Positions 1 through 64,000 of a stretch of DNA of 64,000 nt are shown here, in pieces (positions within the stretch are counted from its first letter, which is position 1; each line of letters opens with the position of its first letter). Origin of the DNA: a virus (lineage: Duplodnaviria > Heunggongvirae > Uroviricota > Caudoviricetes); IMG/VR virus record IMGVR_UViG_3300015615_000629, positions 304,711-368,710 of that record. One strand, given 5' to 3'. A program made the position numbers and the translations under genes. The notes under the pieces are model-generated. The model had not been told where the DNA came from. It ran no database searches and saw only the letters and a list, made by a program, of their open reading frames with translations.

Positions 1-313
1 TTTGGTGCATCCTGTGAAGTGCGTTAATTTGGGCATCTTCGATGCTAGTTGCGACTAGGATGCAGTGAATTTCTGCTTTATTTTTATAGGCTAATTCTAT
101 AAAGGGTCGTCTACTTTCTACTGTTGGGAAGAGATTATCTAAGACTACATTTTTGCCTTGGCGTAGACAATTCTCCATTTTGGGCAACAAGTCGATAACT
201 TCGCCGCCTTGTGTATCCCGATTCAGATGGATGTAGCCTTTTTCGATATATTCTTTTGCGATGGAGCTTTTACCGGAAGCGGGTGAACCGCAAATTAGAA
301 TTACTTCTGTCAT
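1..313 (-). CDS. Polynucleotide kinase-like P-loop kinase (AAA_33/PNKP type), runs off the window edge
   Basis: Hand-translated from ATG at 313: MTEVILICGSPASGKSS...HLNRD...VVLDN, with Walker A and the Pnk-type RD/DN motifs. Not in the ORF track because it is truncated. Confidence 0.75.
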   Translation of the reverse strand, partial: MTEVILICGSPASGKSSIAKEYIEKGYIHLNRDTQGGEVIDLLPKMENCLRQGKNVVLDNLFPTVESRRPFIELAYKNKAEIHCILVATSIEDAQINALHRMHQ

Positions 314-596
314 GGGGAAATCTGTGGTTGGGGCGGTTTAAAGTTACCACGAACATCAAGCGGAACTGTATGTCCTGCTAATTCGACTGTTTTTGGGAAA
401 CCTTCTGGATTTTCTGGCTCGACTCTGAGTAAGAGGCAAGGGGTATAGAGAATCCCATTTTCTTCTGTGGTAGCGGAGTAAGAGACGCCGAGGGAGTAGG
501 CACCCTGATAATCGCCTAAAATAAGGCGATGTAGTTCGCTACCGGCTGTCTCGAACGCTGTTTGTAATTCTTCGATGTGCATGTTATCCTCTTCTG

Positions 597-1058
597 TTAT
601 AATGTAATTTCTTGTAGAGTGTTTCTATAATTAGCTTTCTCTCCTAAGTTAAAATAAGGAGGTGCTGAGAATTTGCTTTCCCACAGATAGTTTATTATGT
701 AGTCTACTGCGTCGGAGGGAATCTGTTTTACTATTAAGTTACGTTTATAATCTTCTCCAAGACAAATACCACCGCCGCAACACAACCATCCTGGTTCATC
801 ATAAAAATATTCATTATTTTTATCGAACAATAAGACGCTTATGTTTAGGGCGTAAAAAGTATTTTTGTTGCATTGTCTTAATAATATCTGATAAAAACAC
901 CCTGGAATATCCCGATAAAATGCCTCTGTATAGAATTCGCAAGATAAGGCAAAGACGGTTCGTTTTCTTGGTGGCTCATGGACATGAGCCCAAAAATATT
1001 CTTCCGGTCTACCGCTAGCGGAATAATATTTTATCGTTCGTTTTTGGATTATATTCAT
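597..1058 (-). CDS. Prok-E2_D-like paralogue 1
   Basis: PPRKRTV...GGICLG...YLWESKF, the shared family motif. Confidence 0.5.
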   Translation of the reverse strand: MNIIQKRTIKYYSASGRPEEYFWAHVHEPPRKRTVFALSCEFYTEAFYRDIPGCFYQILLRQCNKNTFYALNISVLLFDKNNEYFYDEPGWLCCGGGICLGEDYKRNLIVKQIPSDAVDYIINYLWESKFSAPPYFNLGEKANYRNTLQEITL

Positions 1059-1596
1059 CTGTTTTACTTTTTGAATTGGGCCAAGATTTTTCTACAATGT
1101 TTAGCGATTAGTTCTATATCTGGTTCACCTGCTTGGTGCCAAAATATTCTGCCTTCGATAGTACAAAATTCTGATATACTATATTCAATTAGTGGGGATT
1201 GGCACACGAAAATAAGGTCGCTTGATACGATGGGTTGAAGAACATTACGCTCGCGTTTAATAGGCTTTGTAAGTTTCTTTGCTATTTTATAGAAAGCCTT
1301 TTCCTTTTTAAGGTCTGTTAAATATGCTCTTAACTGAAATTCTCTATTGCTCCAACTGGAATAATTCGAACAAATAGTTCCTCTAACCAACCACGAAGGG
1401 TCTTTCAACAAATATGGTTGATAACCTTGAGCAGCGGCATTGTGTGTCGCCGCCAATAGGTCTTTTCTATATTTTGAAAAACTTTTCAATATTGGATCGT
1501 CGGTTTTCTTATCGACAATACTATTTTCGAGTTGTTCTAGGATGAATTCTGGATCGCTAGCCCAAGATGCAAGTCTGGACATCGACCATTGTTCGG

Positions 1597-1905
1597 CTAT
1601 TTTGTCGAATTCTTTGTCCATGTGTCTAGCTTATCCTTTAAGCGGGCAAAGGCTTCATCGGCAGGATATAAGTCACCACGATTTGCCTGATCGATACCGG
1701 CTTGCACATCGTCGCGTAAATTATTTTTGCCATACAGATTTATTGCCAACAAACAAGCACAGACCGCCATGCAATAGATGCCGACGGAGACAGGAATTTC
1801 AAAATAGGGAATTTCATACATACCCATTACAACTGTTCCTAAAAGGCCGATTAGGAACAGTTGTAAACCTAAGAATCCAAGAAAGGAGGCTCGTTTGAGT
1901 TTCAT
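1597..1905 (-). CDS. Two-TM membrane protein with ParD-antitoxin-like C-terminal tail
   Basis: Two hydrophobic segments, then LRDDVQAGIDQANRGDLYPADEAFARLK. Confidence 0.35.
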   Translation of the reverse strand: MKLKRASFLGFLGLQLFLIGLLGTVVMGMYEIPYFEIPVSVGIYCMAVCACLLAINLYGKNNLRDDVQAGIDQANRGDLYPADEAFARLKDKLDTWTKNSTK

Positions 1906-1919
1906 GTTTTTACCCCATT

Positions 1920-2378
1920 TTACTTCAATTCATTAGCAATGGCTTCCAATTCCATCTTAGCCCGCAATTCAGGGCTGATGATTGCATTGAGCCTTGTTTC
2001 GAGTGTGGCAAGCTTCTTTTTCTTGGCAGTGATTTGGATTCTGGTAATCCTTACCTTAATATCTTCAAGCCAATCACCTACGGTAAAGCCTTGCCAAGTG
2101 AATTCGGGCGGTTCTGTGACGCCAAGAGCCTTGGCGGCTGTATCGTAGGTCTTTTCCTTTTCAGCAAGGAATGCCGCAATACAGATTAATTTGCGGACAT
2201 CGCTTTCGACCTGCAAATTAGTTGCATCGGAGCCGCGTTCTGTATAAGAGAAAGAACAGTTGGTAGCAAAAACAGAACGTTCCGCCTTTGAAATTTCTTT
2301 CTTCTGGCGGGCAACTTCTGCAATTAGTTGCAGAGTTGTTTCGTCGGTTGTACCTTTTGCAGCCTTTACTTTGGCCAT
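1920..2378 (-). CDS. Hypothetical phage protein, coiled-coil
   Basis: Track ORF; likely start MAKVK at 2378, directly after the upstream gene. Confidence 0.55.
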   Translation of the reverse strand: MAKVKAAKGTTDETTLQLIAEVARQKKEISKAERSVFATNCSFSYTERGSDATNLQVESDVRKLICIAAFLAEKEKTYDTAAKALGVTEPPEFTWQGFTVGDWLEDIKVRITRIQITAKKKKLATLETRLNAIISPELRAKMELEAIANELK

Positions 2379-2379
2379 T

Positions 2380-3492
2380 TTAGCCGATTTCCTTTCTGTT
2401 GTCGTCGTTGTAGTAACGGGGATTGTAACCGGTTTGTCCAACTTTGAACTTTTGGCCGCTTTCCAATTCTACCCAAAGTTCTTGTTTGGTAGGTTCAACA
2501 TATTCGTGTGTTGTTGTCTGGCTTCCGTAACTACGGCGTCCAGATTTAAACCAATATTGGTTTATTCTGTCAAAGACTAACATGTCATCTTTGATAGAAA
2601 CTCTGAAGTTAAATGTTATTTGTTGTCCGTAATAGTGATCGTTGTAAGAATTACATTGGACATAGGTTCCTTCCGATTCTTGATATGTCCATACACGTTC
2701 ATTTTCGGCCTTTTTGGTAAAGAGCCTTACGGGCTTAGAACCATATTTAGTTTTATTGTATTTTTGGACAAGTTCGGCATAATTCGGAACAATTATGTCG
2801 GATTGAATTGCCGCAATGTTTTTAGGTTCAACGAAAGCAAAGCCGGCTTTATCCCAACTTTCTTTTCCTTTTTCTCGCCAAAACACATGCTTGTGTTCGC
2901 TTTTCCCTTCATATTTACCATCAATATTTGTTCTAATTGAATGTCTAACGAACCTTCCAAGGTAAATCAGAGGTTCTTGTTTCTTGTTAATATAAGTTGC
3001 TCCTGGGATTAGGTCTTTCGCCTTTACAGAAACCGTCTGTAATTCTGTAAAGTTCTTGGAATTCTTGTATTCTTGGGAATTCTCTGGGAGTAACACCAAT
3101 TCCGTTCCACTCCAAGAATACACGAAATTACCTTCTAATCCCTTGCCTTTGCTACAGTTACATTCTCTTAGGATAAAGAGAAGATTAGCAAGAGAGATTT
3201 CGAACTCAAAATCTCTGGGATCGTAGACACGAATATATTCATTGCGGGCGTTCCAACCATAACTTTCGCGTGCTCCACCGACACCCTTATTAAGAACAAA
3301 ACCGGATGTAGGCGTATTTTCAAATTCAAGCGGCTTGATCTTGTGGTCTCGCCAAGATTGCCATGACTTTTCTTTCCTCAATACACCTTTCTTATCATAA
3401 TAAATAACATAAGCTAGTTTGCCTGTATAAGTTCCTTGGCGATTTTGAAAACCAACATTGATCTTATCGGGGATGATGAGTTGGTCTTTCAT
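2380..3492 (-). CDS. Conserved large-phage hypothetical protein
   Basis: 370 aa. The GKLAYVIY...FENTPTSGFVLNK...RVYDPRDFEFEI N-terminal domain is one I recall from large phages. Confidence 0.6.
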   Translation of the reverse strand: MKDQLIIPDKINVGFQNRQGTYTGKLAYVIYYDKKGVLRKEKSWQSWRDHKIKPLEFENTPTSGFVLNKGVGGARESYGWNARNEYIRVYDPRDFEFEISLANLLFILRECNCSKGKGLEGNFVYSWSGTELVLLPENSQEYKNSKNFTELQTVSVKAKDLIPGATYINKKQEPLIYLGRFVRHSIRTNIDGKYEGKSEHKHVFWREKGKESWDKAGFAFVEPKNIAAIQSDIIVPNYAELVQKYNKTKYGSKPVRLFTKKAENERVWTYQESEGTYVQCNSYNDHYYGQQITFNFRVSIKDDMLVFDRINQYWFKSGRRSYGSQTTTHEYVEPTKQELWVELESGQKFKVGQTGYNPRYYNDDNRKEIG

Positions 3493-3914
3493 TTCAAATT
3501 TCCTTATGCTGGATTACACGCCAAATGTGTTTCATTTCTGGCATTTCTAAAGAAACGAGAATGCAATCTTCGAGTGGCTTAACCACGCCTTCTGGGAAGG
3601 CTTCTTTTAATTGTTGAACAACTTCATCAACGGTCGATTCAGTGTTGTTTATACGATTGGCTATTTCTAGCAGGGGTTTGGGACATGGGGCGGCGGCACC
3701 TGCCCGGCCTGGGTGAGGATTGTAGAAGAATTTGGTATGTTGTGAGTGTCCAGCCATAAGTCAGCCGCCTTACCAGTTGCAACAAAGAGTTGAAATTTAA
3801 ACAATCTTAAATCGAAAGCCCAATTGGACAAAGCCGTGTAATGGTGCTTCCAATTTACTTTCTTTGTTTTTGAATAATCTTTCTTGTCTCTTAGAGAGTG
3901 AAAACAGACTAGCA

Positions 3915-4322
3915 TTAGTTGAACCTATGTTTTAGGATTCGTTCGTAGGATTCTGTTGCTTTTACAAATTTATTTTTTGCTAAATTCGGATTTTCTAGAT
4001 TCTTATCGGGGTGATAAGCCACTTGCAACTGCCTATATTTGGATTCTAAATCTTCTTTAGAAGAGTTTGGATTTAACCCTAGATTTTGATAATCGTTTTC
4101 TAAAAGGTTTTGAGGTGCGTCGGCAAGTTCGTTTATCATCCTCTCTAAATCCGCCATTTCTCTGGCGTGGATAGTGTTCAATTTGTGAGTTATGTAGATA
4201 ATAACTCCTATGACGGCTGTGGTTGCTGCAGTTATGGTAAAATTAACCCAATCTCCGGTAAATAATGAATTTGTGGCTAAAGCAATTACAAAAATTAATG
4301 CAATAAGGATGACAACAATCAT
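3915..4322 (-). CDS. Membrane-anchored J-domain (DnaJ-like) protein
   Basis: Two N-terminal TM segments, then YQNLGL...YRQL...YHPDKN...F...ESYERI. Confidence 0.85.
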   Translation of the reverse strand: MIVVILIALIFVIALATNSLFTGDWVNFTITAATTAVIGVIIYITHKLNTIHAREMADLERMINELADAPQNLLENDYQNLGLNPNSSKEDLESKYRQLQVAYHPDKNLENPNLAKNKFVKATESYERILKHRFN

Positions 4323-4813
4323 TCTTTGACTTCTTTTAAATCATCTGAAATACAGACTAAGCAACGTATAAAAGCCTCAATAGGCATGGTCTGTTTAGTT
4401 GCGGGTGATATCCACACATCGCATCCGCATTTTCCACAACGTCCAACAGAGGCGTTAGGTACGGCACTTGGGCCGAACTTGCACGGCATACAAACGCAAA
4501 TTAACTCCCCTTTTGCTGCATTGTCGTCGATTTCTTTTTGATCGACAACTTGGATTCCGATAGATTCTAGGTTCGTAATGCCTTTAGCGGCAAGTTCAGC
4601 GGCTTGTAGTTGGCTTATTCCGATTGGTTCGTTGGGGTCGATTTTGTCCATTTAAAGTAATCCTCTCCAATGATGAAATCTAAGAAAAATGAACAAATCC
4701 CAATAGAAATAGAGGCCAACATAAACCTAAAGTTAAAAAGAAAAGCCCCGGCGAATAGTAATATAACCATTACTACCACCAGGGCTTCGCTAAACAACGA
4801 TAAGGATTTAACC

Positions 4814-5596
4814 CTATTTCTTCCAGACTTTAATATCTGCAAGTTTCCGACCTTCAAAAACATTGTTGGAACCTTCTGGAAGATTCGCACAATTCAACGA
4901 TACGGTTTCTTCTACCGGAACATCTGCCTGATCAGCAAGGTTTGCTACCTTTTCTGTATCCATTGAATACAGATTAGCCGTATTCAAAACGCCTCTGCTG
5001 CGGGCACCGTAAAACGCTTTCTTGGAGTAGGCTGCCTTGCCCAAATCCGTAGCTGCTGCCATCGGTGTAGCGTTATTATAGCACGCTACATTACCAAATC
5101 CAAGTCCCACGGATTTTACAAATTCGTAAATTTGCCCTTGGTCGCAACCAAGGAAAGAAATCGTCCACCTTCCGGTCGCTTCGCATTTCGCAATCAGGTT
5201 TTTGACGTCTTCGGGCTTGTAATTGCACTGATGGATCGGAACCGTATTTTCACCATCAGTAATAATAACAACCAGATAGGCACATTCCTTATCACCCTCG
5301 GTAAGGGCTTCCAGGTTTTGGATGGAATAGCCAACGGCATCAAACAGGGCTGTAGAGCCAACAGGTTGATAATCGTTCAAGGTGGCACGTTTAATCTCGC
5401 TCACAGGGACAAGCCACTTGTGTTCGAAAACTTGTCCGTTAAACGTGACCAAAGAAGCATCAATTTCTTGTTCTTCGGCATTTAAACGAGCTTGGTCAAC
5501 TTCTTCGTTGAAGAAATTAACTGCAACCTCTCTTCGACTCTCCATCGAGGATGAAGAATCTAAAACAATCAGCAAATGAGTACGTGGTTTCGACAT
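4814..5596 (-). CDS. von Willebrand factor A domain protein
   Basis: MIDAS motif LDSSSSM, plus GSTALFDAV and IITDGEN. Confidence 0.85.
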   Translation of the reverse strand: MSKPRTHLLIVLDSSSSMESRREVAVNFFNEEVDQARLNAEEQEIDASLVTFNGQVFEHKWLVPVSEIKRATLNDYQPVGSTALFDAVGYSIQNLEALTEGDKECAYLVVIITDGENTVPIHQCNYKPEDVKNLIAKCEATGRWTISFLGCDQGQIYEFVKSVGLGFGNVACYNNATPMAAATDLGKAAYSKKAFYGARSRGVLNTANLYSMDTEKVANLADQADVPVEETVSLNCANLPEGSNNVFEGRKLADIKVWKK

Positions 5597-5630
5597 TGAG
5601 TTTTTCCTTTTCTTTGAAATTTGAAAAATA

Positions 5631-5657
5631 CAGGAGGGAGTAATGTCCTCCCTCCTG
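5631..5657 (-). terminator. Hairpin, probable intrinsic terminator
   Basis: Perfect 10-bp inverted repeat CAGGAGGGAG/CTCCCTCCTG, followed by TATTTTT on the minus strand. Confidence 0.6.
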
Positions 5658-5668
5658 ATAATTGGTTT

Positions 5669-6706
5669 TTACTTATCCTTGGGCGACCACAACGAGTAGG
5701 TCATGTTCCCAAACGGACGGTACTTCATATCATTGGTAGTCCATGTCCAAGACGGTTGATCCACGACTAGGGGAACCACTTTTCGTGGACGAAACTCTAC
5801 CTTCTTCTTATCGGAAAAAGGGCCGCCGAAGACTCCCTCCTTAACGAGTCTCAACGGCATGATAAGATTAGGGAGTTTGTTTAACTTAACCAATTCGTCA
5901 AACCGGACAGCGGCTTGCTTGTAACGAACCCTCAATTTCTTAAGGGCATCGTTGTCCATGCACAAATCAATCAGATTATGAGCACGGTCAAGCCCGCCAT
6001 TTTCAGTAACATTAAGTTCGTGGCTCTCCAAAGCCAATCGAACCAATTGACGAATCTTTAAATCAATTCCAGCCCAAGATCGGCCAGTTTGATCGCAAGT
6101 GCCATCCGGTCGTAAAGGACGCCCAGGATAAAGCGGATTTTCATCAGCAAAGGCATCCGGAAGGTCGGTAATTTTATAAACCGCCCTAACGTCACCATCT
6201 ACGGTAACGGTATCTCTCCCAGGATATCCTTTTTGGATTTCCTTCAAGATTTCAACCGTCTTGTCGATGTTTACAGAACCATCATCCTGATAAACAACAA
6301 ATTTAAAACCTTTGGAAATCTCCGTAAGTCGTTTCACAACCGGAGAATCCAAATTTTCCAAATTAGCCGCAAATGCTGCTACCAATTCGGCAACAGTCAT
6401 TTTATCGGCTTTTTTGGTCGAGACATAAACCTTTGCAGGAGTAGTCTCTTCGTTTTCGTTACGCAAGAGATGCGTAACCTGCTTCGCCAGCAGAATCGGC
6501 TTTACTTTCAGAGTGTTAGGAAAACACTCAAGAATGTCTTCGTAGCGGAGCCTTTTGAGGCTTTCAAGATTCCCGCCCAAAGACTTAATGTTGTTCAGGA
6601 CTTCGTTGGCGTCGAAGGTATTTACATTCCCTTCGCCTAACACCCGAACATGTTCTTGCAGGGCTGTAGAAACAGCACCATACCTGTCGTCTAGCGACAT
6701 TACCAT
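5669..6706 (-). CDS. Hypothetical protein, 345 aa
   Basis: Long ORF with AAGGAG SD, its own promoter and a downstream terminator. Confidence 0.7.
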   Translation of the reverse strand: MVMSLDDRYGAVSTALQEHVRVLGEGNVNTFDANEVLNNIKSLGGNLESLKRLRYEDILECFPNTLKVKPILLAKQVTHLLRNENEETTPAKVYVSTKKADKMTVAELVAAFAANLENLDSPVVKRLTEISKGFKFVVYQDDGSVNIDKTVEILKEIQKGYPGRDTVTVDGDVRAVYKITDLPDAFADENPLYPGRPLRPDGTCDQTGRSWAGIDLKIRQLVRLALESHELNVTENGGLDRAHNLIDLCMDNDALKKLRVRYKQAAVRFDELVKLNKLPNLIMPLRLVKEGVFGGPFSDKKKVEFRPRKVVPLVVDQPSWTWTTNDMKYRPFGNMTYSLWSPKDK

Positions 6707-6777
6707 AGCAATCTCCTTTTTTTACGGTAGCTCGTTCGCTACCAAACTCGTCGCAGCACTATTGCTGCCACAATCGG

Positions 6778-6805
6778 ATTCTAGCATAGTAGAGTAGTTT
6801 GTCAA
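6778..6805 (-). promoter_or_regulatory. Sigma70-like promoter
   Basis: TTGACA-N16-TAGAAT with TGC before the -10. Confidence 0.65.
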
Positions 6806-7440
6806 CCAACTTTTTGGAAATTTTTTCTGATGCCCTTTAACTCCATTTCACCAGCCAAAGACATTATCAAGAGAAGAATTGGGGTTGTAAAATATCCGTA
6901 ATAAATTGCCAGCGGAGTTAATGACAAAAATAATAATTGACCCAACCTTACCGCATATTTTGTAGACCTCTCCAGGTCGTTAAATACCATATATAGTAGC
7001 GAACGATAAATTCGACCACCATCCATAGGAAAACAAGGCAGTAAATTGAATATAAACAAAGCGATATTTATACCGCCAATTTGGAGTAATATTTTCCAAT
7101 CAGTTAATGCCCACAAAGGTAAAAACAGGGTTGCCAATGCAACGTTCACCAATGGGCCAGCGATAGCAATAAAGAATTCTTTTTGCCCTGTGTAATTGTT
7201 TGAAATATCGACTTGGGCAATACCTCCAATGGGATATAATGTTACATCCCCTGTTTTTGCACCATATTTTTGGCCTGCATAAATGTGCCCAAACTCATGC
7301 AAAAGGACACTCGCTAAAGCAATGGTATAGATTAACCCTAAGTCAACAGATATAGTGTATAAAAGAGCAACATAAAATACTGTTGTCCAATGAATAGTAA
7401 CTTTAGTATTAAACAATCCTTCAAATGTAAATGTAAACAT
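6802..7440 (-). CDS. Site-2 protease (peptidase M50)
   Basis: HEFGH, AGPLVN and NLLPCFPMDGGR motifs; multiple TM segments. Confidence 0.92.
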   Translation of the reverse strand: MFTFTFEGLFNTKVTIHWTTVFYVALLYTISVDLGLIYTIALASVLLHEFGHIYAGQKYGAKTGDVTLYPIGGIAQVDISNNYTGQKEFFIAIAGPLVNVALATLFLPLWALTDWKILLQIGGINIALFIFNLLPCFPMDGGRIYRSLLYMVFNDLERSTKYAVRLGQLLFLSLTPLAIYYGYFTTPILLLIMSLAGEMELKGIRKNFQKVG

Positions 7441-7877
7441 TACCTTACCTTTTTGACTACGGCGGCGACATCGGCACTATTTACCATAGCGTCTGACGCT
7501 TTCAGTAATTTCATTGCCATTCCGATGGCTTTTCCCTCGGAATCCAGACTTTTCAATTCATTTTCATGTGGTTTTAGGAAATCAAGTATATCCTCTTGGC
7601 TCAAATATGTTGGAAGCAAATTTTGCAAAATTCGGTTTTCTTCAACCAACTTGTCAGAATGACTTTTTGAAAGTAGGGCTTCGTTTGACTCAATGGTCTT
7701 TGTTATAATTTTGTAGACTTGTTCGTCTGTAACAGCCTTTTTAGTTCGGGTTTCAAGCAATTGAGTCTCGCCCAAAACATATCGCAAAATAGTCTTTTCT
7801 TGTTCATTTTTCTGAATAAGTGCTGTCTTGATTAGGGACTTAAGTTTTTCAATCATCATTTTGAGATTCCTTTGCAA
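7440..7877 (-). CDS. GatB/YqeY domain protein
   Basis: LK..IKTALIQK...ILRYVLGE...EN.ILQNLLPTYLSQEDI...IGMAMK pattern; about 140 aa. Confidence 0.7.
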   Translation of the reverse strand: MQRNLKMMIEKLKSLIKTALIQKNEQEKTILRYVLGETQLLETRTKKAVTDEQVYKIITKTIESNEALLSKSHSDKLVEENRILQNLLPTYLSQEDILDFLKPHENELKSLDSEGKAIGMAMKLLKASDAMVNSADVAAVVKKVR

Positions 7878-8406
7878 AGATTTTTGCGAACAATATATGG
7901 GTTTTGTATTCGTCTATAAGATATTCATGGTCATCCCTGCCGACACCAGTTATAGTTTCTTGGATTGTGATTTGTTTATCTCTGTTATTACGCCACTCCG
8001 GTATTTTACGGCAGACTGTTTTCGTAAGGTCGAAATCATCGAGATATTCGTATCTTTTTGCAACTTCTTCTAGTTTCTTCATTTGATATCTTGATAAATC
8101 ACTGACGCCTGGGTCGTTTATTAAACGAATCATATATCTGGTTTTCTGAATAAATTCAGACCAATCGGCAATGGCTAAATCATAACCGTTAATGATATCA
8201 AGAACGTCTTTATTAATCGGGCCACGATGGGTGCCTACACAAATCCCGCCACAAACTGGAAGTCCAGATTCTTTAATAGATTCTCTATCCGCGATATAAA
8301 GCAGCTGACAGGCTCTTATTTCGGGTAAGGTTCTTGTTTCTTCACGCCGTAACAAAACAGATAACGCTTGCAGGGCTTGTCTACTATTAATTGGTAAGTA
8401 TTTCAA
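7849..8406 (-). CDS. Panacea (DUF4065/SocA-like) domain protein
   Basis: LLYIADRESIKESG.P...RGP...LS...L....PEW pattern. Confidence 0.7.
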   Translation of the reverse strand: MKYLPINSRQALQALSVLLRREETRTLPEIRACQLLYIADRESIKESGLPVCGGICVGTHRGPINKDVLDIINGYDLAIADWSEFIQKTRYMIRLINDPGVSDLSRYQMKKLEEVAKRYEYLDDFDLTKTVCRKIPEWRNNRDKQITIQETITGVGRDDHEYLIDEYKTHILFAKIFAKESQNDD

Positions 8407-8700
8407 GATAGCCGATTCCTTTGCAAATATCGCATCCTATAGATTTACAGTGGTCGCAGACTTTATAAATTTTGTCGTCGGGATTGTCATAGAGGCTTTC
8501 AGGTGCCCTTTTCTTTACCAGATAAAGGTTGCCTGTTTTCCACGGCTCAAAGAACAATTCCACGTCTTCATAAAGAAAGATTGGAGACGATTTGTACTTT
8601 CTAGTACCTATCGCCTTATCATCTGGTTCCCCTAATGTAGAGATTACCTCTTCCCTTGTCAAGGAAGGGCAATCAAGTATCCACTCTTTTAAAATTTGGT

Positions 8701-9150
8701 TCATGGTAGAGTAACGTTCATAGGAACGGCAATCCCATTAGAGACTGGAATTTCTTCCATAATTTCCAGCCTTTTATTTCTGAATATATCTTGGATTACG
8801 GCTGCGTGTCCACTGCTTATAACATAAGATGGACTTATATCGAAACTGGAAAACCAAAAATCATCTACAATGTGATGAAAACCAACTCTTCGACTACAAA
8901 TACAGTAATCTCTTCCTATATGTGGCAGCCCAGAATGAAAAACTTGTATTTCTTTGCCTTGCGGTTTGTTTTTCAATAAACCGAAGTAAACCACTCCAAA
9001 TTCATTGCCCCAAAACATGCTCCACGGAACTTCAATAGAAACCTTTTTGATAAGGTTGTAGCTACCAAAAGAACTAGAACCTATAACTGTTAAGGTTCTA
9101 GTTCTTGGCGGACAAACCAGATAATCTTCCACAATATAAGGAAAATTCAT
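8701..9150 (-). CDS. Prok-E2_D-like paralogue 2
   Basis: PPRTRTL...VPWSMF...GLPHIGRDYCIC...FWFSSF. Confidence 0.55.
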   Translation of the reverse strand: MNFPYIVEDYLVCPPRTRTLTVIGSSSFGSYNLIKKVSIEVPWSMFWGNEFGVVYFGLLKNKPQGKEIQVFHSGLPHIGRDYCICSRRVGFHHIVDDFWFSSFDISPSYVISSGHAAVIQDIFRNKRLEIMEEIPVSNGIAVPMNVTLP

Positions 9151-9450
9151 TTTAATCCTTTAAGGTGCCATTTTAGAAATTTGAAAATAATTAAATTACA
9201 AAATGTTCTGGTAAACGAAGGACTAGTATCAACCGCTTCCGCGATTTGGTCAGCCCAAAATCGGCTTAATCCCATATCGGTTGCCGCTTGTCTGTATTGC
9301 ATCCCAATATATTTTTTCTTATTTTTTAGGTAACACAACCCATTAATAGGACAAAAATGTTCTCCATCAATCACCATTCGCAGATAAGTAACCGATCCAT
9401 AATGGATGGTTTCCCACTGGACGTTTAGACGTTTAATTTCTCTAAGAAAT

Positions 9451-10107
9451 TTAAATATCGTCATTTTTTTGTTCTTCTAGATTTTCGGCTAATTCTTTCT
9501 TTAGTTCATCTATAATTTCCGCTTTTCTTTTCAGATCTTCCAGCCAAGAAAGCGTTTTAATTTTGCTCATCCACAAGCCGTGTTGTGGGTTTTTCTTGGG
9601 AAGTACACCTTTAGCGACTAGACCTTCTTTAAGGTCGTATTCACCATTTCTAACATCTTGAATAAGTTTTTTGTTAAAATTGCCTTCGTAGACTACTTTC
9701 GGTATCTTTAGGTGTCCAAATTTCTTTATAAAGTCTCTAGGCAGAATGAAGCCTTTTTTCATCAAATTTATATCTAATAGAACAACTTCATGTTCTTCTT
9801 CAAAGTTATGCCAACCAGCAATACTAGAAGGCCCGAAGAACTCACAATAGGCAATAAAGTTATCGATTCGATATTCTGATTTGACTATCTTCGGAAGTGC
9901 GTCACCATAAGTTTCTAGAAATAATGGTATAGCTTTGCTGAATTCAGGGTCGTTTTTGTCAAAAAGTCGGTGTCTTGTTCCAAACTTATCCCAGCCACGC
10001 TTTTTAGAGTATTCAAAGCGTAGATTGCTCCCGTCATATTTGTAGAAACATATGCAGGGACTTCTAGGGGCTTTATTCGGCCCTGGGATTGACAGATAGG
10101 CTTTCAT
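9451..10107 (-). CDS. ATP-dependent RNA ligase-like nucleotidyltransferase
   Basis: Motif I KYDGSN, motif III EFFG, motif IV EGLV, motif V KIK. Confidence 0.75.
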   Translation of the reverse strand: MKAYLSIPGPNKAPRSPCICFYKYDGSNLRFEYSKKRGWDKFGTRHRLFDKNDPEFSKAIPLFLETYGDALPKIVKSEYRIDNFIAYCEFFGPSSIAGWHNFEEEHEVVLLDINLMKKGFILPRDFIKKFGHLKIPKVVYEGNFNKKLIQDVRNGEYDLKEGLVAKGVLPKKNPQHGLWMSKIKTLSWLEDLKRKAEIIDELKKELAENLEEQKNDDI

Positions 10108-10521
10108 AGCAACTCACGTATCTTCTTCATTCTTTCAAGTAATGCTCTGTTTTCTTTTTGTAAACGATAATATTCGTTTTGAATTGCATCTACTCTTTCA
10201 GGACGGATTCTTACATACGTAAAACCTTGGGAATCAACCGGCCACGTGTGGCCAGTTCTCTCATAGCAAATTTCAAACCCTTCTGGCAAGGCGTCGAAAA
10301 GTGCTTCTTGATCGGCGAGCCATTCGGTATGGTGTTCCGAATCTCCCTTCGGATCAGAGGCATAAACCCCGGAATAGGGCAACTTAACCCGCATCATGAA
10401 TTCTGGGGATGGTTTAGCCATTTAATGGAATCCTTGCTTCAACAAATCCAGGGGTTCCACGCAATTTTCCCAGCATTTGGAAGTCCTCAAATAATGGAAA
10501 AAGAGCCGTATATACTGTAGC

Positions 10522-11166
10522 ATGAATTCTCTATTTTGTAAAATCGCTTTTTTAGTGGCTATGGTTTTGGTGGTTTTAGCAATCGCTGAACCATTAATTA
10601 CAGACAGATTCACAGAAACCGAAATAGAAGAAAAACCGGTTGAACAACCAACTGAAGAAAAAATTTGTGGGCCTGTAGAAGTGCCAGTTTCATTCCCTGA
10701 TACAACTCGTCCAGCGATAGAATATTTGCTGCCAGGACAGATAATAACTGTTCCCTGCAATATCATTATTCAAAGCAGATTTATGCATGGTTATTGGTTA
10801 GACGAAAAAAGAGAATATATTTTCAACATTTATATGAATTCGATATCCGACCCAAGATTAGTTAAAAAAGACACTAAACTTATAATAAAAAGTATAGTTC
10901 CGGATGGAGCCAATATAAGCGGAACTATTTTTGGTTGCGGTAAAAATACACTTATGCTAGAAGTGGTGTCTTCCGAATCTAGACAAAAAATGTATGTGTC
11001 TGTTATTGTTGGAAAAATTGGATTAATACAAAAAAGCGACTATTCTGAATCTTATTTTTATAGATTACATATTTCCGACACTAGAGAAGCGACAATAAAT
11101 GATATTTTAGCATATTCAAAAATACTTCATATTCCTGGCCAAGATAACATAGAAGAGATCAAATAG
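10522..11166 (+). CDS. Exported hypothetical protein (paralogue of 29848..30459)
   Basis: Signal anchor; shares MHGY.L, R.VKK.TKL and DIL.YS.IL.IPG with the paralogue. Confidence 0.7.
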   Translation: MNSLFCKIAFLVAMVLVVLAIAEPLITDRFTETEIEEKPVEQPTEEKICGPVEVPVSFPDTTRPAIEYLLPGQIITVPCNIIIQSRFMHGYWLDEKREYIFNIYMNSISDPRLVKKDTKLIIKSIVPDGANISGTIFGCGKNTLMLEVVSSESRQKMYVSVIVGKIGLIQKSDYSESYFYRLHISDTREATINDILAYSKILHIPGQDNIEEIK

Positions 11167-11353
11167 TTACTCATCTTCCATTTTCCAACCTTCTGGTTTC
11201 CACCAGTCGGAAGGATCGGGAGAATCTTTTGTTGGCGGTTTGAATTTTAAAATAGCACTAGTCAAAGAATCAGAGAACATCATAAGTGCTGTTATGGTCA
11301 ATAAGATACCACATCCCATTCCTAATATAAACCAAACCAGTTCTAATAACATA

Positions 11354-11938
11354 TTAACTCCAAATAGATTCCTTCGGCTTTCTATCCCGAACTGCCTTTA
11401 GTAGTTCGAAAACCTTATCTTTATTAGTTCCATCGTATTTAATCACGTTTTTATGAGAAAATTCGAGATTATTTGGGTGAGTTGGCATAATCCCTAGTCC
11501 TCTGGGACGGTTTTTAAGCCAACTGGACATGTATTTGGGCCAATCATCAACTAAAACCCGTCCATAAGTAAGGGATTTATCATCCTCTGTCACAGTAACT
11601 TTAATGCCGCTTCCTAAGTGCCTACGGCACCACCGTATCTTTTGCTCCCATGCTGAATGGGTGTTTTCCGGCCCTTTTGTCAGGATATGTATCTCATATT
11701 CAAGTTCTTGAAGCATTTTAAAAACATCAAAGCCTGATTGAATTGGTTCTAGATCAAACCACCAATCCTTGCTATTTTTAATCAACCGCATCCTGTTTCT
11801 CAATGGTTTTGATAAACCATTGAGGCTTGTTACAATTGGTTCTTCGGGAGAACGTAATTGTTCCAACCATCGAAGCATAGAACCTTCGTAATCAGCCAAG
11901 GTGCCGTCCATGTCTACTAATGCTACTATTCTGGCCAT
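11354..11938 (-). CDS. HAD-family 5'(3')-deoxyribonucleotidase
   Basis: DMDGTLADY, ILTK and VLVDDW motifs. Confidence 0.8.
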   Translation of the reverse strand: MARIVALVDMDGTLADYEGSMLRWLEQLRSPEEPIVTSLNGLSKPLRNRMRLIKNSKDWWFDLEPIQSGFDVFKMLQELEYEIHILTKGPENTHSAWEQKIRWCRRHLGSGIKVTVTEDDKSLTYGRVLVDDWPKYMSSWLKNRPRGLGIMPTHPNNLEFSHKNVIKYDGTNKDKVFELLKAVRDRKPKESIWS

Positions 11939-12408
11939 GTTGGTTCGTCTACTTCTTTGTAATGACGGAGGGAGATTCTACTTAACTGTTCACGTTTTGC
12001 AGCCTCGATAGAGGCACTTCGACGTAAATAAGTAAAAGAAGTCTGCCAAAAAAGGTTTATCGTATTTAGCACTAATTTTGAAGCCGAAGGTTGTTCTTTA
12101 ATCGCCGTTCCCAGACAGATGGGCTGATATTTGACATGAGAAATATTTTTGGGAAGATAACAAACGCCATCTTTGACAACGGACAACCATATTCCACTAA
12201 AAATGAAAACACGACTTACATGATTTTGAATAAACCCTATTTCAAATATCAAATCTGGAAAATTAACAAATCTGGGACGATGGGTCTCTTGGTCTTGGGC
12301 AAATCCTCGAATCATAATTGTCCTGTTGTGAGCCGGAACTAAAACTTGAGCATAGTTGGCTTTATATTGGATATGGGCGGCGTCGAATTCGAAGTATTTT
12401 ATCTGCAT
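11926..12408 (-). CDS. Prok-E2_D-like paralogue 3
   Basis: PAHNRTI...NFPDLIF...ICLG...FWQTSF; start moved to MQIKYF. Confidence 0.55.
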   Translation of the reverse strand: MQIKYFEFDAAHIQYKANYAQVLVPAHNRTIMIRGFAQDQETHRPRFVNFPDLIFEIGFIQNHVSRVFIFSGIWLSVVKDGVCYLPKNISHVKYQPICLGTAIKEQPSASKLVLNTINLFWQTSFTYLRRSASIEAAKREQLSRISLRHYKEVDEPTWPE

Positions 12409-13353
12409 TCTTGAGCCTCTGTAACAACTATAGCGATCAAATCTCGCCAAAATCTACCAGGATTCTTTTTAACGTGGAAAACGATATCGAACTTTTCATC
12501 TGTTAAACGATTTGTTTCGATTTTATCGAAATAGTCGCCAAATCTATAGTGCTCTTCAGTTTGATGTTCTACGCCGTTAGGAAATCGTCTTATTACGTTC
12601 GTATAGACACGGTCTAGGCCGATTTGTTTAGCAGTTTCTCGTTCTACTTCTAAAGACTTTTCTTTAGTATCGGACTGAATTAAAAACGATTTTATCATAA
12701 TAGTTTACCAATAATTCTTCCAAATAATCCCCCGAACACAATGCCGCTAGAGATAGTTAAGACAACACGCCAAACGGGCAAACCACTCTTGTAGGAAAAA
12801 TTTGATACGATTAAATAAACGAATGCGATAAAAACGAAAATTGTAAGAAATACCATTTCTTTTCTTTCTCGTGTAGAGTCCTGTTACCCCTTCTGGTGTT
12901 ATCTCACCTACGATTTGGTCTCGCTCCCCAATCGTGCAGCAGGAGTTTTCAAATAAAGCGTATGTATATGGGTCTTTAATGGGCTTGCTAAGGTCTATCT
13001 GACCTTTGGCATTCTTTTCCCATTTGCGACCATGCCTTACTATACCATATCTCGTTCTATCGTAAAACCTGCCGTATTTGCGGCCATACACCCTAACAAT
13101 TTGTCCGCATCTGTATTCTTTGCCTTTTCTGTCGTTCATTCAAACATCTCGTCGTTCCATTTTCGGTTTATTTCAACGGCTTTAAAACGATAATAATCTC
13201 CATGAAACTCCCATTTGTTTTCAGATATCTTTTCGAAGGTAGGGACTTCATTCTGAATAAATTCTTCGGCTAATTGTTGTGTGGAAAATGCCCCAACAAT
13301 ATATTCTTTAAGGTCTTTTCCGCCAAACATTACGAAAAAGAGTTGCATTTAAG

Positions 13354-13423
13354 TAGCCCGTAAAAGAGTCGAACTTTTCAACCATGTTTAGGAAACGCGG
13401 TGCCATATTCCCCTGGACGGGCC
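13354..13423 (-). tRNA. tRNA-Arg(CCU), compact form
   Basis: Acceptor GGCCCGT/ACGGGCT-A, loop TT-CCT-AA, T arm AAAAG-TTCGACT-CTTTT identical to the tRNA-Arg(ACG) at 34599. Confidence 0.75.
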
Positions 13424-15743
13424 ATGTATTATACTCAATACTTGGATTACAATAGATACATTTACAAGCAGTGTTTTCCGTACAATCCACCCATTGACCT
13501 GTATTTATCAAATAGCCGCTCATAATTGCATTATTGTTGGACTCAAGACGACAATTACTATCTTGTAAATGCTTTTCACACAAGCACGAGGAAGGGATTG
13601 ATATTCCTTCGCTGCTTGTTTTACAAAATAGTTTGATTGGCAAGTTTTTCTGCCCACTCTGCTGCTTCTTTTGGAGTAGTTGCCGTTTCGCAACCAATTT
13701 CTTTACCATCTTTAAACATTCTAACATAGAATTGGCCTTTTGGGTCGTTTTCTGGAAACCAATCTACGCAAATAGTCTTATTCCCGATATTCACCACCAC
13801 AATATCTTGGTTTAATTCATACGGTTGCATTTCTTCGTATAAATTGCTGGAAATTTCAGCACCCGCTGGCAAGGAAATGGGAATCGGTAACAAAAAGTAT
13901 TCCTTATCGACTTCTATTGCTTGCGTGCCATCCTCAAATGTCAGATCGGCACAACTGGGATTAATAGCATTTTGTTTGACATCTGCTTCGACAATTTCGC
14001 CACATTTGTAAACCACTTCGGGTAAAACAACGTCTTTGGTTGGATAATCACCTAATTTTAGGCAATAAAATCCTTTATAATGACCGCCTAATTTTCGAAA
14101 TTTAATTTTTTCCATATCGTCTTTCTGCAAGTTCTACACCCATTCGGAAGGCTTGTTCTGGCGTAGGCGGCCCTACCTCATCAATTTTACCAAAATAAGG
14201 GTGCTCGCAGTCGAACAATCGTTCTACGCGGCTTCTGGTTTCGTTGCTGTAATAACCTGCCCAATATCCCAAATTGGTTTTTTCTATTCCCTCAGCTTCT
14301 TCACGAGTAAGCCCGTGTTCCATCGAATGCCAGACGAGAACTTCAAAATATTGCTTAGCCTCGTCTTCTGAAACAATTTTCATTGCTGGACTATATTTGT
14401 CGTCCAAAGTAATGTTATGCGGTAACACTTTATTTGTCATTGTGCCAACTCAATCCTTGCCCGTTAAGCGTATTGTATATGTCTTTGGCTAATATTTCAA
14501 ATGCGGCTTTCTTGGCTTCTTTTGTTTCTAAGTCCCTGCCCATATTAGTGCAACAATGCGTATGAGACGAACCCTCGTTTTCGTCCTCAACAATAACAGT
14601 AACGCAGAAATCGTCCCAATCGCGTTCGAATTTAATTGAACCACCATTATTACATATTTCTGCAATTTTAGCCACAATGGCAACGCAATGTTTTTCAGTC
14701 ATTTTCATGGGCTCGTCTAAACATGTTCAAATCCAGTAGATGACCGGCTTCCTCTGCTGTAGCCCTGAACATTTTTCTAAAGGTGTTCTTTCCTAGTATC
14801 GTCTCTATTTGCTGAAAGTGCTTAAAGGCTGCTTCGTTGTATTGCTTAACGCATTCTTCCGAAGTAATTTCTTTTGTATCGAATCTATACAATAGGCTTT
14901 GAAAAACCTTTAACATTTCATCTCTTATGGAGACAATTTCACGAATTTTTTCAAGGTCTACATCTTCTACATCTCCGATTTCAATATTGTTTTCGTTATA
15001 CTCAACATCTTCTCGAATTCTCCAAGCAAACATATCGTCTACTTTCATGTCTTTGATTACGGATGGCGAAAAGAAAATAGGAACTTCCAAAACGGAGCTA
15101 AGACATTCAACTCCTTCTTCTTTATAAGCGGTTAATTTACATCCGATCCATTGACCGTTCATTCTGAAAGCCTTAATTTGTTCCAATGTTCTGTAAAATC
15201 GCCTTCAATCCATTCAGACCCTTCAATAAATTGATCTCTGGTTTTGAGCCAGTCGATTGTTTCTGCCTTACCGCGTTCCCAATCGAAGTAATATCGTGGC
15301 CACAAATCTTGAAAGTCGATATCTAAAGCAAGAGTACCAGCGGCCTCAAGGTGGAAAAGATAGTTTCCACGGTCGCAATATTGCGGACGGGTAGATGTCC
15401 AAACAATGCAATTCTTACCAATGATAAAGTAAGAATCTTTTTTGATCCAGTTTATTCCCATTTGTCCATCAACTCGTTAGCATAAGTTTGCCCCTTAGTT
15501 TGTTTTATAATTTCCTTTGCTTCTCTCCATATCCTGCTTCTATTTCTTAGTTTGTTTTTCACGGGCAACGTTATTGTTAGAAACCCCAAAAGAACGTCAA
15601 TTTGCAATCTATTTGGGTCTACGTTCTCTAAAATCGAGTCTACTTCGCTAAACTCGCCGGCCAACATGAGATCGTCGATATGATTGAAAACAGCGTCTAG
15701 ACCTTCGTCGGCATTTTCTATAGCGTAAAGGGATTCTAGCCAA

Positions 15744-16322
15744 TCATCTGATTGCATAGTGAGTCTTTTCGGTGACAAAACTTAATTTCTTATCTTCTTT
15801 CCTTTGTATAAAGCGTCCTGATTCTTCTCTGGGGTCTTTGATGGCGGCTATTTCCTGTCCGGAGCAAACATTTATTCTTTCACGAGGTTCATAGGTGCCA
15901 TTTGATAAACTATTAAAATTTTCCATAAAAGATTCCGACCAGCCGGTTTTCCGGCTTGGAAGCACAAACCGACTCGTCCAAAAATAATTAAATATGGAGA
16001 GACAACCTTTTTCTAAATCTTCAAACATATCAATGATCGGTCCACCCAAACAAAAAGCAAGATGAGGATCTTGATTTGTCAACGGTATTGGATAAATATG
16101 TTCATCTTTGGGATGTCCGAAAATAGTTTTTATAGTGAAAAATCCTTTTTCGTTTGCGACTAGTTCCAATAACAATAAACATTTTGGTAATGTTATATTT
16201 TTACTAACATTAGGCAACTGGAATAGAAGTGTTCTTTCGTGTGCCTCGTATTCAAGAGACGCATAAAATCTAGTGCCGTTTTTGCCGTAAAGTGCGTCGT
16301 GAGATGCGTGATATTGAATCAT
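15744..16322 (-). CDS. Prok-E2_D-like paralogue 4
   Basis: HERTLL...TLPKCLL...IPLTNQDPHLAFCLG...FWTSRF. Confidence 0.6.
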   Translation of the reverse strand: MIQYHASHDALYGKNGTRFYASLEYEAHERTLLFQLPNVSKNITLPKCLLLLELVANEKGFFTIKTIFGHPKDEHIYPIPLTNQDPHLAFCLGGPIIDMFEDLEKGCLSIFNYFWTSRFVLPSRKTGWSESFMENFNSLSNGTYEPRERINVCSGQEIAAIKDPREESGRFIQRKEDKKLSFVTEKTHYAIR

Positions 16323-16875
16323 ATCTTTTTCTTCGCTTCTTCGATTACGGACTCTACTTGATCGGCAAATTTTCGAAGGTCTTCAGAAAGAAGGGGACTA
16401 TGAAGATGCACCGTGACAAGATTCGATGTCATGATTTGCTTAATATAAATTTCTTTCGTGCTATTTAAGTAAATGTTTGTCCATATTTCGACGCCACCTT
16501 CAAATTTGAAGGATTGTGCTGCAATTAACTTGTCTGGCGGTGCGGGCGGTTTAAGCGATAATATTCTCTCACGAATCTTGTAACTATATTCATCCAAATT
16601 TTCACTACTGCAAGCAGCGATAAGTCCGTCTGCAAAATCCCTATTTAAGCCTAGATAATTTATCGCACCTTCAACATCATCGTCTTCAAAATACTCCGGT
16701 TCACCTTCGAATTCAAGAAGAGTAAAGAAAAGACGAAAGTTAGCCACTTTGCATATTGGATGAACAATTGGCAAGCCATCTAAATCACTACACCGTAATG
16801 ATTGGCCGCATTCGGAGATATCGAATTTTACTAGAATTTCGAAAAATTCATCTTCGGTCATCGAAATCTTTCAAA

Positions 16876-16975
16876 TAGGAGCAGAGGGAATCGAACCCCC
16901 ACTTGGAGCTAATCAGGACTCCACCTTACGGCCGAGATTATAAGTCTCGTGTGCTAACCTTTACACCATGCTCCC
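16876..16975 (-). tRNA. tRNA-Ile(UAU) with 32-nt variable region
   Basis: Acceptor GGGAGCA/TGCTCCT-A, anticodon arm CGAGA-CTTATAA-TCTCG, T arm GGGGG-TTCGATT-CCCTC. Confidence 0.85.
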
Positions 16976-17573
16976 AATAACTATTTAACCTTTACTCTAT
17001 CTTTTAAATCTTGAAATAACTTAACCGGATCAAGTTGCGGTTCGTCATCTTCATCTTCGTCGGCATTGCCCCAAGCCATTTTTGTTTTTGTATTCCAGGT
17101 ATTCCCGTCTTTAGGAATATATGCTCGAACGTTTTTACCATCCGAATAGAAAAATATCGAAATGGGCCATTCCCAGTCGCCACCCGCATTAATTCCCAAA
17201 ACCGTCAACCCATTGTCTAATGTTCGATACCCAAGTACATCCCGCCATTCTCCATAAGGCTCGGAATTTTCATTTTCGTTGTCGAACTTTACTTTACTTA
17301 AATCCTTTTCAACAAGTTTACTCAAATGGACGTAACTGCCGCCACTTGCTCTCAATAATGGTTCAATCTGAGCCCTTAGTTCTTCAATACTAATCCTTGC
17401 TGCAACTCGGCCGGATTCCTTCGCCTTCTCAGGCGTTCCAACCAACGCAGCCAAGCATTTTCTCAATGCTTCTTTGGCTTCTTCCAACGTCAGATTTTCG
17501 ATATTCTCAGAAAGCGAGGTTGCCCAATCGGCCGCTTTTGCCATGTTCTTCCTTTGAAAAAGCCTGTTGTGTG

Positions 17574-17602
17574 ATCGTAGCACAATTACAACAATTCGTC
17601 AA
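17574..17602 (-). promoter_or_regulatory. Sigma70-like promoter
   Basis: TTGACG-N17-TACGAT with TGC extension. Confidence 0.55.
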
Positions 17603-18265
17603 ATTCGTTTTTTGACTAGCCAAATAAACCCTTGCCCTATCAATGCTAAAAGTTCATGTCCAGCAGCAATGACCATCAAAACAAACCACAAAATAGGCAA
17701 AAGCGGAGAAAACAATAAAAGCCCACCCAAGAGAGCATATTCATCTTCATTATTAGGATCTCCACTCCACCGAAACATCCAACCAAACCCAATAATCGCC
17801 ACCAAATAACATATGAAGCAATAAATTGCGAAAATTATCATTTGTTCCTAACATCCGTTACCGATATAAATTTTGTCTTTCCATAATGAACTAAATACCC
17901 ATAAACATAAACTTCTCTCTGATCCTTGGCCGCATGACTTAGAACGTTTCCAAGTATCTTTCCCTGCTCAAAAGGTGGTAACAACAAAGTAACTATTTCC
18001 GTCGGCCGTTTCCAATCATCTGGAAAATTGGTTATTAATTGAAACTCACCATCAGCCGGCCAATTAATTTGCCCTTCTGTCTTTATATGATAGCCGTTTT
18101 CAATTACACCTAAAGGTAATTCTGTCCTATTCTTAGCACTAAACCAAGGCGTAGGGAGATAACCCTTTGGCACGCCATACATTACATGAACTAAATATGG
18201 AGAAAACGCCGTTGCAGCCAGTAATGCCATGCATACCAACCACATTGAAACTACCGTATACCATT

Positions 18266-19477
18266 TCATTCTGTTACCTTTAATAAAGCATATTTACTCT
18301 TGCCCGAACGTATAACTATTGCAGCACAGTCGAATTTCAAAAAAGATATATCATTCGTAACGCGACGGTTATTCACGTAAATTCCGCCATGTTCAATGCT
18401 ACGTCGTGCTTCACTTTTACTTTTTGCTAAGCCAACCTTACATATAGCTTCGCTCAACAAAGTTCCAACAACTATATCACAACTTGGAACATTAGAAAAT
18501 ATCTCTTTTAATTGAGCATCATTTAAATCAATTTCTCCACCAAAAAAGATATTCGTTGCTCTTAAAGCAGTCTCTAAACCGCCTTCTCCATGTACAATTC
18601 TAGTTATTTCTTCTGCCAAACGTTTCTGGCTCGCCCTGTTTCCTGGGTTTTTCTCTCGCTCAGCATCCAAATCTAGAATTTCTTCATGGCTCAATTCTGT
18701 AAAGAATCGGAGGCATTTACCCACATCCGCATCGGCCGTGTTGTACCAAAACTGATAGAATTCGTATGGGTTGGTTCTGTGGGGCGACAACCAAATCGCC
18801 CCTGATTCGGTTTTCCCCATTTTAGAACCATCAGATTTAGTCAACAAAGGGAAAGTCAGTCCATAAAGTTGAACTTGCTTCGTCCTACGTGCTAAATCAA
18901 TCCCCGCCGTAATATTTCCCCATTGATCGCTGCCACCTATTTGCAAAGTACAACCATATTGTTCGTTCAAATAAACAAAGTCATATGCTTGTAATAGCAT
19001 GTAACTGAATTCTGTGTAACTCAATCCAGTCTCTAACCTAGATTTAACAGAATCCTTGGACAACATCACATTTACAGGAAAATTCTTGCCAACATCTCTT
19101 AAAAAAGATAAAAAATTGAGGTCTCTAGTCCACCAATGATTGTTTACCCTAATCGGAGAATCAAGAATAAAGTCAAAGGTCTGCAAAATCGAAGCAATAT
19201 TGGCTTCGATTACATCTTGAGAAATTAAATTGCGTTCCTCACTCTTGCCACTCGGATCGCCAATCATACCCGTGGCCCCGCCCAAGAGCACAATGGGCCG
19301 ATGGCCTGCCTTCTCAAAACGCCTTAACATTAAAATGGCCATTAAGTGGCCGACATGAAGGCTGTCAGCAGTTGGGTCGAAACCAGCGTAGAGAGTCTGA
19401 CTTTTAGATAAGTCAATTGCTGGCTCGGTGGATTGGTGAATCAATCCACGCCATTTTAGATCGTCAAGGAGATTCAT
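18266..19477 (-). CDS. tyrS: Tyrosyl-tRNA synthetase
   Basis: YAGFDPTADSLHVGH, QIGGSDQWGNI and KMGKT motifs, C-terminal S4-like domain; likely start MNLLDDLKWRG. Confidence 0.97.
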   Translation of the reverse strand: MNLLDDLKWRGLIHQSTEPAIDLSKSQTLYAGFDPTADSLHVGHLMAILMLRRFEKAGHRPIVLLGGATGMIGDPSGKSEERNLISQDVIEANIASILQTFDFILDSPIRVNNHWWTRDLNFLSFLRDVGKNFPVNVMLSKDSVKSRLETGLSYTEFSYMLLQAYDFVYLNEQYGCTLQIGGSDQWGNITAGIDLARRTKQVQLYGLTFPLLTKSDGSKMGKTESGAIWLSPHRTNPYEFYQFWYNTADADVGKCLRFFTELSHEEILDLDAEREKNPGNRASQKRLAEEITRIVHGEGGLETALRATNIFFGGEIDLNDAQLKEIFSNVPSCDIVVGTLLSEAICKVGLAKSKSEARRSIEHGGIYVNNRRVTNDISFLKFDCAAIVIRSGKSKYALLKVTE

Positions 19478-22435
19478 TGTTTCCTTTGTGTCCAATACCT
19501 TTTGCGTTGTAATCGAAATCCTCTAGATTGTATTGTTTAAAATTGTTTTTTTCTGCCCATTGGTTGTGTTGTATTAAGTCTTGCCTAATTCTTTCAATGG
19601 CTACCGGAATGCCTTTTTCTATTGCTTCCTGAACAATCGACATTATATTAATTGCACAAGGCAACGCTAAGGCATCCTCAACCTTATAATGTACGGCCAA
19701 AAAATAGCCTAACGCACCCACCAAACGATCTTCGTCTGTGTTCAAGCCTATTGGAAACTTAAGCAGATTCATTTTTAACCTGTTTCATATTTTCGTGTAA
19801 CTTGTCAAGAGCATCCGCGAAAGCAGTGAACCCTTCAATATCTTTAAATCTTTCTCTTAACCCAAGTGAATCTCTGCCCTGTGGTCCCTCCTCTGCGAGG
19901 CAGTGTGAATATGCTTCTACCGCATTTTTCAAGCCGGAATCGCCCAACTCCAATGGCGAGAGGCTTGTTTTCATAAAAACAACCGTACAGAATTGACTAT
20001 AATTTGGCTCGCCAAGAGTATGGGGAGCGTAATACATCTGACCGAAGACATCCTCAAATATGAAGCCATGTGCCCTGACTTTTAAAAGGCTCACGACATG
20101 GCTATCAAGACATTCGTAACAATATTCGCCATCTGGTAGACCTATACGTGCATATTGCCCATCAAATTTCGTTGAACCATATCCACCATAACAAAAACCA
20201 TGACGGACAATCTCCCCATCCGGACATAACATTGCCCCACTTTCACTAGGCCCTAAATCTTTAATCTGCTTTCCGCAGTGGTCGCAAGTTCTCATTTTTG
20301 AACCTGTTTTGGTATTTCTCTAAAAGAACGTTTTTATCAAGCGTGTTGATTAGCCAATCTTCAAATAAATCTGCAAACAATTCGGAATTATATTTGTCGT
20401 CCTCGTCACATTGACAGACATAAATTCCCTCTGCGTCTTCCCATAACCCGTAAATTATACTCTTGTTGCGTCTATATTTAATGGTTGCTAGTCGTTCGCC
20501 CTTTCTCCAGGTAACAACTCCCATCGCACAACAACGAAGGTCAAGCAATTCCTTGGCCGCAGCCGGAAGGGACTTGGTGAACATTATTGTTTTTCCCATT
20601 CATAAACGGGTTGTATCCAATCGGTTTGCTGCCAAGCAGGCGGTGTTCTAGGGCCTTTTTTGTATAGGTTTATTTTGGGAATTTCTTTCTCGCCATAGAA
20701 ACATATCTCGCCAAATTGGAAGGGCCGAAAATCATCATCCCAGTTGTTGTCAAGATTGATTCCTGCTACCAAATTTTCTTTTATAAAATCTGTTGAAAAA
20801 TTGTCTGGGTGGAGATATCCATAAACTACTTCTTCGCCCTCCAATTTCGCCATTACGGCATGTACACCATCTGCACCGTAATCGGTTAGTTTAAATGGGA
20901 ACCAACTTTTAATGGCTTTTCCATCTACTTCTTTAGGGAAGTTCAGATGTGGCCCCTTCCACCAATCTAAGTAGTTTACATCCCACGGGAAGACGGCTTC
21001 CTCGAATCTATCAACTTCTTTAAGAACTAAGATATCATTAGCCAACGATTCGCAAACTGGGTCTACCAAATATTTATATGGAATCTTTCCCAAGATATCA
21101 ACAGCAAAGTCAAGATTGACCCACCAAACTGCATATTTTGCAATCTTGACATGAAAGCCAAAATAATCTTCTTTGGTTTCAAATTTGGCGGTTGATATTA
21201 CTTCTTCAAATTTACTTTGGGCTTCTTTCTTGCGACCTTTTTGAAGTAAATATATTACTTCTTTTGCTTGATAATTACTCGAATCCCCAAGCCAGTCGTT
21301 CACATCTATTCCTTTACATGATAGGTTTGTCCACAAGTAGGACAAACCCTTGCCGAAGCTCTTGATTTCTTTATGTTTTCAAAATATGTAGACTGTCTTC
21401 CGATAACGATAGAAAACGTTTCAGCAAGAAAAAACGCCAAAACGAAAAGAAGCGGTATTGAAAAAGTAAGCCATAGCGGCGGCGAATCATACTTTTTAGT
21501 TAGAAAACGTGGAAGTTTCATGTTAAATCTCTAAAGGAAAGTTTACCGCCAATGTCCAATATCTAACATATTATCTGACCTAAACCCTAAGCCCGAATCC
21601 TCTATGCCAAATTCATACTTCTTCTGTGCATCCCAAATCGCTAGAATTCCAGCGTCTACGGGAAAACCCATAGGAAATTCTAAAGACAAAACCGTAACGC
21701 CAATTATGTCATACTTTTTCATCATTTGGAATAAAGTATAAGCCCACATAACCGCTTCCGCAGGCGTCCGAGACATATAAGCCAAAAACAAAAGGGCTGG
21801 TAACGTTACCCTCGGCTCATATCCGTTGTTCCTGCAAGAAAGCGATAGCCTATCCCATAGAATCTGCAATATCGGATGATTATCCCTTACCTGCTCATCT
21901 GTGGCTATTTTAATCTCCTGTATATCGGCCATCATACACTTTATAAATACTTCCGATTGCTCCATGCTCATCGGAACACGTTGGTTTGATGGCACATCCG
22001 TTAAGGATTTGATATCGAATTCTTTTTCGTCAACAAAAACAGTCATTACGGAGCAATTCCTATTTTAAAAGCAACAAAACAATAAACTTTTTCATTCTAC
22101 TCTCCTGGCGGATAAATGCCACGACTAGGGCTATATTGAAGCGGTAAACAGTAACCTATTTTGTAGCCCCCACCAACCATAGCAACCCAATAATAATTTC
22201 TATTCCATAATTTCAAGACGGTCGCCAATAATCTTACCGGCCAATAAGTCCAGTTACCCCAAAGAGTAAAAGGAAAACGCCGGCTCGTCTTAAGGCTGAG
22301 TTTTCCAGGTGTTTTCATCGCCCAATGGGTGGAAAATACATTGCTGCCGGTTGTCTGATACCAAATTCCATCCTTTGGCAACTGCTTTTTGATATCTTCG
22401 ACCCATTTGTGGACTTCGTCTAATCTCATTGTTTT

Positions 22436-22463
22436 ACCCTAGCACAAAAAATACGATTTTCAA
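22436..22463 (-). promoter_or_regulatory. Sigma70-like promoter, leaderless
   Basis: TTGAAA-N16-TAGGGT, 6 nt before the ATG at 22429. Confidence 0.55.
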
Positions 22464-23948
22464 CCTTGATCGATCATCGCAGCGAGCACTTCCTTTTTAG
22501 GAACAAAACCTAGTTCTTTAAATAAGGCTTTACAAGGCTCAACTCCATATGTTACGTTGGTAAAGCCCGACTCATTCTCCAGCACGCAGGACAGGGGCGT
22601 TGTTTTAAAGCCACGTGCGAACGAATCAGAAGTGTCATGATTAACATCAAATACATAAACAGGCAGTGGCCAGGATTCAAAATAAATTTGCAAATCATCT
22701 AGAAGAGCCAAATCGTATGTGGAATAAGTCGATATGCCAATTACAAGGGATTTTTCATCCGGAATCTTTTCAAATAATTTGTATTTGCTGTTCTTAACCA
22801 CTTCCGGAAATAAAGTAGCAGCCTCTTTTTGAACCTCCGCTGGATGTCTTTCCGATGGTTGCAACAAATTGCCAAACATATTGGACGCTTTAAGTCGAGA
22901 AGATAAATCTTTTATCCCATCTATTTGAGCGTCCAAGTCTTTCCTTAACGATTGCTTTCTCTCCGGATCACTACACTTCTTATATTCTTCGTTTACGTAA
23001 ACCGTATGTCTTAAAAATGCTTCCAAATAAGAAAGAGATTGAATAGACTCTGGATTTTCCCGAATTAATTCACGAATTCTGCCGTATATTTGTTCCATAG
23101 TGCTATCAATAGATGGCACGCTCTCTCTTTCCTTTTTACGACGCTTCTCTACAAGGCTAACTGCAACGATTCCAAGCGTAAATCCAATGGCTCCTAAGAA
23201 GAGCAAGATTGTCATTATCTGTCCCCCATGCTGGTGCCCGAACCGGCTATCCCAAATATAATGAAAATTATCGCAAATAAAATCAAAGCCAAGACATCAT
23301 TGCTCATAGTCCCAACCCTTTGTATTTTTTGGAAATGGCGGCGATAACCTAGACCACTTTTCGACCAATTCATGGATATCTTTAAGACATTGATCTGGAT
23401 TATCCGTATTTCTTATCTCTAACGGAAAAGTCCATCCATAACCATCGTCAATTTCCCTTTCGCCATTACGTAATCCTTGTTGAACTACTACAGTCCTAAA
23501 CCGCCACGGTTCATCCGCCGTGCCTTCCCCATGATACTGTCCAGAATCAACAAACAACCCGTTTCCAAGGATGATACATACCATGTCTTCATCCCAACAT
23601 GACAAATCCGGCTCTATTGTAAAATTATTCCACCATACCCAATACTTCGGTATATCCGATGAAAAATTAAGTTGTCGTAAATAAGGATAAGCAGAAGAAT
23701 CAAAACTCTCCCGCCCTTCACAAAACGATAAAACTTCTTCTAAACCGTTTTTAAATGTCATTTCATTCTAACTATTTGATAGTCTTTATATCGCTTGTTT
23801 AACTTGTAAATTGCCTCATATTGATCCCGTGCTTGAATCGTTACACCAATATAAGAACGATTCTTTGTTCTAATCCTAAAAGTAAATCTCTTTTGGGACG
23901 AACCAGAACAAAACAGCAAACAAACCAGAAGTAGAATTATCTTGCGAC

Positions 23949-24095
23949 TCATGTTTCGGAAATTCCGCCTAAAAGCCACCTGAAGAACAAGTCGAGCCCC
24001 AAATGCTGTTTATATCTCGGTTCTTCCATTCGAGTGTCATGATCTAATTGTAAACTGTCTTTAAGACGCTCAATTAACTCAATTTTATTGGTCAT
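23949..24095 (-). CDS. 48-aa small protein, copy A
   Basis: MTNKIELIERLKDSLQ...GLDLFFRWLLGGISET; paralogue at 24550. Confidence 0.6.
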   Translation of the reverse strand: MTNKIELIERLKDSLQLDHDTRMEEPRYKQHLGLDLFFRWLLGGISET

Positions 24096-24549
24096 TGAAT
24101 AATCTCCATCGAATTTTCTACTTCAAAAACATTTAATAATTCATCTACATTCGGCCTAACATTTTTACCCGAATGGTAAGAATATCCACCCGAAATCTTC
24201 TCGACGCTTCCCAAAAGCATCATTCTTATCTTCAGACCGCCAGGAGTTTTTGCAACAAATGATATCGGTCTCCCAAAATCTAAAGGATCATAGTCAAACT
24301 CAACTATTTTTAACCGCGTTCCAGTTTTTAAAATTCGGTTTTTCGGTTTTTTATCATAATTATACTTACAAGCAAATGTTCCGGAAATATACGTTACACT
24401 ACTTGTTCTCCCGAAAAACACTACGTCAATTCTTGTGATTAATTCGGTTCCCACATCCAATAAAAATCCAGCATCTTGCTTGCCATCTTCTGCAAGAGCC
24501 CCAGATGATATGAAAATTATCCATAACAAAAATACGGTTTTAAAATGTT

Positions 24550-24696
24550 TCATACTGGTTGCTTGCCTTTTATGTAAATATTTCCAATTAACCACTCGAT
24601 AAATCCTAAAAGGCCCTGTCGTTCATGCTCCGAATCTTCAATATCGGTTTGTAAGCCATCCTTAAGACGCTCGATTAATTCAATTTTATTGGACAT
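24550..24696 (-). CDS. 48-aa small protein, copy B
   Basis: MSNKIELIERLKDGLQ...GLLGFIEWLIGNIYIKGKQPV; near-identical 31-nt DNA repeat at 24061-24091 and 24662-24692. Confidence 0.6.
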   Translation of the reverse strand: MSNKIELIERLKDGLQTDIEDSEHERQGLLGFIEWLIGNIYIKGKQPV

Positions 24697-24714
24697 TATG
24701 CTTGAAAAACTCAG

Positions 24715-25603
24715 TTAAGTGATCATGGCACCTTCTTCTAATGGGCGACTTTCCAATATCCACCCACTTTCAAGCCCTCCTGAACCCTCAACCGTAATAG
24801 CAGCCGTTGTTCCAGAACTTATATTATCAAATTCTTTTCCATATGCGGAAATAGATTTTATTTTGAAATTAACCTGCCTTATTTTCTCGATTTGAACAAA
24901 ACCAGCAGGACCATAAAGAACCGCTTTGTTAAATTCATCTCCTACTCGAATCTCACAATCCCCATTACGACCAACAATCACATTACCTTTTGCCTCTACA
25001 ATATAGAATTCTTTTATAGGTCTCGCAGTAAATAAACATACAATTCTGTTAAATACAGATAATTCATTTGGATAAATTTCTTCAAAACTTTCGTCGTATG
25101 CCGGTTCTGAACAAGGAGGGCTTATAATAGAGAGTCCAAACTCGGTTACTTGAGTCGGTTTGTTGGTGTCGGCCGGCTTCTTGAATGAAACTACTAGTCG
25201 AATACCATTTACACCGGCCGTTTTACCGAAAGGATTGAATATGTCCAAAAACCAAGCCCCATTAGGATTTTTTGGGCGGTCTAGAACGAAGCCACATTTA
25301 GGAAACCGGTTTTTAAGCCTGTCCTGCAGATGTTCAATAGGTGTCATATGCTATCCCTAGTAAAGATACCACTCGGTCGTAAACAGCATCTTCAGATAAA
25401 AAAGCCTCGTCACACCCCTCGCCATACAAGCCGCCACGGGATACGCCAAACCCTTTAGACTCCTGCCAGCAAACAATAATTTGCCGTCCAACGACAACAT
25501 CCATAAACCAAATTCCAGATTCTAGTTTTGGACGATCAAGATAGATGTCGCCTTCCGGAAAGCGACTTTCAAGCCGATTCTTAAGAGATTCAATGGGTGT
25601 CAT
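24715..25603 (-). CDS. Two tandem genes (25334..25603 and 24715..25347) sharing an N-terminal domain
   Basis: MTPIE.L..RL..RFP....LDRPK...G.WF.D in both. Confidence 0.65.
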
Positions 25604-25609
25604 TAACCC

Positions 25610-25638
25610 AATATAGCACAGATGTCAGAACTAGTAAA
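25610..25638 (-). promoter_or_regulatory. Sigma70-like promoter, leaderless
   Basis: TTTACT-N17-TATATT with TGC extension, 6 nt before the ATG at 25603. Confidence 0.55.
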
Positions 25639-25984
25639 CTAGTTGTTGTAGCCGCCAACCCTAGTTACAATGTACATGGCTGTACCTTCTGATTCGCCAA
25701 CAGCAATAAATCCAGCAAAATTCCCATCATCGTCCGGAATCATAGCAGCCACTTGTACTGCCCCTGTCCCGATACCAGTTAATATCACAACGTAATTAGA
25801 AGGTGGCCCAGGCAAAGGATTTCGAAAAGTTACCGTTCCAAGACCATCACTAGGAGGACTACCTAGCGAGTCATCTACCTCCATTCTGCCCGCCACTAAA
25901 ATTAATGGAATGCTGTTCAATTCATTAATGGATAATTTTCTTGACGCTCCAGTACCCGTTCCTGTTACCGATGTTCCTGCCATA

Positions 25985-26749
25985 TTACTCCAAATTTATG
26001 TTAAAACTGTTTTCTACCAACTTAGTTCGCCTATTGCGAAATTCTGGGGCTAAACATAATCTTTCGCCTAATTGATATTTATCATACATTTTTTTAAAAT
26101 AATTCAAATTATACATCTTTCCTGTTGGTGAATTTATCAACTTCTTCATTATGTCTCGACGAACATAACTCATGTGGTGTATTATAAACTCATCTTCATT
26201 GAAAATACGAAATTTATCGTATTTAGCAGGCGTCCTTGTCCTCTCCATAGGATAAGGAAATGCTTTATTTGGCTGATATAATACCCTAACAGGCTGTATG
26301 AGTGACACCACATGCTTCGTAGGAGGCGTTACATGCCATGTAGGTTCCTTAAAGTATGTGTAATTCATTACGATTGAACAATCGTAATCTTGCTCCAAAA
26401 AAGCATTTTTTGAAAAATATAACTGCTCAGGAGCATAGAACTCGTCCACATCTGCAGCAATATGATGCGTACAACCAGCCTTAACCGATTTTTCTACACC
26501 TAAATTACGTATAGCTAGCTCATTAACCTTTGAATCAACTTTAAGATCGGGTTTGAAAAGGATTAATTTATCAATTAATCCTTCTTGAACTAACGGCTCT
26601 AAGATTAGTTCAGGCTGAGCCGTATTACCAAAATAAGAAACATTTTGGTAGAAAACCGAGACGAAATCTAGTTGGTCTCGAATAGGACGTAAAACAAATT
26701 CAAGTAGTTCTTCGCCCTCAAATACTGGATAAGATATACCTAGCTTCAT
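25985..26749 (-). CDS. GT-A fold (GT2-like) glycosyltransferase
   Basis: ISYPVFEGEELL, RN.G, ADVDEFY (DxD motif), HHMSYVR. Confidence 0.7.
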   Translation of the reverse strand: MKLGISYPVFEGEELLEFVLRPIRDQLDFVSVFYQNVSYFGNTAQPELILEPLVQEGLIDKLILFKPDLKVDSKVNELAIRNLGVEKSVKAGCTHHIAADVDEFYAPEQLYFSKNAFLEQDYDCSIVMNYTYFKEPTWHVTPPTKHVVSLIQPVRVLYQPNKAFPYPMERTRTPAKYDKFRIFNEDEFIIHHMSYVRRDIMKKLINSPTGKMYNLNYFKKMYDKYQLGERLCLAPEFRNRRTKLVENSFNINLE

Positions 26750-26752
26750 AAA

Positions 26753-27286
26753 CTATTTTAGCATAGGCAGCAAAAATTTAGATCGATGATCGCATTGCAT
26801 TTTTCTTAAAGCTTTGTCAAATATCTGTTTGGCCCTTGTTTGAGTTACATTAAACATTTCGCCTAATTCAGCAAAAGTTTTTATCGTTCCATCTAATCCA
26901 AACCTGAATTTTAAAATTTCTTTCTCTCTTGCCTCTAGTGTTTCTAAAACTTTTCTAATTATTTCGGCGTTTTCTTTCTCAACCAATCTTGCATGTGGTA
27001 ATGGTAAAGAGTCGGCAATCTTGACCGACCTAAGAGGTCTTGCGAATGTTAGAAAATCCGTATTGCTTTCCGGAAACAACTCAACCATTGTCTTTCCGGT
27101 TAGTTCAAAAAGTGGTTTTTCTAGTTTCTGCCAAAATGGAAAATCCCGTTTCGGCCGAAACCGCATGTTGCACAGAGAACTAAGGGTAGTTTGACTAATC
27201 TTAAGATAATTAGCCAATGCGACTTGTCCACCCAACCGCTTGGCCGCCGCAAATAAAACAGGATGTTTTAACTCGGCACGTAGCAT
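26753..27286 (-). CDS. Cro-like HTH fused to sigma70 region 4
   Basis: GQVALANYLKISQTTLS, then LEAREKEILKFRFGL...TFAELGEMFNVTQTRAKQIFDKALRKM; no sigma region 2. Confidence 0.8.
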   Translation of the reverse strand: MLRAELKHPVLFAAAKRLGGQVALANYLKISQTTLSSLCNMRFRPKRDFPFWQKLEKPLFELTGKTMVELFPESNTDFLTFARPLRSVKIADSLPLPHARLVEKENAEIIRKVLETLEAREKEILKFRFGLDGTIKTFAELGEMFNVTQTRAKQIFDKALRKMQCDHRSKFLLPMLK

Positions 27287-27360
27287 GTAGCGTGAGAAAA
27301 AACGGGCTAGCGTCCAATGATGGGAGAAAGTCTATTGTAGCACATCTAGACCGTGTGACA

Positions 27361-27431
27361 AGCCCGCAGCCAGAATCGAACTGGCATCAGGAAGGTACGA
27401 ACTTCCCATTCTACCATTAAACTATACGGGC
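27361..27431 (-). tRNA. tRNA-Thr(CGU)
   Basis: Acceptor GCCCGTA/TGCGGGC, anticodon arm GGAAG-TTCGTAC-CTTCC, T loop TTCGATT. Confidence 0.92.
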
Positions 27432-28141
27432 AATTCTACTTCTTATTGTTTTCTTTCCAAACGTAATAACGCCCCGCAATCGCAGCACCAGCTAACGCAA
27501 GCCCAATAACTATAAAAATCAATCCACCAAATTTTCGAAAAAATGGGTTGTTGATTAATTCCTCTAATAAGGTTAATTTCCCCATCTCAATTCTCCTTCT
27601 TCGGAACCTGAATCACCAACACCCAACGATTTAAACGCTCTTCCGAAGTTTTGCCATTAGGATCGCCCTGTAACATCTCCACACAGCAACTTAAACCCCT
27701 GGCAATGTCCAATTGTGCCTGCGCCCGCCGAACCGCTGCCTTACATTTTCTTTCCAAATCCGGAGATAAAGGCTTGCCATCAAGTCCATTCACATCACCA
27801 GTTATCTCAATGTCACCAACAGATGGTAACTGCTTTAATAATTCATTTCTCTGAGATAACCACTCAGCCGCCCGATCTTCACATTCGCTGGTTCGCTCAC
27901 TCTGTTCTTTTATAAGTCTTTCGTAGACAACGACCTCTTTTTCCATCACCCCAACAGCAGCAACACTTTCTTCCGCTGTCTCTTTATACTCAACAGCATC
28001 CACATATTGCTTGATATTAAAAAGAATCGAAGCCGCCAAAACAATCCCAAGGAATGCTTTCATTTTTTAATCGCCCATCCAACTAAGAATAAACTAATGG
28101 CGTATACCAAAACAACAAATATAAGTAAAGCGTAAACCAAC

Positions 28142-29311
28142 TTAAACCATTTCATACTGCAATTGACGATCAACCATTCGCAGAACCTTCTTTGTAACGT
28201 CTACTGGCTGCTCTGTCAATCGTAATCCCGCCACCAATTCATCCGATATGCCACTATATTCACTACTTCTGGCTTCCTTAACAAATCTCATGTCCCTTAT
28301 CGGATAAATATTGTTCAACCTAGTCGAGGTCAATATGCCATTTGTAAACATGTTCATATGTTCATTAGTTACAACATTATAAAATGTGGTTTTTTCATGC
28401 ACAATTTTCTTGTTTACTATCTTTACTTTGCCATTTCTTGTATATGTTGTAGTTCCAATAGGTGAACTCATCATATTAGTAAACATACCCTTTTCAATAT
28501 TGAAAATACTATGACCCTTGCCATCGTCAATAGTTCCCAACGACGAACCGTCACTAAATTTAACCAAAGCATAAGAAAGTCTAGTAAATGGCTTCATAAT
28601 CCAAATTGGTTTGGCTTTATCAAGTCTGGCAGTGTCAAAGTTCCAAACAAGTAAGGTATCTGAATAATCTACATTTTCAATATTCTTATAGCCATTTGGT
28701 AACGAAACCCTAGTGCCAGCCATTAAGCACAACCACGGATTTGGATCGGATTGAATTGCATTTCCATAAACCGTTCCATCTGCATTTATGGCATAGGCGG
28801 CAACCCATACAGGATTTGCCCCATCGGTTAAAGTAATGCCGTCTAAAGTAAAGGGAAGAGTAAGGGAGTCTTCATAGGAACCAGTAAACGGCGTAAACGC
28901 CATTGTCGATACATGATCACTTGTTGTCGGACTGTCCGTATTGGCAGCATAAACAAAACCATATTCTATTACGCTATCACCGCCATTGCCAATGGTTGCG
29001 GTCATATGTATATTAAGATTTTCGACTTCTAAAGAGTCTGTAGTGATTTCAAGTGTTGCAGCCGTTGCAGGAGCCGTATATAACTCCCATTCTGGAGCCT
29101 GCCCCGCTTCCACCAGACGCTTTAAATTGACAGCTTCCTGGTCGTAAAGAGTGACAATATCTCCATGCTTTCGAACGATAGATGGAGAACCACCCAATAA
29201 ACCTATTGAGGTAAAGGTAGATTTAGCCTGAGCAGCAATCTCGGCTTCCGCTGGAGATAAAAGATGACCTTCTGTGTCCTTGAGATTAATCCTAAATGTT
29301 AGTGAATACAT
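28142..29311 (-). CDS. Probable virion protein with beta-rich domain and C-terminal Hint domain
   Basis: CLMAGTRV...KNIENV...FYNVVTNEHMNMFTNGILTS; TATATA 5 nt upstream of the ATG. Confidence 0.7.
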   Translation of the reverse strand: MYSLTFRINLKDTEGHLLSPAEAEIAAQAKSTFTSIGLLGGSPSIVRKHGDIVTLYDQEAVNLKRLVEAGQAPEWELYTAPATAATLEITTDSLEVENLNIHMTATIGNGGDSVIEYGFVYAANTDSPTTSDHVSTMAFTPFTGSYEDSLTLPFTLDGITLTDGANPVWVAAYAINADGTVYGNAIQSDPNPWLCLMAGTRVSLPNGYKNIENVDYSDTLLVWNFDTARLDKAKPIWIMKPFTRLSYALVKFSDGSSLGTIDDGKGHSIFNIEKGMFTNMMSSPIGTTTYTRNGKVKIVNKKIVHEKTTFYNVVTNEHMNMFTNGILTSTRLNNIYPIRDMRFVKEARSSEYSGISDELVAGLRLTEQPVDVTKKVLRMVDRQLQYEMV

Positions 29312-29654
29312 TTAGATATATAGGTCAATCTTGACAATTTCCTAATTTACCAACAATTTTACCGCAATATGGGCATGGCCAACTTTCTACCATTTTAACC
29401 ATATCATCGTATGAAACACTAGTGCCCGACTTCCACTCCCTAGTATCGGTTTTCCCAATAACCCTTAAATGCCAAATTATAGTCTCATGCTTGGTAACAT
29501 TTGACGAAATAACCGCATCGTAGCCAAGATTTTTACATGTTTCTAACAGATTATATACAATATTCTTGTTTTCATCTGACAAAAGGATATCGCACGGAAA
29601 CTGCTTTTGCTTGGCAAGGTATTCGGGAAGTTTTTCTAAGAACGTCATAAAACG

Positions 29655-29683
29655 AGTATGACAAATTTGGGTGAAAAGATCAA
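29655..29683 (-). promoter_or_regulatory. Sigma70-like promoter, leaderless
   Basis: TTGATC-N17-CATACT, 6 nt before the ATG at 29648. Confidence 0.45.
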
Positions 29684-29847
29684 ATCCAATTGGAGTCGAT
29701 TACGTCATCTATGGATTTTGGTTTTCTATCTCTTTTTTCTTGAACATGTTCGCAAAATATGAACACAAAACCCATTAGACTAAAAAATACGCCAAGAAAT
29801 ACGATAGCTCCAACAACACAATCTAAAATTGACATTTGTTTGCCTTT

Positions 29848-30459
29848 TTATTCTATCACTTCCGCATCCCCTACACCAGGAATTTCCAAAATATCCGAAT
29901 ATTTTAAAATATCAGAAACCCTTAGTTTTCTAGCGTCAGAACGATATCTGGAATATTTAGAATATTTAATAAGGACAATAGGGGTCTTGCTAACAACTAT
30001 ATCAATGTAAAATGTTTGATTTTGTCCTATAGTAGATACCCTGAAAAGAGAACCAAATTCAGGTGAACTCAATAACCAAGGTGTCTTCATTATAGTAATC
30101 TCATTCGGTATCGCCTTTCTTACAACTAACTTAGTTCCTTTCTTGACCATTCTTCTATTGTTTTTTGCTTCCATCCAAATAGAAAAGTAATACATCTTAT
30201 CAGGGCTCAAAAAATATCCATGAACCATGTCTTCTTCAATAACGATATCATCAGGACATGTAATTACCATTCCAGATTTAATTGCATCTATCGCAAAAGC
30301 ATCCTCGTTATCGAATACAACATGCTTTTCAGTTGGTTCTTTCGCTGGTTCGACTTTGCTAATTAAGATGTTTTCTGTGAAAACAGGGGATTTTTCTGCG
30401 GTTTTGAACAAAACCAAGAATATACAGAAAATTCCAAGAAGGATTGCGGCGGCTTTCAT
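29848..30459 (-). CDS. Exported hypothetical protein (paralogue of 10522..11166)
   Basis: Signal anchor and shared motifs; TAAATA 5 nt upstream. Confidence 0.7.
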   Translation of the reverse strand: MKAAAILLGIFCIFLVLFKTAEKSPVFTENILISKVEPAKEPTEKHVVFDNEDAFAIDAIKSGMVITCPDDIVIEEDMVHGYFLSPDKMYYFSIWMEAKNNRRMVKKGTKLVVRKAIPNEITIMKTPWLLSSPEFGSLFRVSTIGQNQTFYIDIVVSKTPIVLIKYSKYSRYRSDARKLRVSDILKYSDILEIPGVGDAEVIE

Positions 30460-30780
30460 ATCTTTATTTACGGTCGAAAAGCATTATTATAATTAGGATT
30501 TTCTAAAGGATACCAGCGAATTTGACTGTCATTGTCCTTTTTAAGTTCGTCTAGACTTTTTTGCAATTCTAATATCTTTTTGTTTAGCTCTGCAATTTCC
30601 TTGTTAAGAGCCTCTTCTTTGCTTTTGTCGGGTTTGGGCTGGGTTTGTTGGATGCATGGCGGTTCAATCTTGTTGGGTTCTTCGGACTTATCTCGAAAAA
30701 AGAAAAGTGCTACAAAGAACACGACAGTTGCAAAAATAACCAAATACTCTTTCTTCATAGGAGTATTTAGGGTTATTAAG

Positions 30781-30864
30781 TTCGAGAGGCACGAATCGAA
30801 CGTGCGTAGGGTTTCCCCAGACTTGGTTCAAAGCCAAGCTGCCATACCAACATAGCACTCCGGA
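30781..30864 (-). tRNA. tRNA-Gln(UUG) with long variable arm
   Basis: U1-A72, anticodon arm CTTGG-CTTTGAA-CCAAG, V arm GGG-GAAA-CCC, T arm GCACG-TTCGATT-CGTGC; C3:C70 mismatch. Confidence 0.75.
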
Positions 30865-30868
30865 TCAA

Positions 30869-30942
30869 GGTGGCTGACGGGAATCGGACCCGCGTAAAAC
30901 CTCATTCACAGTGAGGCACCTGAACCAACACAGGACAGCCAC
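30869..30942 (-). tRNA. tRNA-His(GUG)
   Basis: Acceptor GTGGCTG/CAGCCAC-C73, anticodon arm CCTCA-CTGTGAA-TGAGG, T loop TCCGATT; G-1 not encoded. Confidence 0.85.
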
Positions 30943-30944
30943 AG

Positions 30945-31015
30945 CGATGACGACGGGAATCGGACCCGCGTTACAACTTAGACAGAGTTGCGTGTTACCA
31001 TTACACTACGTCACC
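30945..31015 (-). tRNA. tRNA-Asp(GUC)
   Basis: Acceptor GGTGACG/CGTCATC-G, anticodon arm CAACT-CTGTCTA-AGTTG (U37), T loop TCCGATT. Confidence 0.88.
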
Positions 31016-31203
31016 GTATTTCTTATTCCTTGTCACTGAAAACGTATTGACCGTTCTCTTCTGTTAACATAAACTTCTTTTTATCAAATCTTTCTTCCGG
31101 CAAATCTCCCATTACTCCCGAATGACCATGCACTACATATTCGTCTTCTGTTTCGGATAATGTTCTTAGATTTGAAAATACATGTGCCATATCTGATCCT
31201 CGT

Positions 31204-31968
31204 TTATTGATATACTTGTTTTAGATTTACGCTATAGCAATCTTCTGAATCCGAGTATTTCCAAGTTACATTTCCTTCCAAATCTTTTTTGACTATGGCG
31301 TATCTATCTCCTATTAATCCAGACAGCATTTCATTCGAAATTTGGGAAAGCAATAATCTTTGAAAGTGATCCTTTATGGCCCTTTCTGCATTTATAACAT
31401 CGCGATACATGAATTGATCATCAATTACGTCAAATAAATCACAAATTTTAGAAAGTGTTTGCTTAACAATATCCATATTAAAAGTACCAAAAGAAAGAAG
31501 TTTATTATCTATTTGGTCCTTAAATTCCCTTATACTCATACTTCCGTTTACTTTACAAAACATCTCTTGTATTTCATCTATAATTTTTTTGCACTTCTCA
31601 ACTTCTATATCGCTTAAATTAGATATTTCTACTAACTTCTTAAAGGTATCGCAATTAGTACCTGCAATTCTTACTACAAGGCGAACAAGTTCCCGCAGGC
31701 TCATTTGATACCATTCTATTGTAACAACAGTTCGAGGAACATCTGGACATTTTGTATGCATGTCCTTAAATGCTTCAATGTTTTTACATTTGTAAATGGC
31801 ATCACAAAAGGTATTTCTTATTCTTCCCAAAAGAAAGTCCCTAATGTCTTGTTTTGTATAATGCCGATGCGACCCAACCATAGTGAAATTTAGAGTACCA
31901 TTATCTGTCAAATTCCGCACGGTTCCAGGTGTTACGCCAAGTATTTTTGCAACTTCTTTAGTCTTCAT
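31204..31968 (-). CDS. Excisionase/MerR-type HTH protein
   Basis: MKTKEVAKILGVTPGTVRNLTDNGTL...VGSHRHY. Confidence 0.7.
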   Translation of the reverse strand: MKTKEVAKILGVTPGTVRNLTDNGTLNFTMVGSHRHYTKQDIRDFLLGRIRNTFCDAIYKCKNIEAFKDMHTKCPDVPRTVVTIEWYQMSLRELVRLVVRIAGTNCDTFKKLVEISNLSDIEVEKCKKIIDEIQEMFCKVNGSMSIREFKDQIDNKLLSFGTFNMDIVKQTLSKICDLFDVIDDQFMYRDVINAERAIKDHFQRLLLSQISNEMLSGLIGDRYAIVKKDLEGNVTWKYSDSEDCYSVNLKQVYQ

Positions 31969-32075
31969 ATCTTTATATAGTTAAATTTTATATGAAACAG
32001 CACAAAAAGAAGAATTTGTTTTGGTGCTTCCGTTCTTTTCTATCTGCAAGGCTTCTATATATTAGCAGCCCCACG

Positions 32076-32127
32076 ACCCGTGACAAGGACCGGTAGCCCA
32101 AACGGCAGCCTTGTCACGGGTTTTTTT
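32076..32127 (+). terminator. Intrinsic terminator or 3' end of a small RNA
   Basis: 13-bp perfect stem ACCCGTGACAAGG/CCTTGTCACGGGT followed by a T-run. Confidence 0.65.
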
Positions 32128-32129
32128 AG

Positions 32130-32201
32130 CTCCGGTGCCTGGGTACGATCCAGGAACAGTTGAGTAACAATCAACCGTGATACCAGTTTCACCACACCGG
32201 A
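32130..32201 (-). tRNA. tRNA-Asn(GUU)
   Basis: Acceptor TCCGGTG/CACCGGA-G, anticodon arm GTTGA-TTGTTAC-TCAAC, T loop ATCGTAC. Confidence 0.88.
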
Positions 32202-32266
32202 ATAGTTTTATTTAAACTTTTTCAACAGGAGTCGAAATTATTCGAGTCCAGTTACTATATAAGAGT

Positions 32267-32884
32267 ATGCCTTATGTAGCAACGTGTACTTGTTGTGGCA
32301 TAGAATTTACTAGGCCAACAAGATGTCATCCTAAACATCATCCAAAATGGAAAGGAAAACATTTTTGTAGTGTTAAGTGTCGCCACTTGTCCCAAGTTAC
32401 CTCTATCACTCAGCCATGCGGCTGGTGTAATAAATCGGTAACAAGAAACCTAGCAGAAGCAAAAGGTTCTGCTTCTGGCCTTTTATTTTGCAATAATTCT
32501 TGTTCAGCATCTTACAGCAATACCAAACGTAGAAAATCCAGACGTTCCAAATGTGAGGTAATGCTGTTTGATTTATTGAGCAAAGAATTTCCAAATGTTA
32601 CAATGTTGCCAAATGATAAAACCATGTTAGACGGGCTAGAAGTGGACATTGCAATTCCGGATATCCAACTCGCTATTGAATGGAACGGAATAGTTCATTT
32701 CAAACCAATTTATGGTCAGTCGAAACTTGATCGTATCCAAAATATAGACAAACAAAAACTTGAAATTGCTGAAAACAAGGATATAAATCTAATTGTAATT
32801 CCCGACCTAGTTTCCAAGGACGAATACGTAAAGGAAGCATTCCACAAAATAAGTTCAATCATACGTGAGTTGTTAAAAAACTAA
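32267..32884 (+). CDS. Cys-rich repeats plus Vsr/DUF559-like PD-(D/E)XK nuclease; probable free-standing homing endonuclease
   Basis: CxxC...FCSxxC repeats, then LEVDIAIPDIQLAIEWNGIVH...D..K. Confidence 0.7.
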   Translation: MPYVATCTCCGIEFTRPTRCHPKHHPKWKGKHFCSVKCRHLSQVTSITQPCGWCNKSVTRNLAEAKGSASGLLFCNNSCSASYSNTKRRKSRRSKCEVMLFDLLSKEFPNVTMLPNDKTMLDGLEVDIAIPDIQLAIEWNGIVHFKPIYGQSKLDRIQNIDKQKLEIAENKDINLIVIPDLVSKDEYVKEAFHKISSIIRELLKN

Positions 32885-32885
32885 G

Positions 32886-32959
32886 AGGGCAAGGCCGGAA
32901 TCGAACCGATGCGACATTTTTGTTAACAGCAAAATGCTCTACCACTGAGCTACTCGCCC
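32886..32959 (-). tRNA. Second tRNA with GUU anticodon (Asn), atypical
   Basis: Acceptor GGGCGAG/CTTGCCC with U73, anticodon arm TTTTG-CTGTTAA-CAAAA, weak T stem. Confidence 0.7.
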
Positions 32960-33486
32960 TTAAATTTTATCCATTCCTCGACAACATCCTTGTAAAGTTT
33001 CTTTCTCCCCTCTCTTTTATTTTTTACAAATTTAAGCAAGTCTTTGAAAAGAGATAAACTTTTCTCCCAATTTCCCTTTTTATACTCGATTGCTTCTAAA
33101 ATGAAGAAATTAATTGGTTTCGCATCGTAGTATTTCAGCCAGTCTGAGTCGTTCCCTGTAGACTTTTCTAAAAGCCATCTTACAGATTCTGCAAAATCTT
33201 CTCCTATATCACCTTCACAATTACCGCTGGCTCGACTAACCTCGTGTACGCCATGCCCCAGTTCATGAAAGATTGCATTAAATTCACAATCATTATAAAC
33301 AACTACATCCCCATACTTTTCATTTATACCTATCCATAACGCACTGCCTTCGGCAGTGTCCAATGTAAAATTTCTTATTTCTTTAAAAGGGATATCATTT
33401 ACTGTGAAAAAATTATAGGCATACCTTATTTTATTTTCAAAATGTGCCACCACTCTTACTTCGCTCATGGCAAGCGTTGCTCGCAT
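32950..33486 (-). CDS. HExxH zinc metallopeptidase-like protein
   Basis: IFHELGHGVHE...EDFAES. Confidence 0.55.
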   Translation of the reverse strand: MRATLAMSEVRVVAHFENKIRYAYNFFTVNDIPFKEIRNFTLDTAEGSALWIGINEKYGDVVVYNDCEFNAIFHELGHGVHEVSRASGNCEGDIGEDFAESVRWLLEKSTGNDSDWLKYYDAKPINFFILEAIEYKKGNWEKSLSLFKDLLKFVKNKREGRKKLYKDVVEEWIKFKGE

Positions 33487-33693
33487 CCCTTGTTTCCTCC
33501 AAAATATTCGTCTAAATATTCAATTTCTTTGGCCAGTGCTAGTGCCTTTGCTTCGGCCACTAATTTCTCCATTTCGGCAATTTCTTCGGGAGTATATCGC
33601 CTTTCTCGATCTTCTTTCAAATATTGATTAAAAGCATCGATATCCGCTTGCGTCGAAGTTGGACCTAAATGCATAATTTCATCCTTATTCAAG

Positions 33694-33764
33694 TGACCCC
33701 GGTGGTGCTTGCAACCACATCGTCCTGGTTAAGAGCCAAGAGCTTTTCGTTAAGCTACGGAGTC
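33694..33764 (-). tRNA. tRNA-Lys(CUU), atypical D and T loops
   Basis: Acceptor GACTCCG/CGGGGTC-A, anticodon arm CTTGG-CTCTTAA-CCAGG, T loop TGCAAGC, no GG in the D loop. Confidence 0.8.
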
Positions 33765-33768
33765 AAAG

Positions 33769-33842
33769 GGCCGACGACTGGGTTCGCACCAGCATAAACT
33801 TGTTTACAAAACAAGCGCCTTACTAAATCGAGCCACGTCGGC
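33769..33842 (-). tRNA. tRNA-Thr(UGU)
   Basis: Acceptor GCCGACG/CGTCGGC, anticodon arm CTTGT-TTTGTAA-ACAAG, T loop TGCGAAC. Confidence 0.85.
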
Positions 33843-33858
33843 AATTTTCTTATATTTT

Positions 33859-33948
33859 GCCCCGCCTTCACCCAGCGAGGCAGAACGGCCAATTTTGTAT
33901 ACAGGATCGTTAGTCCAGAGGCCGTAGGTTGTCGCCCTTTCGATGGCG
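33859..33948 (-). ncRNA. Unknown structured RNA in the tRNA array
   Basis: GC-rich intergenic segment with three consecutive stems. Confidence 0.4.
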
Positions 33949-33949
33949 T

Positions 33950-34210
33950 TTATTCGTTGTCTTTCCTACGTTGGAAATCTTCTATTATTTCAGATAACAA
34001 AGGCAAACGTCTAAAAGACGACAAACGCTTAAATTCTGTAATTTCATGTGGGCCAATAAACTCTTTCTCAGCCTCTAGCCAAAATTGCAAATCTAAGTTC
34101 TGTGGGCACCCAGCATCAAGCCATTTGAAATAAGCAGACTTAGAAATTAATTCTTTTTTATAATACGAAATATTTTCATCTGCAATGCTCATCGGGTGGA
34201 GGTTACTCAT
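33950..34210 (-). CDS. DUF2934-like protein
   Basis: ISKSAYFKWLDAGCPQNLDLQFWLEAEKE. Confidence 0.7.
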   Translation of the reverse strand: MSNLHPMSIADENISYYKKELISKSAYFKWLDAGCPQNLDLQFWLEAEKEFIGPHEITEFKRLSSFRRLPLLSEIIEDFQRRKDNE

Positions 34211-34520
34211 ATCTTGTTTTAATGTCGCCTAGATAGGTTGTGCCGTGTTCTTTGTAAACTTTGTATATAGAGTAATATTCTTCACCCCGATACATTAATT
34301 CATCAATCAAATACTGTTTATCTTCTGGTAGGACGACATGTGGTATGTGAGCATAGCCTACAGTGCCATGTTGTCCGCAATTACACTTCCAATGCCATCC
34401 TAATGGATTACTATAATTAACCATTCCGGATAGTTTAAGTTCTTTATTGCCGCAAGATTTACAGGTTTGTTCGTCTAAGAAATCTTGCATTGCTTGACGT
34501 TCAGGGTCTTCATTCATAAG

Positions 34521-34594
34521 CACGGATGTAGGAAATCGAATCCTAAAAGCGAGAGTTTTGGAGGCTCTCCGTCGTACCCACCGACTGCATCCGT
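34521..34594 (-). tRNA. tRNA-Trp(CCA)
   Basis: Acceptor ACGGATG/CATCCGT-G73, loop CT-CCA-AA, T arm TAGGA-TTCGATT-TCCTA. Confidence 0.85.
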
Positions 34595-34598
34595 AAAG

Positions 34599-34667
34599 TA
34601 TCCCGTAAAAGAGTCGAACTTTTCATCCGAGTTTCGTAAACTCAGTGCCAATTCCGTTGGACGGGAC
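34599..34667 (-). tRNA. tRNA-Arg(ACG), compact 69 nt
   Basis: Acceptor GTCCCGT/ACGGGAT-A, anticodon arm TGAGT-TTACGAA-ACTCG, T arm AAAAG-TTCGACT-CTTTT. Confidence 0.8.
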
Positions 34668-34683
34668 AAATTTTATAAGCCTT

Positions 34684-35319
34684 TTAGACTGGAAGCGTCC
34701 TTACTATGTCTTCTGCAAAATAGTCATCTCTTAATACTGTCAGAACTTCGCCTAGCCAGTTTGTGCCTTTCCAAGGCTTGCCATTTTTGGCGTCTTTGGC
34801 ATCGATTCCGATTCCCCATATTGTATCATATGGAGATGCTTCAACTAACATTGTTCCGGCAGTTTTCCGCAACACTTCCAACATATCTGGATTTTGAGTA
34901 AATTTGTAATAATTGCCTGTGAAAACTATGCTTCGTGCATTTGCATCCCATCTTCCCTTATCGAAGCCTTTTACCGTTCTGCCAAGTGCTTTTTGTTCAC
35001 GTGGCGATTTGGCTTCCATTATCTTTTTGAATGTATCTTTATCTCCGAAGAACAGGGCTTTTTGAGCCATCATATACTGTTCGGCGGTGTTATAGGTAAT
35101 TTTGTTTACTGTAAATTTGGAATGACTCCATTGGGAGAAAGGGGCTTCGTTCCAAAAGTAAGTAAATTCAGTGTACTTTTTCATTGTTTTTGGTTTCCGT
35201 GTAATTTCGTAGGAACCATCTGGTAAAATTTTATATTCAAGGTCATAAAATGATGGTTTTGCCGAAATATATTCGGATTCAATGTTTAGTTCGATTTCTT
35301 TATCCATAAGTGCGACCAC
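34684..35319 (-). CDS. NADAR (YbiA-like) family protein
   Basis: FSQW, TAEQYMMAQKALFFGD, KFTQN, VEASPYDTIWGIG and NWLGEVL motifs. Confidence 0.93.
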   Translation of the reverse strand: MVALMDKEIELNIESEYISAKPSFYDLEYKILPDGSYEITRKPKTMKKYTEFTYFWNEAPFSQWSHSKFTVNKITYNTAEQYMMAQKALFFGDKDTFKKIMEAKSPREQKALGRTVKGFDKGRWDANARSIVFTGNYYKFTQNPDMLEVLRKTAGTMLVEASPYDTIWGIGIDAKDAKNGKPWKGTNWLGEVLTVLRDDYFAEDIVRTLPV

Positions 35320-35384
35320 TGAGAATTGAACTCAGTCTATTTGCTTGGGAAGCAAGTGTGCGAAGCCGTTAACACTTTGGTCGC
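35311..35384 (-). tRNA. tRNA-Gly(CCC)
   Basis: Acceptor GCGACCA/TGGTCGC-A, loop TT-CCC-AA, T loop TTCAATT. Confidence 0.85.
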
Positions 35385-35388
35385 GGAG

Positions 35389-35459
35389 AGCGGGTAGGGA
35401 GAATCGAACTCCCATAACCAGTTTGGAAAACTGGAGCTTTACCATTAAGCAATACCCGC
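35389..35459 (-). tRNA. tRNA-Gly(UCC)
   Basis: Acceptor GCGGGTA/TACCCGC-U73, anticodon arm CCAGT-TTTCCAA-ACTGG. Confidence 0.93.
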
Positions 35460-35464
35460 TTAGT

Positions 35465-35977
35465 CTAGATATTTTTAAAGTAATGCGAAAATTTCGGTAA
35501 TAATTGATTCAAGGATTGAATATCGTTTTGTTTAAATGCTCCTTCAGCGTCTTTTACAAGATTTCTCCAATATAAAGCATTGTATAACTCGGTAGGAACA
35601 TAAAGAAATCCTTGTGTGTCTTCTTTAACTGGTGTATTGGGACCGCCATCTTTTATATTTCCTGCTGGTTTTACACCAACCGCAAATCGCAACATAATAG
35701 ATTTGTTTCTTTTTTCATAATCCACATATTTTAACCAACCGTCTTTTAATGGCCCATTAAGTTCTTGAATTAGTCTTTTTTTGACTGTTTCTACCATATT
35801 TTTATATGTAGTCATTTCTTCGGGGGAGATATTTTCGAATCTACCATTTGCTCGCATGGGATGTTTCCCATCTGCTCCAAGAGTATTCCAACGACTGTGC
35901 AATCCTCGTAAGATATTTCTCTGCGTAGAGTAATCGAATTGTTCCTGTTCTAACAGGTAATCAATGAATGTTTTCAT
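35465..35977 (-). CDS. Candidate capsid-internal protein
   Basis: N-terminus MKTFIDYLLEQE resembles the T4 capsid-targeting sequence; TATATA 4 nt upstream. Confidence 0.55.
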   Translation of the reverse strand: MKTFIDYLLEQEQFDYSTQRNILRGLHSRWNTLGADGKHPMRANGRFENISPEEMTTYKNMVETVKKRLIQELNGPLKDGWLKYVDYEKRNKSIMLRFAVGVKPAGNIKDGGPNTPVKEDTQGFLYVPTELYNALYWRNLVKDAEGAFKQNDIQSLNQLLPKFSHYFKNI

Positions 35978-35992
35978 ACGTTATATACCCGC

Positions 35993-36211
35993 TTAATCAT
36001 AGAATCCAAGTTCTTGTGCCTCGGATACTAATTGATTTAATATTTCAAATGATCTTTTACGATTTTCTTTTTTAAAGTTCATTAACTCGTCTGAGTCAAC
36101 TTGCACTTTCAACAAACCTTTTCCCACAATTTCCTTTAAGAAATATTCGTGGGAAACATTCATTAATTCTGCGGCTTGGTCAGTTGTAAGTTGTTGTGTC
36201 ATTGGAATCAC
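35993..36211 (-). CDS. Excisionase-like HTH protein (type seen as a PIN-toxin partner)
   Basis: LTTDQAAELMNVS...L.QLVSEAQELGFYD. Confidence 0.6.
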   Translation of the reverse strand: MIPMTQQLTTDQAAELMNVSHEYFLKEIVGKGLLKVQVDSDELMNFKKENRKRSFEILNQLVSEAQELGFYD

Positions 36212-36226
36212 GTTTCGTTGTGTAAG

Positions 36227-36300
36227 TATCCCCGGCTGGATTCAAACCAGCAACCTGCGGATTAGAAGTCCGCTGCTCTATTCAGTTGAGCTACGAGGAC
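36227..36300 (-). tRNA. tRNA-Arg(UCU)
   Basis: Acceptor GTCCTCG/CGGGGAT-A, anticodon arm GCGGA-CTTCTAA-TCCGC; A19 with U56 (compensatory). Confidence 0.92.
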
Positions 36301-36304
36301 ATAG

Positions 36305-36377
36305 TAGCCGGTATCCGAGTCGAGCGGATTCTTCATCGTTCGAAGCGATGCGTGCTAGTCCCTCACACTCACCGGCC
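36305..36377 (-). tRNA. tRNA-Arg(UCG)
   Basis: Acceptor GGCCGGT/ACCGGCT-A, anticodon arm CATCG-CTTCGAA-CGATG, T loop CTCGACT. Confidence 0.82.
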
Positions 36378-36382
36378 AAAGT

Positions 36383-36874
36383 TTAACTAACCATTGCTTC
36401 TTTCCAATATTGGAGATTATTTTCGCTTATTTCTCCGTTGCAGTATTTTGCCAAGTCCAGAAGAGCATTATAGAACAAACTGGCTTCTTCTGCAAACCCT
36501 AATATGGTAAGGCATTTCAATACACGTGTGATTCGTAAGTAATTATGGTCGCCTGAGAATACCCAACTGCTATTTTTTCGTAGTTTGACTAATTTGCCAT
36601 TGTAGGCAACTGCAAATCCCCAAAATTTGAGCATTCGGTAGAATGCTTCTAGCATCTTTTCTCTTAATGCTGGATCGCTTTTAAATAATTGTATTTGTTC
36701 GGCGTCGAGTAAGGGTGCATCTGGGTTGAAGTTACTTGGTTCTGTAAGTGGAAACAGCCATTGGATATAACTATGGTCTGCTTCAAGTCGGTGGTCTTTG
36801 GAGGCTATAATTTCATCAATTTTATAGCCTTCATCGTTACCGATTTTACTACGGTAAAATTCTACTGCTTGCAT
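36383..36874 (-). CDS. Opioid growth factor receptor (OGFr_N) domain protein
   Basis: LEADHSYIQWLFPL.EPS.FNPDAP...ML.FWG...HNYLRITRVLKCL. Confidence 0.9.
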   Translation of the reverse strand: MQAVEFYRSKIGNDEGYKIDEIIASKDHRLEADHSYIQWLFPLTEPSNFNPDAPLLDAEQIQLFKSDPALREKMLEAFYRMLKFWGFAVAYNGKLVKLRKNSSWVFSGDHNYLRITRVLKCLTILGFAEEASLFYNALLDLAKYCNGEISENNLQYWKEAMVS

Positions 36875-36892
36875 TTTTAATCCTTATTTAAA

Positions 36893-36963
36893 TCGACCGC
36901 ATAGGAGTCGAACCTATGTTTACTACTCATCAGATAGTCGTCCTACCGTTGAACGAGCGGTCG
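36893..36963 (-). tRNA. tRNA-Ile(GAU)
   Basis: Acceptor CGACCGC/GCGGTCG-A, anticodon arm ACTAT-CTGATGA-GTAGT (G37). Confidence 0.85.
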
Positions 36964-36979
36964 GGTTATTATAACGGAG

Positions 36980-37050
36980 TAGGCCGCCTGAGAATCGAAC
37001 TCAGATCTAAAAATTAAAAGTTTTTTATTCTCCCATTGAACTAGCGACCC
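36980..37050 (-). tRNA. tRNA-Lys(UUU)
   Basis: Acceptor GGGTCGC/GCGGCCT-A, anticodon arm AAAAA-CTTTTAA-TTTTT. Confidence 0.88.
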
Positions 37051-37054
37051 AAAA

Positions 37055-37133
37055 AGGCATCGTGCCGGATCGAACGGCTTGGAATCATCTTTGCAGGATG
37101 ACGGGCCGCCACGACCCATTAACCTACGATGCC
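37055..37133 (-). tRNA. tRNA-Cys(GCA), enlarged D region
   Basis: Acceptor GGCATCG/CGATGCC-U73, anticodon arm TCATC-CTGCAAA-GATGA. Confidence 0.82.
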
Positions 37134-37148
37134 ATTGGCTAAATTAAA

Positions 37149-37161
37149 TTGTCAAAGAACA
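37149..37161 (-). promoter_or_regulatory. boxA-like (NusB/NusE) antitermination site
   Basis: TGTTCTTTGACAA directly after the first post-terminator tRNA; matches rrn boxA GYTCTTTRANA. Confidence 0.6.
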
Positions 37162-37163
37162 AG

Positions 37164-37235
37164 GGCCTTCGGTGAGAATCGAACTCACTACCGCTTCCTT
37201 ACCAAGGAAGAACTCTACCGATGAGCTACGAAGGC
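37164..37235 (-). tRNA. tRNA-Thr(GGU)
   Basis: Acceptor GCCTTCG/CGAAGGC, anticodon arm CTTCC-TTGGTAA-GGAAG, T loop TTCGATT. Confidence 0.94.
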
Positions 37236-37253
37236 AAATCACTTTTCCAAACG

Positions 37254-37288
37254 AAAAAACCCGCTTCAGGTTTGAACCTGAGCGGGCT
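37254..37288 (-). terminator. Intrinsic terminator (attenuator) inside the tRNA operon
   Basis: GCCCGCTCAGG-TTCAAA-CCTGAAGCGGG followed by TTTTTT. Confidence 0.85.
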
Positions 37289-37342
37289 TTAAGTGATTCA
37301 GCCGACCCAGGTTTTATCCTGAGCCGTGTCTTGTTGACTGGT

Positions 37343-37432
37343 TCAGGACGAGATGATGGTGCATCCTTGGCGCGTATTAATATCGCACCAATTATGCTGT
37401 TTATCTCGTCTTGTACCAATCATGAGTGACAT
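37343..37432 (-). CDS. Leader peptide, 29 aa: MSLMIGTRRDKQHNWCDINTRQGCTIISS
   Basis: Hand-translated. The stop codon overlaps the first pairing segment, and codon content mirrors the downstream tRNAs. Confidence 0.8.
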   Translation of the reverse strand: MSLMIGTRRDKQHNWCDINTRQGCTIISS

Positions 37433-37465
37433 TTTAGTTTCTTCTACTTTCGTTCTAACTGTAAG

Positions 37466-37537
37466 TGGCGGGAGAAGGAATCGCACCTCCGACCTTGAGT
37501 TTATGAGACTCACGAGCTACTACTGCTCCACCCCGCT
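37466..37537 (-). tRNA. Initiator-like tRNA-Met(CAU)
   Basis: A1:C72 mismatch, fMet-type GCGGGG-TG-GAGC...GCTC scaffold, loop CT-CAT-AA; anticodon stem lacks the three G-C pairs. Confidence 0.85.
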
Positions 37538-37546
37538 ATTGTGTAT

Positions 37547-37621
37547 TGGTGGCAGGGGAGGGCCTTGCACCCCCAACCTTCGGGTTTAACCCCGACGCTC
37601 TATTTTTTGAGCTACCCCACC
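37547..37621 (-). ncRNA. tRNA-like RNA with a 6-nt anticodon loop and encoded CCA
   Basis: GGTGGGG/CCCTGCC-ACCA, GCTC/GAGC D stem, TCGGG-GTTAAA-CCCGA, T loop TGCAAGG. Confidence 0.75.
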
Positions 37622-37628
37622 AATTAAG

Positions 37629-37710
37629 CGGCCAGGGATGGTAACGAGCCACCGACCTCCGCTACTTGCCATTGCTGACTTTCGCGGTGCTCTCACTGAG
37701 CTACCTAGCC
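37629..37710 (-). ncRNA. tRNA-like RNA with a GNRA-capped stem in place of the anticodon loop
   Basis: GGCTAGG/CCTGGCC-G, D stem, CCGC-GAAA-GTCA-GCAA-TGGC-AAGTA-GCGG, AGGTC, T arm GGTGG-CTCGTTA-CCATC. Confidence 0.75.
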
Positions 37711-37750
37711 ATGTTCTTCTATATAGAAGATTCAAATCATTTTTTCTTCA

Positions 37751-37874
37751 CGCACTTAGTAAAACCTCCTTTTGGTCAGAGTTACTAATTGCGGCCGGAA
37801 TTGAGCTATTCCTTTCGGACTTACTCAAGGATTACCGGCCCTTGTGCTGTTTCGCTCTTTTCTTGCCGTCAACT
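37751..37874 (-). ncRNA. Structured 5' leader or ncRNA of the tRNA operon
   Basis: Two adjacent long interrupted hairpins downstream of a promoter. Confidence 0.5.
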
Positions 37875-37879
37875 CCCCT

Positions 37880-37907
37880 ACTATAGCGTGATTTTTTGGG
37901 TTGTCAA
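37880..37907 (-). promoter_or_regulatory. Sigma70-like promoter of the tRNA operon
   Basis: TTGACA-N16-TATAGT. Confidence 0.75.
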
Positions 37908-38858
37908 GTGTTCGGCAAGAAAATTTTCAAACCTGTTTTTCTGCCCTGTATGCTTTGGCTAGAGCCTTGTTCTTTTTACGTGTTGTGACTCGACGTAAGT
38001 GGCGGGCTCGCCCCTTATGGGATAATTTCATGATTGATCCTTATTCGGCAATTCTTCATTCTCGGAACAAAACCACTTCCAGGCATCTTCAAATTTCAAA
38101 TTATCTACGCCTCCTCCAGGCGGATTTCTCAGGCCGATATTTGCAAAGCAGCTGCCGTAACAGGTTAGATAGAAAACTAACTGTTTTCGGCCACGATACC
38201 ACATGCCAACAGCCATATCTTGGTCTGCTGGGCCAAAATTATTTGGTACAGGTTCCCAAATTTCGAATTTCTTGGAAGAATCTGGCGGGTTTGATTTTAC
38301 GCCTTGGCGTGGTCATCGTCGCCGACAAAAGCTGTATTTTCTCGTTGAACTTCAACGGCAGAAGCACCAGCGGCTTCGGCAAAAAGGCAAAAGTCACCAA
38401 AGCCATCGTCTGGGACGCTGCCGGTGATGGTTCCGATTTCTTTTTGAACATCGGTCAAAACAAGCCCTTTAGATATAAGTTCGGCGGCTACAAGTCCTAT
38501 ATCTTTGCCGGATTCAACCAAAATCATCACGTTAGTCATTTGTTCCCTTTGGTAAATCTTCAAAAGCGGTTTTTGGATTTAGTGTTCGCCAGCAAGCATC
38601 ACTAATCCACATATCGATGCCTTGGGTGTTTTTACAAAGCTGGTGCCAGCAATCGTGGCACATAATTGCTGTGCGAATATCACATGTTTTGAACTTGGGT
38701 TTTCTGTCCTCATACCGAGGGGATTGTATGCATTCTATGGACAGAAGTGGTTCAATGGCTATTTCTTGGGTTATTCCGTCGGTTTCTTCGGAATAGGGAT
38801 AAATTTCCAGATTATTTTGGTCTTTTTCACAATGGCAAGAGAGGCATTTCACGTAGTT

Positions 38859-38886
38859 ACTCTAGCACGGCATTGGTGTTTGTCAA
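38859..38886 (-). promoter_or_regulatory. Sigma70-like promoter, leaderless
   Basis: TTGACA-N16-TAGAGT with TGC, 6 nt before the GTG at 38852. Confidence 0.65.
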
Positions 38887-39128
38887 GGACCAAATGAGGG
38901 CGATTGAAGTGACAAAAACTATGGCGATTGCGGATGAGATTGCGGATTGTATATCCAAAAATGTGAAAACTGCAAAAAGTGAAATTAGGGATATTGTTAG
39001 GATTCCGAAAAATCTAGTTTTTTTTAGATGTATTAGTTTTTACTTTTTGGGAAACTTTACATAAAGTGCAAAAATCAGGAGATTTTCTGTAACAGCCGTC
39101 ACAATAGATTTCGATATCGGGTGGCATT

Positions 39129-39617
39129 TTATGTCCTGTTTAATCTATCGATTTTTTGTTGAATATCTGTTTCGTTTATCGGTTGAAATTTTCTCCAATG
39201 TGGTTCGATACGGTTGTACTTTTTAATACCGTCGGTGGGGGAGAAATATGTAGTCCAAAATATTTGGATGCATGACTCTACTAATTTACTAGGAGTGTCT
39301 GCTACCATTGTTCTTCCGAGGCAAATATTGCTGAAAAACGATCCACTTAGGCCCGAATATCTATAATATTTTCCGTTCTCAATCATACACATTTTAAATG
39401 CAGCGTTTGCGAAACGGAATTGTTTGCCTTTGAATGGAGCGTATATGTGCGAGAAGTTTATAACAAAAGCGTGGGGCGGCAATGATATCAACTGACTTCC
39501 GTATTTGGTGTAATTATGTTGATCGACATAGCTACAGATGGGTATTGTCCTTTGCATTTCTCTACAATTTACTTGTGCGTAGTAATTGGAATTATTAGCA
39601 AAATATTCAATGTTCAT
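39129..39617 (-). CDS. Prok-E2_D-like paralogue 5
   Basis: MQRTI...SLPPHAF...NICLG...FWTTYF. Confidence 0.55.
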   Translation of the reverse strand: MNIEYFANNSNYYAQVNCREMQRTIPICSYVDQHNYTKYGSQLISLPPHAFVINFSHIYAPFKGKQFRFANAAFKMCMIENGKYYRYSGLSGSFFSNICLGRTMVADTPSKLVESCIQIFWTTYFSPTDGIKKYNRIEPHWRKFQPINETDIQQKIDRLNRT

Positions 39618-40110
39618 TTTTATTTAGTTGGTTAAGGATTTCTTGGATATTTTGTTCTGTAGTTGGTCGTTTATTTCTCCAAAAAGGATTGATTATATCA
39701 TCGGGCTGGATTGAATAAACTGGGCCAAAAAAGTAAGTTGTCCAGAATCGTTCCACTGCCGCGTTTACAATATCGGTTGGGGTGGCTCCGGAAACAACGT
39801 CTCCGAGGCAAACAAATTGAAAATCTCTAGCCTCGACGAATCCGGAGCAATTAAAATACTCTTCATTAATTTTCATACACATCCTAAATCCGTTTTCCAT
39901 AAATCGGAACAATGGTGTTTCGCCAATATCTCTTCCCGGCGTAAAATTAACAATAAATGTGTGATCTGGCAGTGTGATTAGTCGTGGTTCTGGTGTGTTA
40001 TCTGGCAGACCGCGTGAGACCAGTTGGTGTACAAGAATAGTTCTTTGCGTTGCTTTGAAAGTGACTTCTGCGGTAAAATTCAAGGCTGTTTGAAAGTATT
40101 CTACATTCAT
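39607..40110 (-). CDS. Prok-E2_D-like paralogue 6
   Basis: TQRTI...TLPDHTF...FVCLG...FWTTYF; tandem duplicate of paralogue 5. Confidence 0.55.
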   Translation of the reverse strand: MNVEYFQTALNFTAEVTFKATQRTILVHQLVSRGLPDNTPEPRLITLPDHTFIVNFTPGRDIGETPLFRFMENGFRMCMKINEEYFNCSGFVEARDFQFVCLGDVVSGATPTDIVNAAVERFWTTYFFGPVYSIQPDDIINPFWRNKRPTTEQNIQEILNQLNKNEH

Positions 40111-40612
40111 TCTAAGTTTTCTAAAAAGGCGAGAAGTATAGCCTTGCTAGATGCTTCGTAATCACCAAACTTTACACCGTGTCCGTAATCAATAATACTG
40201 AATTCTCGGAAATCAGGTTTTGTTCCATCTCCGGAAGGTGTAAAAAAGGACAATGGGACGACAACTCTATGCAGATTTCCGGTCCATAAAGTTAAGCCAA
40301 TTTCGTTAATCCTACCGCAAATAAACAATTCAGCCTTATTGTTGGCTTGAATAGCTTCGACAAGTTCTTCTGGGGGAGAGATGCTATTTTATTCATGGGT
40401 TAATTAGTGTTGCTCCTTCCATTGCGTTTCTGAGATTATTATAGGTTCTTTTATCCCACTCATTGTCAAATTCTGGTTCTTCTGATAAAAAATAAACTTT
40501 TATTTCTGGGTCTTTAATTAGATCTGGCAGGTTGTGTGGGCCGAAGCAACCAAGGCGGCTTTTTTGTTCTACAAAGCCACAGCAGCCTATGTATTTAAGA
40601 ACGTCCATAATT

Positions 40613-41128
40613 TCACTTGTTTCTCGATTGTGAACGACGATCCATTTTTTTAGCGTTTGATTCATAGATTTCTTTAACAAAGGATTTTAGTTCTTTAATA
40701 GAAGAATTGGTTAATTTTGGCACGTGGATCGGGCGTCCATGCGTTTTATGATCAATGTATCTTCCCTCGGTTCCTTCTTGATAAGGGACAGACCAAAACA
40801 TTTCCATAGCGGTTTTAATTACTTTTTCAACGGTTCCGCTAATAGATTCGTGATTCATATCAACGCAAACACCGCCTTCTCCATTATGGTTTCCAAGTGA
40901 AAGTGCTGAGTCGTAGTATTGTGAGCCGTACTTTAAGAGGAATTGAAAAGGAAAACTACCGGTGATTGTTATTCTTGTTTTAGATAAAGGACAAATTCGA
41001 AACACGAAAGCGTGTTCAGGGAATGACAAATAATGAATTTTTCTTCCAAAGACTATATTTCTTTTGGTTGGTGGGCAAATCACAGCGAACATTTTCTGCG
41101 ATTTATTTATTTTTATTGAGTTTTTCAT
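40613..41128 (-). CDS. Prok-E2_D-like paralogue 7
   Basis: PPTKRNI...SFPEHAF...NHNGEGGVC...FWSVPY. Confidence 0.55.
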   Translation of the reverse strand: MKNSIKINKSQKMFAVICPPTKRNIVFGRKIHYLSFPEHAFVFRICPLSKTRITITGSFPFQFLLKYGSQYYDSALSLGNHNGEGGVCVDMNHESISGTVEKVIKTAMEMFWSVPYQEGTEGRYIDHKTHGRPIHVPKLTNSSIKELKSFVKEIYESNAKKMDRRSQSRNK

Positions 41129-41597
41129 CGATTTCTTTAACAAAGGATTTTAGTTCCTTAATAGAAGATTCTTCAAACTCAGGCAGATGTACTAAGTCGC
41201 CATAGGCATAATTTTCTTTTACATATGGGCCTTCCCTCGACCAGTATGCGGTAGTCCAAAACTTGTCTATACAGGTTTTGATTGCTTCTTCAACTTCTCC
41301 ACGAATCGATTCGTGGCCTAAGCTAATGCAGACGCCGCCTTGGCCATTTCTATTTGCCGTTGAAATTGGTGCATCGTAATATTTGTTGTACTTTATCAAA
41401 ACGAATTTAAACGGATAATCTCCCGTTAGGGTTATCTTGTTGGGGCCTATAGGACGTATCGGAAATACGAACATGTGTTCTGGGAACGACAAATAATAGG
41501 CAATTGATTCGTCATATCTGATAAAGACTATATTTCTTTTGGTTGGCGGGAACACCACGGCAACCAATTTACGTTCTTTGTTTATCTTGATGTTCAT
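41103..41597 (-). CDS. Prok-E2_D-like paralogue 8
   Basis: PPTKRNI...SFPEHMF...API..NRNGQGGVC...FWTTAY. Confidence 0.55.
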   Translation of the reverse strand: MNIKINKERKLVAVVFPPTKRNIVFIRYDESIAYYLSFPEHMFVFPIRPIGPNKITLTGDYPFKFVLIKYNKYYDAPISTANRNGQGGVCISLGHESIRGEVEEAIKTCIDKFWTTAYWSREGPYVKENYAYGDLVHLPEFEESSIKELKSFVKEIDEKLNKNK

Positions 41598-42085
41598 AGA
41601 CTAGCAATAAATTCTTTTAAGTCTTCGATGGATGATTCTGTGAATTCAGGAAGATTTCCTTCTACCATTGGAAAATGTTCACATATTAATTCACCGGTAT
41701 TTCGTATCCAATGTGTTAGGAAGGAGCTTTCTTCACCCGTTGGCCATCTTACGGTCCAGAATTTTTCTATAACTAGATTAATTGTTTTCTCTAATTCCCC
41801 TTGAAAAGAGCGGTGGTCATAATCAATACATACATCTCCTTCTCTCGTGCGGCTGGCTGCTGAAATGGGTGCGACATAAAATTTATCTTGTTCTTTTAGT
41901 ACAAATTTAATTGGGTAAAACCCTCTAACTACTAGATGTTTTTCGGAGGTAAGGATTATAGGGAATATGAATAAATGTTCGGGAAATCTTAAGTTATATG
42001 CTTTGTGATCAAAAAACACGGTTCGCCGTCTCGGTGGAAACGCGACTGCAAACATCTTGTGTTGTTTGTTTATCTTAATATTCAT
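41594..42085 (-). CDS. Prok-E2_D-like paralogue 9
   Basis: PPRRRTV...RFPEHLF...API...EGDVC...FWTVRW; start MNIKINK. Confidence 0.55.
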   Translation of the reverse strand: MNIKINKQHKMFAVAFPPRRRTVFFDHKAYNLRFPEHLFIFPIILTSEKHLVVRGFYPIKFVLKEQDKFYVAPISAASRTREGDVCIDYDHRSFQGELEKTINLVIEKFWTVRWPTGEESSFLTHWIRNTGELICEHFPMVEGNLPEFTESSIEDLKEFIASL

Positions 42086-42379
42086 TTTCTGCTTTAATGG
42101 GTTCACGTTCGATGATCGTGAAACTTTCGCCATGTATTCCGTGGTGCATAAGGATTCTTATTCTTTCATTGCCTCTTTCGATTGTGAAATCAACCCAATC
42201 ATGTTGATCCCATCCTGGGTTTATATTGCCCCAATTTATCCGAGCCCCTTCAGGAAGGTAATGGAATTGCGGAGGCTTCGGTTCTGTTTTTGGTGTAGTC
42301 TTGTAAAACAAGGTGATTGGCAAAAAGGCTACAACAATCGCCACACAACACAGAAAAAACAAGCCGCCTCTGTTCATTT

Positions 42380-42925
42380 TTACTCACAATTAGGAAAGAT
42401 TTCTTCTATCTCTTTAAGGGTAAGTGATTTTTCAGGAATTTTAAAATAATTGTAATAGCTTGTTTGTGATTGTTTGGACTTGTTTGATTCTTCCCAAAGG
42501 GCCAAAGAATAAAGATATCTATCGGTAACTGATCTGTCAGACGCATGGATGGAAAACATAGACGACCAGAAATCGTTTATAGTATTTACGATAAGGTTAT
42601 ATGCTGATTTGTTCATAATCCGTTGGGCATGTCCTGTGCATACTAACCCCTCAAAATAATCAACATTTGGCAGTGTAGGTATTTGCCATTGGTTATCTAC
42701 GTGAAATAAAATTCGCAATCCTTCAAAATCTCTCTCTTGAATACAATATCGTCCTGCAACTTTATCCAGGCTTATGGTAAAGCAATGTTCGGGAATGTAT
42801 AAACAAAATGTAATAATTCGTGCCGTTGTAGTGGGTTCCAGAACAAGAACTCGTACAGTCCGCCAGCACGGCTTAAAGCAGACATAAATTAATGGAAATT
42901 CAACTCTAATGTCTAACATTTCCAA
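42380..42925 (-). CDS. Prok-E2_D-like paralogue 10
   Basis: PCWRTV...YIPEHCF...PTLPNVDYFEGLVCTG...FWSSMFS...WE; closest to the PRTRC protein B consensus. Confidence 0.65.
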   Translation of the reverse strand: MEMLDIRVEFPLIYVCFKPCWRTVRVLVLEPTTTARIITFCLYIPEHCFTISLDKVAGRYCIQERDFEGLRILFHVDNQWQIPTLPNVDYFEGLVCTGHAQRIMNKSAYNLIVNTINDFWSSMFSIHASDRSVTDRYLYSLALWEESNKSKQSQTSYYNYFKIPEKSLTLKEIEEIFPNCE

Positions 42926-43172
42926 ACCAACGTTCGTGCATTTGTTTTAAAAATGGAATATCAATGGCAATACCGTTTCCGTGTGGCAATACAGAATCTA
43001 TACCACAATATGGACAGAGAACGGTCTTTTGTTCGTCTGTAAATTCATCAAACATGCTCGAATCAAATATCTTTAAACAATAGAAACAACCGCAATATTC
43101 AGCGTCGATACATTTCTCTACGTTGTTTCTAGAAACCTTGTGTGCTTCTTTTAGAAAATCATCCATTAACAT
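42906..43172 (-). CDS. Small Zn-binding protein
   Basis: CGCFYC...CPYCGIDSV. Confidence 0.7.
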   Translation of the reverse strand: MLMDDFLKEAHKVSRNNVEKCIDAEYCGCFYCLKIFDSSMFDEFTDEQKTVLCPYCGIDSVLPHGNGIAIDIPFLKQMHERWFGNVRH

Positions 43173-44464
43173 GGACCTTTCATAGAAAATAAGCCCGTAA
43201 GATATTTTCTAATGGTTGTTAGAAGTTTGGGTTTTTGTTGTCGTTCATATTCATCATGAATTGCTTTGGCGACTTCTAGATAGTCTTGTTTAATGTGTCC
43301 TGGGATTCTTTCGTCACTCCAACCGTGGAATTCACGGGATTTGGCTATGGCATCTTCCAAATGTTTTAATTGATTGATATAGTTATTTTTAGCATATTCC
43401 CATTGGCGTGGAGAATGATGAAACAATTCTACTGCTGAACATATGATCCAGCCTTCTACAAGTTGCTCGCTTAAAAATCTCCAAGGGTCGGTCGTATGGT
43501 GGTTACATTCGGCTGCTTCCCATAATTCGAGCAATAATTTAGAGTCAAGTTCTGTGTTGGGTTTTTCGAGATTTTCTTTGCCGATGCTTTTGAGCAAGGT
43601 TAATACTCGGCCTTGAATTCTGCTTATCTTTTTCTCTAAATCTGCTTTTTCTTGTTTTAAATCATCGACAATTTTCTCAACGTGCTTGCATTCATCACAC
43701 AAGAGCGTTCCTTCTTTACGACATACTTTGCATGCTATGTAGCACATTATTATTCCTCTAAAGTCTTTTTGGTGAGCCCGCGTTGACGAGCAAACTCTTC
43801 GAAAAACAGATAAGTAGTTTTTAGGGAATAGAATCTAGTTCTATCTATAAAATCCTCGGTTCTGCTCGATGGCAATGGTTCGTATTCCCATTCCATTTGT
43901 TTGTTAAGACATTGACCAAATATAGAGCAAATTGCCCAAACATTTTCTCCACGAGATTCAATATTTATTGATTTGTTGACAGAGAAACGTGTTGCTTTTG
44001 GAAAGAGGTGTTTTGCTAACGCTTCATCAGATAGTTCAGGGCTCATTTTGTCCTGTCTTGCGAAAACACAGATTTCAATTCTTCTTCAGACAGTTGAGTC
44101 ACCGCTTTTGAGAATTCTTTGTAACCTTCAGGGTTGCTTGGAGTACGGGTGTTAAGGGGGCTTGTCGCAAGCCATTCTTCAATTTGTCGGCGTTGCCTAA
44201 TCCGCCGCCATTTAAGCATTGAAGAAATGCTTAATATTGGCAATAAAAATATCATAAAAGGCCAACCAACCGCTACCCCTGCTACGATAACATGGACAGT
44301 TATTGGAGAAATTCTGTCCTTTGTGGCGAGGGCTAACAACTTTCCAATTATCTTTTTATCTTCTTGCCGATGACTTGGATCATATGTACACAGCAGAATT
44401 AGGCACATTACAAATATGTAAATAATTGTACTAACTACGGCGAATATAAATTGATCTTCAGACA

Positions 44465-46000
44465 TTACCAATCTCCGGAGGCACCGCCGCCACTAAAGCC
44501 AGAATCGGAAGAACTTGACCCGCTATCAAAACTAGAGGACGAAGAACCACTATCAAAACTAGAAGAACTAGAGTCCCAACTAGATGATACTCCCCCGCCG
44601 CTAAAGCCAGAAGAGCTACTTGAACTTGTATAATTGGACGAGTAATCCGTTTGTGGAGGAGGTGTTGGTGCGGGTTCCGGACGTTCTGCCTTCTCGCACA
44701 GTTTTTCTATGAGAAGTAGATTCAAATACCAATCCAATGGATCGGAGCCTCTATTGCCGATATCACGAGTCGCTTGCTCATAATATTTGCGATTAGATTT
44801 TGATACTTTCTTTTCAATTTTTCTCAATCTTTCATTGATCTTCTGTTCAAGTTCCGGCCCGAGCCGCTTAGCCTCTTCCGTTTTCTGTTCTCGTTCTTCA
44901 ATGCGAGTTAAAAGGCTTCTGGCGTTAGTCTTATTTGTTTCGGCTAGTTTTAAAGTATCTCGCCAATCGTGGGGTTCTGAGATACTGGAAAGTTTTGCAT
45001 GGTCGTCGCAAATCTTGTCCAAATGAGCCGATTCCGCTGCTTTCAAATCTTTGATTTTGATTGTGGCGATATATTCCTTTGTCTTGTCTAATACCGCCGC
45101 CAAACCAGACTTAGCATTTCTTATTGCGGAAAGTGTTTTCTTATATAGACCGGCTTCGTCAACCACTTGCTCAATAGTTTCGCAGTCGGCATCAAAATTA
45201 GAATCAAATATTGAAGGGACACGAGGGAATGCTCCTGGCCTGTTAAAAACACCAGGGGCTTCGGCATCTAGTTCTGAAAAGTCAATCTGGGCTTGTACGT
45301 TTTGGGTGCCATATCGTTCTATCAAATCCTCGCATCGTCGCCTTCTCGATTGTCGTCCCAAATACCACTTAATAAATGCCACCAAAGCGAAGCCTCCAAC
45401 TACTCCGAAAAAGAACAATAAAATTGTTATAACAACTCCTGTGTTGTCCGACTTTTCAGCTTTGGCCTCGCTTGTTCTTTCTGAAGGCCGTGCAAAGGGT
45501 TCTTGTCGGGATTCTTGAAAAACCGGTTTTTCTTGTCGTGGAGGAGGCGTAACAGGCGTAAGGGCCAGAACAACCTGTTGTGTTCCGACCATAATTCCTG
45601 ATTGAAAATCTTTGCGTTTAAAGGCTGGAATTACATCATTTTGCATAATTCTATTGGCTGCTGCTTCGGTAAAGATTGAGGTAACAATACCATCACTGAT
45701 TTCAAATCTGGCTTTCCGTTCTTTTCGGGAAACCAAAAACAGAACGGCACCTTTCTTCTCTCTGTCAAGGTGCATTTTGTTGGCTAATTCACGGGTATAA
45801 TGTTCGATAGAATCCCCGCCCATGTCGTTAATTGTAACAACCGCAATCCTGTAGGGCGTGGTGTTGTTAAAATCGGCTAATTGCCGTTCTAGGGCGGAAG
45901 CCATGTTGGGAGACAAGAAATGGGCTTCATCGGTAACATGGGTAGCTGGGGCTTCGACTTGGCAAAGCACTACGGTTGCCAAAAGAATAGCATGGATCAT
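44465..46000 (-). CDS. TPM-domain (YgcG-like) membrane protein with long helical insert
   Basis: Signal peptide; VTDEAHFLS...AVVTI...GAVLFLVS..ERKARFE...IPAFK; TM segment; Gly/Ser tail ending SGGGASGDW. Confidence 0.88.
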   Translation of the reverse strand: MIHAILLATVVLCQVEAPATHVTDEAHFLSPNMASALERQLADFNNTTPYRIAVVTINDMGGDSIEHYTRELANKMHLDREKKGAVLFLVSRKERKARFEISDGIVTSIFTEAAANRIMQNDVIPAFKRKDFQSGIMVGTQQVVLALTPVTPPPRQEKPVFQESRQEPFARPSERTSEAKAEKSDNTGVVITILLFFFGVVGGFALVAFIKWYLGRQSRRRRCEDLIERYGTQNVQAQIDFSELDAEAPGVFNRPGAFPRVPSIFDSNFDADCETIEQVVDEAGLYKKTLSAIRNAKSGLAAVLDKTKEYIATIKIKDLKAAESAHLDKICDDHAKLSSISEPHDWRDTLKLAETNKTNARSLLTRIEEREQKTEEAKRLGPELEQKINERLRKIEKKVSKSNRKYYEQATRDIGNRGSDPLDWYLNLLLIEKLCEKAERPEPAPTPPPQTDYSSNYTSSSSSSGFSGGGVSSSWDSSSSSFDSGSSSSSFDSGSSSSDSGFSGGGASGDW

Positions 46001-46031
46001 TCGTTTTCCTTGTGAGTAAAGAACTTCCGTT

Positions 46032-46060
46032 ATAGTAGCGTAAGCAGCCAGAAATGTCAA
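46032..46060 (-). promoter_or_regulatory. Sigma70-like promoter
   Basis: TTGACA-N17-TACTAT. Confidence 0.65.
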
Positions 46061-46079
46061 TTTCCGGCATAAATAGCCT

Positions 46080-46784
46080 ATGCGAACGTTTCAAGAATGG
46101 CTATTACGAGAATCGATGGATGTTAGGGTTGTTGATGCACCTTACCAACACAAACAAGAAGACCTCCTAGATTTGTCTCATGTATTATTTCATAAGGTCT
46201 TTGACAAGGCTTGGGAGCGTTGGACTCCCGAACAACAGAAATATTGGCGTGCTGGTTTTGGCAATTTGGAAACTTTAAGCCCAGATGGCAATGATCATTT
46301 TAAAGAAACTGGCACTTTGAATCTTTATATGCGTCCAATTCATCCCGAACTTCGTCCCAAGGTTCTGGAAGGAATAAAGTATTTTCTGAAGGATTTGGGT
46401 GCTGAATTCGGCCCTTTTAGAGAAGAAAAAGGGACTGACGGAGACGTTCGAGTGGTTAGAATCCCGATTCTTAAGATGCCTGCTACGCAACAACAACCAC
46501 CGAGTTTAAATTTAAGTAATGCCAACGCCTACGATATCTTTTCTGGTTTATTAAACTACAAGTCCGACGATCACTATTATAAAATTCCCGTAAGGGATTT
46601 GTTAATGAAAATAGACATGCTTTCCCAGCATCAAACACAGTCAGCCGAACGTCCGACTTCTCAAGATGGCAATTTTATAGATATGGGTTTGTCCCAACAA
46701 CAAATTGATGTTAGATTGGGTAAAATAAGAGAAATTGCCAAATGGGCTATGGACAACCATTACGATTACATTAGCGTGTCCTAA
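46080..46784 (+). CDS. Candidate capsid-internal protein
   Basis: MRTFQEWLLRE N-terminus; CATAAATA 4 nt upstream. Confidence 0.6.
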   Translation: MRTFQEWLLRESMDVRVVDAPYQHKQEDLLDLSHVLFHKVFDKAWERWTPEQQKYWRAGFGNLETLSPDGNDHFKETGTLNLYMRPIHPELRPKVLEGIKYFLKDLGAEFGPFREEKGTDGDVRVVRIPILKMPATQQQPPSLNLSNANAYDIFSGLLNYKSDDHYYKIPVRDLLMKIDMLSQHQTQSAERPTSQDGNFIDMGLSQQQIDVRLGKIREIAKWAMDNHYDYISVS

Positions 46785-47284
46785 TCGAGAATAGTTATGT
46801 TAATATTGTCTGCTGTGATTTTCTTGTTAAAAACACATCTCGTTTCGAAAATTAGTCCGTTCTTTAAATTTTCTATAAACTTTTCTGTATCGGATTGAGA
46901 AAAATAGGAATAGGAAAAGACCGATGTAAAGAAATAATTTAAAACTTTAATATATTGTTTCTCGTGTATGTGCTTAGTAATGATATGTGCGTCTTGACCA
47001 AAACAGATATATCCACCTCCGGAGATGTTTTCGATAAGAGGGACATGGATATCTTCGGTACAAACGTACACATAAGGTTTATACAACCGGTTTTGACTAT
47101 TCAAAATATAGAAATTTAGTGTTGGGAATTCAACAAAATATCTATTTTCGGTGTAGTTGTGACATCTGTAAACAATAGTCCGCTTGTGTTGTTCGACTTT
47201 GATTTTGGTTACAGAGACATCTTGCCATATATTTAAATTGCTACCGAGATGTATGATAAATTGTACATCTTCAGATGTGTGCAT
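46781..47284 (-). CDS. Prok-E2_D-like paralogue 11
   Basis: HKRTI...EFPTLNF...PLIENISGGGYICFG...FFTSVFS. Confidence 0.65.
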   Translation of the reverse strand: MHTSEDVQFIIHLGSNLNIWQDVSVTKIKVEQHKRTIVYRCHNYTENRYFVEFPTLNFYILNSQNRLYKPYVYVCTEDIHVPLIENISGGGYICFGQDAHIITKHIHEKQYIKVLNYFFTSVFSYSYFSQSDTEKFIENLKNGLIFETRCVFNKKITADNINITILD

Positions 47285-47496
47285 TACGTTTCATTCCAAA
47301 TCGGACTGCTTAATGGCTGGAAATGGAAATTCGGATTATTGAAGATTTTGTCATAATAGCCACGATTGGTTCGGAAGTGTTTGCACATTGCAACCCAGCG
47401 ATTGGCTGAAATATGCGGCGTATAGATATTTTCTTCGGGCTTGTCTTCCCCATTTTGGGTGACATAGAAAAAGAAATCGACCAGTCTCATTGTAAC

Positions 47497-47524
47497 ATCA
47501 TAGCATAGAATGGCAGATTTTCAA
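47497..47524 (-). promoter_or_regulatory. Sigma70-like promoter, leaderless
   Basis: TTGAAA-N16-TATGAT with TGC, 6 nt before the ATG at 47490. Confidence 0.65.
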
Positions 47525-47529
47525 CTTGC

Positions 47530-48468
47530 CTATATGCCCAAGATTTCTTTGCACCACTCTGCCCCGAAGTATTCTTTGGCAAACTGTCTCAGACTTTCAG
47601 CGTCAGAACTGGTTCTAAACTTTTTTAAATAGTTTGTCGCGCCAGATTCATTATTGTAAATTTTCATCAATCGATCCGTATTCCACATTACAAAATTCTT
47701 GAATTGCGTGTCATCATAAGAAGAATCGTTCTCTTTAATCGCTTTTGCTAATGCGATTGTATAAACAGTGAATTCCATTGAATATTGTACTGTTTCAGAA
47801 CGTTCTTGAATTTGAAGGTCTGCTCTCACTGCGGATCCTCCAACGTATGCATTCCATTCATCACAGATGTAAAGTGGCGTATCGCCCCATGAGCGGGCTT
47901 GTTGAATCATGTAAAGATTAAATACGTCGCCTCTTAAAGAACTAGGCACTAATCTCGCGGCAGCGGAAATAGTTGTACTGGGTTCTTGAATTACAACTGC
48001 TCTGTTTTCTAGGCAATAAAAGCCATTGACTCTTCCGCCACTCCAAATTTCATGAAAAACTAATGGTCTTCTGAACAAGCCTCTGCGAATTACATAAGTG
48101 TTAATTAAACCGCCATAATTGGCGTTGCGGATATTGGCGTGAATGCCGTGCAGACATTCATGTCCGTCAGTGATAAGGTCAGAATCTCCGTAAATATGCC
48201 CTGCTGGAAGGTGCGATTCAATATCCGACAAAATCTTTCCATATCTTGGATTGTTGACTGTTCTAACTGGTGGCCAATTTATGAACTCCGGTTCTGGAGT
48301 TAAAGGTTTTTGCTCTTCTGGTTCTTGCTCAGGAATTGGTTGATCGAAATATCTTTGATCGAATTGATCTTGAACAATCGGCAGTTCTTTCTTGCTGTCC
48401 TTGAAAATTACGAAACAGACCAAAACAATAGTTTGTAAAATAACTATTTTCTTTAGAATCCCTTCCAT
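47530..48468 (-). CDS. Exported or anchored HExxH metallopeptidase-like protein
   Basis: N-terminal TM segment; GHECLHGIH...DEWNAY. Confidence 0.55.
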   Translation of the reverse strand: MEGILKKIVILQTIVLVCFVIFKDSKKELPIVQDQFDQRYFDQPIPEQEPEEQKPLTPEPEFINWPPVRTVNNPRYGKILSDIESHLPAGHIYGDSDLITDGHECLHGIHANIRNANYGGLINTYVIRRGLFRRPLVFHEIWSGGRVNGFYCLENRAVVIQEPSTTISAAARLVPSSLRGDVFNLYMIQQARSWGDTPLYICDEWNAYVGGSAVRADLQIQERSETVQYSMEFTVYTIALAKAIKENDSSYDDTQFKNFVMWNTDRLMKIYNNESGATNYLKKFRTSSDAESLRQFAKEYFGAEWCKEILGI

Positions 48469-48498
48469 GTAATTATATATGGTTTACTATTTTAATTC

Positions 48499-49320
48499 AT
48501 GTATTTACCTGAATTAAACAAAAATCTACTTACGAGCCTTTTAGAAGAAAACCTAACACTAACTCAAATCGGTAAGAAATATAATTGCAGCCGTCAATTT
48601 GTGGCCCGAAGACTTCGAAGTTTTGGAATAGAATACGAACACCGGCCCGTCAAGTATCCAGTTGATGTTGACTTTTTTAACAAATGGTCGCATAAAATGG
48701 CCTATATTTTAGGTTTTATTATGGCAGATGGCTGTGTTAATTTTCAAAAACGCTACAACAGATACAGATTAAAAATTGAATTACAATTACGTGATATTGA
48801 GATTTTACAATTTATTCGCGACCAAATAAGCCCAACCAGACCCATTCAAGATAATATAATTAGAGTCAATAAAAGTGGCTCGATTTCGTATGTGGCATGT
48901 TTATCTTTATCGATAAAAAAAGAAATGTTTGATCGTCTTGGAACATTAGGAGTAGTACCCAGAAAATCAGGAAAAGAACTTATTCCATTGGAAACCCCAA
49001 AAGAGTTTATCTGGACGTTTATTTTAGGCTACTTCGATGGTGATGGCTGTGTTCATAAAAGACAATCGAAAGATGCCGGTGGCTATGATTGGAGTATTTG
49101 CTCATCTTCTAGAAAGATAATCAAGCAAATTAAAAAGAAGATGCCGGTCGGTAAAATCGAAAAGAATAAAAAAGGCATGTGGAGAATTGGCGTGCGGAAC
49201 AAACCGCAAGTAATACAGGTTAGGGAAAAACTATATGAAAACGCTCCATTTTATCTAAAAAGAAAGCATAAACTTTTACAAGAAGTAAGATTAGGTATTC
49301 AGAGACGCCAACATATATAG
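48499..49320 (+). CDS. Free-standing double-motif LAGLIDADG homing endonuclease with N-terminal HTH
   Basis: MAYILGFIMADG and FILGYFDGDG. Confidence 0.9.
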   Translation: MYLPELNKNLLTSLLEENLTLTQIGKKYNCSRQFVARRLRSFGIEYEHRPVKYPVDVDFFNKWSHKMAYILGFIMADGCVNFQKRYNRYRLKIELQLRDIEILQFIRDQISPTRPIQDNIIRVNKSGSISYVACLSLSIKKEMFDRLGTLGVVPRKSGKELIPLETPKEFIWTFILGYFDGDGCVHKRQSKDAGGYDWSICSSSRKIIKQIKKKMPVGKIEKNKKGMWRIGVRNKPQVIQVREKLYENAPFYLKRKHKLLQEVRLGIQRRQHI

Positions 49321-49324
49321 TTTG

Positions 49325-49738
49325 ATGAACTTTAAAGAATTCTTACTCAAAGAAATCGACGGCCCAGCCGGAATCGCCGAACCAGCCGCTATGCCAGGAG
49401 GCGGTCCTCCAATGGGAGGAGGTATGGGTGGCCCTCCATTAGGTGGAGGTCCGCCAATGGGAGGAGGTATGGGTGGCATGGACCCAATGATGGGCGGCAT
49501 GGGTGGTGGAATGGGAGGAATGGGTGGCGGAATGCCACAAGCAAGTCAACCCACAATTAATGTAAAGTTTTTAAATGTCTGGGACGTTTTGGAAAGAATT
49601 GTCGATGGCAAACCGTTTAAACATTATCAAAAAGAAGAAAAGCCATCTGGACAGCCTGCACCTCAAATGTTACAACAGGCCCAACCGCCTAATGTAGCAA
49701 ATAATGCCCCACAACAACCGAATCTTAATATTCAGTGA
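49325..49738 (+). CDS. Gly/Met/Pro-rich protein with capsid-targeting-like N-terminus
   Basis: MNFKEFLLKE; 24-nt direct repeat at 49409-49432 and 49454-49477; TATATA 5 nt upstream. Confidence 0.65.
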   Translation: MNFKEFLLKEIDGPAGIAEPAAMPGGGPPMGGGMGGPPLGGGPPMGGGMGGMDPMMGGMGGGMGGMGGGMPQASQPTINVKFLNVWDVLERIVDGKPFKHYQKEEKPSGQPAPQMLQQAQPPNVANNAPQQPNLNIQ

Positions 49739-50792
49739 TATTCACGTTCACCCACATAAAATAAGACAGTTTAAGAACCACGAACGTCTTGAAGACTGCC
49801 TTAAATGCTTATCTTGGGTGCTGGAAACCGCTAAAGACCACGATATCAAAGATATTGTCTTTGCGGGCGATCTTTTCCATGATAGGGAAAAGATTGACAT
49901 TCTCACCTATCATAGAACTTATGAGATTTTAAAACAGCATGTAAGTGAAGACAGACGCTTACATCTTCTGCTTGGCAACCACGATATTTGGTATCTTAAG
50001 AAATGCGACGTAAGCAGCGTCGTACCACTAAGAGAAATGCCAGGATTAAACGTAATATCCACCCCTTCTACAGTGGATATCGCTGGTCAACCTATCAGCT
50101 TCCTTCCCTACACTCATGATCCAATTCAAGACCTAAAATTAATCAAAAATGACCATTCATTTAAGGTTCTTTTCGGTCATTTGGCTATAGATGGAGCAGT
50201 CCTGAATTCTTCAGGAACCCAAGCGGAAGTCTCCTTAGAACACGATGGAGACATGATTAAAGTGGATAAATCCATCTTTAAAGGATGGGATCAAGTGTTT
50301 TTGGGACATTATCATGTTCCTCAGAAGTTATCCAATAAAGTTGAATATATTGGTTCCCCACTTCAGTTAGACTTCTCAGATGCTTTTCAAGAGAAGCACA
50401 TCATTATTTTCGACTTAAAAACTAAAGAAAAACAGTATATCGTTAATGATTTCAGTCCTAAACATCTAGTAATTCCCCAAAAAGATGTAGAAAAGCATAA
50501 TTTACAAAATAATTTTGTCAAAATCATAGTCGAAGATATCTCAGCCTCAGATATTGTCGATATGAGAACCGAATTACTAAAAGAACATACGTTTGGTTCA
50601 TTAGAGATAAAACCAGTTTTACAGAAAAATGATAAGAATTTGGTTTTAGATGCCAAAGCTATTCTCTTAGCAGAAGATAAGATGCTTGAGACTTATTTAA
50701 ATGAAATTGAAAAAGAAGATGGATTGAATGGGTTGGACAAGGAAAAACTACTAGAAATAGGAAAATCTATCTGTGCTGGAAGAGATAAATGA
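49704..50792 (+). CDS. Mre11/SbcD/gp47-like nuclease
   Basis: SDIH, GDLFH, GNHD and GHYH metallophosphoesterase motifs; upstream of the Rad50 gene. Confidence 0.92.
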   Translation: MPHNNRILIFSDIHVHPHKIRQFKNHERLEDCLKCLSWVLETAKDHDIKDIVFAGDLFHDREKIDILTYHRTYEILKQHVSEDRRLHLLLGNHDIWYLKKCDVSSVVPLREMPGLNVISTPSTVDIAGQPISFLPYTHDPIQDLKLIKNDHSFKVLFGHLAIDGAVLNSSGTQAEVSLEHDGDMIKVDKSIFKGWDQVFLGHYHVPQKLSNKVEYIGSPLQLDFSDAFQEKHIIIFDLKTKEKQYIVNDFSPKHLVIPQKDVEKHNLQNNFVKIIVEDISASDIVDMRTELLKEHTFGSLEIKPVLQKNDKNLVLDAKAILLAEDKMLETYLNEIEKEDGLNGLDKEKLLEIGKSICAGRDK

Positions 50793-52759
50793 AAAATCTA
50801 AAATTTAAATATCTAGCTGCAAAGAACATCTTCTGTTACGGAAACCAAGGTTTAGAACTTAACTTTGAAACCCTTGGAAATATTGTTCTAATTAGTGGAA
50901 GAAATGGTTCTGGTAAGTCATCTATTCCCAATATTTTAGTTTATGCATTATTTGGACGCCCAATTAAGCACCCAAAGAAGCTGGCTCATGCCGATATAAT
51001 TAACAAAAAAACCAAAAAGAATCTTTATGCCGAAGTTCGTTGGGACGATTACAGAGTTGTCAGAACCAGAAAGCCAGAGAGTTTAAGAATCTGGTATAGC
51101 CCAGAAAGCATTTGGAATGATGAAACTGAAATAAGCAAGTCTGGAATTCCGGCTGTTCAAAAGCAAATAGAAGAAATAATTGGATTAAATTATGAAACAT
51201 TTATCAATCTGGTAGTTTTTACCGATTCCAATACAGATTGCTTTCTAGAATGCGATACGCCAACTAAGAGGCAAATTGTGGAGAATTTGCTTGATCTAAG
51301 CAAGTACGTCGAAAGACTCCAAACCGCTAAAGAATCTCGTAAGAAACTCTTAGATGGAATCAAGTCTCTTACCGATTCTTATCAAAGACTGCTGATCGAA
51401 TCTTCTTCTGCTAAGAATCGTGTAACAAAATATCTTCAAGAAGAAGAAACCTGGAAACAACAGAAAAAAGCTGAAATTGCTTCTTTGTTAAGCAGTTTGC
51501 AAGCTAATCAAAATGAATTAAAAAACAGTTCGGTAGGAACTGAGTTGGCGGCTTACCAGGAAGCCCAGGACAAGATTACCGAATTGAACAATTCAATACC
51601 TGATAAGGAGAAGACTTATGAGCAGTTAAGTGAAGAAATCAAAAAATATGAAAATAAGAAACGTTCTGATTTGGTGGAAGTTTCAAATATAGAAATTTCA
51701 AAAAACAAGATAGATTCTGAGATAAGAGATTTTGAGAAGAAGATAAAAGCAAATCAGGATAAGATTTATACAATCAAGAAAACAGCCACTTTAAGTGGAA
51801 CGGTTTGTGAGCGTTGTTTTGGCATTGTTCACGAAGACAATTGTGATTCTTACGAAAAGCAGTTGTTGGTTGAAAACGACGGACATTTAATAGAAATCTC
51901 CAAGAGAAAGCCTGAGTTGGAAGAAATTACGGCTTCTTTGACCAAAAAGAATGCTTTTTTGAAGAAATTGAATGAAGTATTAGGGGCTAAGGAATCGGAA
52001 CGCAACAAGGTTTCTAGCGAAATTACGAGTATTAGGAGCAAAATTACGGAGTTGTCTCGAATTAAGCGTCCGGAAGTAGGAACAAGAGAGCAATTATTAG
52101 AACAAAAGATTGAGAGTTTGAAACAGCAAGCCAGGACAAAAAAGGCGGAATTAGATGGACCGAGTCCATTTGTTGACATTATTAAGGGAGCAGAAGCGGA
52201 GGTTCTTGTTAAGGAGCAAGAATGTATAGAAGGGAAGAAAGAGATTGATGTTTTGGAGAAAGATATTCCTTATTACGACTTCTGGACTAAGGGGTTTGGT
52301 GACGGCGGGATTAGAAAGCTAATAATTGATGGTATTATTCCTGCTTTGAACGAAAGGATTAATTACTGGATACAGTTTCTTATGGATGGGAGTTTTCAGA
52401 TGTCGTTTGATAATGAGTTTGTAGAGACAATTCATAGGGTTCCGAACGATTCTGACCCATATGTTTATCATGGAATGGCAGGAGGGGAGAAAAGAAGGTT
52501 AAATCTGACAATATCTCCATCTTTTGCTCATATTATGATGCTTAGTAGTGGGATTTCTCCGTCTGTTTTATTTCTGGATGAAGTTGCTAGTAATGTCGAA
52601 CAAGATTCAATGGGCAACATATTTGAGATGATAGTGCAGTTATCTAGGGATAAGCAGGTATTTGTGACGACACACGATCCTGGATTAAGGAAATATTTAG
52701 AAAGTTATCAAAGAATTGACCTTGAAAATATAGACGGATTTACTACCTTTAGTAACTAA
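50789..52759 (+). CDS. Rad50/SbcC/gp46-like ATPase
   Basis: GRNGSGKS, coiled coils with a CERC zinc hook, MAGGEK signature, LFLDE, TTH. Confidence 0.93.
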   Translation: MKNLKFKYLAAKNIFCYGNQGLELNFETLGNIVLISGRNGSGKSSIPNILVYALFGRPIKHPKKLAHADIINKKTKKNLYAEVRWDDYRVVRTRKPESLRIWYSPESIWNDETEISKSGIPAVQKQIEEIIGLNYETFINLVVFTDSNTDCFLECDTPTKRQIVENLLDLSKYVERLQTAKESRKKLLDGIKSLTDSYQRLLIESSSAKNRVTKYLQEEETWKQQKKAEIASLLSSLQANQNELKNSSVGTELAAYQEAQDKITELNNSIPDKEKTYEQLSEEIKKYENKKRSDLVEVSNIEISKNKIDSEIRDFEKKIKANQDKIYTIKKTATLSGTVCERCFGIVHEDNCDSYEKQLLVENDGHLIEISKRKPELEEITASLTKKNAFLKKLNEVLGAKESERNKVSSEITSIRSKITELSRIKRPEVGTREQLLEQKIESLKQQARTKKAELDGPSPFVDIIKGAEAEVLVKEQECIEGKKEIDVLEKDIPYYDFWTKGFGDGGIRKLIIDGIIPALNERINYWIQFLMDGSFQMSFDNEFVETIHRVPNDSDPYVYHGMAGGEKRRLNLTISPSFAHIMMLSSGISPSVLFLDEVASNVEQDSMGNIFEMIVQLSRDKQVFVTTHDPGLRKYLESYQRIDLENIDGFTTFSN

Positions 52760-52773
52760 CCATTGAGGATTAT

Positions 52774-53277
52774 ATGTCTGTTATAGAATTGAAAACTGAT
52801 AAGGATTACTTGACTTACGCTTACAAATTGGCGAAAGGGAGTCCCGACCCATCGACTCAAAACGGAGCGGTTATTATCAAGGATGGGAAGATTCTGGGTA
52901 AAGGATGTAACACTTTTCCTATGGGAATTGCTAACTTTCCGGAAAGACTTACTAAACCAGATAAATACAAATTTCTAGAGCATGCGGAAAGAAAAGCTAT
53001 TTATTACGCCGCCAGAGAAGGTAATAAATTGCTTGGTTCTACGATGTATTGTCCGTTTTTTGCCTGTGTTGAGTGCGGGCGTGCGATTATTGAATCTGGC
53101 ATCAAATATGTAATTGGACATAAGATTCCAAGTGCTTTGGCGGAACATCCGGACTGGGCAGATTCTATCCGCTTTGCACTAGAAAGATTCGACGAAGCAG
53201 GCATCAAATACAGCTATTTGGAAGGTAGACTTGGAGATATTCAAGTTTTACGCAATGGCCAGATATTAGAGCCGTAG
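52774..53277 (+). CDS. dCMP deaminase
   Basis: SPDPSTQNGA, HAE and CVEC..AII motifs. Confidence 0.9.
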   Translation: MSVIELKTDKDYLTYAYKLAKGSPDPSTQNGAVIIKDGKILGKGCNTFPMGIANFPERLTKPDKYKFLEHAERKAIYYAAREGNKLLGSTMYCPFFACVECGRAIIESGIKYVIGHKIPSALAEHPDWADSIRFALERFDEAGIKYSYLEGRLGDIQVLRNGQILEP

Positions 53278-53433
53278 TGGCAGCCGGATTATTTGAATTT
53301 TAGGTTATTATTTTTCTATTTCAATTGCCACAAGTCATTGTATTCAAGTGACTTAAAAAGATACGAAAATTTATTGGATATTTTCGTATTGTTAACTTTA
53401 GATAAAACCAGCTTTAGATTTTAAAAGAGACTA

Positions 53434-55875
53434 ATGACATATTCTTATAATGAAGCTTTTCAGGCTTCGGTTGATTATTTTTCTGGCGATGAGTTGGCGG
53501 CGAAGGTTTTTGTAGACAAGTATGCGTTAAGGAATGAGGAACAAGAGTTTCTTGAATTAACTCCTACTGATATGCATTGGCGAATTGCCAAGGAACTTCA
53601 TAGAATTGAAGAAAAGAAGTTCAAAAAACCTTTATCTTTAGATGAAATCTTCTCCTATTTGGATAGATTTAAGCGATTGGTCCCTCAAGGTGGGCCAATG
53701 TCTGGCATTGGTAATCCGTACCAATGCATGACCTTGTCGAATTGCTATGTAATTGGTACGGATCCTGCTTGTGATAGTTATGGTGGAATTTGCCGTGTTG
53801 ATGAGCAATTGGTTCAAATTAGTAAAAGACGCGGCGGTGTTGGTTTAGATATTTCTCATATTCGTCCAGCAGGTTCTGCGACGAAGAATGCGGCTAGAAC
53901 AAGTACGGGTATTGTTCCTTTTATGGAACGATATTCGAATTCCATAAGAGAAGTAGGGCAAAGTGGTCGCAGGGGTGCTCTTCTCATCTCGTTAAGCGTA
54001 CATCATCCCGAAGTTATTGATTTCGCTACAGTTAAGCATGATTTGACGAAGGTAACTGGAGCAAATATATCAATTAAATTAACTGATGAATTCCTAAATG
54101 CAGTTGAAAATGATGAAGAATATGAACAACGCTGGCCAGTGGATTCATCGGAGCCCAAAATCAGCAAGAAGGTAAGAGCAAGAGATGTTTGGGACAAGAT
54201 AATAGCATCAGCAAGAAATATGGCCGAACCCGGCCTTCTTTTTTGGGATAATATCATCCGAGAAAGCCCTGCTGATTCTTATGCTAAGTTTGGCTTTAGA
54301 ACCATCAGTACCAATCCATGCTCGGAATTAACACTCTCAATTTTGGACTCCTGTCGCTTATTTTTGGCTAATTTGTTTGGTTATGTCATCCATCCTTTTA
54401 CAAAAGATGCTTATTTCGATTTTGATCTTTTCTACAAAGAAGCCCAAATTCTTCAACGTTTTATGGATGACATGATTGATTTGGAGATTGAATGCATTGA
54501 TAAAATCATTAAGAAGATTAAAACAGACCCAGAACCAGATGATGTTAAGAGAAGTGAACTAGATTTATGGAAACAAATTAGAAAGGCTTGTACAGACGGC
54601 CGCCGAACAGGATCGGGCATTACCGCTCTTGCGGATACTATGGCTGCATGTGGTATTAAATACGGCTCAGATGAGAGTATTGAATTCACTGGAAAGGTAT
54701 ACAAAACGCTTAAACTAGGCTGTTATCGTTCTAGTGTCGATATGGCTAAGGAATTAGGAGCGTTTCCTGTTTGGGATTACGAATTGGAAAAAGATTGTGC
54801 CTTCTTGAAAAGGATTGAAGAAGAAGACCCACAACTATACAAAGACATGAAAAAGTATGGGCGTAGAAATATTGCCCTTCTAACCACGCCACCCGCTGGC
54901 AGTGTGAGCATTGAAACTCAAACATCTTCCGGTATTGAACCTGTATTTATGTTGTCTTATACTCGCCGTAAGAAAGGTAATCCTAATGACAAGAATGTCA
55001 GAGTGGACTTTGTTGACCAAAACGGCGATTGCTGGCAGGAATTTGAAGTTTATCATCCAAAGTTAAAAATGTGGATGGAAATCACTGGCAAGAAAGACCT
55101 AGAAAAGTCTCCATATTATGGCTGCTGTGCGGAAGAAATAAATTGGGTGCAACGTGTTAAATTACAAGCAGCTGCTCAAAAACACGTAGATCACAGTATT
55201 AGTTCAACAATAAATCTGCCAGAAGATGTTACCACAGAACAAGTTGCAGAAATTTATACAGCGGCTTGGAAAAGCGGTTGTAAGGGAATTACTGTATATC
55301 GTAAAAATTGTCGTACTGGTGTTTTAGTTGATAAGAATTCCTTAAATAAACGGGGTGAAAAGATACAGAAGACTACTGCCCCTAGTCGTCCCAAATTGTT
55401 GCCCGCAGATGTGCATCATATCAAGGTAAAGGGCGAAGAATATTTCGTATTGGTTGGAATGTTGAATCACGAACCTTATGAAATATTTTCTGGCAAGAAT
55501 GGTTTTATTGGCAAGAATGTTACAGGTGGAACGCTTTTAAAGGTAAAACGTGGTCATTACCGTCTTGAGGCAGAAGACGATAATGTTATAATGGACGATA
55601 TCTCTAATTATTGCACTGACGAAGAAGAGGCGTTGACTAGATTGGCTTCTATTTCATTACGACATGGTGCTGATGTTAACTTTATTGTGCATCAATTGGA
55701 AAAGGTAAAAGGGGACATGTATGGTTTTGCCAAGAGCATGGTAAGGGTGCTCAAGAAGTACATTAAGGATGGCGAAAAGGTTGCAGGAGAGAAGTGCGGT
55801 AGTTGCTCTGCTGAGAGTTTGCAACGTCGTGAGGGGTGCGTTATTTGTATGAATTGTGGTTGGTCTAAATGTTAG
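53434..55875 (+). CDS. nrdJ: Class II (adenosylcobalamin-dependent) ribonucleotide reductase
   Basis: LSNCY, TNPCSE, PAGSVS and KGITVYR motifs; C-terminal Cys pairs; no ATP cone and no adjacent beta subunit. Confidence 0.92.
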   Translation: MTYSYNEAFQASVDYFSGDELAAKVFVDKYALRNEEQEFLELTPTDMHWRIAKELHRIEEKKFKKPLSLDEIFSYLDRFKRLVPQGGPMSGIGNPYQCMTLSNCYVIGTDPACDSYGGICRVDEQLVQISKRRGGVGLDISHIRPAGSATKNAARTSTGIVPFMERYSNSIREVGQSGRRGALLISLSVHHPEVIDFATVKHDLTKVTGANISIKLTDEFLNAVENDEEYEQRWPVDSSEPKISKKVRARDVWDKIIASARNMAEPGLLFWDNIIRESPADSYAKFGFRTISTNPCSELTLSILDSCRLFLANLFGYVIHPFTKDAYFDFDLFYKEAQILQRFMDDMIDLEIECIDKIIKKIKTDPEPDDVKRSELDLWKQIRKACTDGRRTGSGITALADTMAACGIKYGSDESIEFTGKVYKTLKLGCYRSSVDMAKELGAFPVWDYELEKDCAFLKRIEEEDPQLYKDMKKYGRRNIALLTTPPAGSVSIETQTSSGIEPVFMLSYTRRKKGNPNDKNVRVDFVDQNGDCWQEFEVYHPKLKMWMEITGKKDLEKSPYYGCCAEEINWVQRVKLQAAAQKHVDHSISSTINLPEDVTTEQVAEIYTAAWKSGCKGITVYRKNCRTGVLVDKNSLNKRGEKIQKTTAPSRPKLLPADVHHIKVKGEEYFVLVGMLNHEPYEIFSGKNGFIGKNVTGGTLLKVKRGHYRLEAEDDNVIMDDISNYCTDEEEALTRLASISLRHGADVNFIVHQLEKVKGDMYGFAKSMVRVLKKYIKDGEKVAGEKCGSCSAESLQRREGCVICMNCGWSKC

Positions 55876-56117
55876 TCCTCTACTTTTTTGAGTAAAGTAT
55901 AATAATTTGGTTTTTCTTTTAGATGAGCAATAGCAATCTTAAGGGTTTTGACTGGATCGGAATGTGTAACATCGGTTTCTTTGTCGTGTTTTCCATGCTC
56001 TAATTCTACCTTATAGCCCATTTGGAGTTGTTTAAGATCATATTTTGAAATATCAATATTTGCTTTTTTAGCTATTTGATGTATGTTGACTGACTCGATC
56101 CAAGTTTTGAATTCCAT
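55872..56117 (-). CDS. DUF5661-like protein with capsid-targeting-like N-terminus
   Basis: MEFKTWIES...QLQMGYKVELEH...KIAIAHLKE.PNYYT.L. Confidence 0.7.
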   Translation of the reverse strand: MEFKTWIESVNIHQIAKKANIDISKYDLKQLQMGYKVELEHGKHDKETDVTHSDPVKTLKIAIAHLKEKPNYYTLLKKVED

Positions 56118-56637
56118 AATAAGGTATATAGAATGAAATGGTATGTTATCGCAAGACAAGCAACTACTATCGATGGAGAAGATTATACTTACCCTCTTCT
56201 AATTTATTCTGAAAAAGAGCGGGCTCAGTTGGCTATGAAAGGGGCAAATACACCAAAAGATAAGGTGGTCTTAATGGAGGTTATGCCTGTTAAGCCTGCT
56301 GCGAAAAAAGTTACCTATCTTCCTGGCCAACTTGAATTTGACTGGACCATATGAAGAAAAATGACGACTTCTGCCCCATCTGTGGCGAATTTATTGAAGT
56401 AATTGCTCCTGCTTGGAACAACTATCCATATTTAGATGATAATAAAAGGTTAAAGGACGGCTCTAAAATATGCCATCCTTGTTACATAATTCCTCGAAAG
56501 TATGATGAAAAACTAGTTTTTTATGATAAGGTTGTTAGACTGGCTACGGTTCAAGAATTAGTTGAGGACGGCGTAGATAGTAAACGGGCTGACAAATGTT
56601 TGAAAGCCGTTAAAAAACTAATAAAGAAATGAGTTAA

Positions 56638-57003
56638 ATGTTATTTAAAGAGTTTGTCTTAAACGAGGATAAAGCCTATTTTGGGGAGAAGGTAGGTGAC
56701 ATATTGAATTCCTTACATGATCTTGTGGAAAATGGCAAGAACATGGGTGGAAGAAGTTTAATTAAAAGTTCTGAAGAAGTTGTTAATCAAATTCGTGGTA
56801 TTTTGCATTCCCACTGGGGAAAGGATGAGCAAAAACATTTGAAAAAGCTACAAAAAGTTGGTGTAGCAATTATGCGAGCGATTGAAGAAAAAGATGATTT
56901 AGCGGAGATTTTGCCTGGATGTGCCGAAGAAGTAGAACAGATTAGCCAGAAAGTAGGCACTCCAATGAATGATTTAGCTGCTCCGGAAAAAAAATCTGAA
57001 TAA
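56638..57003 (+). CDS. Hypothetical protein with capsid-targeting-like N-terminus
   Basis: MLFKEFVLNE. Confidence 0.55.
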   Translation: MLFKEFVLNEDKAYFGEKVGDILNSLHDLVENGKNMGGRSLIKSSEEVVNQIRGILHSHWGKDEQKHLKKLQKVGVAIMRAIEEKDDLAEILPGCAEEVEQISQKVGTPMNDLAAPEKKSE

Positions 57004-57015
57004 CTATTATAGATC

Positions 57016-57564
57016 ATGGACGATTTAGAAGTAGATGATTTATTTGAAGAACCACGTAAAAGAGGCTCTAAGGGCAAACCCAAAGGAAAACGTGGTGAAC
57101 TAGAAGTAGTAAATTTACTCAATTTAAGATTCGAAAATTATCTTAAAGAACGTCCAGATGATGGTAAATTCATGCGAACCATCGGCAGTGGCAATCGGTG
57201 GAGTCACGGGAGTCTATCTAAAGCAGCTAAAGATGTCTTTTCATCGGATATTGTTGCTCCCAAGGCTTTCGTTTTCAGTATTGAAGCTAAAACCGGATAC
57301 AACGACATTGATCTGAATACGGCATTCGATAAATGCAAGCCTTTGGATGATTTCCTAGAACAAGTGAAGGCAGATGCTGCCAGATGTGGTCGGCAGCCAA
57401 TGTTGTTGTGGAAGAAGGACAGAAAATGCCGTTTGGCATTCCTTCTAGAAGAGGATTTGCCACAACATGATTTGTTTAATGTTAAGATGTTTTATAGAGG
57501 CTGGGTAGCGGTGAATTTTGATAGATTATTGGATTTAGGAGATGAGTTCTTTTTCAATGAATAA
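57016..57564 (+). CDS. Holliday junction resolvase-like PD-(D/E)XK nuclease
   Basis: KGKRGELEV...R..GSG...SDI...IEAK...Q. Confidence 0.8.
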   Translation: MDDLEVDDLFEEPRKRGSKGKPKGKRGELEVVNLLNLRFENYLKERPDDGKFMRTIGSGNRWSHGSLSKAAKDVFSSDIVAPKAFVFSIEAKTGYNDIDLNTAFDKCKPLDDFLEQVKADAARCGRQPMLLWKKDRKCRLAFLLEEDLPQHDLFNVKMFYRGWVAVNFDRLLDLGDEFFFNE

Positions 57565-58105
57565 AATCTTCTACTTTAAGTGCTGAAACTTCTTCTTTAC
57601 TTATATCTTTGAATCTGTTTGTATGAATAGCTTGGCTGATTCTTTGATTACGGTCGTGATTGTAGTAGGTGTCAATAATAAGAGGGAGGAAATTTTTAAA
57701 ATCATATTTATCTTGTTGGGAAGTTATTTCCCAATTCTTTAAGTGGTAATTTTCACATGTATAAAACGGTAGTGTCCAATATTGGTCTATACAGGTGATA
57801 GACAAATTCAACATATTTTTATCATAACGGTAATTAGTGTGATCTAAGCAGAACGCTCCCCATTCATTTGTATTTGTCATTGGTGGATAAAATATTAGAT
57901 TATTCTTCCTGAAGATTAAATAAGTTTCAAAATGACCACAAAAGAATAATGGCTTATTCGAAATTGGGCCACTGCGTATCGGAAAAACAAACTCATGCTC
58001 TGGGAAATATAAATATCTTCGCTTGTTTCCAAAGAATAAATTTCTTCCAACTTCTGGAAAGCCAAAAGATAAAACTTTTCTTTTTCTATCTATCTTGATT
58101 TTCAT
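57554..58105 (-). CDS. Prok-E2_D-like paralogue 12
   Basis: PEVGRNL...YFPEHEF...PPMTNTNEWGAFCL...YWTLPF...WE. Confidence 0.6.
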   Translation of the reverse strand: MKIKIDRKRKVLSFGFPEVGRNLFFGNKRRYLYFPEHEFVFPIRSGPISNKPLFFCGHFETYLIFRKNNLIFYPPMTNTNEWGAFCLDHTNYRYDKNMLNLSITCIDQYWTLPFYTCENYHLKNWEITSQQDKYDFKNFLPLIIDTYYNHDRNQRISQAIHTNRFKDISKEEVSALKVEDFIH

Positions 58106-58434
58106 TAGTCAAATTCTTTGCCTAATCGGTCGATATAATCCTTATCTTCCATCAGGGATTTAACTCGTTCTGCCTGCTCATAATCGCCGTCATCGACAAA
58201 TCGTTTATATATTCGTTCTAATTTTTCTACAAAAGGTACTCCACGAGACACCCTACGTACAAATTTGACTACCTCGCCAAGATAGATAATACCTGGCCAG
58301 TGATAGCCTTTTTCTGCATCTTCACGGTTGTCGAAAACAGCCGTGCATCGTACAATCTTTCCTTCTGCGTCGGTGTATTCGACCGCTCCGCAAAATTCGT
58401 CTGCTTCCCATGAATAATATGCGTGATACATAAT

Positions 58435-58728
58435 TCAACTCTCATTGATAGGTATTTCTTCGGTTTTTCGTTCGGCAAGGACTTTTTCTCTTTTCAGAAG
58501 AACTAGAGACTCCCGCCCAGCCCCTTCACAAATATGCATTAGAAACCACCTTATTTCTTTTTCATCTTGTGTGGAAAATTCCACCCATAGATTATTGGTG
58601 TTTCCATATTTCTTTACTAAAATCGCTCCAGGTGGAAGGTATCTATAAAGTGTCTCTGATGGGATTTTGTCTGCGGGAGTGGCACAGCCGCATAAAAACA
58701 ATCCAATTACCAGAAACCACTTCTTCAT
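58435..58728 (-). CDS. Lipoprotein (paralogue of 42075..42377)
   Basis: Lipobox LFLCGC; both share YLP.GA...WV.F...LMH...ES. Confidence 0.65.
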   Translation of the reverse strand: MKKWFLVIGLFLCGCATPADKIPSETLYRYLPPGAILVKKYGNTNNLWVEFSTQDEKEIRWFLMHICEGAGRESLVLLKREKVLAERKTEEIPINES

Positions 58729-59471
58729 TTTATGCCTTTTGCGGCTTGGGAGAGCGGCACCAGAATGTTTTCAGTGAAATTTGTATCAACAAAATTCTGG
58801 CAAATACTCATTAACTTATCGAAGGTATCAACATAAGTTGTTCCATTGTCAAGACAGCCAAAATGACGAATGGACAATAAAATAGCAAATTGATCTTCTT
58901 CTGAGTAATCATCGTTTGCCATTTGTCCAAAGCTGTTTCTGGCTTCGATGGCAATCCTTAATTGGGTTTTTAAATCTTTTTCCAATGCGATAATAAATGA
59001 AGGGGAATTGTAAACAAGTGTTGAATCTTTATAATTAAGGGCTTTCTCGATATTTGATGGCAATCCTAAAGCATCTGCGATGAGTTCGTTCTGGTTGCCT
59101 TGATAGGTGATATCAAAGCCAAATGTTAATTCTAAACCATCGCAATCTAAGGGACTGACAGATAGAGCGTATGGAGCCAATTCAAGAATGGTCTTGTGTT
59201 GTTCCACGGCAGATTCAATGGATTCCGGATTCACGCAGCCCGAATCGAGCATTCTTGGGGTCAACCGTGTCCAGCGATAAGAGTCTTCCCGTTTCGATTC
59301 TTCCAGATTAAAGGATTCACCCTTTTGGAAGAGATTCTTCATTTCTGGATATTTCTTTTTGATCTGCTCGAAATAATGCAATATGGTTTCTCTGTTTTTC
59401 GGTAGCTCTATTTCTGTGGTGAGGCCCATGTTGAAGTAGAAATCATCGCAGTATGCCGAGAAAGGATGCAT
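58725..59471 (-). CDS. Host-like conserved hypothetical protein (Planctomycete-type family)
   Basis: CDDFY.NM.L.TE.ELP..RETILHYFEQ...APYALSVSPLDC, recognised from memory only; GGAGA SD before MHPFS. Confidence 0.6.
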   Translation of the reverse strand: MHPFSAYCDDFYFNMGLTTEIELPKNRETILHYFEQIKKKYPEMKNLFQKGESFNLEESKREDSYRWTRLTPRMLDSGCVNPESIESAVEQHKTILELAPYALSVSPLDCDGLELTFGFDITYQGNQNELIADALGLPSNIEKALNYKDSTLVYNSPSFIIALEKDLKTQLRIAIEARNSFGQMANDDYSEEDQFAILLSIRHFGCLDNGTTYVDTFDKLMSICQNFVDTNFTENILVPLSQAAKGIK

Positions 59472-59494
59472 TGTTGTCTCCAAGAGGTTGGAAT

Positions 59495-59546
59495 AAAAAA
59501 ACCCAAACAAGCTCCATAGTCGTCACCATGAGAAACTTGTTTGGGC
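59495..59546 (-). terminator. Terminator in the 5' leader of 58725..59471
   Basis: CCCAAACAAG...CTTGTTTGGG followed by T7, with an internal hairpin. Confidence 0.75.
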
Positions 59547-59595
59547 TATGCCGCCTGTAACGGCGACACTTTAAGCGGGTTGCGTCATTTCCCTC

Positions 59596-59623
59596 ACTAT
59601 AGCAGAAAAAACCGGTTTTTCAA
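59596..59623 (-). promoter_or_regulatory. Sigma70-like promoter
   Basis: TTGAAA-N16-TATAGT with TGC. Confidence 0.65.
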
Positions 59624-60952
59624 GTCGATTCCTCGATTTGAATCCTTAATTTCAACTCTTTCAAAAGAAGCGGCAGGTTATTTATGGCTTCAGTTACCAA
59701 CTCTCTTTCTGGTTTTTTGAAGCCTTCCCATTCTTTGTCAAAAGAACCGCTGTCCTCAAACGAGGCTACTATTCCATTTCTATTTGGATATCCTACATTA
59801 GGAACGTTTGGGCTAGTAATGAAATACTGACTTTTCCAAACGGAAGCCCCAAAAAGACCTCTGTGTGCTTCTATTTTCCAAGGCCCTTTTTTGGCCTTTT
59901 CTAATAAGCCTTCAAGTTTTTCGATAAGTTTAAGTAATTCTTCGTTCATTTTATCTGAGACAAAATAGCACCAACGACATTGTTAACCCCACCTTTTACC
60001 AAGATCATTTGACAGTTATTCTTCTTGGCGGCGAGTCTCGCTTGGTCATTTATAGAATGACTGACAAAATTCTTCCAGACGAAAATTATATCAGCATTGG
60101 TCGGAAACGAGTCTGGTACGACACGATCCTTGTCTAAAAACACCAAAGATGCGAGATCTCCAACTTTTTCTTCAATGATACGCTGCTGCTGAGGCAAAGG
60201 CCCTGCCACCACAAATCGTGGTTTTGTGGTTTTGGGTTTCGATTGAATAACTGGCGTATAGGTGTTCGCAACCTGGGGAACTGGAGTTGGTTTTGTGATT
60301 AACTTGGAGATTAAATCAAAAACAGACCCACTTTGCCCACCGAGATTTTCTGCCAACTTTTCTGCTGTGATTCCAATTAACTTCGGAAGCCCAACTTGAG
60401 ATACGAGCGATTCTACGTCGAATTTCTCGGTTATCTCGTTCAAAGAGACGTTTTCTAATACGGTTTTGCCAAATCTTTGAACTATTTCTTCAGTGGTGAG
60501 TTGCGATAAGATATCATCTCTGGTAGGGACTTCTGGAAGGGTTTCTAAGCGTTGATGCAATGAAGTTACTTCTTCAAGAGCATCTTCTGCTTCTTGCATT
60601 CTTCTCTCTAGCCGAGTGGTTAACTCGGTCAGGTGCATTAAGGCACCGATTTTCCGCCGTCTGTTTTCTGGAAATTGAGCCATCACCCGATTGACAATTT
60701 GGGTGAGCGATAAATCAAATTTCTTTCGATAAATTGGCCCGCACAAATCTGCCAACCGATCCCATTCCTCCTCAGTCCAAACCACCCGTTGTTCGCACTT
60801 TTTTCTGGATTTTTTCTCCTGCCCTTCTTGAATTGTTGGCTTAATATGCGGCGGAATTAATGGGGTTTTTGGTGCTTGTGCGGCCCGTTCATTCACTTTG
60901 TTTTGAATTTCTCGGACACGTTGTAAGATATCATTGCTTTTCGCTGTCGTTT

Positions 60953-61426
60953 TCATGAAAACATCCTAACTTCCGTTGCTATGTTAGTTGGCACATTCCA
61001 ATCTTCTGTCCATTCAAAAAGGTCTTTCTCTGCGGGCCGTATTCTAGTCAATTTTCTTTGTTCGCAAAAGGCCCGAATGCATGTTAGACTACATCGGTAT
61101 ATTTCAGTAGTCGTGTGTTTTGAATCGATTCTTTCAAGATACGTCCAGAGTAAGGCAACTGGATCGTCAGCCCCACTTAGTTGAGCATTTTTAAATGCTT
61201 TTAGATACATGGCTACTGGTAGCAGTCCATATTTTATTGAGCATTTCATTGCTGCCGCCCCTACCGCAGCACTCTTACGCCTCGGCATTGCGGTTTCAAT
61301 AAGATTGACTAGCCAAGTCCATCTTTGCAGAAATACTTTCCTGTCTTCGTCTTTAATTAGACGTTTTGACATGCCTTTCATAACAACCGTGCATAAAGCG
61401 GCTTTTTTTTCTTCTTTGACTCGCAT
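60953..61426 (-). CDS. Hypothetical protein (paralogue of 63535..63996)
   Basis: Shared DP...L..(W/Y)L...YR..LT.....E.R.L..I...E.D.FEW. Confidence 0.65.
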   Translation of the reverse strand: MRVKEEKKAALCTVVMKGMSKRLIKDEDRKVFLQRWTWLVNLIETAMPRRKSAAVGAAAMKCSIKYGLLPVAMYLKAFKNAQLSGADDPVALLWTYLERIDSKHTTTEIYRCSLTCIRAFCEQRKLTRIRPAEKDLFEWTEDWNVPTNIATEVRMFS

Positions 61427-62439
61427 TATTCGTTCCCAAGTCGGTAAGTCACAGCGGTATCTGCTAAATCACCAGCGAAGTTCGAGGCCATTACCAGAAT
61501 CGGTTTTATGAAAATCTTCTTTCTTAATTCTGCTTTTGGCCCATAAGGTTGCATTTTGAAATGCCCTCTTCTCCAATGCGGAGCGGGCGACTCCCTAGAA
61601 TCGCCATATTCTTTTGAAGCCTCGGATTTATCGGTATCGTATAATTTTATGTTTTGCTCAAACTCACAAAGATAAACGGCTACTTTTTCATCAAGTAGCC
61701 GCTTTGCTCTTTCTGCTTTTCTTGCATTTTTACTTCTTGCAAGTTTTTGTTGTTTTCTTATTGCTTCGTTATTCGATAAATTGATCCTTACTCCATAAAC
61801 CGTCATTAGTAGTGAGAAATTATAAGCAAGTCTTTGAACTAATTCGGCTACTTCGAAATCTGTTTCTCTAAATTGTTTCTCTGGACGGGTTAATTTGAAA
61901 GCGTGTTCAATTGTCTTGTATTCTGGCCTGTTTGTTAAGCTGTTTACTATTACATTATCCGGATTAAACCAAGCGATAGCACAAACTATATTCGTTTCTT
62001 TAAATGAGATAACGTATTTCGGAGCCTCTGTGGAATATCGCCTTTCAAGAAGGTCTCTATAAAGTTTGGGCAGTTCTATAATGAGAACGGGAAAAGGTTG
62101 CTCATAATCTGCTATCGAGATGTTGATTTCTGTGTTTTCGATAGCCAGACAATGGTCTAGGTCTGGTTGGAACAGTTTATGTCCCGATGCCAATGACTTT
62201 GCTGCAATATATAGGAATGTTTTATCAACCCCTGTTGGGGCTAGCCTTTTGGTTGATTCAATTGCATCTCTGATTGTTTGATGGCCAAATTCTTCGACTT
62301 CTTTCTGGGTTGGGATAAGAGATTCAGCATTTACGGCAATTTCAACGCCTTGTGGATTGGTATCAAAAGACACCCACTCTCGCCGGCCAAGCCAACGGAG
62401 TTGCTTATTGTACCGAGATGGGAAGAAGTTTTCAATCAA
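61426..62439 (-). CDS. Phage protein with C-terminal HxRRGH motif
   Basis: SPAPHWRRGHFKMQPYG...IFIKP. Confidence 0.65.
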   Translation of the reverse strand: MIENFFPSRYNKQLRWLGRREWVSFDTNPQGVEIAVNAESLIPTQKEVEEFGHQTIRDAIESTKRLAPTGVDKTFLYIAAKSLASGHKLFQPDLDHCLAIENTEINISIADYEQPFPVLIIELPKLYRDLLERRYSTEAPKYVISFKETNIVCAIAWFNPDNVIVNSLTNRPEYKTIEHAFKLTRPEKQFRETDFEVAELVQRLAYNFSLLMTVYGVRINLSNNEAIRKQQKLARSKNARKAERAKRLLDEKVAVYLCEFEQNIKLYDTDKSEASKEYGDSRESPAPHWRRGHFKMQPYGPKAELRKKIFIKPILVMASNFAGDLADTAVTYRLGNE

Positions 62440-63534
62440 CGTTGACCATGTCGGTAAGTTGTTGGCGAAGCGATTCTAGCGACTTTTCACCATCATCTTT
62501 GGCAGCCACATATGTGTTTTTATCATTTTGAAGTGTTTGATATTCTTTAGACAATTCAAGGATTTTTCCCTGAATTTCGCTCAGGCGAAGCTCACATTTT
62601 CGAATTTCAGTTTCTGCTTCTTTGACTTCTTTTTCGATTCGATCATAGTTGTCTAAAATAGGCTGCAATTCATCAATTTTGTCAATAATTACCTGCTCCG
62701 CTGGTTCGATGGGAGCGGCTGGAGTGGATTTCCTAAAATCCAACAATTCTTTTGTTTCCTGCTTTTTCAAGTAATTGATACGAGTTTTACCAAGCGGGGT
62801 CAGCGTGAAATGTGTAATTGTGGCTTTAGATTGTTCGAACAATTTTTGGGAAAATTTTGGTGTTACGTATTTTTCTTCTCCCAATCCGTGCATAATAACC
62901 CCGCAAAGCCTTGGGATACTGTTATAGTGTATCGATGCTTTGACAAAAGCTGATAAATTTAACTCTTGGTCAAGTGCCTTAACGGCATCACGGCGCTTAA
63001 TTTCACCATTTTTATCGAAATGAGTCTCTAAACTGAGCAATGCCAAATCTAGGATTCTTTTATTCTTTCCGGCATCACGAGTGTAAGGGTTTAAAACATC
63101 TAGATCGGTGTTCATTTTAGGCTCTTCATCAGAAGTTTCAGGCACTTCCGAATCCGTATCAAAGGCAAGAAGTTTCAAGTATTCATCCTGTACTCGACGC
63201 TGTTCTTTGGATCGTAGTCGTCCAAAGACATGGCCCACAGATATGGATTTGGGCGGTGTTAAATGGCCTTCCCAGCAGCCATTGTCTGTACGTACTCTGG
63301 CTACAATATTTTTTCGATTTTGTTGAATCGCCTCAAACTTTCCAGAAATTCCTTTGCCGGATTTGCCGACAACAAGAAATTCCCATGTATCATGCCAACC
63401 CAAACCAGCAAGGATACGCCCAAGAATCTCGGCGATTTCCTTGCTGGTTTGGGTGTCGGAAAGTCTTGAGACTGCAATTTGAAGCGGTCTGTGCGTCAAC
63501 TTATGGGTTCTCCATAGATCAGCACTTGTCTAAA

Positions 63535-63996
63535 TTAGGGCTTTGCAGGAACCTGCCACATCGGAAGCCACTCAAAGATGTCGGTTTCACATTCGAAAAT
63601 GTTTCGCAATTCTCGATCTTCGAGATAGCGGTTGACAGCAGTCAAGGCTTTGCGATAAACCGTGATTCCGCTGGTATTTTTGGTTCTGATGAGCCACTTG
63701 TAGAGAACACCAGCCGGATCAGTAGGGCTTGCGAACATGGTGTTTTTCAGGCGGTAACAGAACGGTTCCAGCCGTTCCTGTCCATACCATAGAGCCGCCT
63801 TGCAAACAGCCGCCACGACATCTGCCCGTTGTCCAGGTAGAGCGTGCAACCCCCAACGAATCAAATCCTTGTGGATCATGCAGAATTCAGCAATCTCCGT
63901 TTCGCTGAAACGAGTGATGCTGCCGGTTCCACGCATCATCGAACGTGCCAGAGAAGGCATTTTCGAAGTTTGGGTCTCATTGATCACAAGACGCAA
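63535..63996 (-). CDS. Hypothetical protein, probably 5'-truncated by the window edge
   Basis: Open to the end of the window; paralogous to 60953..61426. Confidence 0.6.
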   Translation of the reverse strand: MRLVINETQTSKMPSLARSMMRGTGSITRFSETEIAEFCMIHKDLIRWGLHALPGQRADVVAAVCKAALWYGQERLEPFCYRLKNTMFASPTDPAGVLYKWLIRTKNTSGITVYRKALTAVNRYLEDRELRNIFECETDIFEWLPMWQVPAKP

Positions 63997-64000
63997 TTTG

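Follow-up and report, generated by a model that had tools for sequence, protein, structure and literature searches.

The operons that Iyer, Burroughs and Aravind 2006 (PMC1779556) grouped as class 6d encode the E2-like protein Prok-E2_D (PF14460), a single-domain protein with a conserved Cys, no His at the HPN position and a strictly conserved His on the C-terminal side of the Cys. It is present in one copy per operon, together with genes for an N-terminally extended JAB peptidase, an E1 of the ThiF type and a small protein that ends in Gly. The PRTRC cassette has the same type of context, i.e., E1, JAB and ubiquitin-like (Ubl) neighbors. Bil (BilABCD), type II CBASS (Cap2/Cap3) and Bub likewise combine an E1, an E2, a peptidase and a Ubl with no separate E3, and in all three the defense system is encoded by the host and has a single E2. 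To date, work on bacterial Ubl conjugation has treated it as host defense with one E2 per operon, which raises the question of how targets are chosen without an E3.

Here, we analyzed twelve E2-like genes in a window of 64,000 nucleotides (the whole stretch of DNA that was analyzed), which sits in a complete 572,167-bp virus record. These genes belong to a family of 69 intact copies that makes up 6.2% of the genome. The family shares with class 6d (PMC1779556) the single-domain layout, the conserved Cys, the lack of a His at the HPN position and the three types of gene partner. It differs in being phage-encoded, in its 69 copies in one genome and in having no fixed His after the Cys, a His within 8 residues being found in 20/69 copies at scattered positions. 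It resembles Bil, CBASS and Bub in the set of components and differs from them in being neither host-encoded nor limited to one E2; the Cys is kept throughout, unlike in Bub, which is reported to proceed through oxyester intermediates. We put at roughly 55% the probability that the twelve genes are part of a 69-member Prok-E2_D-type (UBC-superfamily) set acting as substrate-specific carriers of a phage-encoded Ubl system.

A family of E2-like paralogues

The sequence-only reading had described twelve minus-strand ORFs as paralogues. All are present at the positions it gave, with lengths of 149–192 aa, and the count is right for the window and an undercount for the genome.

597..1058, minus strand: divergent E2-like paralogue, 153 aa, with GGGICLG and YLWESKF and with Cys and Arg in the invariant columns; recovered at E 2.6e-9 by an HMM from ten members that left it out
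8701..9150, minus strand: E2-like paralogue, the most divergent of the twelve, 149 aa, with LPH...CICS and FWFSSF; recovered at E 9.6e-7, over profile positions 23–123, by an HMM from the other 68 genome copies
11926..12450, minus strand: E2-like paralogue, ORF called from a TTG, with the ATG at 12408 as probable start; BLASTP and profile
15744..16322, minus strand: E2-like paralogue, 192 aa; profile match
39129..39617, minus strand: E2-like paralogue, 162 aa; profile match, 35% identity to the 39607 neighbor (E 1e-30)
39607..40110, minus strand: E2-like paralogue, 167 aa; BLASTP and profile
40613..41143, minus strand: E2-like paralogue, one of three tandem copies, probable start ATG at 41128; 52% identity to the 41103 copy
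41103..41597, minus strand: E2-like paralogue, 164 aa, the copy modeled by AF2 (pLDDT 90.7), with UBC/UEV/RWD matches and TM 0.71 to a Prok-E2_D cluster
41594..42133, minus strand: E2-like paralogue, another of these three tandem copies, probable start ATG at 42085; BLASTP and profile
42380..42925, minus strand: E2-like paralogue, 181 aa, with LPN...GLVCTG; profile match
46781..47284, minus strand: E2-like paralogue, 167 aa; BLASTP and profile
57554..58105, minus strand: E2-like paralogue, 183 aa, kin of the tandem set of three; 28–32% identity to the 40613, 41103 and 41594 copies (E 1e-13 to 1e-17)

BLASTP links among most of these ORFs are weak or run through intermediates. Membership was decided from profiles. 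The copies at 597 and 8701 were each recovered by profiles built without them, which upholds the proposal of a single family, and the top non-family ORF for the 68-copy HMM reached E 0.1. By BLASTP, the 8701 copy groups with the genome copies at 173556 and 294532.

The ordered motif described earlier is real and reads P..RT[ILV], hFP....F, LPN-x4-G-x-[VI]-C-[LM]-G and I..FW.[ST].F. Its Cys, said to be kept in the twelve window members, proved invariant genome-wide. Overall, this Cys and an Arg are found in 69/69 own copies (Pro, 66/69; Trp, 65/69) and are also invariant in 98 outside relatives, the Cys falling by alignment position within LPN-x4-G-x-[VI]-C in all of these sequences. The LPN Asn is present in 51/69 copies, with His instead in 9, and some relatives read LPNINSEGAICLG at the motif. 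Family alignments contain no second conserved Cys or His able to form a metal site. In the eukaryotic HPN...C motif, the Asn is followed by four residues, Gly, one residue, Val or Ile, and the Cys. The family has this identical active-site spacing (xPN, four residues, G, one residue, I/V, C, L), whereas the His of HPN is Leu or Phe. No sequence-level match to UQ_con was found among the scanned members.

Relationship to Prok-E2_D and predicted fold

The Prok-E2_D assignment made from the sequence holds via intermediates and not directly, as no window member passes the Pfam cut-off. When ten window members were scanned against Pfam and PHROGs, nothing usable came back, with no PF14460 match at E ≤ 1. 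Genome-wide, 13/68 copies matched PF14460 at E ≤ 0.1 (best 8.2e-5), and it was the only family to recur among own copies, the best score of any copy being 21.4 bits, under the 25-bit gathering cut-off. A search with the family profile brought in 2,465 representatives from outside the genome. Of the top 98 of these, 53 matched PF14460 (E ≤ 0.01), with a top score of 65.5 bits vs the cut-off of 25 for P0001, itself retrieved by the family profile at E 1.5e-32. E2-family genes of two other phages scored 35.7 and 26.3 bits. Through these intermediates, profile comparisons indicate that the family is homologous to PF14460 members.

The AF2 model of the 41103 copy (mean pLDDT 90.7) has nine strands before the Cys loop, and E2, UEV or RWD domains account for ~35 of the 50 top rows that VIA-align lists for it, all with Z < 5. 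UbcH5c (Z 4.6, rmsd 3.5, 104 residues aligned), UBE2E1, UbcH10 and Ubc13 all matched weakly, at Z < 5 (Z 4.4–4.6, rmsd ~3.5, ~104 residues), and entries for Cap2 and BubCD-BubB are also among the weak structural matches. In the ESM Atlas, the model reached a TM of 0.71 to a cluster whose members carry PF14460 in 83%. For the UBC fold anticipated from the sequence, the evidence is mixed: the weak, consistent UBC/UEV/RWD matches and the TM of 0.71 speak for it, while Foldseek gave no match for the model against the PDB. Against BFVD, Foldseek returned only uncharacterized proteins of uncultured phages. We regard the predicted fold of the family as consistent with UBC. The general fold would then be similar to that of eukaryotic UBC E2s, as the weak structural matches suggest, except that extra strands replace the N-terminal helix. 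A profile search of PDB sequences gave chance-level hits only (tRNA methyltransferase, E 1.5; UBE2W, E 1.1). A resemblance to the TLR1 TIR domain in the PDB profile search (E 0.04) was rejected because the confident AF2 model matches E2-type folds instead.

The same fold matches take in non-catalytic UEV and RWD domains, and an E2-like fold that carries no Ubl has to be considered, i.e., UEV/RWD-like binding modules or other Cys/Arg enzymes, with the nearby E1 and JAB belonging to another pathway such as sulfur carriage or tRNA modification. The invariant Arg fits such a role, as we know of no counterpart to it in classical E2s. However, non-catalytic UEV and RWD domains lack the E2 Cys, whereas here every one of the 69 own and 98 outside proteins has it at the position of the E2 motif, and we consider the absence of Ubl carriage unlikely.

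Phage-encoded E1, JAB and a probable Ubl

The sequence-only reading had found no E1, JAB or Ubl gene near the twelve, which is true in the window; in whole-genome scans, the nearest ThiF and JAB genes lie 22–24 kb before its start. In the rest of the genome, ThiF and JAB genes are present, only at genome 141–143 kb and 280–282 kb. They form two ThiF E1 + JAB pairs, each adjoining one family member, such that only 2/69 copies adjoin an E1. A class 6d/PRTRC-type context (E1, JAB and Ubl neighbors) was found for none of the twelve window genes; it surrounds the member at 143079–143852 and, more loosely, the one at 283536–284024. One pair lies in an operon that runs from a sigma factor gene through E2, JAB and E1 to a gene for a small protein with AGTKGA at its end. 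A ThiF E1 has a GxGxxG motif and the JAB peptidases have intact HxH-x7-S-xx-D motifs. Against GenBank phages, the E1 gave four weak matches at 24–27% identity, including Vibrio phages D69, D181 and D148.

The AGTKGA protein, 114 aa long and encoded directly after the E1, has a homologue in the same place in another phage that ends in AGEKG (38% identity, E 2.7e-7). Another homologue, from a metagenome, stops exactly at the Gly. The 114-aa protein is probably a Ubl. None of the Ubl profiles PRTRC_C, Prok_Ub and ThiS gave a match anywhere in the genome, this protein included; phmmer against the PDB returned nothing for it, and its AF2 model is unreliable (pLDDT 41).

Compared with the PRTRC cassette, the JAB at genome 142104–143069 aligns with PRTRC_A (TIGR03735) over positions 18–187 of 192 (E 2.8e-9), and the adjoining E1 aligns with PRTRC_ThiF (TIGR03736) over positions 13–242 of 245 (E 7.9e-12). 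However, the scores are far under the curated cut-offs (36.8 vs 101.8 and 45 vs 144.75, respectively), the best genome score for PRTRC protein B (TIGR03737) is 12.7 bits (E 0.017) vs a cut-off of 131.45, and PRTRC_C (TIGR03738) has no match in this genome. These profile scores indicate relatives of the PRTRC cassette rather than members. Phage cassettes with 2–4 E2-like paralogues (IMG/VR and metagenome loci) hold the same JAB, E1 and Ubl (AGEKG end) module and the same E2 family; among 25 such loci that we inspected, over stretches of up to 14 kb, none had more than 3 copies, vs 69 here. Gene contexts of outside relatives were taken from motif scans only.

A possible accessory gene links one window copy to the pair termed cluster A.

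15452..15778, minus strand: possible accessory gene for a 108-aa helical-repeat protein, downstream of the E2-like gene at 15744 and overlapping its end

Its product is 44% identical (E 6e-22) to a 103-aa protein encoded between the JAB and ThiF of cluster A (genome 281708–282019), and in the ESM Atlas it has TPR-like helical matches only. The cluster-A ThiF itself has its top scores to ThiF/MoeB sulfur-carrier models and also matches TcdA, which, with the many phage tRNA genes, would suit a sulfur-carrier or tRNA-modification pathway. Set against this pathway is the order E2, JAB, E1, Gly-ended small protein, which recurs in other phages and argues for Ubl carriage.

Age and possible role of the expansion

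Six copies do cluster at 39.1–42.9 kb, as noted before, and the 39-nt repeat put forward as a sign of recent duplication is real (38/39).

40667..40705, minus strand: 39-nt patch, copy 1, coding for the C-terminal helix region and including the ATG of the next ORF downstream
41130..41168, minus strand: 39-nt patch, copy 2, whose end holds the probable ATG (41128) of the 40613 copy

The case for recency is weak, as even the closest pair in the genome, the 40613 and 41103 copies, reaches only 52% identity in protein. These two genes, which carry the patch, have an overall DNA identity of only 63%. Across the family, the median pairwise identity is ~28% and the mean column identity ~12%. Of the 69 copies, 22 lie within ~18 kb, and a search of the genome for decayed or pseudogene copies and fragments found none. 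Several copies match single outside proteins one-to-one at 40–49% identity, so that individual paralogues appear anciently kept. Searches of GenBank phages gave no match at the DNA level and none by tblastn for one E2 copy, and single-protein queries and one family alignment found no relatives among viral and metagenome contigs.

Bacterial E1/E2 systems are known to act in anti-phage defense, and the copies might instead be decoys or traps for such host systems (Bil, type II CBASS Cap2, 6A-MBL, Bub), soaking up the host Ubl or E1 or diverting conjugation, each fitted to a different host variant. The high diversity of the family and the distance of most copies from the phage E1 would agree with this. 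However, a probable Ubl is encoded by the phage itself alongside an E1 and a JAB, and the operon's own E2 is from the same family. The PADLOC defense-E2 models gave a single marginal match (E 0.0069) among six family members scanned; the copies therefore do not closely mimic defense E2s, and the recent duplicates or decayed copies expected from a fast arms race are missing. The sequence-only reading had left two options, decoys or hijackers on the one hand and E2s of the phage's own system with an E1 outside the window on the other; the second gains from the two ThiF + JAB pairs, one of them followed by the probable Ubl, and the first gains nothing beyond the marginal defense-model match. We therefore consider decoys improbable. 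It is very improbable that the copies are a repeated gene family, without function or selfish, whose members have diverged by drift. The genes are short, dispersed and without direct Pfam matches, as this would predict, but all 69 are intact with zero fragments, the key residues are invariant despite the low column identity, and other metagenomes hold counterparts of individual copies.

If the family does serve a phage-encoded Ubl system, the JAB peptidase would first strip the terminal Ala from the phage Ubl, exposing the Gly, and may also undo conjugation. The phage ThiF-type E1, serving all 69 copies, would adenylate this C-terminal Gly, after which the Ubl would be handed on to an E2 paralogue, forming a thioester with the invariant Cys of its LPN-x4-G-x-V-C-L-G loop. 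From there the Ubl would pass directly to a different target for each paralogue, whose divergent sheet surface and C-terminal tail would set the choice, and E2 multiplication would take the role of E3 ligases. More tentatively, and with less confidence than in the system itself, we suggest that the virus may have its own ubiquitin-like “code”, in which one E1, one Ubl and 69 anciently diverged E2s, each tagging a different host or phage protein, operate with no E3.

The human genome has roughly 40 E2 genes, fewer than the 69 E2-like genes found here, and our literature searches found no published account of phage-encoded E2 expansions. Here the virus carries the machinery itself, and only the E2 step is multiplied, into 69 kept and highly divergent copies. 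If active, each copy would be a ready specificity variant on a shared chassis, making target selection testable by paralogue swaps, and phages would use large-scale protein tagging to remodel the infected cell. The “code”, if true, would be a natural answer to the specificity of E3-less prokaryotic Ubl systems.

E2-like family across the phage genome

The virus record, of which the window spans bases 304,711-368,710, is a single 572,167-bp sequence with direct terminal repeats, rated complete, with a GC content of 39.6%. Gene content in the window is huge-phage-like, including 17 tRNA genes, a tyrosyl-tRNA synthetase, ribonucleotide reductase and SbcCD-like genes; the terminase match of a 604-aa ORF was weak.

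Other genes in the window (window coordinates; strand where assigned)
11354-11938, minus strand: NT5C-type 5'-nucleotidase, directly downstream of the E2-like gene at 11926
18266-19495: tyrosyl-tRNA synthetase
27361-37537, minus strand: seventeen tRNA genes in several blocks
44465-46060, minus strand: 531-aa protein with a TPM phosphatase domain
48499-49320, plus strand: LAGLIDADG homing-endonuclease gene
49322-49738: 138-aa ORF between the LAGLIDADG and SbcD-like genes
49704-50792: SbcD-like phosphoesterase, downstream of the LAGLIDADG gene
50789-52759: SbcC/SMC-like ATPase, after the SbcD-like gene
53434-55875: ribonucleotide reductase with a TSCPD domain, beyond the SbcC/SMC-like gene

All twelve E2-like ORFs described in the sequence-only reading are present in the window, and they belong to one family: a profile of ten members retrieved the ORF at 597 with E 2.6e-9, and one made from the remaining 68 copies in the genome retrieved the ORF at 8701 with E 9.6e-7, the best unrelated ORF standing at E 0.1. 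BLASTP by itself connects the twelve in chains only, whereas the profiles are unambiguous. The ordered motif was recovered as P..RT[ILV], hFP....F, LPN-x4-G-x-[VI]-C-[LM]-G and I..FW.[ST].F.

Twelve is nevertheless too low a count for the family, since an iterated profile search over all genome ORFs converged on 69 members. A scan of every stop-to-stop frame across the whole genome recovered the same 69 and no fragments of the family. With a median length of 166 aa, these copies occupy 35.4 kb in all (6.2% of the genome) and form by far its largest gene family (the runner-up has 6 members); the biggest array, at 537-555 kb, holds 22 of them. All 69 retain the Arg and the Cys, 66 have the Pro and 65 the Trp, at a mean column identity of ~12%. 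The closest two copies share 52% identity, against 28% for the median detectable pair. A separate four-member small family of unknown function (genome 92966-93526, 100532-101146, 186310-186579 and 542051-542458) has two members directly adjoining E2-like copies (at 93523 and 541520).

The 39-nt repeat at window 40667-40705 and 41130-41168 matches at 38/39 positions, as previously noted, while the two genes holding it show an overall DNA identity of 63%. Both copies of the patch end at an ATG that is the start of the next downstream gene (the gene at 40613 probably starts at 41128, at the end of the patch); a short inverted repeat (AAGGA...TCCTT) lies inside. The patch is more than a trace of duplication and may be either a conserved element for translation initiation or coupling, or a tract of gene conversion. 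In the 30 bases preceding each start, no clear Shine-Dalgarno motif is seen for any of the twelve window genes, which may hint at a host using few such sequences. Their leaders are A-rich.

Relationship to Prok-E2_D and predicted fold

Searches with single proteins returned no Pfam or PHROG family. Against a library of 1.8 billion proteins, the 68-copy profile retrieved 2,465 cluster representatives (E<=0.001); among the best 150, 54 were own copies or near-identical to them, and the remainder were <50% identical. Of the 98 among these 150 that were not letter-identical to a copy, 53 matched PF14460 (Prok-E2_D) at E<=0.01, and the top-scoring outside relative reached 65.5 bits (cut-off 25). 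PF14460 was also the sole recurrent family among own copies (13/68) and was found by a direct genome scan, at best with 21.4 bits, below that cut-off. Because own copies score below the cut-off and outside relatives above it, membership of PF14460 is by transitive homology; the earlier Prok-E2_D assignment holds through these relatives and not by direct score.

Eukaryotic E2s carry an HPN...C motif, and the Asn-to-Cys spacing in the family is the same; in some relatives the motif reads LPNINSEGAICLG. Class 6d E2-like proteins are described as lacking the classical His while absolutely conserving another one C-terminal to the Cys (Iyer et al. 2006, PMC1779556), whereas only 20 of the 69 copies have a His <=8 residues after the Cys. 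The genome's proteins also widely miss the PRTRC equivalog cut-offs.

An AF2 model of the window copy at 41103-41597, built on a 68-sequence alignment, reached pLDDT 90.7 and pTM 0.86, with nine strands followed by the Cys loop (C90), a helix with the FW motif and a C-terminal helix. Foldseek of this model against PDB gave no match, and VIA-align against 48,161 chains did not reach Z >5. The majority of its best 50 rows were E2, UEV or RWD domains, among them UbcH5c, UBE2E1, UbcH10, Ubc13, UBC12, BubCD-BubB and Cap2, typically weak (Z 4.4-4.6, rmsd 3.5, ~104 residues aligned). An ESM Atlas structure search gave TM 0.71 to a cluster with PF14460 in 83% of members. A UBC fold is, on this modelling, likely rather than proven.

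Family copies also occur in two other virus records (2 and 3 copies). Among 135 loci taken from viral and metagenome contigs via a degenerate motif pattern, 25 held family ORFs (one copy in 19, two in 5, three in 1). Support was poor in a FastTree of the 69 copies and 83 outside proteins; several own copies have one-to-one partners among the outside proteins (40-49% identity), a hint that these paralogues may be old and individually retained. No published account of phage E2 expansion was found in the literature.

E1, JAB and candidate ubiquitin-like partners

As the sequence-only reading had stated, E1, JAB and ubiquitin-like partners are absent from the window. Elsewhere in the genome, ThiF is matched at two places only, 279882-280520 and 141376-142068, and Prok-JAB likewise at two, 282016-282501 and 142104-143069; these form two loci (clusters A and B) that each include a family member. 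The HxH-x7-S-xx-D motif is preserved in both JABs, and GxGxxG in the E1s. In cluster B the genes form a compact operon on the minus strand; cluster A (genome 279882-284024), 20.7-24.8 kb before the window start, brings a ThiF gene together with those for a small JAB and for a family member.

Cluster B (genome coordinates, minus strand)
143842-144348: head gene, sigma-70-family (regions 2 and 4)
143079-143852: family member, 257 aa
142104-143069: JAB, PRTRC_A match at E 2.8e-9
141376-142068: E1, full-length PRTRC_ThiF match at E 7.9e-12
140960-141304: 114-aa protein with C-terminus AGTKGA, candidate ubiquitin-like protein (Ubl)

Cluster A and related genes
Genome 283536-284024: family member
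Genome 283204-283554: gene with a prepilin-type N-terminal methylation motif
Genome 281708-282019, minus strand: 103-aa protein between JAB and ThiF
Genome 279532-279885: zinc-ribbon protein gene
Window 15452-15778, minus strand: 108-aa helical-repeat protein, adjoining the E2-like gene at 15744

Ubl profiles gave no match to the 114-aa protein of cluster B, and its structure model was poor. Its sole metagenome homologue terminates exactly at Gly, and a 159-kb phage record encodes a homologue of 86 aa (38% identity, E 2.7e-7) that follows the E1 directly and ends in AGEKG; the JAB of that record lies upstream, and three E2 genes of the family are close by. Together with the lack of a second such gene in the genome, these homologues point to the 114-aa protein as a probable Ubl.

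Cluster A has no recognisable Ubl, and sulfur-carrier ThiF/MoeB models give the best scores for its ThiF. The cluster's 103-aa protein shares 44% identity (E 6e-22) with the 108-aa helical-repeat protein of the window, which could be an accessory factor of the system. A third copy of this protein lies at genome 434992-435414.

A proposed multiplication of the E2 step

One rival reading has the copies as decoys for host Ubl-based defence; against the PADLOC models of defence E2s, the six family members scanned gave one marginal match. Another rival has them as E2-fold proteins with a different role. Functionless repeats fit the data worst, since every copy is intact and keeps its key residues.

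The two ThiF and JAB pairs outside the window agree with an earlier proposal of a phage-encoded system whose E1 lies beyond it, and the parts list and homology of such a system are supported. The most economical reading is a phage-encoded Ubl conjugation system in which the E2 step alone has been multiplied, each E2 copy conferring, under this scheme, what may be a different target specificity.

Follow-up and report, generated by a model that had tools for sequence, protein, structure and literature searches.

Why phages carry tRNA genes is an old question, and the answers set against each other are compensation for codon usage and replacement of tRNAs that the host destroys. On the minus strand of the window, the 64,000 nt stretch of phage DNA that was analysed (C1:304711-368710 of a virus record of 572,167 bp that has direct terminal repeats and is rated complete), a short ORF and a putative terminator precede a long tRNA block, and an initial annotation had read them as a codon-sampling attenuator. 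The codon-matched leader and the alternative-hairpin attenuator of that reading are supported, but a ribosome-free ON state and the sampling of individual isoacceptors, both part of it, are not. The switch region is a real, selected regulatory element, and it is highly probable that a multivalent ribosome-mediated transcription attenuator controls the phage tRNA block. The phage probably makes each of its tRNA blocks only when ribosomes slow on the matching codons.

The phage encodes a gp23-type capsid protein whose closest match in GenBank is from the uncultured 595-kb phage LR756511.1 (70 % identity), and 80 IMG/VR loci match it at 74–80 %. Because the phage tyrosyl-tRNA synthetase (window 18266-19495, minus strand) is nearest to Planctomycetota enzymes, mostly from Pirellulales at approximately 60 % identity, the host is probably a planctomycete. 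Sigma-like factors are encoded, and neither NusB nor an RNA polymerase beta subunit was found in the phage genome, the latter being consistent with transcription by the host enzyme. The genome reads well in code 11. Genes for tRNAs with anticodons CUA and UCA, at C1:30802-30894 and C1:286239-286310 (-), lie outside the three tRNA blocks described below and are possible amber and opal suppressors; a CUA tRNA is also found in LR756511.1.

The leader and the tRNA genes it matches

The 29-codon ORF is present as first written (Table 1) and has a purine-rich, weak ribosome-binding region. Its codons 5–27 specify, as claimed, only Ile, Gly, Thr, Arg, Asp, Lys, Gln, His, Asn, Trp and Cys, all 11 being present, and the 18 tRNA genes between 37235 and 27361 carry exactly 11 amino acids. 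The earlier count of 20 downstream tRNA genes with 19 anticodons is reached when two genes missed by default ARAGORN are added to these 18: one for Ile(UAU), whose variable arm is long (16876-16975, minus strand), and one for an Arg(CCU)-like tRNA (about 13350-13430, minus strand). The two additional genes lie 20–24 kb downstream, their codons are absent from the leader, and there is a promoter-like site at 17602. The binomial probability of the composition of the leader core is approximately 2–5e-6 (22 of 23 residues match if codon 4, Met, is counted), and among the 1.14 million six-frame codons of the genome the leader is the sole run of at least 23 such residues to cover all 11 amino acids.

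The match is to amino acids, not isoacceptors. A hand count that allowed for wobble reproduced the 15 cognate anticodons reported initially, but the exact codon is in the leader for only 11, and synonymous redraws of the window leader give 11.4. Isoacceptor-level matching was also rejected when leaders were pooled (147 exact codons versus 141 ± 5.6 in synonymous redraws), and the preference for U-ending codons read by wobble was not significant (46 versus 41.3 expected, P 0.15).

The genome contains three tRNA blocks, A, B and C, with C being the window block. Matching leaders for blocks A and B were predicted beforehand and then found at both, each of them between a terminator and a promoter of the type found at block C. 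When core residues of the three leaders were compared with the three blocks in a 3×3 matrix, 22/23 (C), 16/17 and 14/15 residues belonged to the leader's own block, versus 0–3 for the other blocks. The Tyr codon in leader B is accounted for by an atypical Tyr(GUA) gene within block B. It had been pointed out that tRNAs for the missing amino acids, if on the same transcript, would make the match coincidental; the amino acids absent from leader C are served by the other blocks, which have leaders of their own, and this answers the point. Short ORFs and hairpins are common and 11 amino acids are half the code, which could suggest a chance ORF in front of an ordinary terminator. Against this, each of the three blocks is matched by its own leader and by neither of the other two, permutation of a blindly chosen set never reached the observed match (0/200,000), and the content of the leader shifts with the block in LR756511.1 and G034 (see below). 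We regard coincidence as exceedingly improbable.

Protein-coding ORFs also occur within the blocks. One with an HNH-like Cys/His motif, recognized by eye, lies between the Leu tRNA genes of block B (C1:300600-301350, minus strand) and possibly encodes a homing endonuclease. ORFs for OGFr_N and NADAR proteins (36383-36874 and 34684-35319, minus strand) are interspersed among the tRNA genes of the window block. Both families act on ADP-ribose; these genes would be co-induced with the block, and a link to counter-defence is possible.

Layout and conservation of the predicted switch

On the minus strand, the promoter, which has a counterpart of the same sigma70 type before each of the two other tRNA blocks, is followed by two tRNA-shaped RNAs, the initiator-like tRNA-Met gene and then the leader. 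The structured RNA with which the transcript begins has no match in Rfam. ARAGORN assigned no identity to the tRNA-shaped RNA with the encoded CCA end, which lies upstream of the switch and is possibly a decoy. Since the tRNA-Met(CAU) gene is upstream of the switch, it is not attenuated; a Met(CAU) gene also lies ahead of the leader in W01, G014, G034, G027 and G051. Host RNA polymerase would start near 37880 and copy the initiator-like tRNA, then the leader, and we infer that the 18 tRNA genes behind the terminator form a single transcript.

Table 1. Positions of the elements of the putative switch, of the other blocks and leaders, and of tRNA genes in phiCbK. Positions refer to the window unless preceded by C1 (the virus record) or L627 (phiCbK).
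Feature	Position	Strand	Description
Sigma70-type promoter	37880..37907	-	11/12 consensus matches, 16-nt spacer
Structured RNA at very start of transcript	37768-37875	-	z -2.6 versus shuffles
Second tRNA-shaped RNA	37628-37710	-	internal loop and small hairpin in place of the anticodon arm; no Rfam hit
tRNA-shaped RNA	37547-37621	-	encoded CCA end, 6-nt anticodon loop; Rfam tRNA 43.6 bits; cloverleaf fold
tRNA-Met(CAU), initiator-like	37465..37537	-	1:72 mismatch and A11:U24; lacks the three G-C pairs in the anticodon stem
Leader ORF, 29 codons	37343..37432	-	codons 5–27 only for the 11 amino acids of the downstream block
Segment 0 (codons 4–10)	37403..37422	-	predicted to pair with 37354-37335 in ribosome-free RNA, hiding segment 1; default-OFF arm
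Segment 1	37340..37348	-	contains the stop codon; predicted to pair with segment 2 when a ribosome is stalled upstream
Segment 2	37317..37326	-	predicted partner of segment 1 (ON) or segment 3 (OFF); best-conserved motif
Segment 3	37300..37311	-	predicted partner of segment 2 (OFF) or segment 4 (antiterminator, ON)
Segment 4	37277..37288	-	5' arm of predicted terminator, 3' arm of predicted antiterminator
Segment 5 and six-U run	37254..37270	-	3' arm of predicted intrinsic terminator
tRNA-Thr(GGU), first gene under the putative attenuator	37163..37235	-	tRNA gene prediction
BoxA-like element	37149..37161	-	directly after the first tRNA
Block of 18 tRNA genes (block C)	27361..37235	-	Thr x3, Cys, Lys x2, Ile, Arg x3, Gly x2, Trp, Asn x2, Asp, His, Gln
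Block A	C1:113.8-116.6 kb		Glu, Ala, Pro, Val, Gly-GCC and Met tRNAs
Leader A	C1:116761-116690		23 codons; between same-type promoter and terminator
Block B	C1:295.7-302.1 kb		Leu, Phe, Ser and atypical Tyr tRNAs
Atypical Tyr(GUA) tRNA gene	C1:299930-300020	-	in block B; reduced D arm
Leader B	C1:302246-302181		21 codons; between same-type promoter and terminator
phiCbK tRNA genes stated to be absent in its genome paper	L627:6400-6650 and 7380-7480		relaxed ARAGORN and by eye

Segments 1–5 lie where they had been placed, and helices are predicted for all four pairings, with energies of -14.2 (1:2), -14.8 (2:3), -17.3 (3:4) and -20.3 (4:5) kcal/mol. A sixth segment that was absent from the initial annotation, segment 0, consists of codons 4–10, which pair with the stop region in the ribosome-free RNA. 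Conservation of the stems in relatives had been proposed as a check; 10 homologous elements retain helices 1:2 and 2:3 and nine retain 3:4 and 4:5, with G027, which has a different antiterminator, left out of two of these helix counts. As MAFFT alignments of the attenuators were not structure-true, base pairs were counted on motif-anchored helices instead. These revealed near-invariant cores, with two-sided changes at the edges of all four helices, and hence the evidence from covariation is limited to a few columns. An intrinsic terminator before the first regulated gene and an overlapping, mutually exclusive antiterminator are thus predicted and conserved, and in the homologues the stop codon is either inside segment 1 or no more than approximately 12 nt before it.

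The boxA-like site reported after the first tRNA was also located, and such sites are found near the start of all three blocks (C1:341859, 116002 and 301598), those of blocks A and B likewise after the first tRNAs. By analogy with rRNA operon antitermination, the site may be an aid to read-through and would probably assist it across the ~10 kb of the block. BoxA, together with the sigma-like factors encoded by the phage and a terminator that is the equilibrium fold of the RNA (see below), could also be used to argue that a phage protein or Nus-type antitermination carries the polymerase past the terminator and that the ORF has another role, encoding a functional peptide, or is a relic. However, boxA is downstream of the terminator, the stop codon is kept in or close to segment 1 in the homologues, and only the composition of the peptide, which follows the tRNA set, is conserved. 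Antitermination of this kind is therefore a very unlikely explanation.

Ribosome position and the folding model

Equilibrium folding of full-length or truncated RNA did not separate the states of the switch, and the full-length RNA always forms the terminator. As the terminator always wins at equilibrium, the switch must depend on folding kinetics, and a simplified, purpose-written model of co-transcriptional folding with a static ribosome of fixed footprint was used. In this kinetic model, the termination probability for the window element is 0–0.12 with stalls at codons 5–26, 0.88–0.96 with the ribosome at codons 27–30, and 1.0 after in-silico mutation of segment 1. The predicted sensing window, i.e. 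the codons at which the model reads through, thus coincides with the matched codons 5–27. The modelled switch was reproduced in six of nine elements (the window element, that of the phage's own block A, G034c, W01, G027 and G051), failed in the phage's own block B and in G034a, and was inconsistent in G014. The original proposal that a stalled ribosome would give ON and a ribosome at the stop codon OFF agrees with the kinetic model and with the conserved helices. An early hairpin in the leader is a candidate pause site for the polymerase.

A different outcome was obtained for the proposal that the absence of a ribosome would also give ON, unlike trp. Only 2 of 200 synonymous redraws and none of 200 codon-order shuffles capture the stop region as strongly as segment 0 does, and the ribosome-free leader folds at -44 kcal/mol versus -27 ± 5 kcal/mol in shuffles. 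The modelled ribosome-free termination probability of the window element is 1.0 at two of the three rates and 0.05 at a tenfold slower rate, and it is 0.64–1.0 in six of seven other elements, W01 reading through. With segment 1 captured by the free leader and the terminator formed, in a rate-sensitive manner, in seven of the eight modelled elements, the claim is probably wrong, and the model points most likely to classical three-state attenuation rather than induction by loss of translation. The read-through of the window element at the slowest rate and of W01 could be accommodated by a two-state switch in which any loss of translation, including that of the ribosome itself, means ON, as in a general alarm resembling antibiotic-induced leader switches, and binding of the initiating ribosome alone might break segment 0. 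Yet capture by the free leader beats that in shuffles, termination prevails at the other rates and in most other elements, and codons sorted by block would be needless for a general alarm. We consider two states unlikely.

In the preferred three-state attenuator, RNA with no ribosome would have segment 1 captured by segment 0, and 2:3 and the terminator would form (OFF). A ribosome at codons 27–30 would cover segment 1, again with 2:3 and the terminator (OFF). A ribosome lingering at codons 5–26, because one of the 11 amino acids lacks its charged tRNA, would block or disrupt segment 0, allowing 1:2 and then the 3:4 antiterminator to form (ON). Since the tRNAs produced would decode the very codons that caused the stall, the loop would be one of negative feedback on decoding capacity, and the tRNA set of the genome would be divided over three such units. 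The three states are those of the model, and we infer translation of the leader, its coupling to the host polymerase, relief of the stall by tRNA and the natural signal. The position of the initiator-like tRNA upstream of the switch fits three-state logic, because such a sensor would need initiation.

Matched leaders in other phages

The expectation that leader content would track the tRNA set of each block holds across other phages as well as within this genome. In LR756511.1, the same element lies behind a Met tRNA and the block also has Ala, Glu, Phe, Pro and Val tRNAs; the 35-codon leader has gained these residues, 29/29 core residues match and all 17 amino acids of the block are present, and a separate Leu/Ser/Tyr leader precedes a Leu/Ser/Tyr block. 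The block behind the Met tRNAs in G034 is cut to Ile, Lys, Gln, Cys, Trp and His and its leader is reduced alike, with the Thr, Asp, Asn, Arg and Gly tRNAs being grouped with Glu, Val, Pro and Ala and a second leader carrying those codons. In G036, Cys, Gly and Arg tRNAs have been added to a Leu/Ser/Phe/Tyr block and the corresponding residues are found in its leader. G045 and similar smaller phages have three units in tandem inside one array. The leaders list 4 to 17 amino acids, mostly one to three times each, across the whole ORF, and what is conserved in the peptides is not the sequence but the composition, in step with the tRNA set.

When leaders and blocks were permuted, the observed match was reached in 0/200,000 permutations for 14 chosen units, 2/200,000 for nine units from other phages, and 0/200,000 for 31 units that were chosen, from approximately 20 genomes, by a rule that took no account of composition; as the units are related, these counts show a real association, not independent events. 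Placement of G014, G034, G051 and G027 in one clade with this phage was rejected, as they yielded no close match to its gp23-type capsid, and kinship through the capsid is shown for W01 and G001 only. Hence, the attenuator, being common to these four without a close capsid gene, is not confined to one clade.

The leaders are not universal. With the detector used, many phage tRNA arrays gave no leader, among them that of L113, a relative by capsid. Leu/Ser-rich leaders in L347 (G053), L330 and L334 (G023, G032) run almost to the first tRNA and have no clear intrinsic terminator after the leader stop codon, which suggests a different read-out, e.g. Rho. Among viral contigs, the exact terminator pattern found five unrelated hairpins, a long boxA pattern found 24 loci with tRNAs at only two, and a pattern of tRNA plus boxA found 106 viral stretches. 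A three-motif attenuator pattern gave mostly chance matches in metagenome contigs, with at least three real elements, one identical to G034a, and none that was real among the matches listed for bacterial genomes.

At the DNA level, the window element was found in no cultured phage. Candidates for matched leaders are nevertheless present in the arrays of Brevundimonas phage Gurke, Sphingobium phage Lacusarx and Caulobacter phage phiCbK, while neither Acinetobacter phage phiAbaA1 nor mycobacteriophage Phabba showed a leader unit. In phiCbK_235, annotated as a hypothetical protein, 38/39 core residues belong to the seven amino acids served by the block that follows its terminator, and 0/39 to those of the next block, and a second leader, an unannotated ORF of 32 codons, matches at 18/26 core residues. 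In Lacusarx, a 22-codon leader (L624:6269-6490) matches a Ser/Leu/Thr/His/Gln/Cys/Trp/Tyr block, with a strong terminator placed after the first tRNA-Ser. In the folding model, phiCbK_235 and Gurke unit 1 switch only at the deepest stall tested, and Gurke unit 2 does not switch. In the phiCbK genome paper, codon usage is given as the reason for the tRNAs, the words leader and attenuation do not occur, and Thr, His, Ala and Tyr tRNA genes are stated to be absent (PMC3556154), though genes for Thr (near 5850-6030), His and Ala were found with relaxed ARAGORN and that for Tyr by eye. Matched leaders in a cultured Caulobacter phage make the idea testable in a model bacterium.

We lean, by a small degree, towards the view that several unrelated phage lineages audit host decoding with sets of leaders that jointly cover nearly all amino acids, and make only the tRNA blocks of which there is a shortage. 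If true, auditing leaders would be a feedback-controlled, on-demand counter to host defences that destroy tRNAs, made out of translation itself, and would control tRNA genes in a manner new to the literature.

The natural signal and comparison with known systems

Infection most likely provides the natural signal through a loss or shortage of host tRNA. Starvation would also set off the switch, but extra tRNA repairs a loss of tRNA and not starvation, and shortage or cleavage of tRNA is thus favoured. On balance, and with little to spare, we favour on-demand replacement of lost tRNAs as the main role of the attenuator. Provided that the attenuator is real, the same switch may instead answer to amino-acid starvation through uncharged tRNA, in the manner of the thr and ilv leaders, and time the expression of the tRNAs and of genes downstream to host nutrition instead of tRNA destruction. 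That the match is at the level of amino acids and not isoacceptors (147 exact codons where 141 ± 5.6 are expected) would suit such a signal, and a missing and an uncharged tRNA are indistinguishable to a stalled ribosome. However, more tRNA would cure a lack of tRNA but not a lack of amino acid, and the output is tRNA, not biosynthetic enzymes. Starvation is a possible but doubtful choice as the signal, and the two signals are not mutually exclusive. A block-wise switch, if true, would make phage tRNA genes a conditional supply, reporting which tRNAs fail in the infected cell.

Many tRNAs but no leaders were reported for huge phages (PMC7162821). No account of leader-peptide control of tRNA genes was found in the literature searched, which covers few subscription journals.

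Several known systems share single properties with the phage blocks. The Anabaena trn operon is controlled at initiation by a repressor protein. As is predicted for the phage blocks, this L-array is an inducible tRNA array, described in its report as supernumerary, normally silent and induced upon impairment of translation (PMC8421152); 'attenuat', 'leader' and 'antitermin' do not occur in the main text of that report (PMC8421152). The boxA-like motif, which directly follows a tRNA where a long non-coding transcript begins, resembles the boxA of rRNA operons (NusB/NusE/NusG), though it sits behind an attenuator, and as the phage encodes no NusB, host factors would be needed for antitermination there. 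T-box riboswitches bind one tRNA directly and do not need translation. They share with the phage switch, as it is predicted to work, a choice between terminator and antiterminator set by tRNA charging, and Rfam identified no T-box at the phage locus.

The closest likeness is to leader-peptide attenuators, which control the thr (Thr/Ile), ilvGMEDA (Ile/Leu/Val), trp, his, leu and pheA operons. In these enterobacterial systems, a stall leads to read-through, and either full translation or no translation leads to termination. Judged from its sequence, the phage switch appears to share with the thr and ilvGMEDA attenuators a short ORF with regulatory codons, alternative hairpins and an intrinsic terminator. 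It differs from them in that 4 to 17 amino acids are spread over the whole ORF rather than in tandem runs, and in a relay of six segments (0:1, 1:2, 2:3, 3:4 and 4:5), by which the ribosome would free the antiterminator indirectly. Unlike the enterobacterial amino-acid operons, the phage also has its tRNA set split over several matched units. Because the regulated genes are for tRNAs, the switch does not belong in the family of attenuators of biosynthesis and synthetase operons, though it would work alike. Escherichia coli pheST, with its pheM leader, has an attenuator on the translation machinery itself and a feedback loop via charged tRNA. In the model, the phage switch would likewise use a leader peptide to control part of the translation machinery in a loop on charged tRNA, but pheST is chromosomal, senses one amino acid and has a synthetase as output, whereas the phage switch would sense many amino acids and have tRNA as output. 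Leader-peptide attenuation, a textbook mechanism for amino-acid operons, would thereby reach tRNA genes as well, with sensors that cover as many as 17 amino acids.

Follow-up and report, generated by a model that had tools for sequence, protein, structure and literature searches.

Two tRNA-shaped RNA genes without a usable anticodon at the head of a giant-phage tRNA array

Two adjacent genes in a giant-phage genome fold as complete tRNA cloverleaves and lack a usable anticodon. In one, element B, a long hairpin capped by a GCAA tetraloop occupies the place of the anticodon arm. In the other, element A, the anticodon loop is shortened to six nucleotides. What is new here is that B belongs to a family with members in two other large viral contigs, among which the helices persist through compensatory base changes. 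Judged by these comparisons, B is a maintained non-coding RNA gene and not a decayed tRNA. With moderate confidence, we propose that A and B both encode stable, processed, tRNA-shaped RNAs that mimic tRNAs without decoding.

Large phages have tRNA genes by the dozen, of which annotation software discards or mislabels those that break the rules. We analysed a 64,000-nt stretch of DNA, hereafter the window, which spans positions 304711–368710 of a 572,167-bp viral record. The record has direct terminal repeats, is rated complete and has a GC content of 0.40. An earlier reading of the window from its sequence, hereafter the first-pass annotation, had described both elements.

The B-A-Met operon

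Genome-wide, 41 sequences match the Rfam tRNA model, and ARAGORN at a lowered threshold reports about 50 tRNA-type genes, nearly all on the minus strand. A and B form the upstream end of a minus-strand tRNA array covering window positions 27361–37710. Along that strand the order is promoter, leader, B, a 7-nt spacer, A, a 9-nt spacer, tRNA-Met(CAU) and a terminator-like hairpin (Table 1), which bears out the first-pass placement of the pair at the head of an operon, upstream of a terminator or attenuator. The tRNA-Met has a 1:72 mismatch (A1 x C72), a T loop of UGCGAUU and a D loop without GG, and it lacks the three G-C pairs that mark an initiator anticodon stem.

The B-A-Met transcript likely starts at the putative promoter listed in Table 1. 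The first-pass annotation had instead pointed to a TATATA motif 9 nt before B. The motif is present (37720–37725), but it is a much weaker promoter candidate: it forms the middle of a perfectly palindromic stretch, and the site matching 11 of 12 consensus positions lies 170 nt upstream. The leader between this site and B comprises a GAAA-capped hairpin, a second hairpin that sequesters AAGGAGG, and the AU-rich palindrome itself (37715–37730). It also contains, on the minus strand, an AGGAGG (37770–37765) followed 9 nt on by a seven-codon ORF, GTG CGT GAA GAA AAA ATG ATT TGA (37755–37732), whose Shine-Dalgarno sequence is sequestered in the second hairpin.

The neighbouring genes indicate no partner protein for A or B, and the plus-strand ORFs across the A/B region have no Pfam match. 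Upstream of the operon lie five tandem paralogues of about 165–179 aa (39129–42133, minus), also without a Pfam match; an alignment-based scan of IMG/VR found no relatives of this family. Anchoring the search on a neighbouring OGFr_N-like protein retrieved a single, tRNA-free locus from IMG/VR and 37 loci from metagenomes at no more than 59% identity, none of them with A or B. Neither ARAGORN nor Rfam found a tmRNA in the window or the genome.

Table 1. Features of the B-A-Met operon and of the four tandem tRNA-shaped genes at locus L092 of another viral contig
Feature	Sequence	Coordinates	Strand	Remarks
Putative sigma-70-type promoter, TTGACA-16 nt-TATAGT	window	37880-37907	minus	11/12 consensus positions; top site in 37100-38300
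Structured leader, ~166 nt	window	37711-37876	minus	MFE -44 kcal/mol, z -3.3, 0/200 shuffles as stable
Element B, 82 nt	window	37629-37710	minus	cloverleaf by MFE fold
Element A, 75 nt	window	37547-37621	minus	cloverleaf by MFE fold; Rfam tRNA 43.6 bits
tRNA-Met(CAU)	window	37465-37537	minus	third gene of the predicted transcript; Rfam tRNA 54.9 bits
Intrinsic-terminator-like hairpin and U tract	window	37257-37273	minus	would end or attenuate the B-A-Met transcript ahead of the following tRNA block
L092-1	L092	5655-5540	minus	extended anticodon arm, UUCG cap, encoded ACCA
L092-2 (B-like)	L092	5536-5462	minus	9-bp arm capped CA-GCAA-UG
L092-3 (A-like)	L092	5448-5375	minus	UCGGG-CAACAGG-CCCGA, no U33, D loop without GG, trailer A-CUU
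L092-4	L092	5279-5196	minus	second arm with UUCG cap

Structure of the two elements and their tRNA background

B was described by the first-pass annotation as having intact acceptor, D and T stems and an extended, GNRA-capped anticodon arm, and the minus-strand MFE fold agrees. The acceptor is GGCUAGG/CCUGGCC, the D arm GCUC-AGUGA-GAGC and the T arm GGUGG-CUCGUUA-CCAUC. The anticodon arm (37659–37687, 29 nt) reads CCGC, an internal loop GAAA, the hairpin GUCA-GCAA-UGGC with its tetraloop at 37672–37675, an internal loop AAGUA, and GCGG. A 21-nt structured segment thus separates the two stem halves, and there is no anticodon loop. The RNA ends in discriminator G73 and is trailed by CUU. Its D loop (AGUGA) and T loop (CUCGUUA) lack the canonical G18G19/U55C56 elbow. 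ARAGORN does not call B as a tRNA, even with introns of 0–60 nt allowed, the Rfam tRNA model does not match it, and at E ≤ 10 no Rfam family does.

A also conforms to its earlier description on the minus strand, with intact stems, an initiator-type anticodon stem (UCGGG/CCCGA), a 6-nt loop GUUAAA (37585–37590) and an encoded ACCA (37547–37550). The common claim that neither RNA has a usable anticodon stands, given the 6-nt loop of A and the arm without an anticodon loop in B. The encoded CCA had been singled out as the only one here. It is indeed unique among 50 minus-strand tRNA-type genes, but it carries little weight, as chance alone gives 1/64 per gene. A scores 43.6 bits with the Rfam tRNA model (RF00005), whose gathering score is 29, in an alignment that deletes one position of the anticodon loop; at E ≤ 10 it matches nothing else in Rfam. 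ARAGORN reports it at the lowered threshold only, with a 2-base ‘anticodon’. Bacterial and viral RNA models score well under their gathering thresholds in this region (YrlA / Y RNA, RF02553, 15.2 against 69 bits; Tymo_tRNA-like, RF00233, 14.4 against 40). The YrlA match straddles the T arm of B and the D arm of A, and we rejected it as an artefact of generic tRNA-likeness.

A carries one hallmark of initiator tRNAs, the three consecutive G-C pairs closing the anticodon stem. The others are absent: there is no CAU, G1-C72 is paired, and 11:24 is C-G (pyrimidine 11, purine 24). Among the loci recovered with a pattern from A's stems, the top covariance-model (R1) match to A is a viral tRNA-Met(CAU) at L095 2905–2981 (59.4 bits). 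The two share the same D arm, the same anticodon stem followed by AGGU, an unchanged variable region, and the same 3' acceptor strand except for its last base; the viral tRNA-Met has a 1:72 mismatch where A has the G1-C72 pair. Their loops, GUUAAA in A and CUCAUAA in the tRNA-Met, differ by C32G, C34U and the loss of U36. This close match indicates that A derives from an initiator-type tRNA-Met lineage, and it would have kept the three G-C pairs while losing CAU and U36. A is less secure than B. It has intact pairing, one positional analogue and a body like that of the adjacent, apparently working tRNAs.

Every stem position of A and B is paired in the MFE cloverleaves. Single-sequence folding scores are modest (z −2.4 for A, −1.8 for B), so the case against chance rests on homologues with compensatory changes. 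Aligned globally with the 114 tRNAs of this genome and of a 340-kb relative (G001), the elements reach at best 49 of 70 identical positions; neither is therefore a recent duplicate of a tRNA in these two genomes.

The tRNA genes of this genome follow a 3'-end convention. N73 is followed by CUU in 26 of 50 tRNA-type genes, where base composition would predict about 2% (a rough estimate), and most of the other 24 have CU or UU after the discriminator. The CUU convention holds also in G005, the contig containing L092, while CCA is encoded in nearly all tRNAs of L096, a locus in a further contig, G006. The B-like genes obey the convention of their own genome: B ends in G73-CUU, and its L096 homologue in G73-CCA, as nearly all L096 tRNAs do. 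CUU after the discriminator is probably a 3'-processing signal.

The elbow of A, with a D loop (AAAAAAUA) without GG, a T loop UGCAAGG and hence no canonical G18G19/U55C56 contact, is not peculiar to it. The combination of a UGC T loop and a GG-less D loop is common to the Met, Lys-CUU and Thr-UGU tRNAs of the array (33693–33842, 37465–37621). It also occurs in the His tRNA of G005 and in the His, Ala, Gly-GCC and one Thr-CGU tRNA of G006 (L096, L097). The Met tRNA of G006 has the UGC T loop and retains the D-loop GG; L096 contains a tRNA-Met(CAU) at 3456–3535 (+) with T loop UGCAAUU. The two loop variants seem to co-vary as a substitute for the G18G19/U55C56 contact. With their non-canonical elbows, A and B could be poorer targets for RNase P, RNase Z and other proteins that recognise this part of a tRNA.

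Other genes in these genomes also depart from the standard form. Two solitary cloverleaves lie between protein genes on the minus strand of this genome, both lacking an anticodon and both with an N73-CUU trailer. The one at genome positions 105719–105801 has canonical D and T loops and a 10-bp arm that contains a bulge of 3 nt and ends in a loop of 5 nt; the one at 1121–1191 has a 6-nt loop, GGAUAU. Two suppressor-type tRNAs are present, CUA (genome 30802–30894, minus; 93 nt with a long variable arm) and UCA (genome 286239–286310, minus). Within the window, a 100-nt tRNA at 16876–16975 (minus) has the loop CUUAUAA (UAU, Ile) and an insert of about 29 nt in the variable region; it scores 57.7 bits in Rfam and was missed by standard ARAGORN. 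G001 opens its Met operon, again behind a GAACATG motif, with an irregular tRNA(CAU) whose anticodon stem has 8 bp and whose T loop is AUCAUCC (L016 6476–6548, minus). Two more of its genes are tRNA-shaped but irregular: one of 127 nt, interrupted centrally by a large insert (L016 4372–4498, minus), and a solitary cloverleaf with a 9-nt loop (L015 573–650, minus).

B-like genes in two other viral contigs

We provisionally define the B family by a tRNA body that lacks an anticodon, has a D loop of 5–6 nt starting with AG, and bears an anticodon arm of at least nine stacked layers with CA-GCAA-UG at its tip. It has only three members, B itself, L092 5462–5536 and L096 4012–4096, and the two homologues were recovered by a pattern derived from B.

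L092 was first recovered with a pattern comprising the 3' half of A's D stem and its anticodon stem around a free loop of 5–9 nt. The locus lies in a viral contig of 84.5 kb (G005), which has a completeness rating of 40% and a GC content of 0.46. Its minus strand contains an ORF-free stretch of about 1.2 kb with a structured leader, four tandem tRNA-shaped genes (Table 1) and a terminator; ARAGORN calls zero tRNAs in the 10.7-kb locus. The pattern did not include the B-like gene, yet this gene precedes the A-like gene by 13 nt, in the B-then-A order seen in the window. The likeness of the A-like gene to A is partly imposed by the pattern. Its loop has seven nucleotides and lacks U33, and because A-type loops differ in both length and sequence between the two genes, no conserved functional site is visible.

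A second pattern, the D arm plus CAGCAATG, recovered L092 again and one new locus, L096. This locus belongs to a 148.6-kb contig (G006) with a GC content of 0.58 and has 18 ARAGORN tRNAs in 11 kb. Its B-like gene is the top match of the B covariance model (R2) in L096 (46.5 bits, E 2e-9). The D arm, GCUC-AGCGA-GAGC, is one D-loop base apart from that of B (AGUGA against AGCGA), and the T stem (GGUGG/CCAUC) and discriminator G73 are identical. The arm consists of 6 bp, a C/C mismatch, 7 bp and GCAA, and its folding z is −4.3, with 0 of 200 shuffles as stable. Beside it lies an irregular cloverleaf (4105–4187, +) with a hairpin in the D region, which ARAGORN calls Arg-GCG at low stringency.

Hand parses of the three B-like genes, which rebuild the genomic sequence exactly, retain all helices with one C/A mismatch overall. 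Five acceptor pairs (2:71, 3:70, 4:69, 5:68, 6:67) and one D pair (13:22) show double compensatory changes. In the outer and inner arm stems most pairs vary among the members, and the cap CA-GCAA-UG is invariant. The T loops are not conserved, nor is arm length, which ranges from 9 bp to about 14 stacked layers. G005 and G006 each have one detected ORF in common with this genome, at 45–51% identity; this low identity, together with the differing GC contents, indicates that the conservation of B spans real divergence. The first-pass annotation had taken preserved pairing as a sign of maintenance rather than decay, and for B these compensatory changes in two other contigs bear that out. It had also reasoned that homologues with ordinary 7-nt anticodon loops would mark the pair as pseudogenes or assembly errors; no such homologues appeared, for the B-like genes have no anticodon loop at all and the 7-nt loop of the A-like gene (CAACAGG) lacks U33. 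A long structured leader, ORF-free in L092 and L096, precedes the B-like gene in all three loci, and the leaders show no obvious mutual similarity on reading.

One feature of B is not found in its homologues. The GAAA/AAGUA internal loop places GAA opposite AGUA, in the orientation of a sarcin-ricin or loop E (bulged-G) motif. The corresponding position is a C/C mismatch in L096 and continuous helix in L092. A degenerate pattern around this loop, GAAA...GNRA...AAGUA, gave 33 IMG/VR matches, none B-like by covariance model, a failure which argues that the S-turn-like loop is not a family trait. In GTDB genomes the same pattern gave one match, a chance hit in coding sequence that we discarded. 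The sarcin-ricin-like loop of B would thus be lineage-specific or a coincidence.

Further searches added no relatives. The exact A pattern had no match in IMG/VR, and the exact B pattern had a single chance match within a coding region, which we set aside. No homologue of A or B was found in INPHARED or GTDB genomes, and blastn against 50,697 phage records returned generic tRNA matches only. The nearest available relative, G001, was reached via SbcC (39% identical) and has 64 tRNA matches; it contains no detectable A or B, the sequence there that matches A best is a regular tRNA-Lys(UUU), and it has zero ORFs in common with the window's array region. Custom cloverleaf scanners gave mostly false positives, and their sole clear long-arm matches were B and the known L092 and L096 elements.

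Proposed role, alternatives and known parallels

How might tRNA-shaped RNAs act without decoding? We suppose that A and B are transcribed together with the initiator-like tRNA-Met from the strong sigma-70-type promoter and that they would be excised by ordinary tRNA maturation, through RNase P, RNase Z or exonucleases, and the CCA-adding enzyme. The tRNA-like acceptor/T-arm body would then act without an anticodon. In B, the rigid GCAA-capped helix in place of the anticodon arm would bar both codon reading and anticodon-dependent synthetases. Both would most likely act by competing for some protein or site that senses the shape of a tRNA, such as a host tRNA-targeting toxin or nuclease, or a processing enzyme. 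For A, the target might instead be the 30S P site, or factors that recognise the initiator stem. Such initiator-stem competition would fit the adjacent tRNA-Met, which has the 1:72 mismatch but lacks the three G-C pairs.

The first-pass annotation had proposed three roles, which fare differently. A decoy function against tRNA-directed toxins is possible. Inhibition of RelA is a weak idea, because RelA activation requires codon-matched A-site binding. The role of aminoacyl donor is also weak: A and B have neither G3:U70 nor a long variable arm, and so lack identity elements for synthetases that ignore the anticodon.

In a more ambitious version of the mimic reading, B and A would be a dedicated module of two parts with which giant phages counter defence or take over translation, and would define a new class of tRNA-scaffolded effector RNA. 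The anticodon-less three-G-C stem of A would bait initiator-tRNA nucleases of the VapC type, or compete at the 30S P site or for IF3, while the phage provides an initiator-like tRNA-Met without that stem. B would present an acceptor end on a non-decoding body and absorb toxins that modify or cut the acceptor/CCA end. We regard this as an unlikely, speculative extension.

The main alternative to mimicry is that the cloverleaves act in cis as ‘tRNA punctuation’, guiding RNase P and RNase Z cuts that free the leader and define where the tRNA-Met precursor begins, after which the excised pieces have no function. Several observations would suit such a role: each of the three B-like genes stands behind a long structured leader (strongly folded here, z −3.3), the anticodon-less cloverleaves at 105719–105801 and 1121–1191 stand alone between protein genes, and the trailers fit the genome's tRNA convention. 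Yet a processing signal needs neither the invariant CA-GCAA-UG cap nor the long arm, two to four tandem elements exceed the need, nearby true tRNAs could serve equally, and the three leaders have no obvious similarity; we give punctuation a low probability. The same holds for decay, in which A would be a copy of an initiator-type tRNA-Met minus one loop base and B a tRNA with a short insertion, both mere passengers. Zero stem mismatches in either element, B-like helices kept by compensatory changes in three diverged phages, a repeated B-then-A order in L092 and the lack of a recent parent tRNA all speak against it. They outweigh what decay would explain well, namely that A departs from the phage tRNA-Met(CAU) chiefly by two substituted bases and one lost base in the loop, that A-type loops are not conserved, and that G001, INPHARED and GTDB genomes hold no homologue.

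Could either element decode after all? The loop of A consists of short U and A runs, in which an assembly homopolymer error might hide a 7-nt loop, or A might decode unusually with six nucleotides. A restored GUUUAAA would give anticodon UUA, an ochre suppressor, and GUUAAAA would give UAA, for Leu; suppressor-type CUA and UCA tRNAs exist in this genome, and the body of A resembles the working tRNAs of the array. However, long ORFs in the window are intact (813, 656 and 409 aa), which indicates that indel errors are infrequent, and a second gene with a 6-nt loop (1121–1191, GGAUAU) has no homopolymer longer than two bases. Since, moreover, the L092 A-like gene has a 7-nt loop without U33 and G32 would be unusual, a decoding A seems quite improbable. 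Least probable of all is that B is an intron-containing tRNA spliced to a normal one, whether like the ‘enigmatic introns’ of Lak megaphages or through an archaeal bulge-helix-bulge. The extra length of B does lie in the anticodon arm, and Lak megaphage tRNAs bear short conserved insertions (PMC6784885). But no single excision gives a 5-bp stem and 7-nt loop with U33 and R37 in any of the three B-like genes, the unpaired stretches of B are opposed and not staggered across a 4-bp helix, as a bulge-helix-bulge would be, and ARAGORN with introns allowed does not call B. The same excision test on the solitary element at 105719–105801 yielded no stem-loop with both U33 and purine 37.

The persistence of B across diverged phages with an invariant apical loop suggests that giant phages maintain tRNA-shaped RNAs for a non-decoding purpose. 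Phage-host tRNA conflict has so far been known mainly through cleavage-resistant phage tRNAs. If A and B are decoys for tRNA-targeting toxins or competitors in initiation, they would add a new, RNA-based layer to this conflict.

Several known systems resemble the pair in part. The T4 tRNA region yields RNA C and RNA D, small non-tRNA RNAs of unknown role made within a phage tRNA cluster from the same transcripts (PMC3014915). A and B share that setting; unlike RNA C and RNA D, with which we compare them by description alone, they are full cloverleaves with defined replacements in the anticodon arm. Lak megaphages, whose tRNAs contain ‘enigmatic introns’ (Devoto et al. 2019, PMC6784885), are likewise giant phages with a large tRNA set, in which some tRNAs have conserved extra sequence in the anticodon region. 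Lak tRNAs, however, have an assignable anticodon once the insert is removed, whereas B-like genes have none by any excision, and the loop of A is shortened. The Bacillus cereus pseudo-tRNA tRNA-Other is non-decoding with a regulatory role (PMC3399842). As proposed for A and B, it keeps a tRNA body, for processing and stability, in an RNA outside translation; it differs in its 7-nt anticodon loop and chromosomal location, and we claim no homology. A bulk survey of IMG/VR highlighted five tRNA-like RNA candidates overlapping ARAGORN calls (PMC10690425). It concerns the same source and general class, and the part of it available to us describes no long-arm GCAA-capped or initiator-stem family. 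In the literature covered, which is incomplete for journals, neither a long-arm GCAA-capped family nor an anticodon-less initiator-stem family came to light.

Initiator tRNA-fMet itself has in common with A the anticodon stem with three G-C pairs; its other defining features fail in A. B also recalls a laboratory design. In the engineered ‘tRNA scaffold’, RNA inserts are expressed within the anticodon stem of a tRNA. The arm of B resembles such a payload, with no homology claimed, and the B family may be a natural counterpart of the engineered scaffold and a concrete target for covariance-model surveys.
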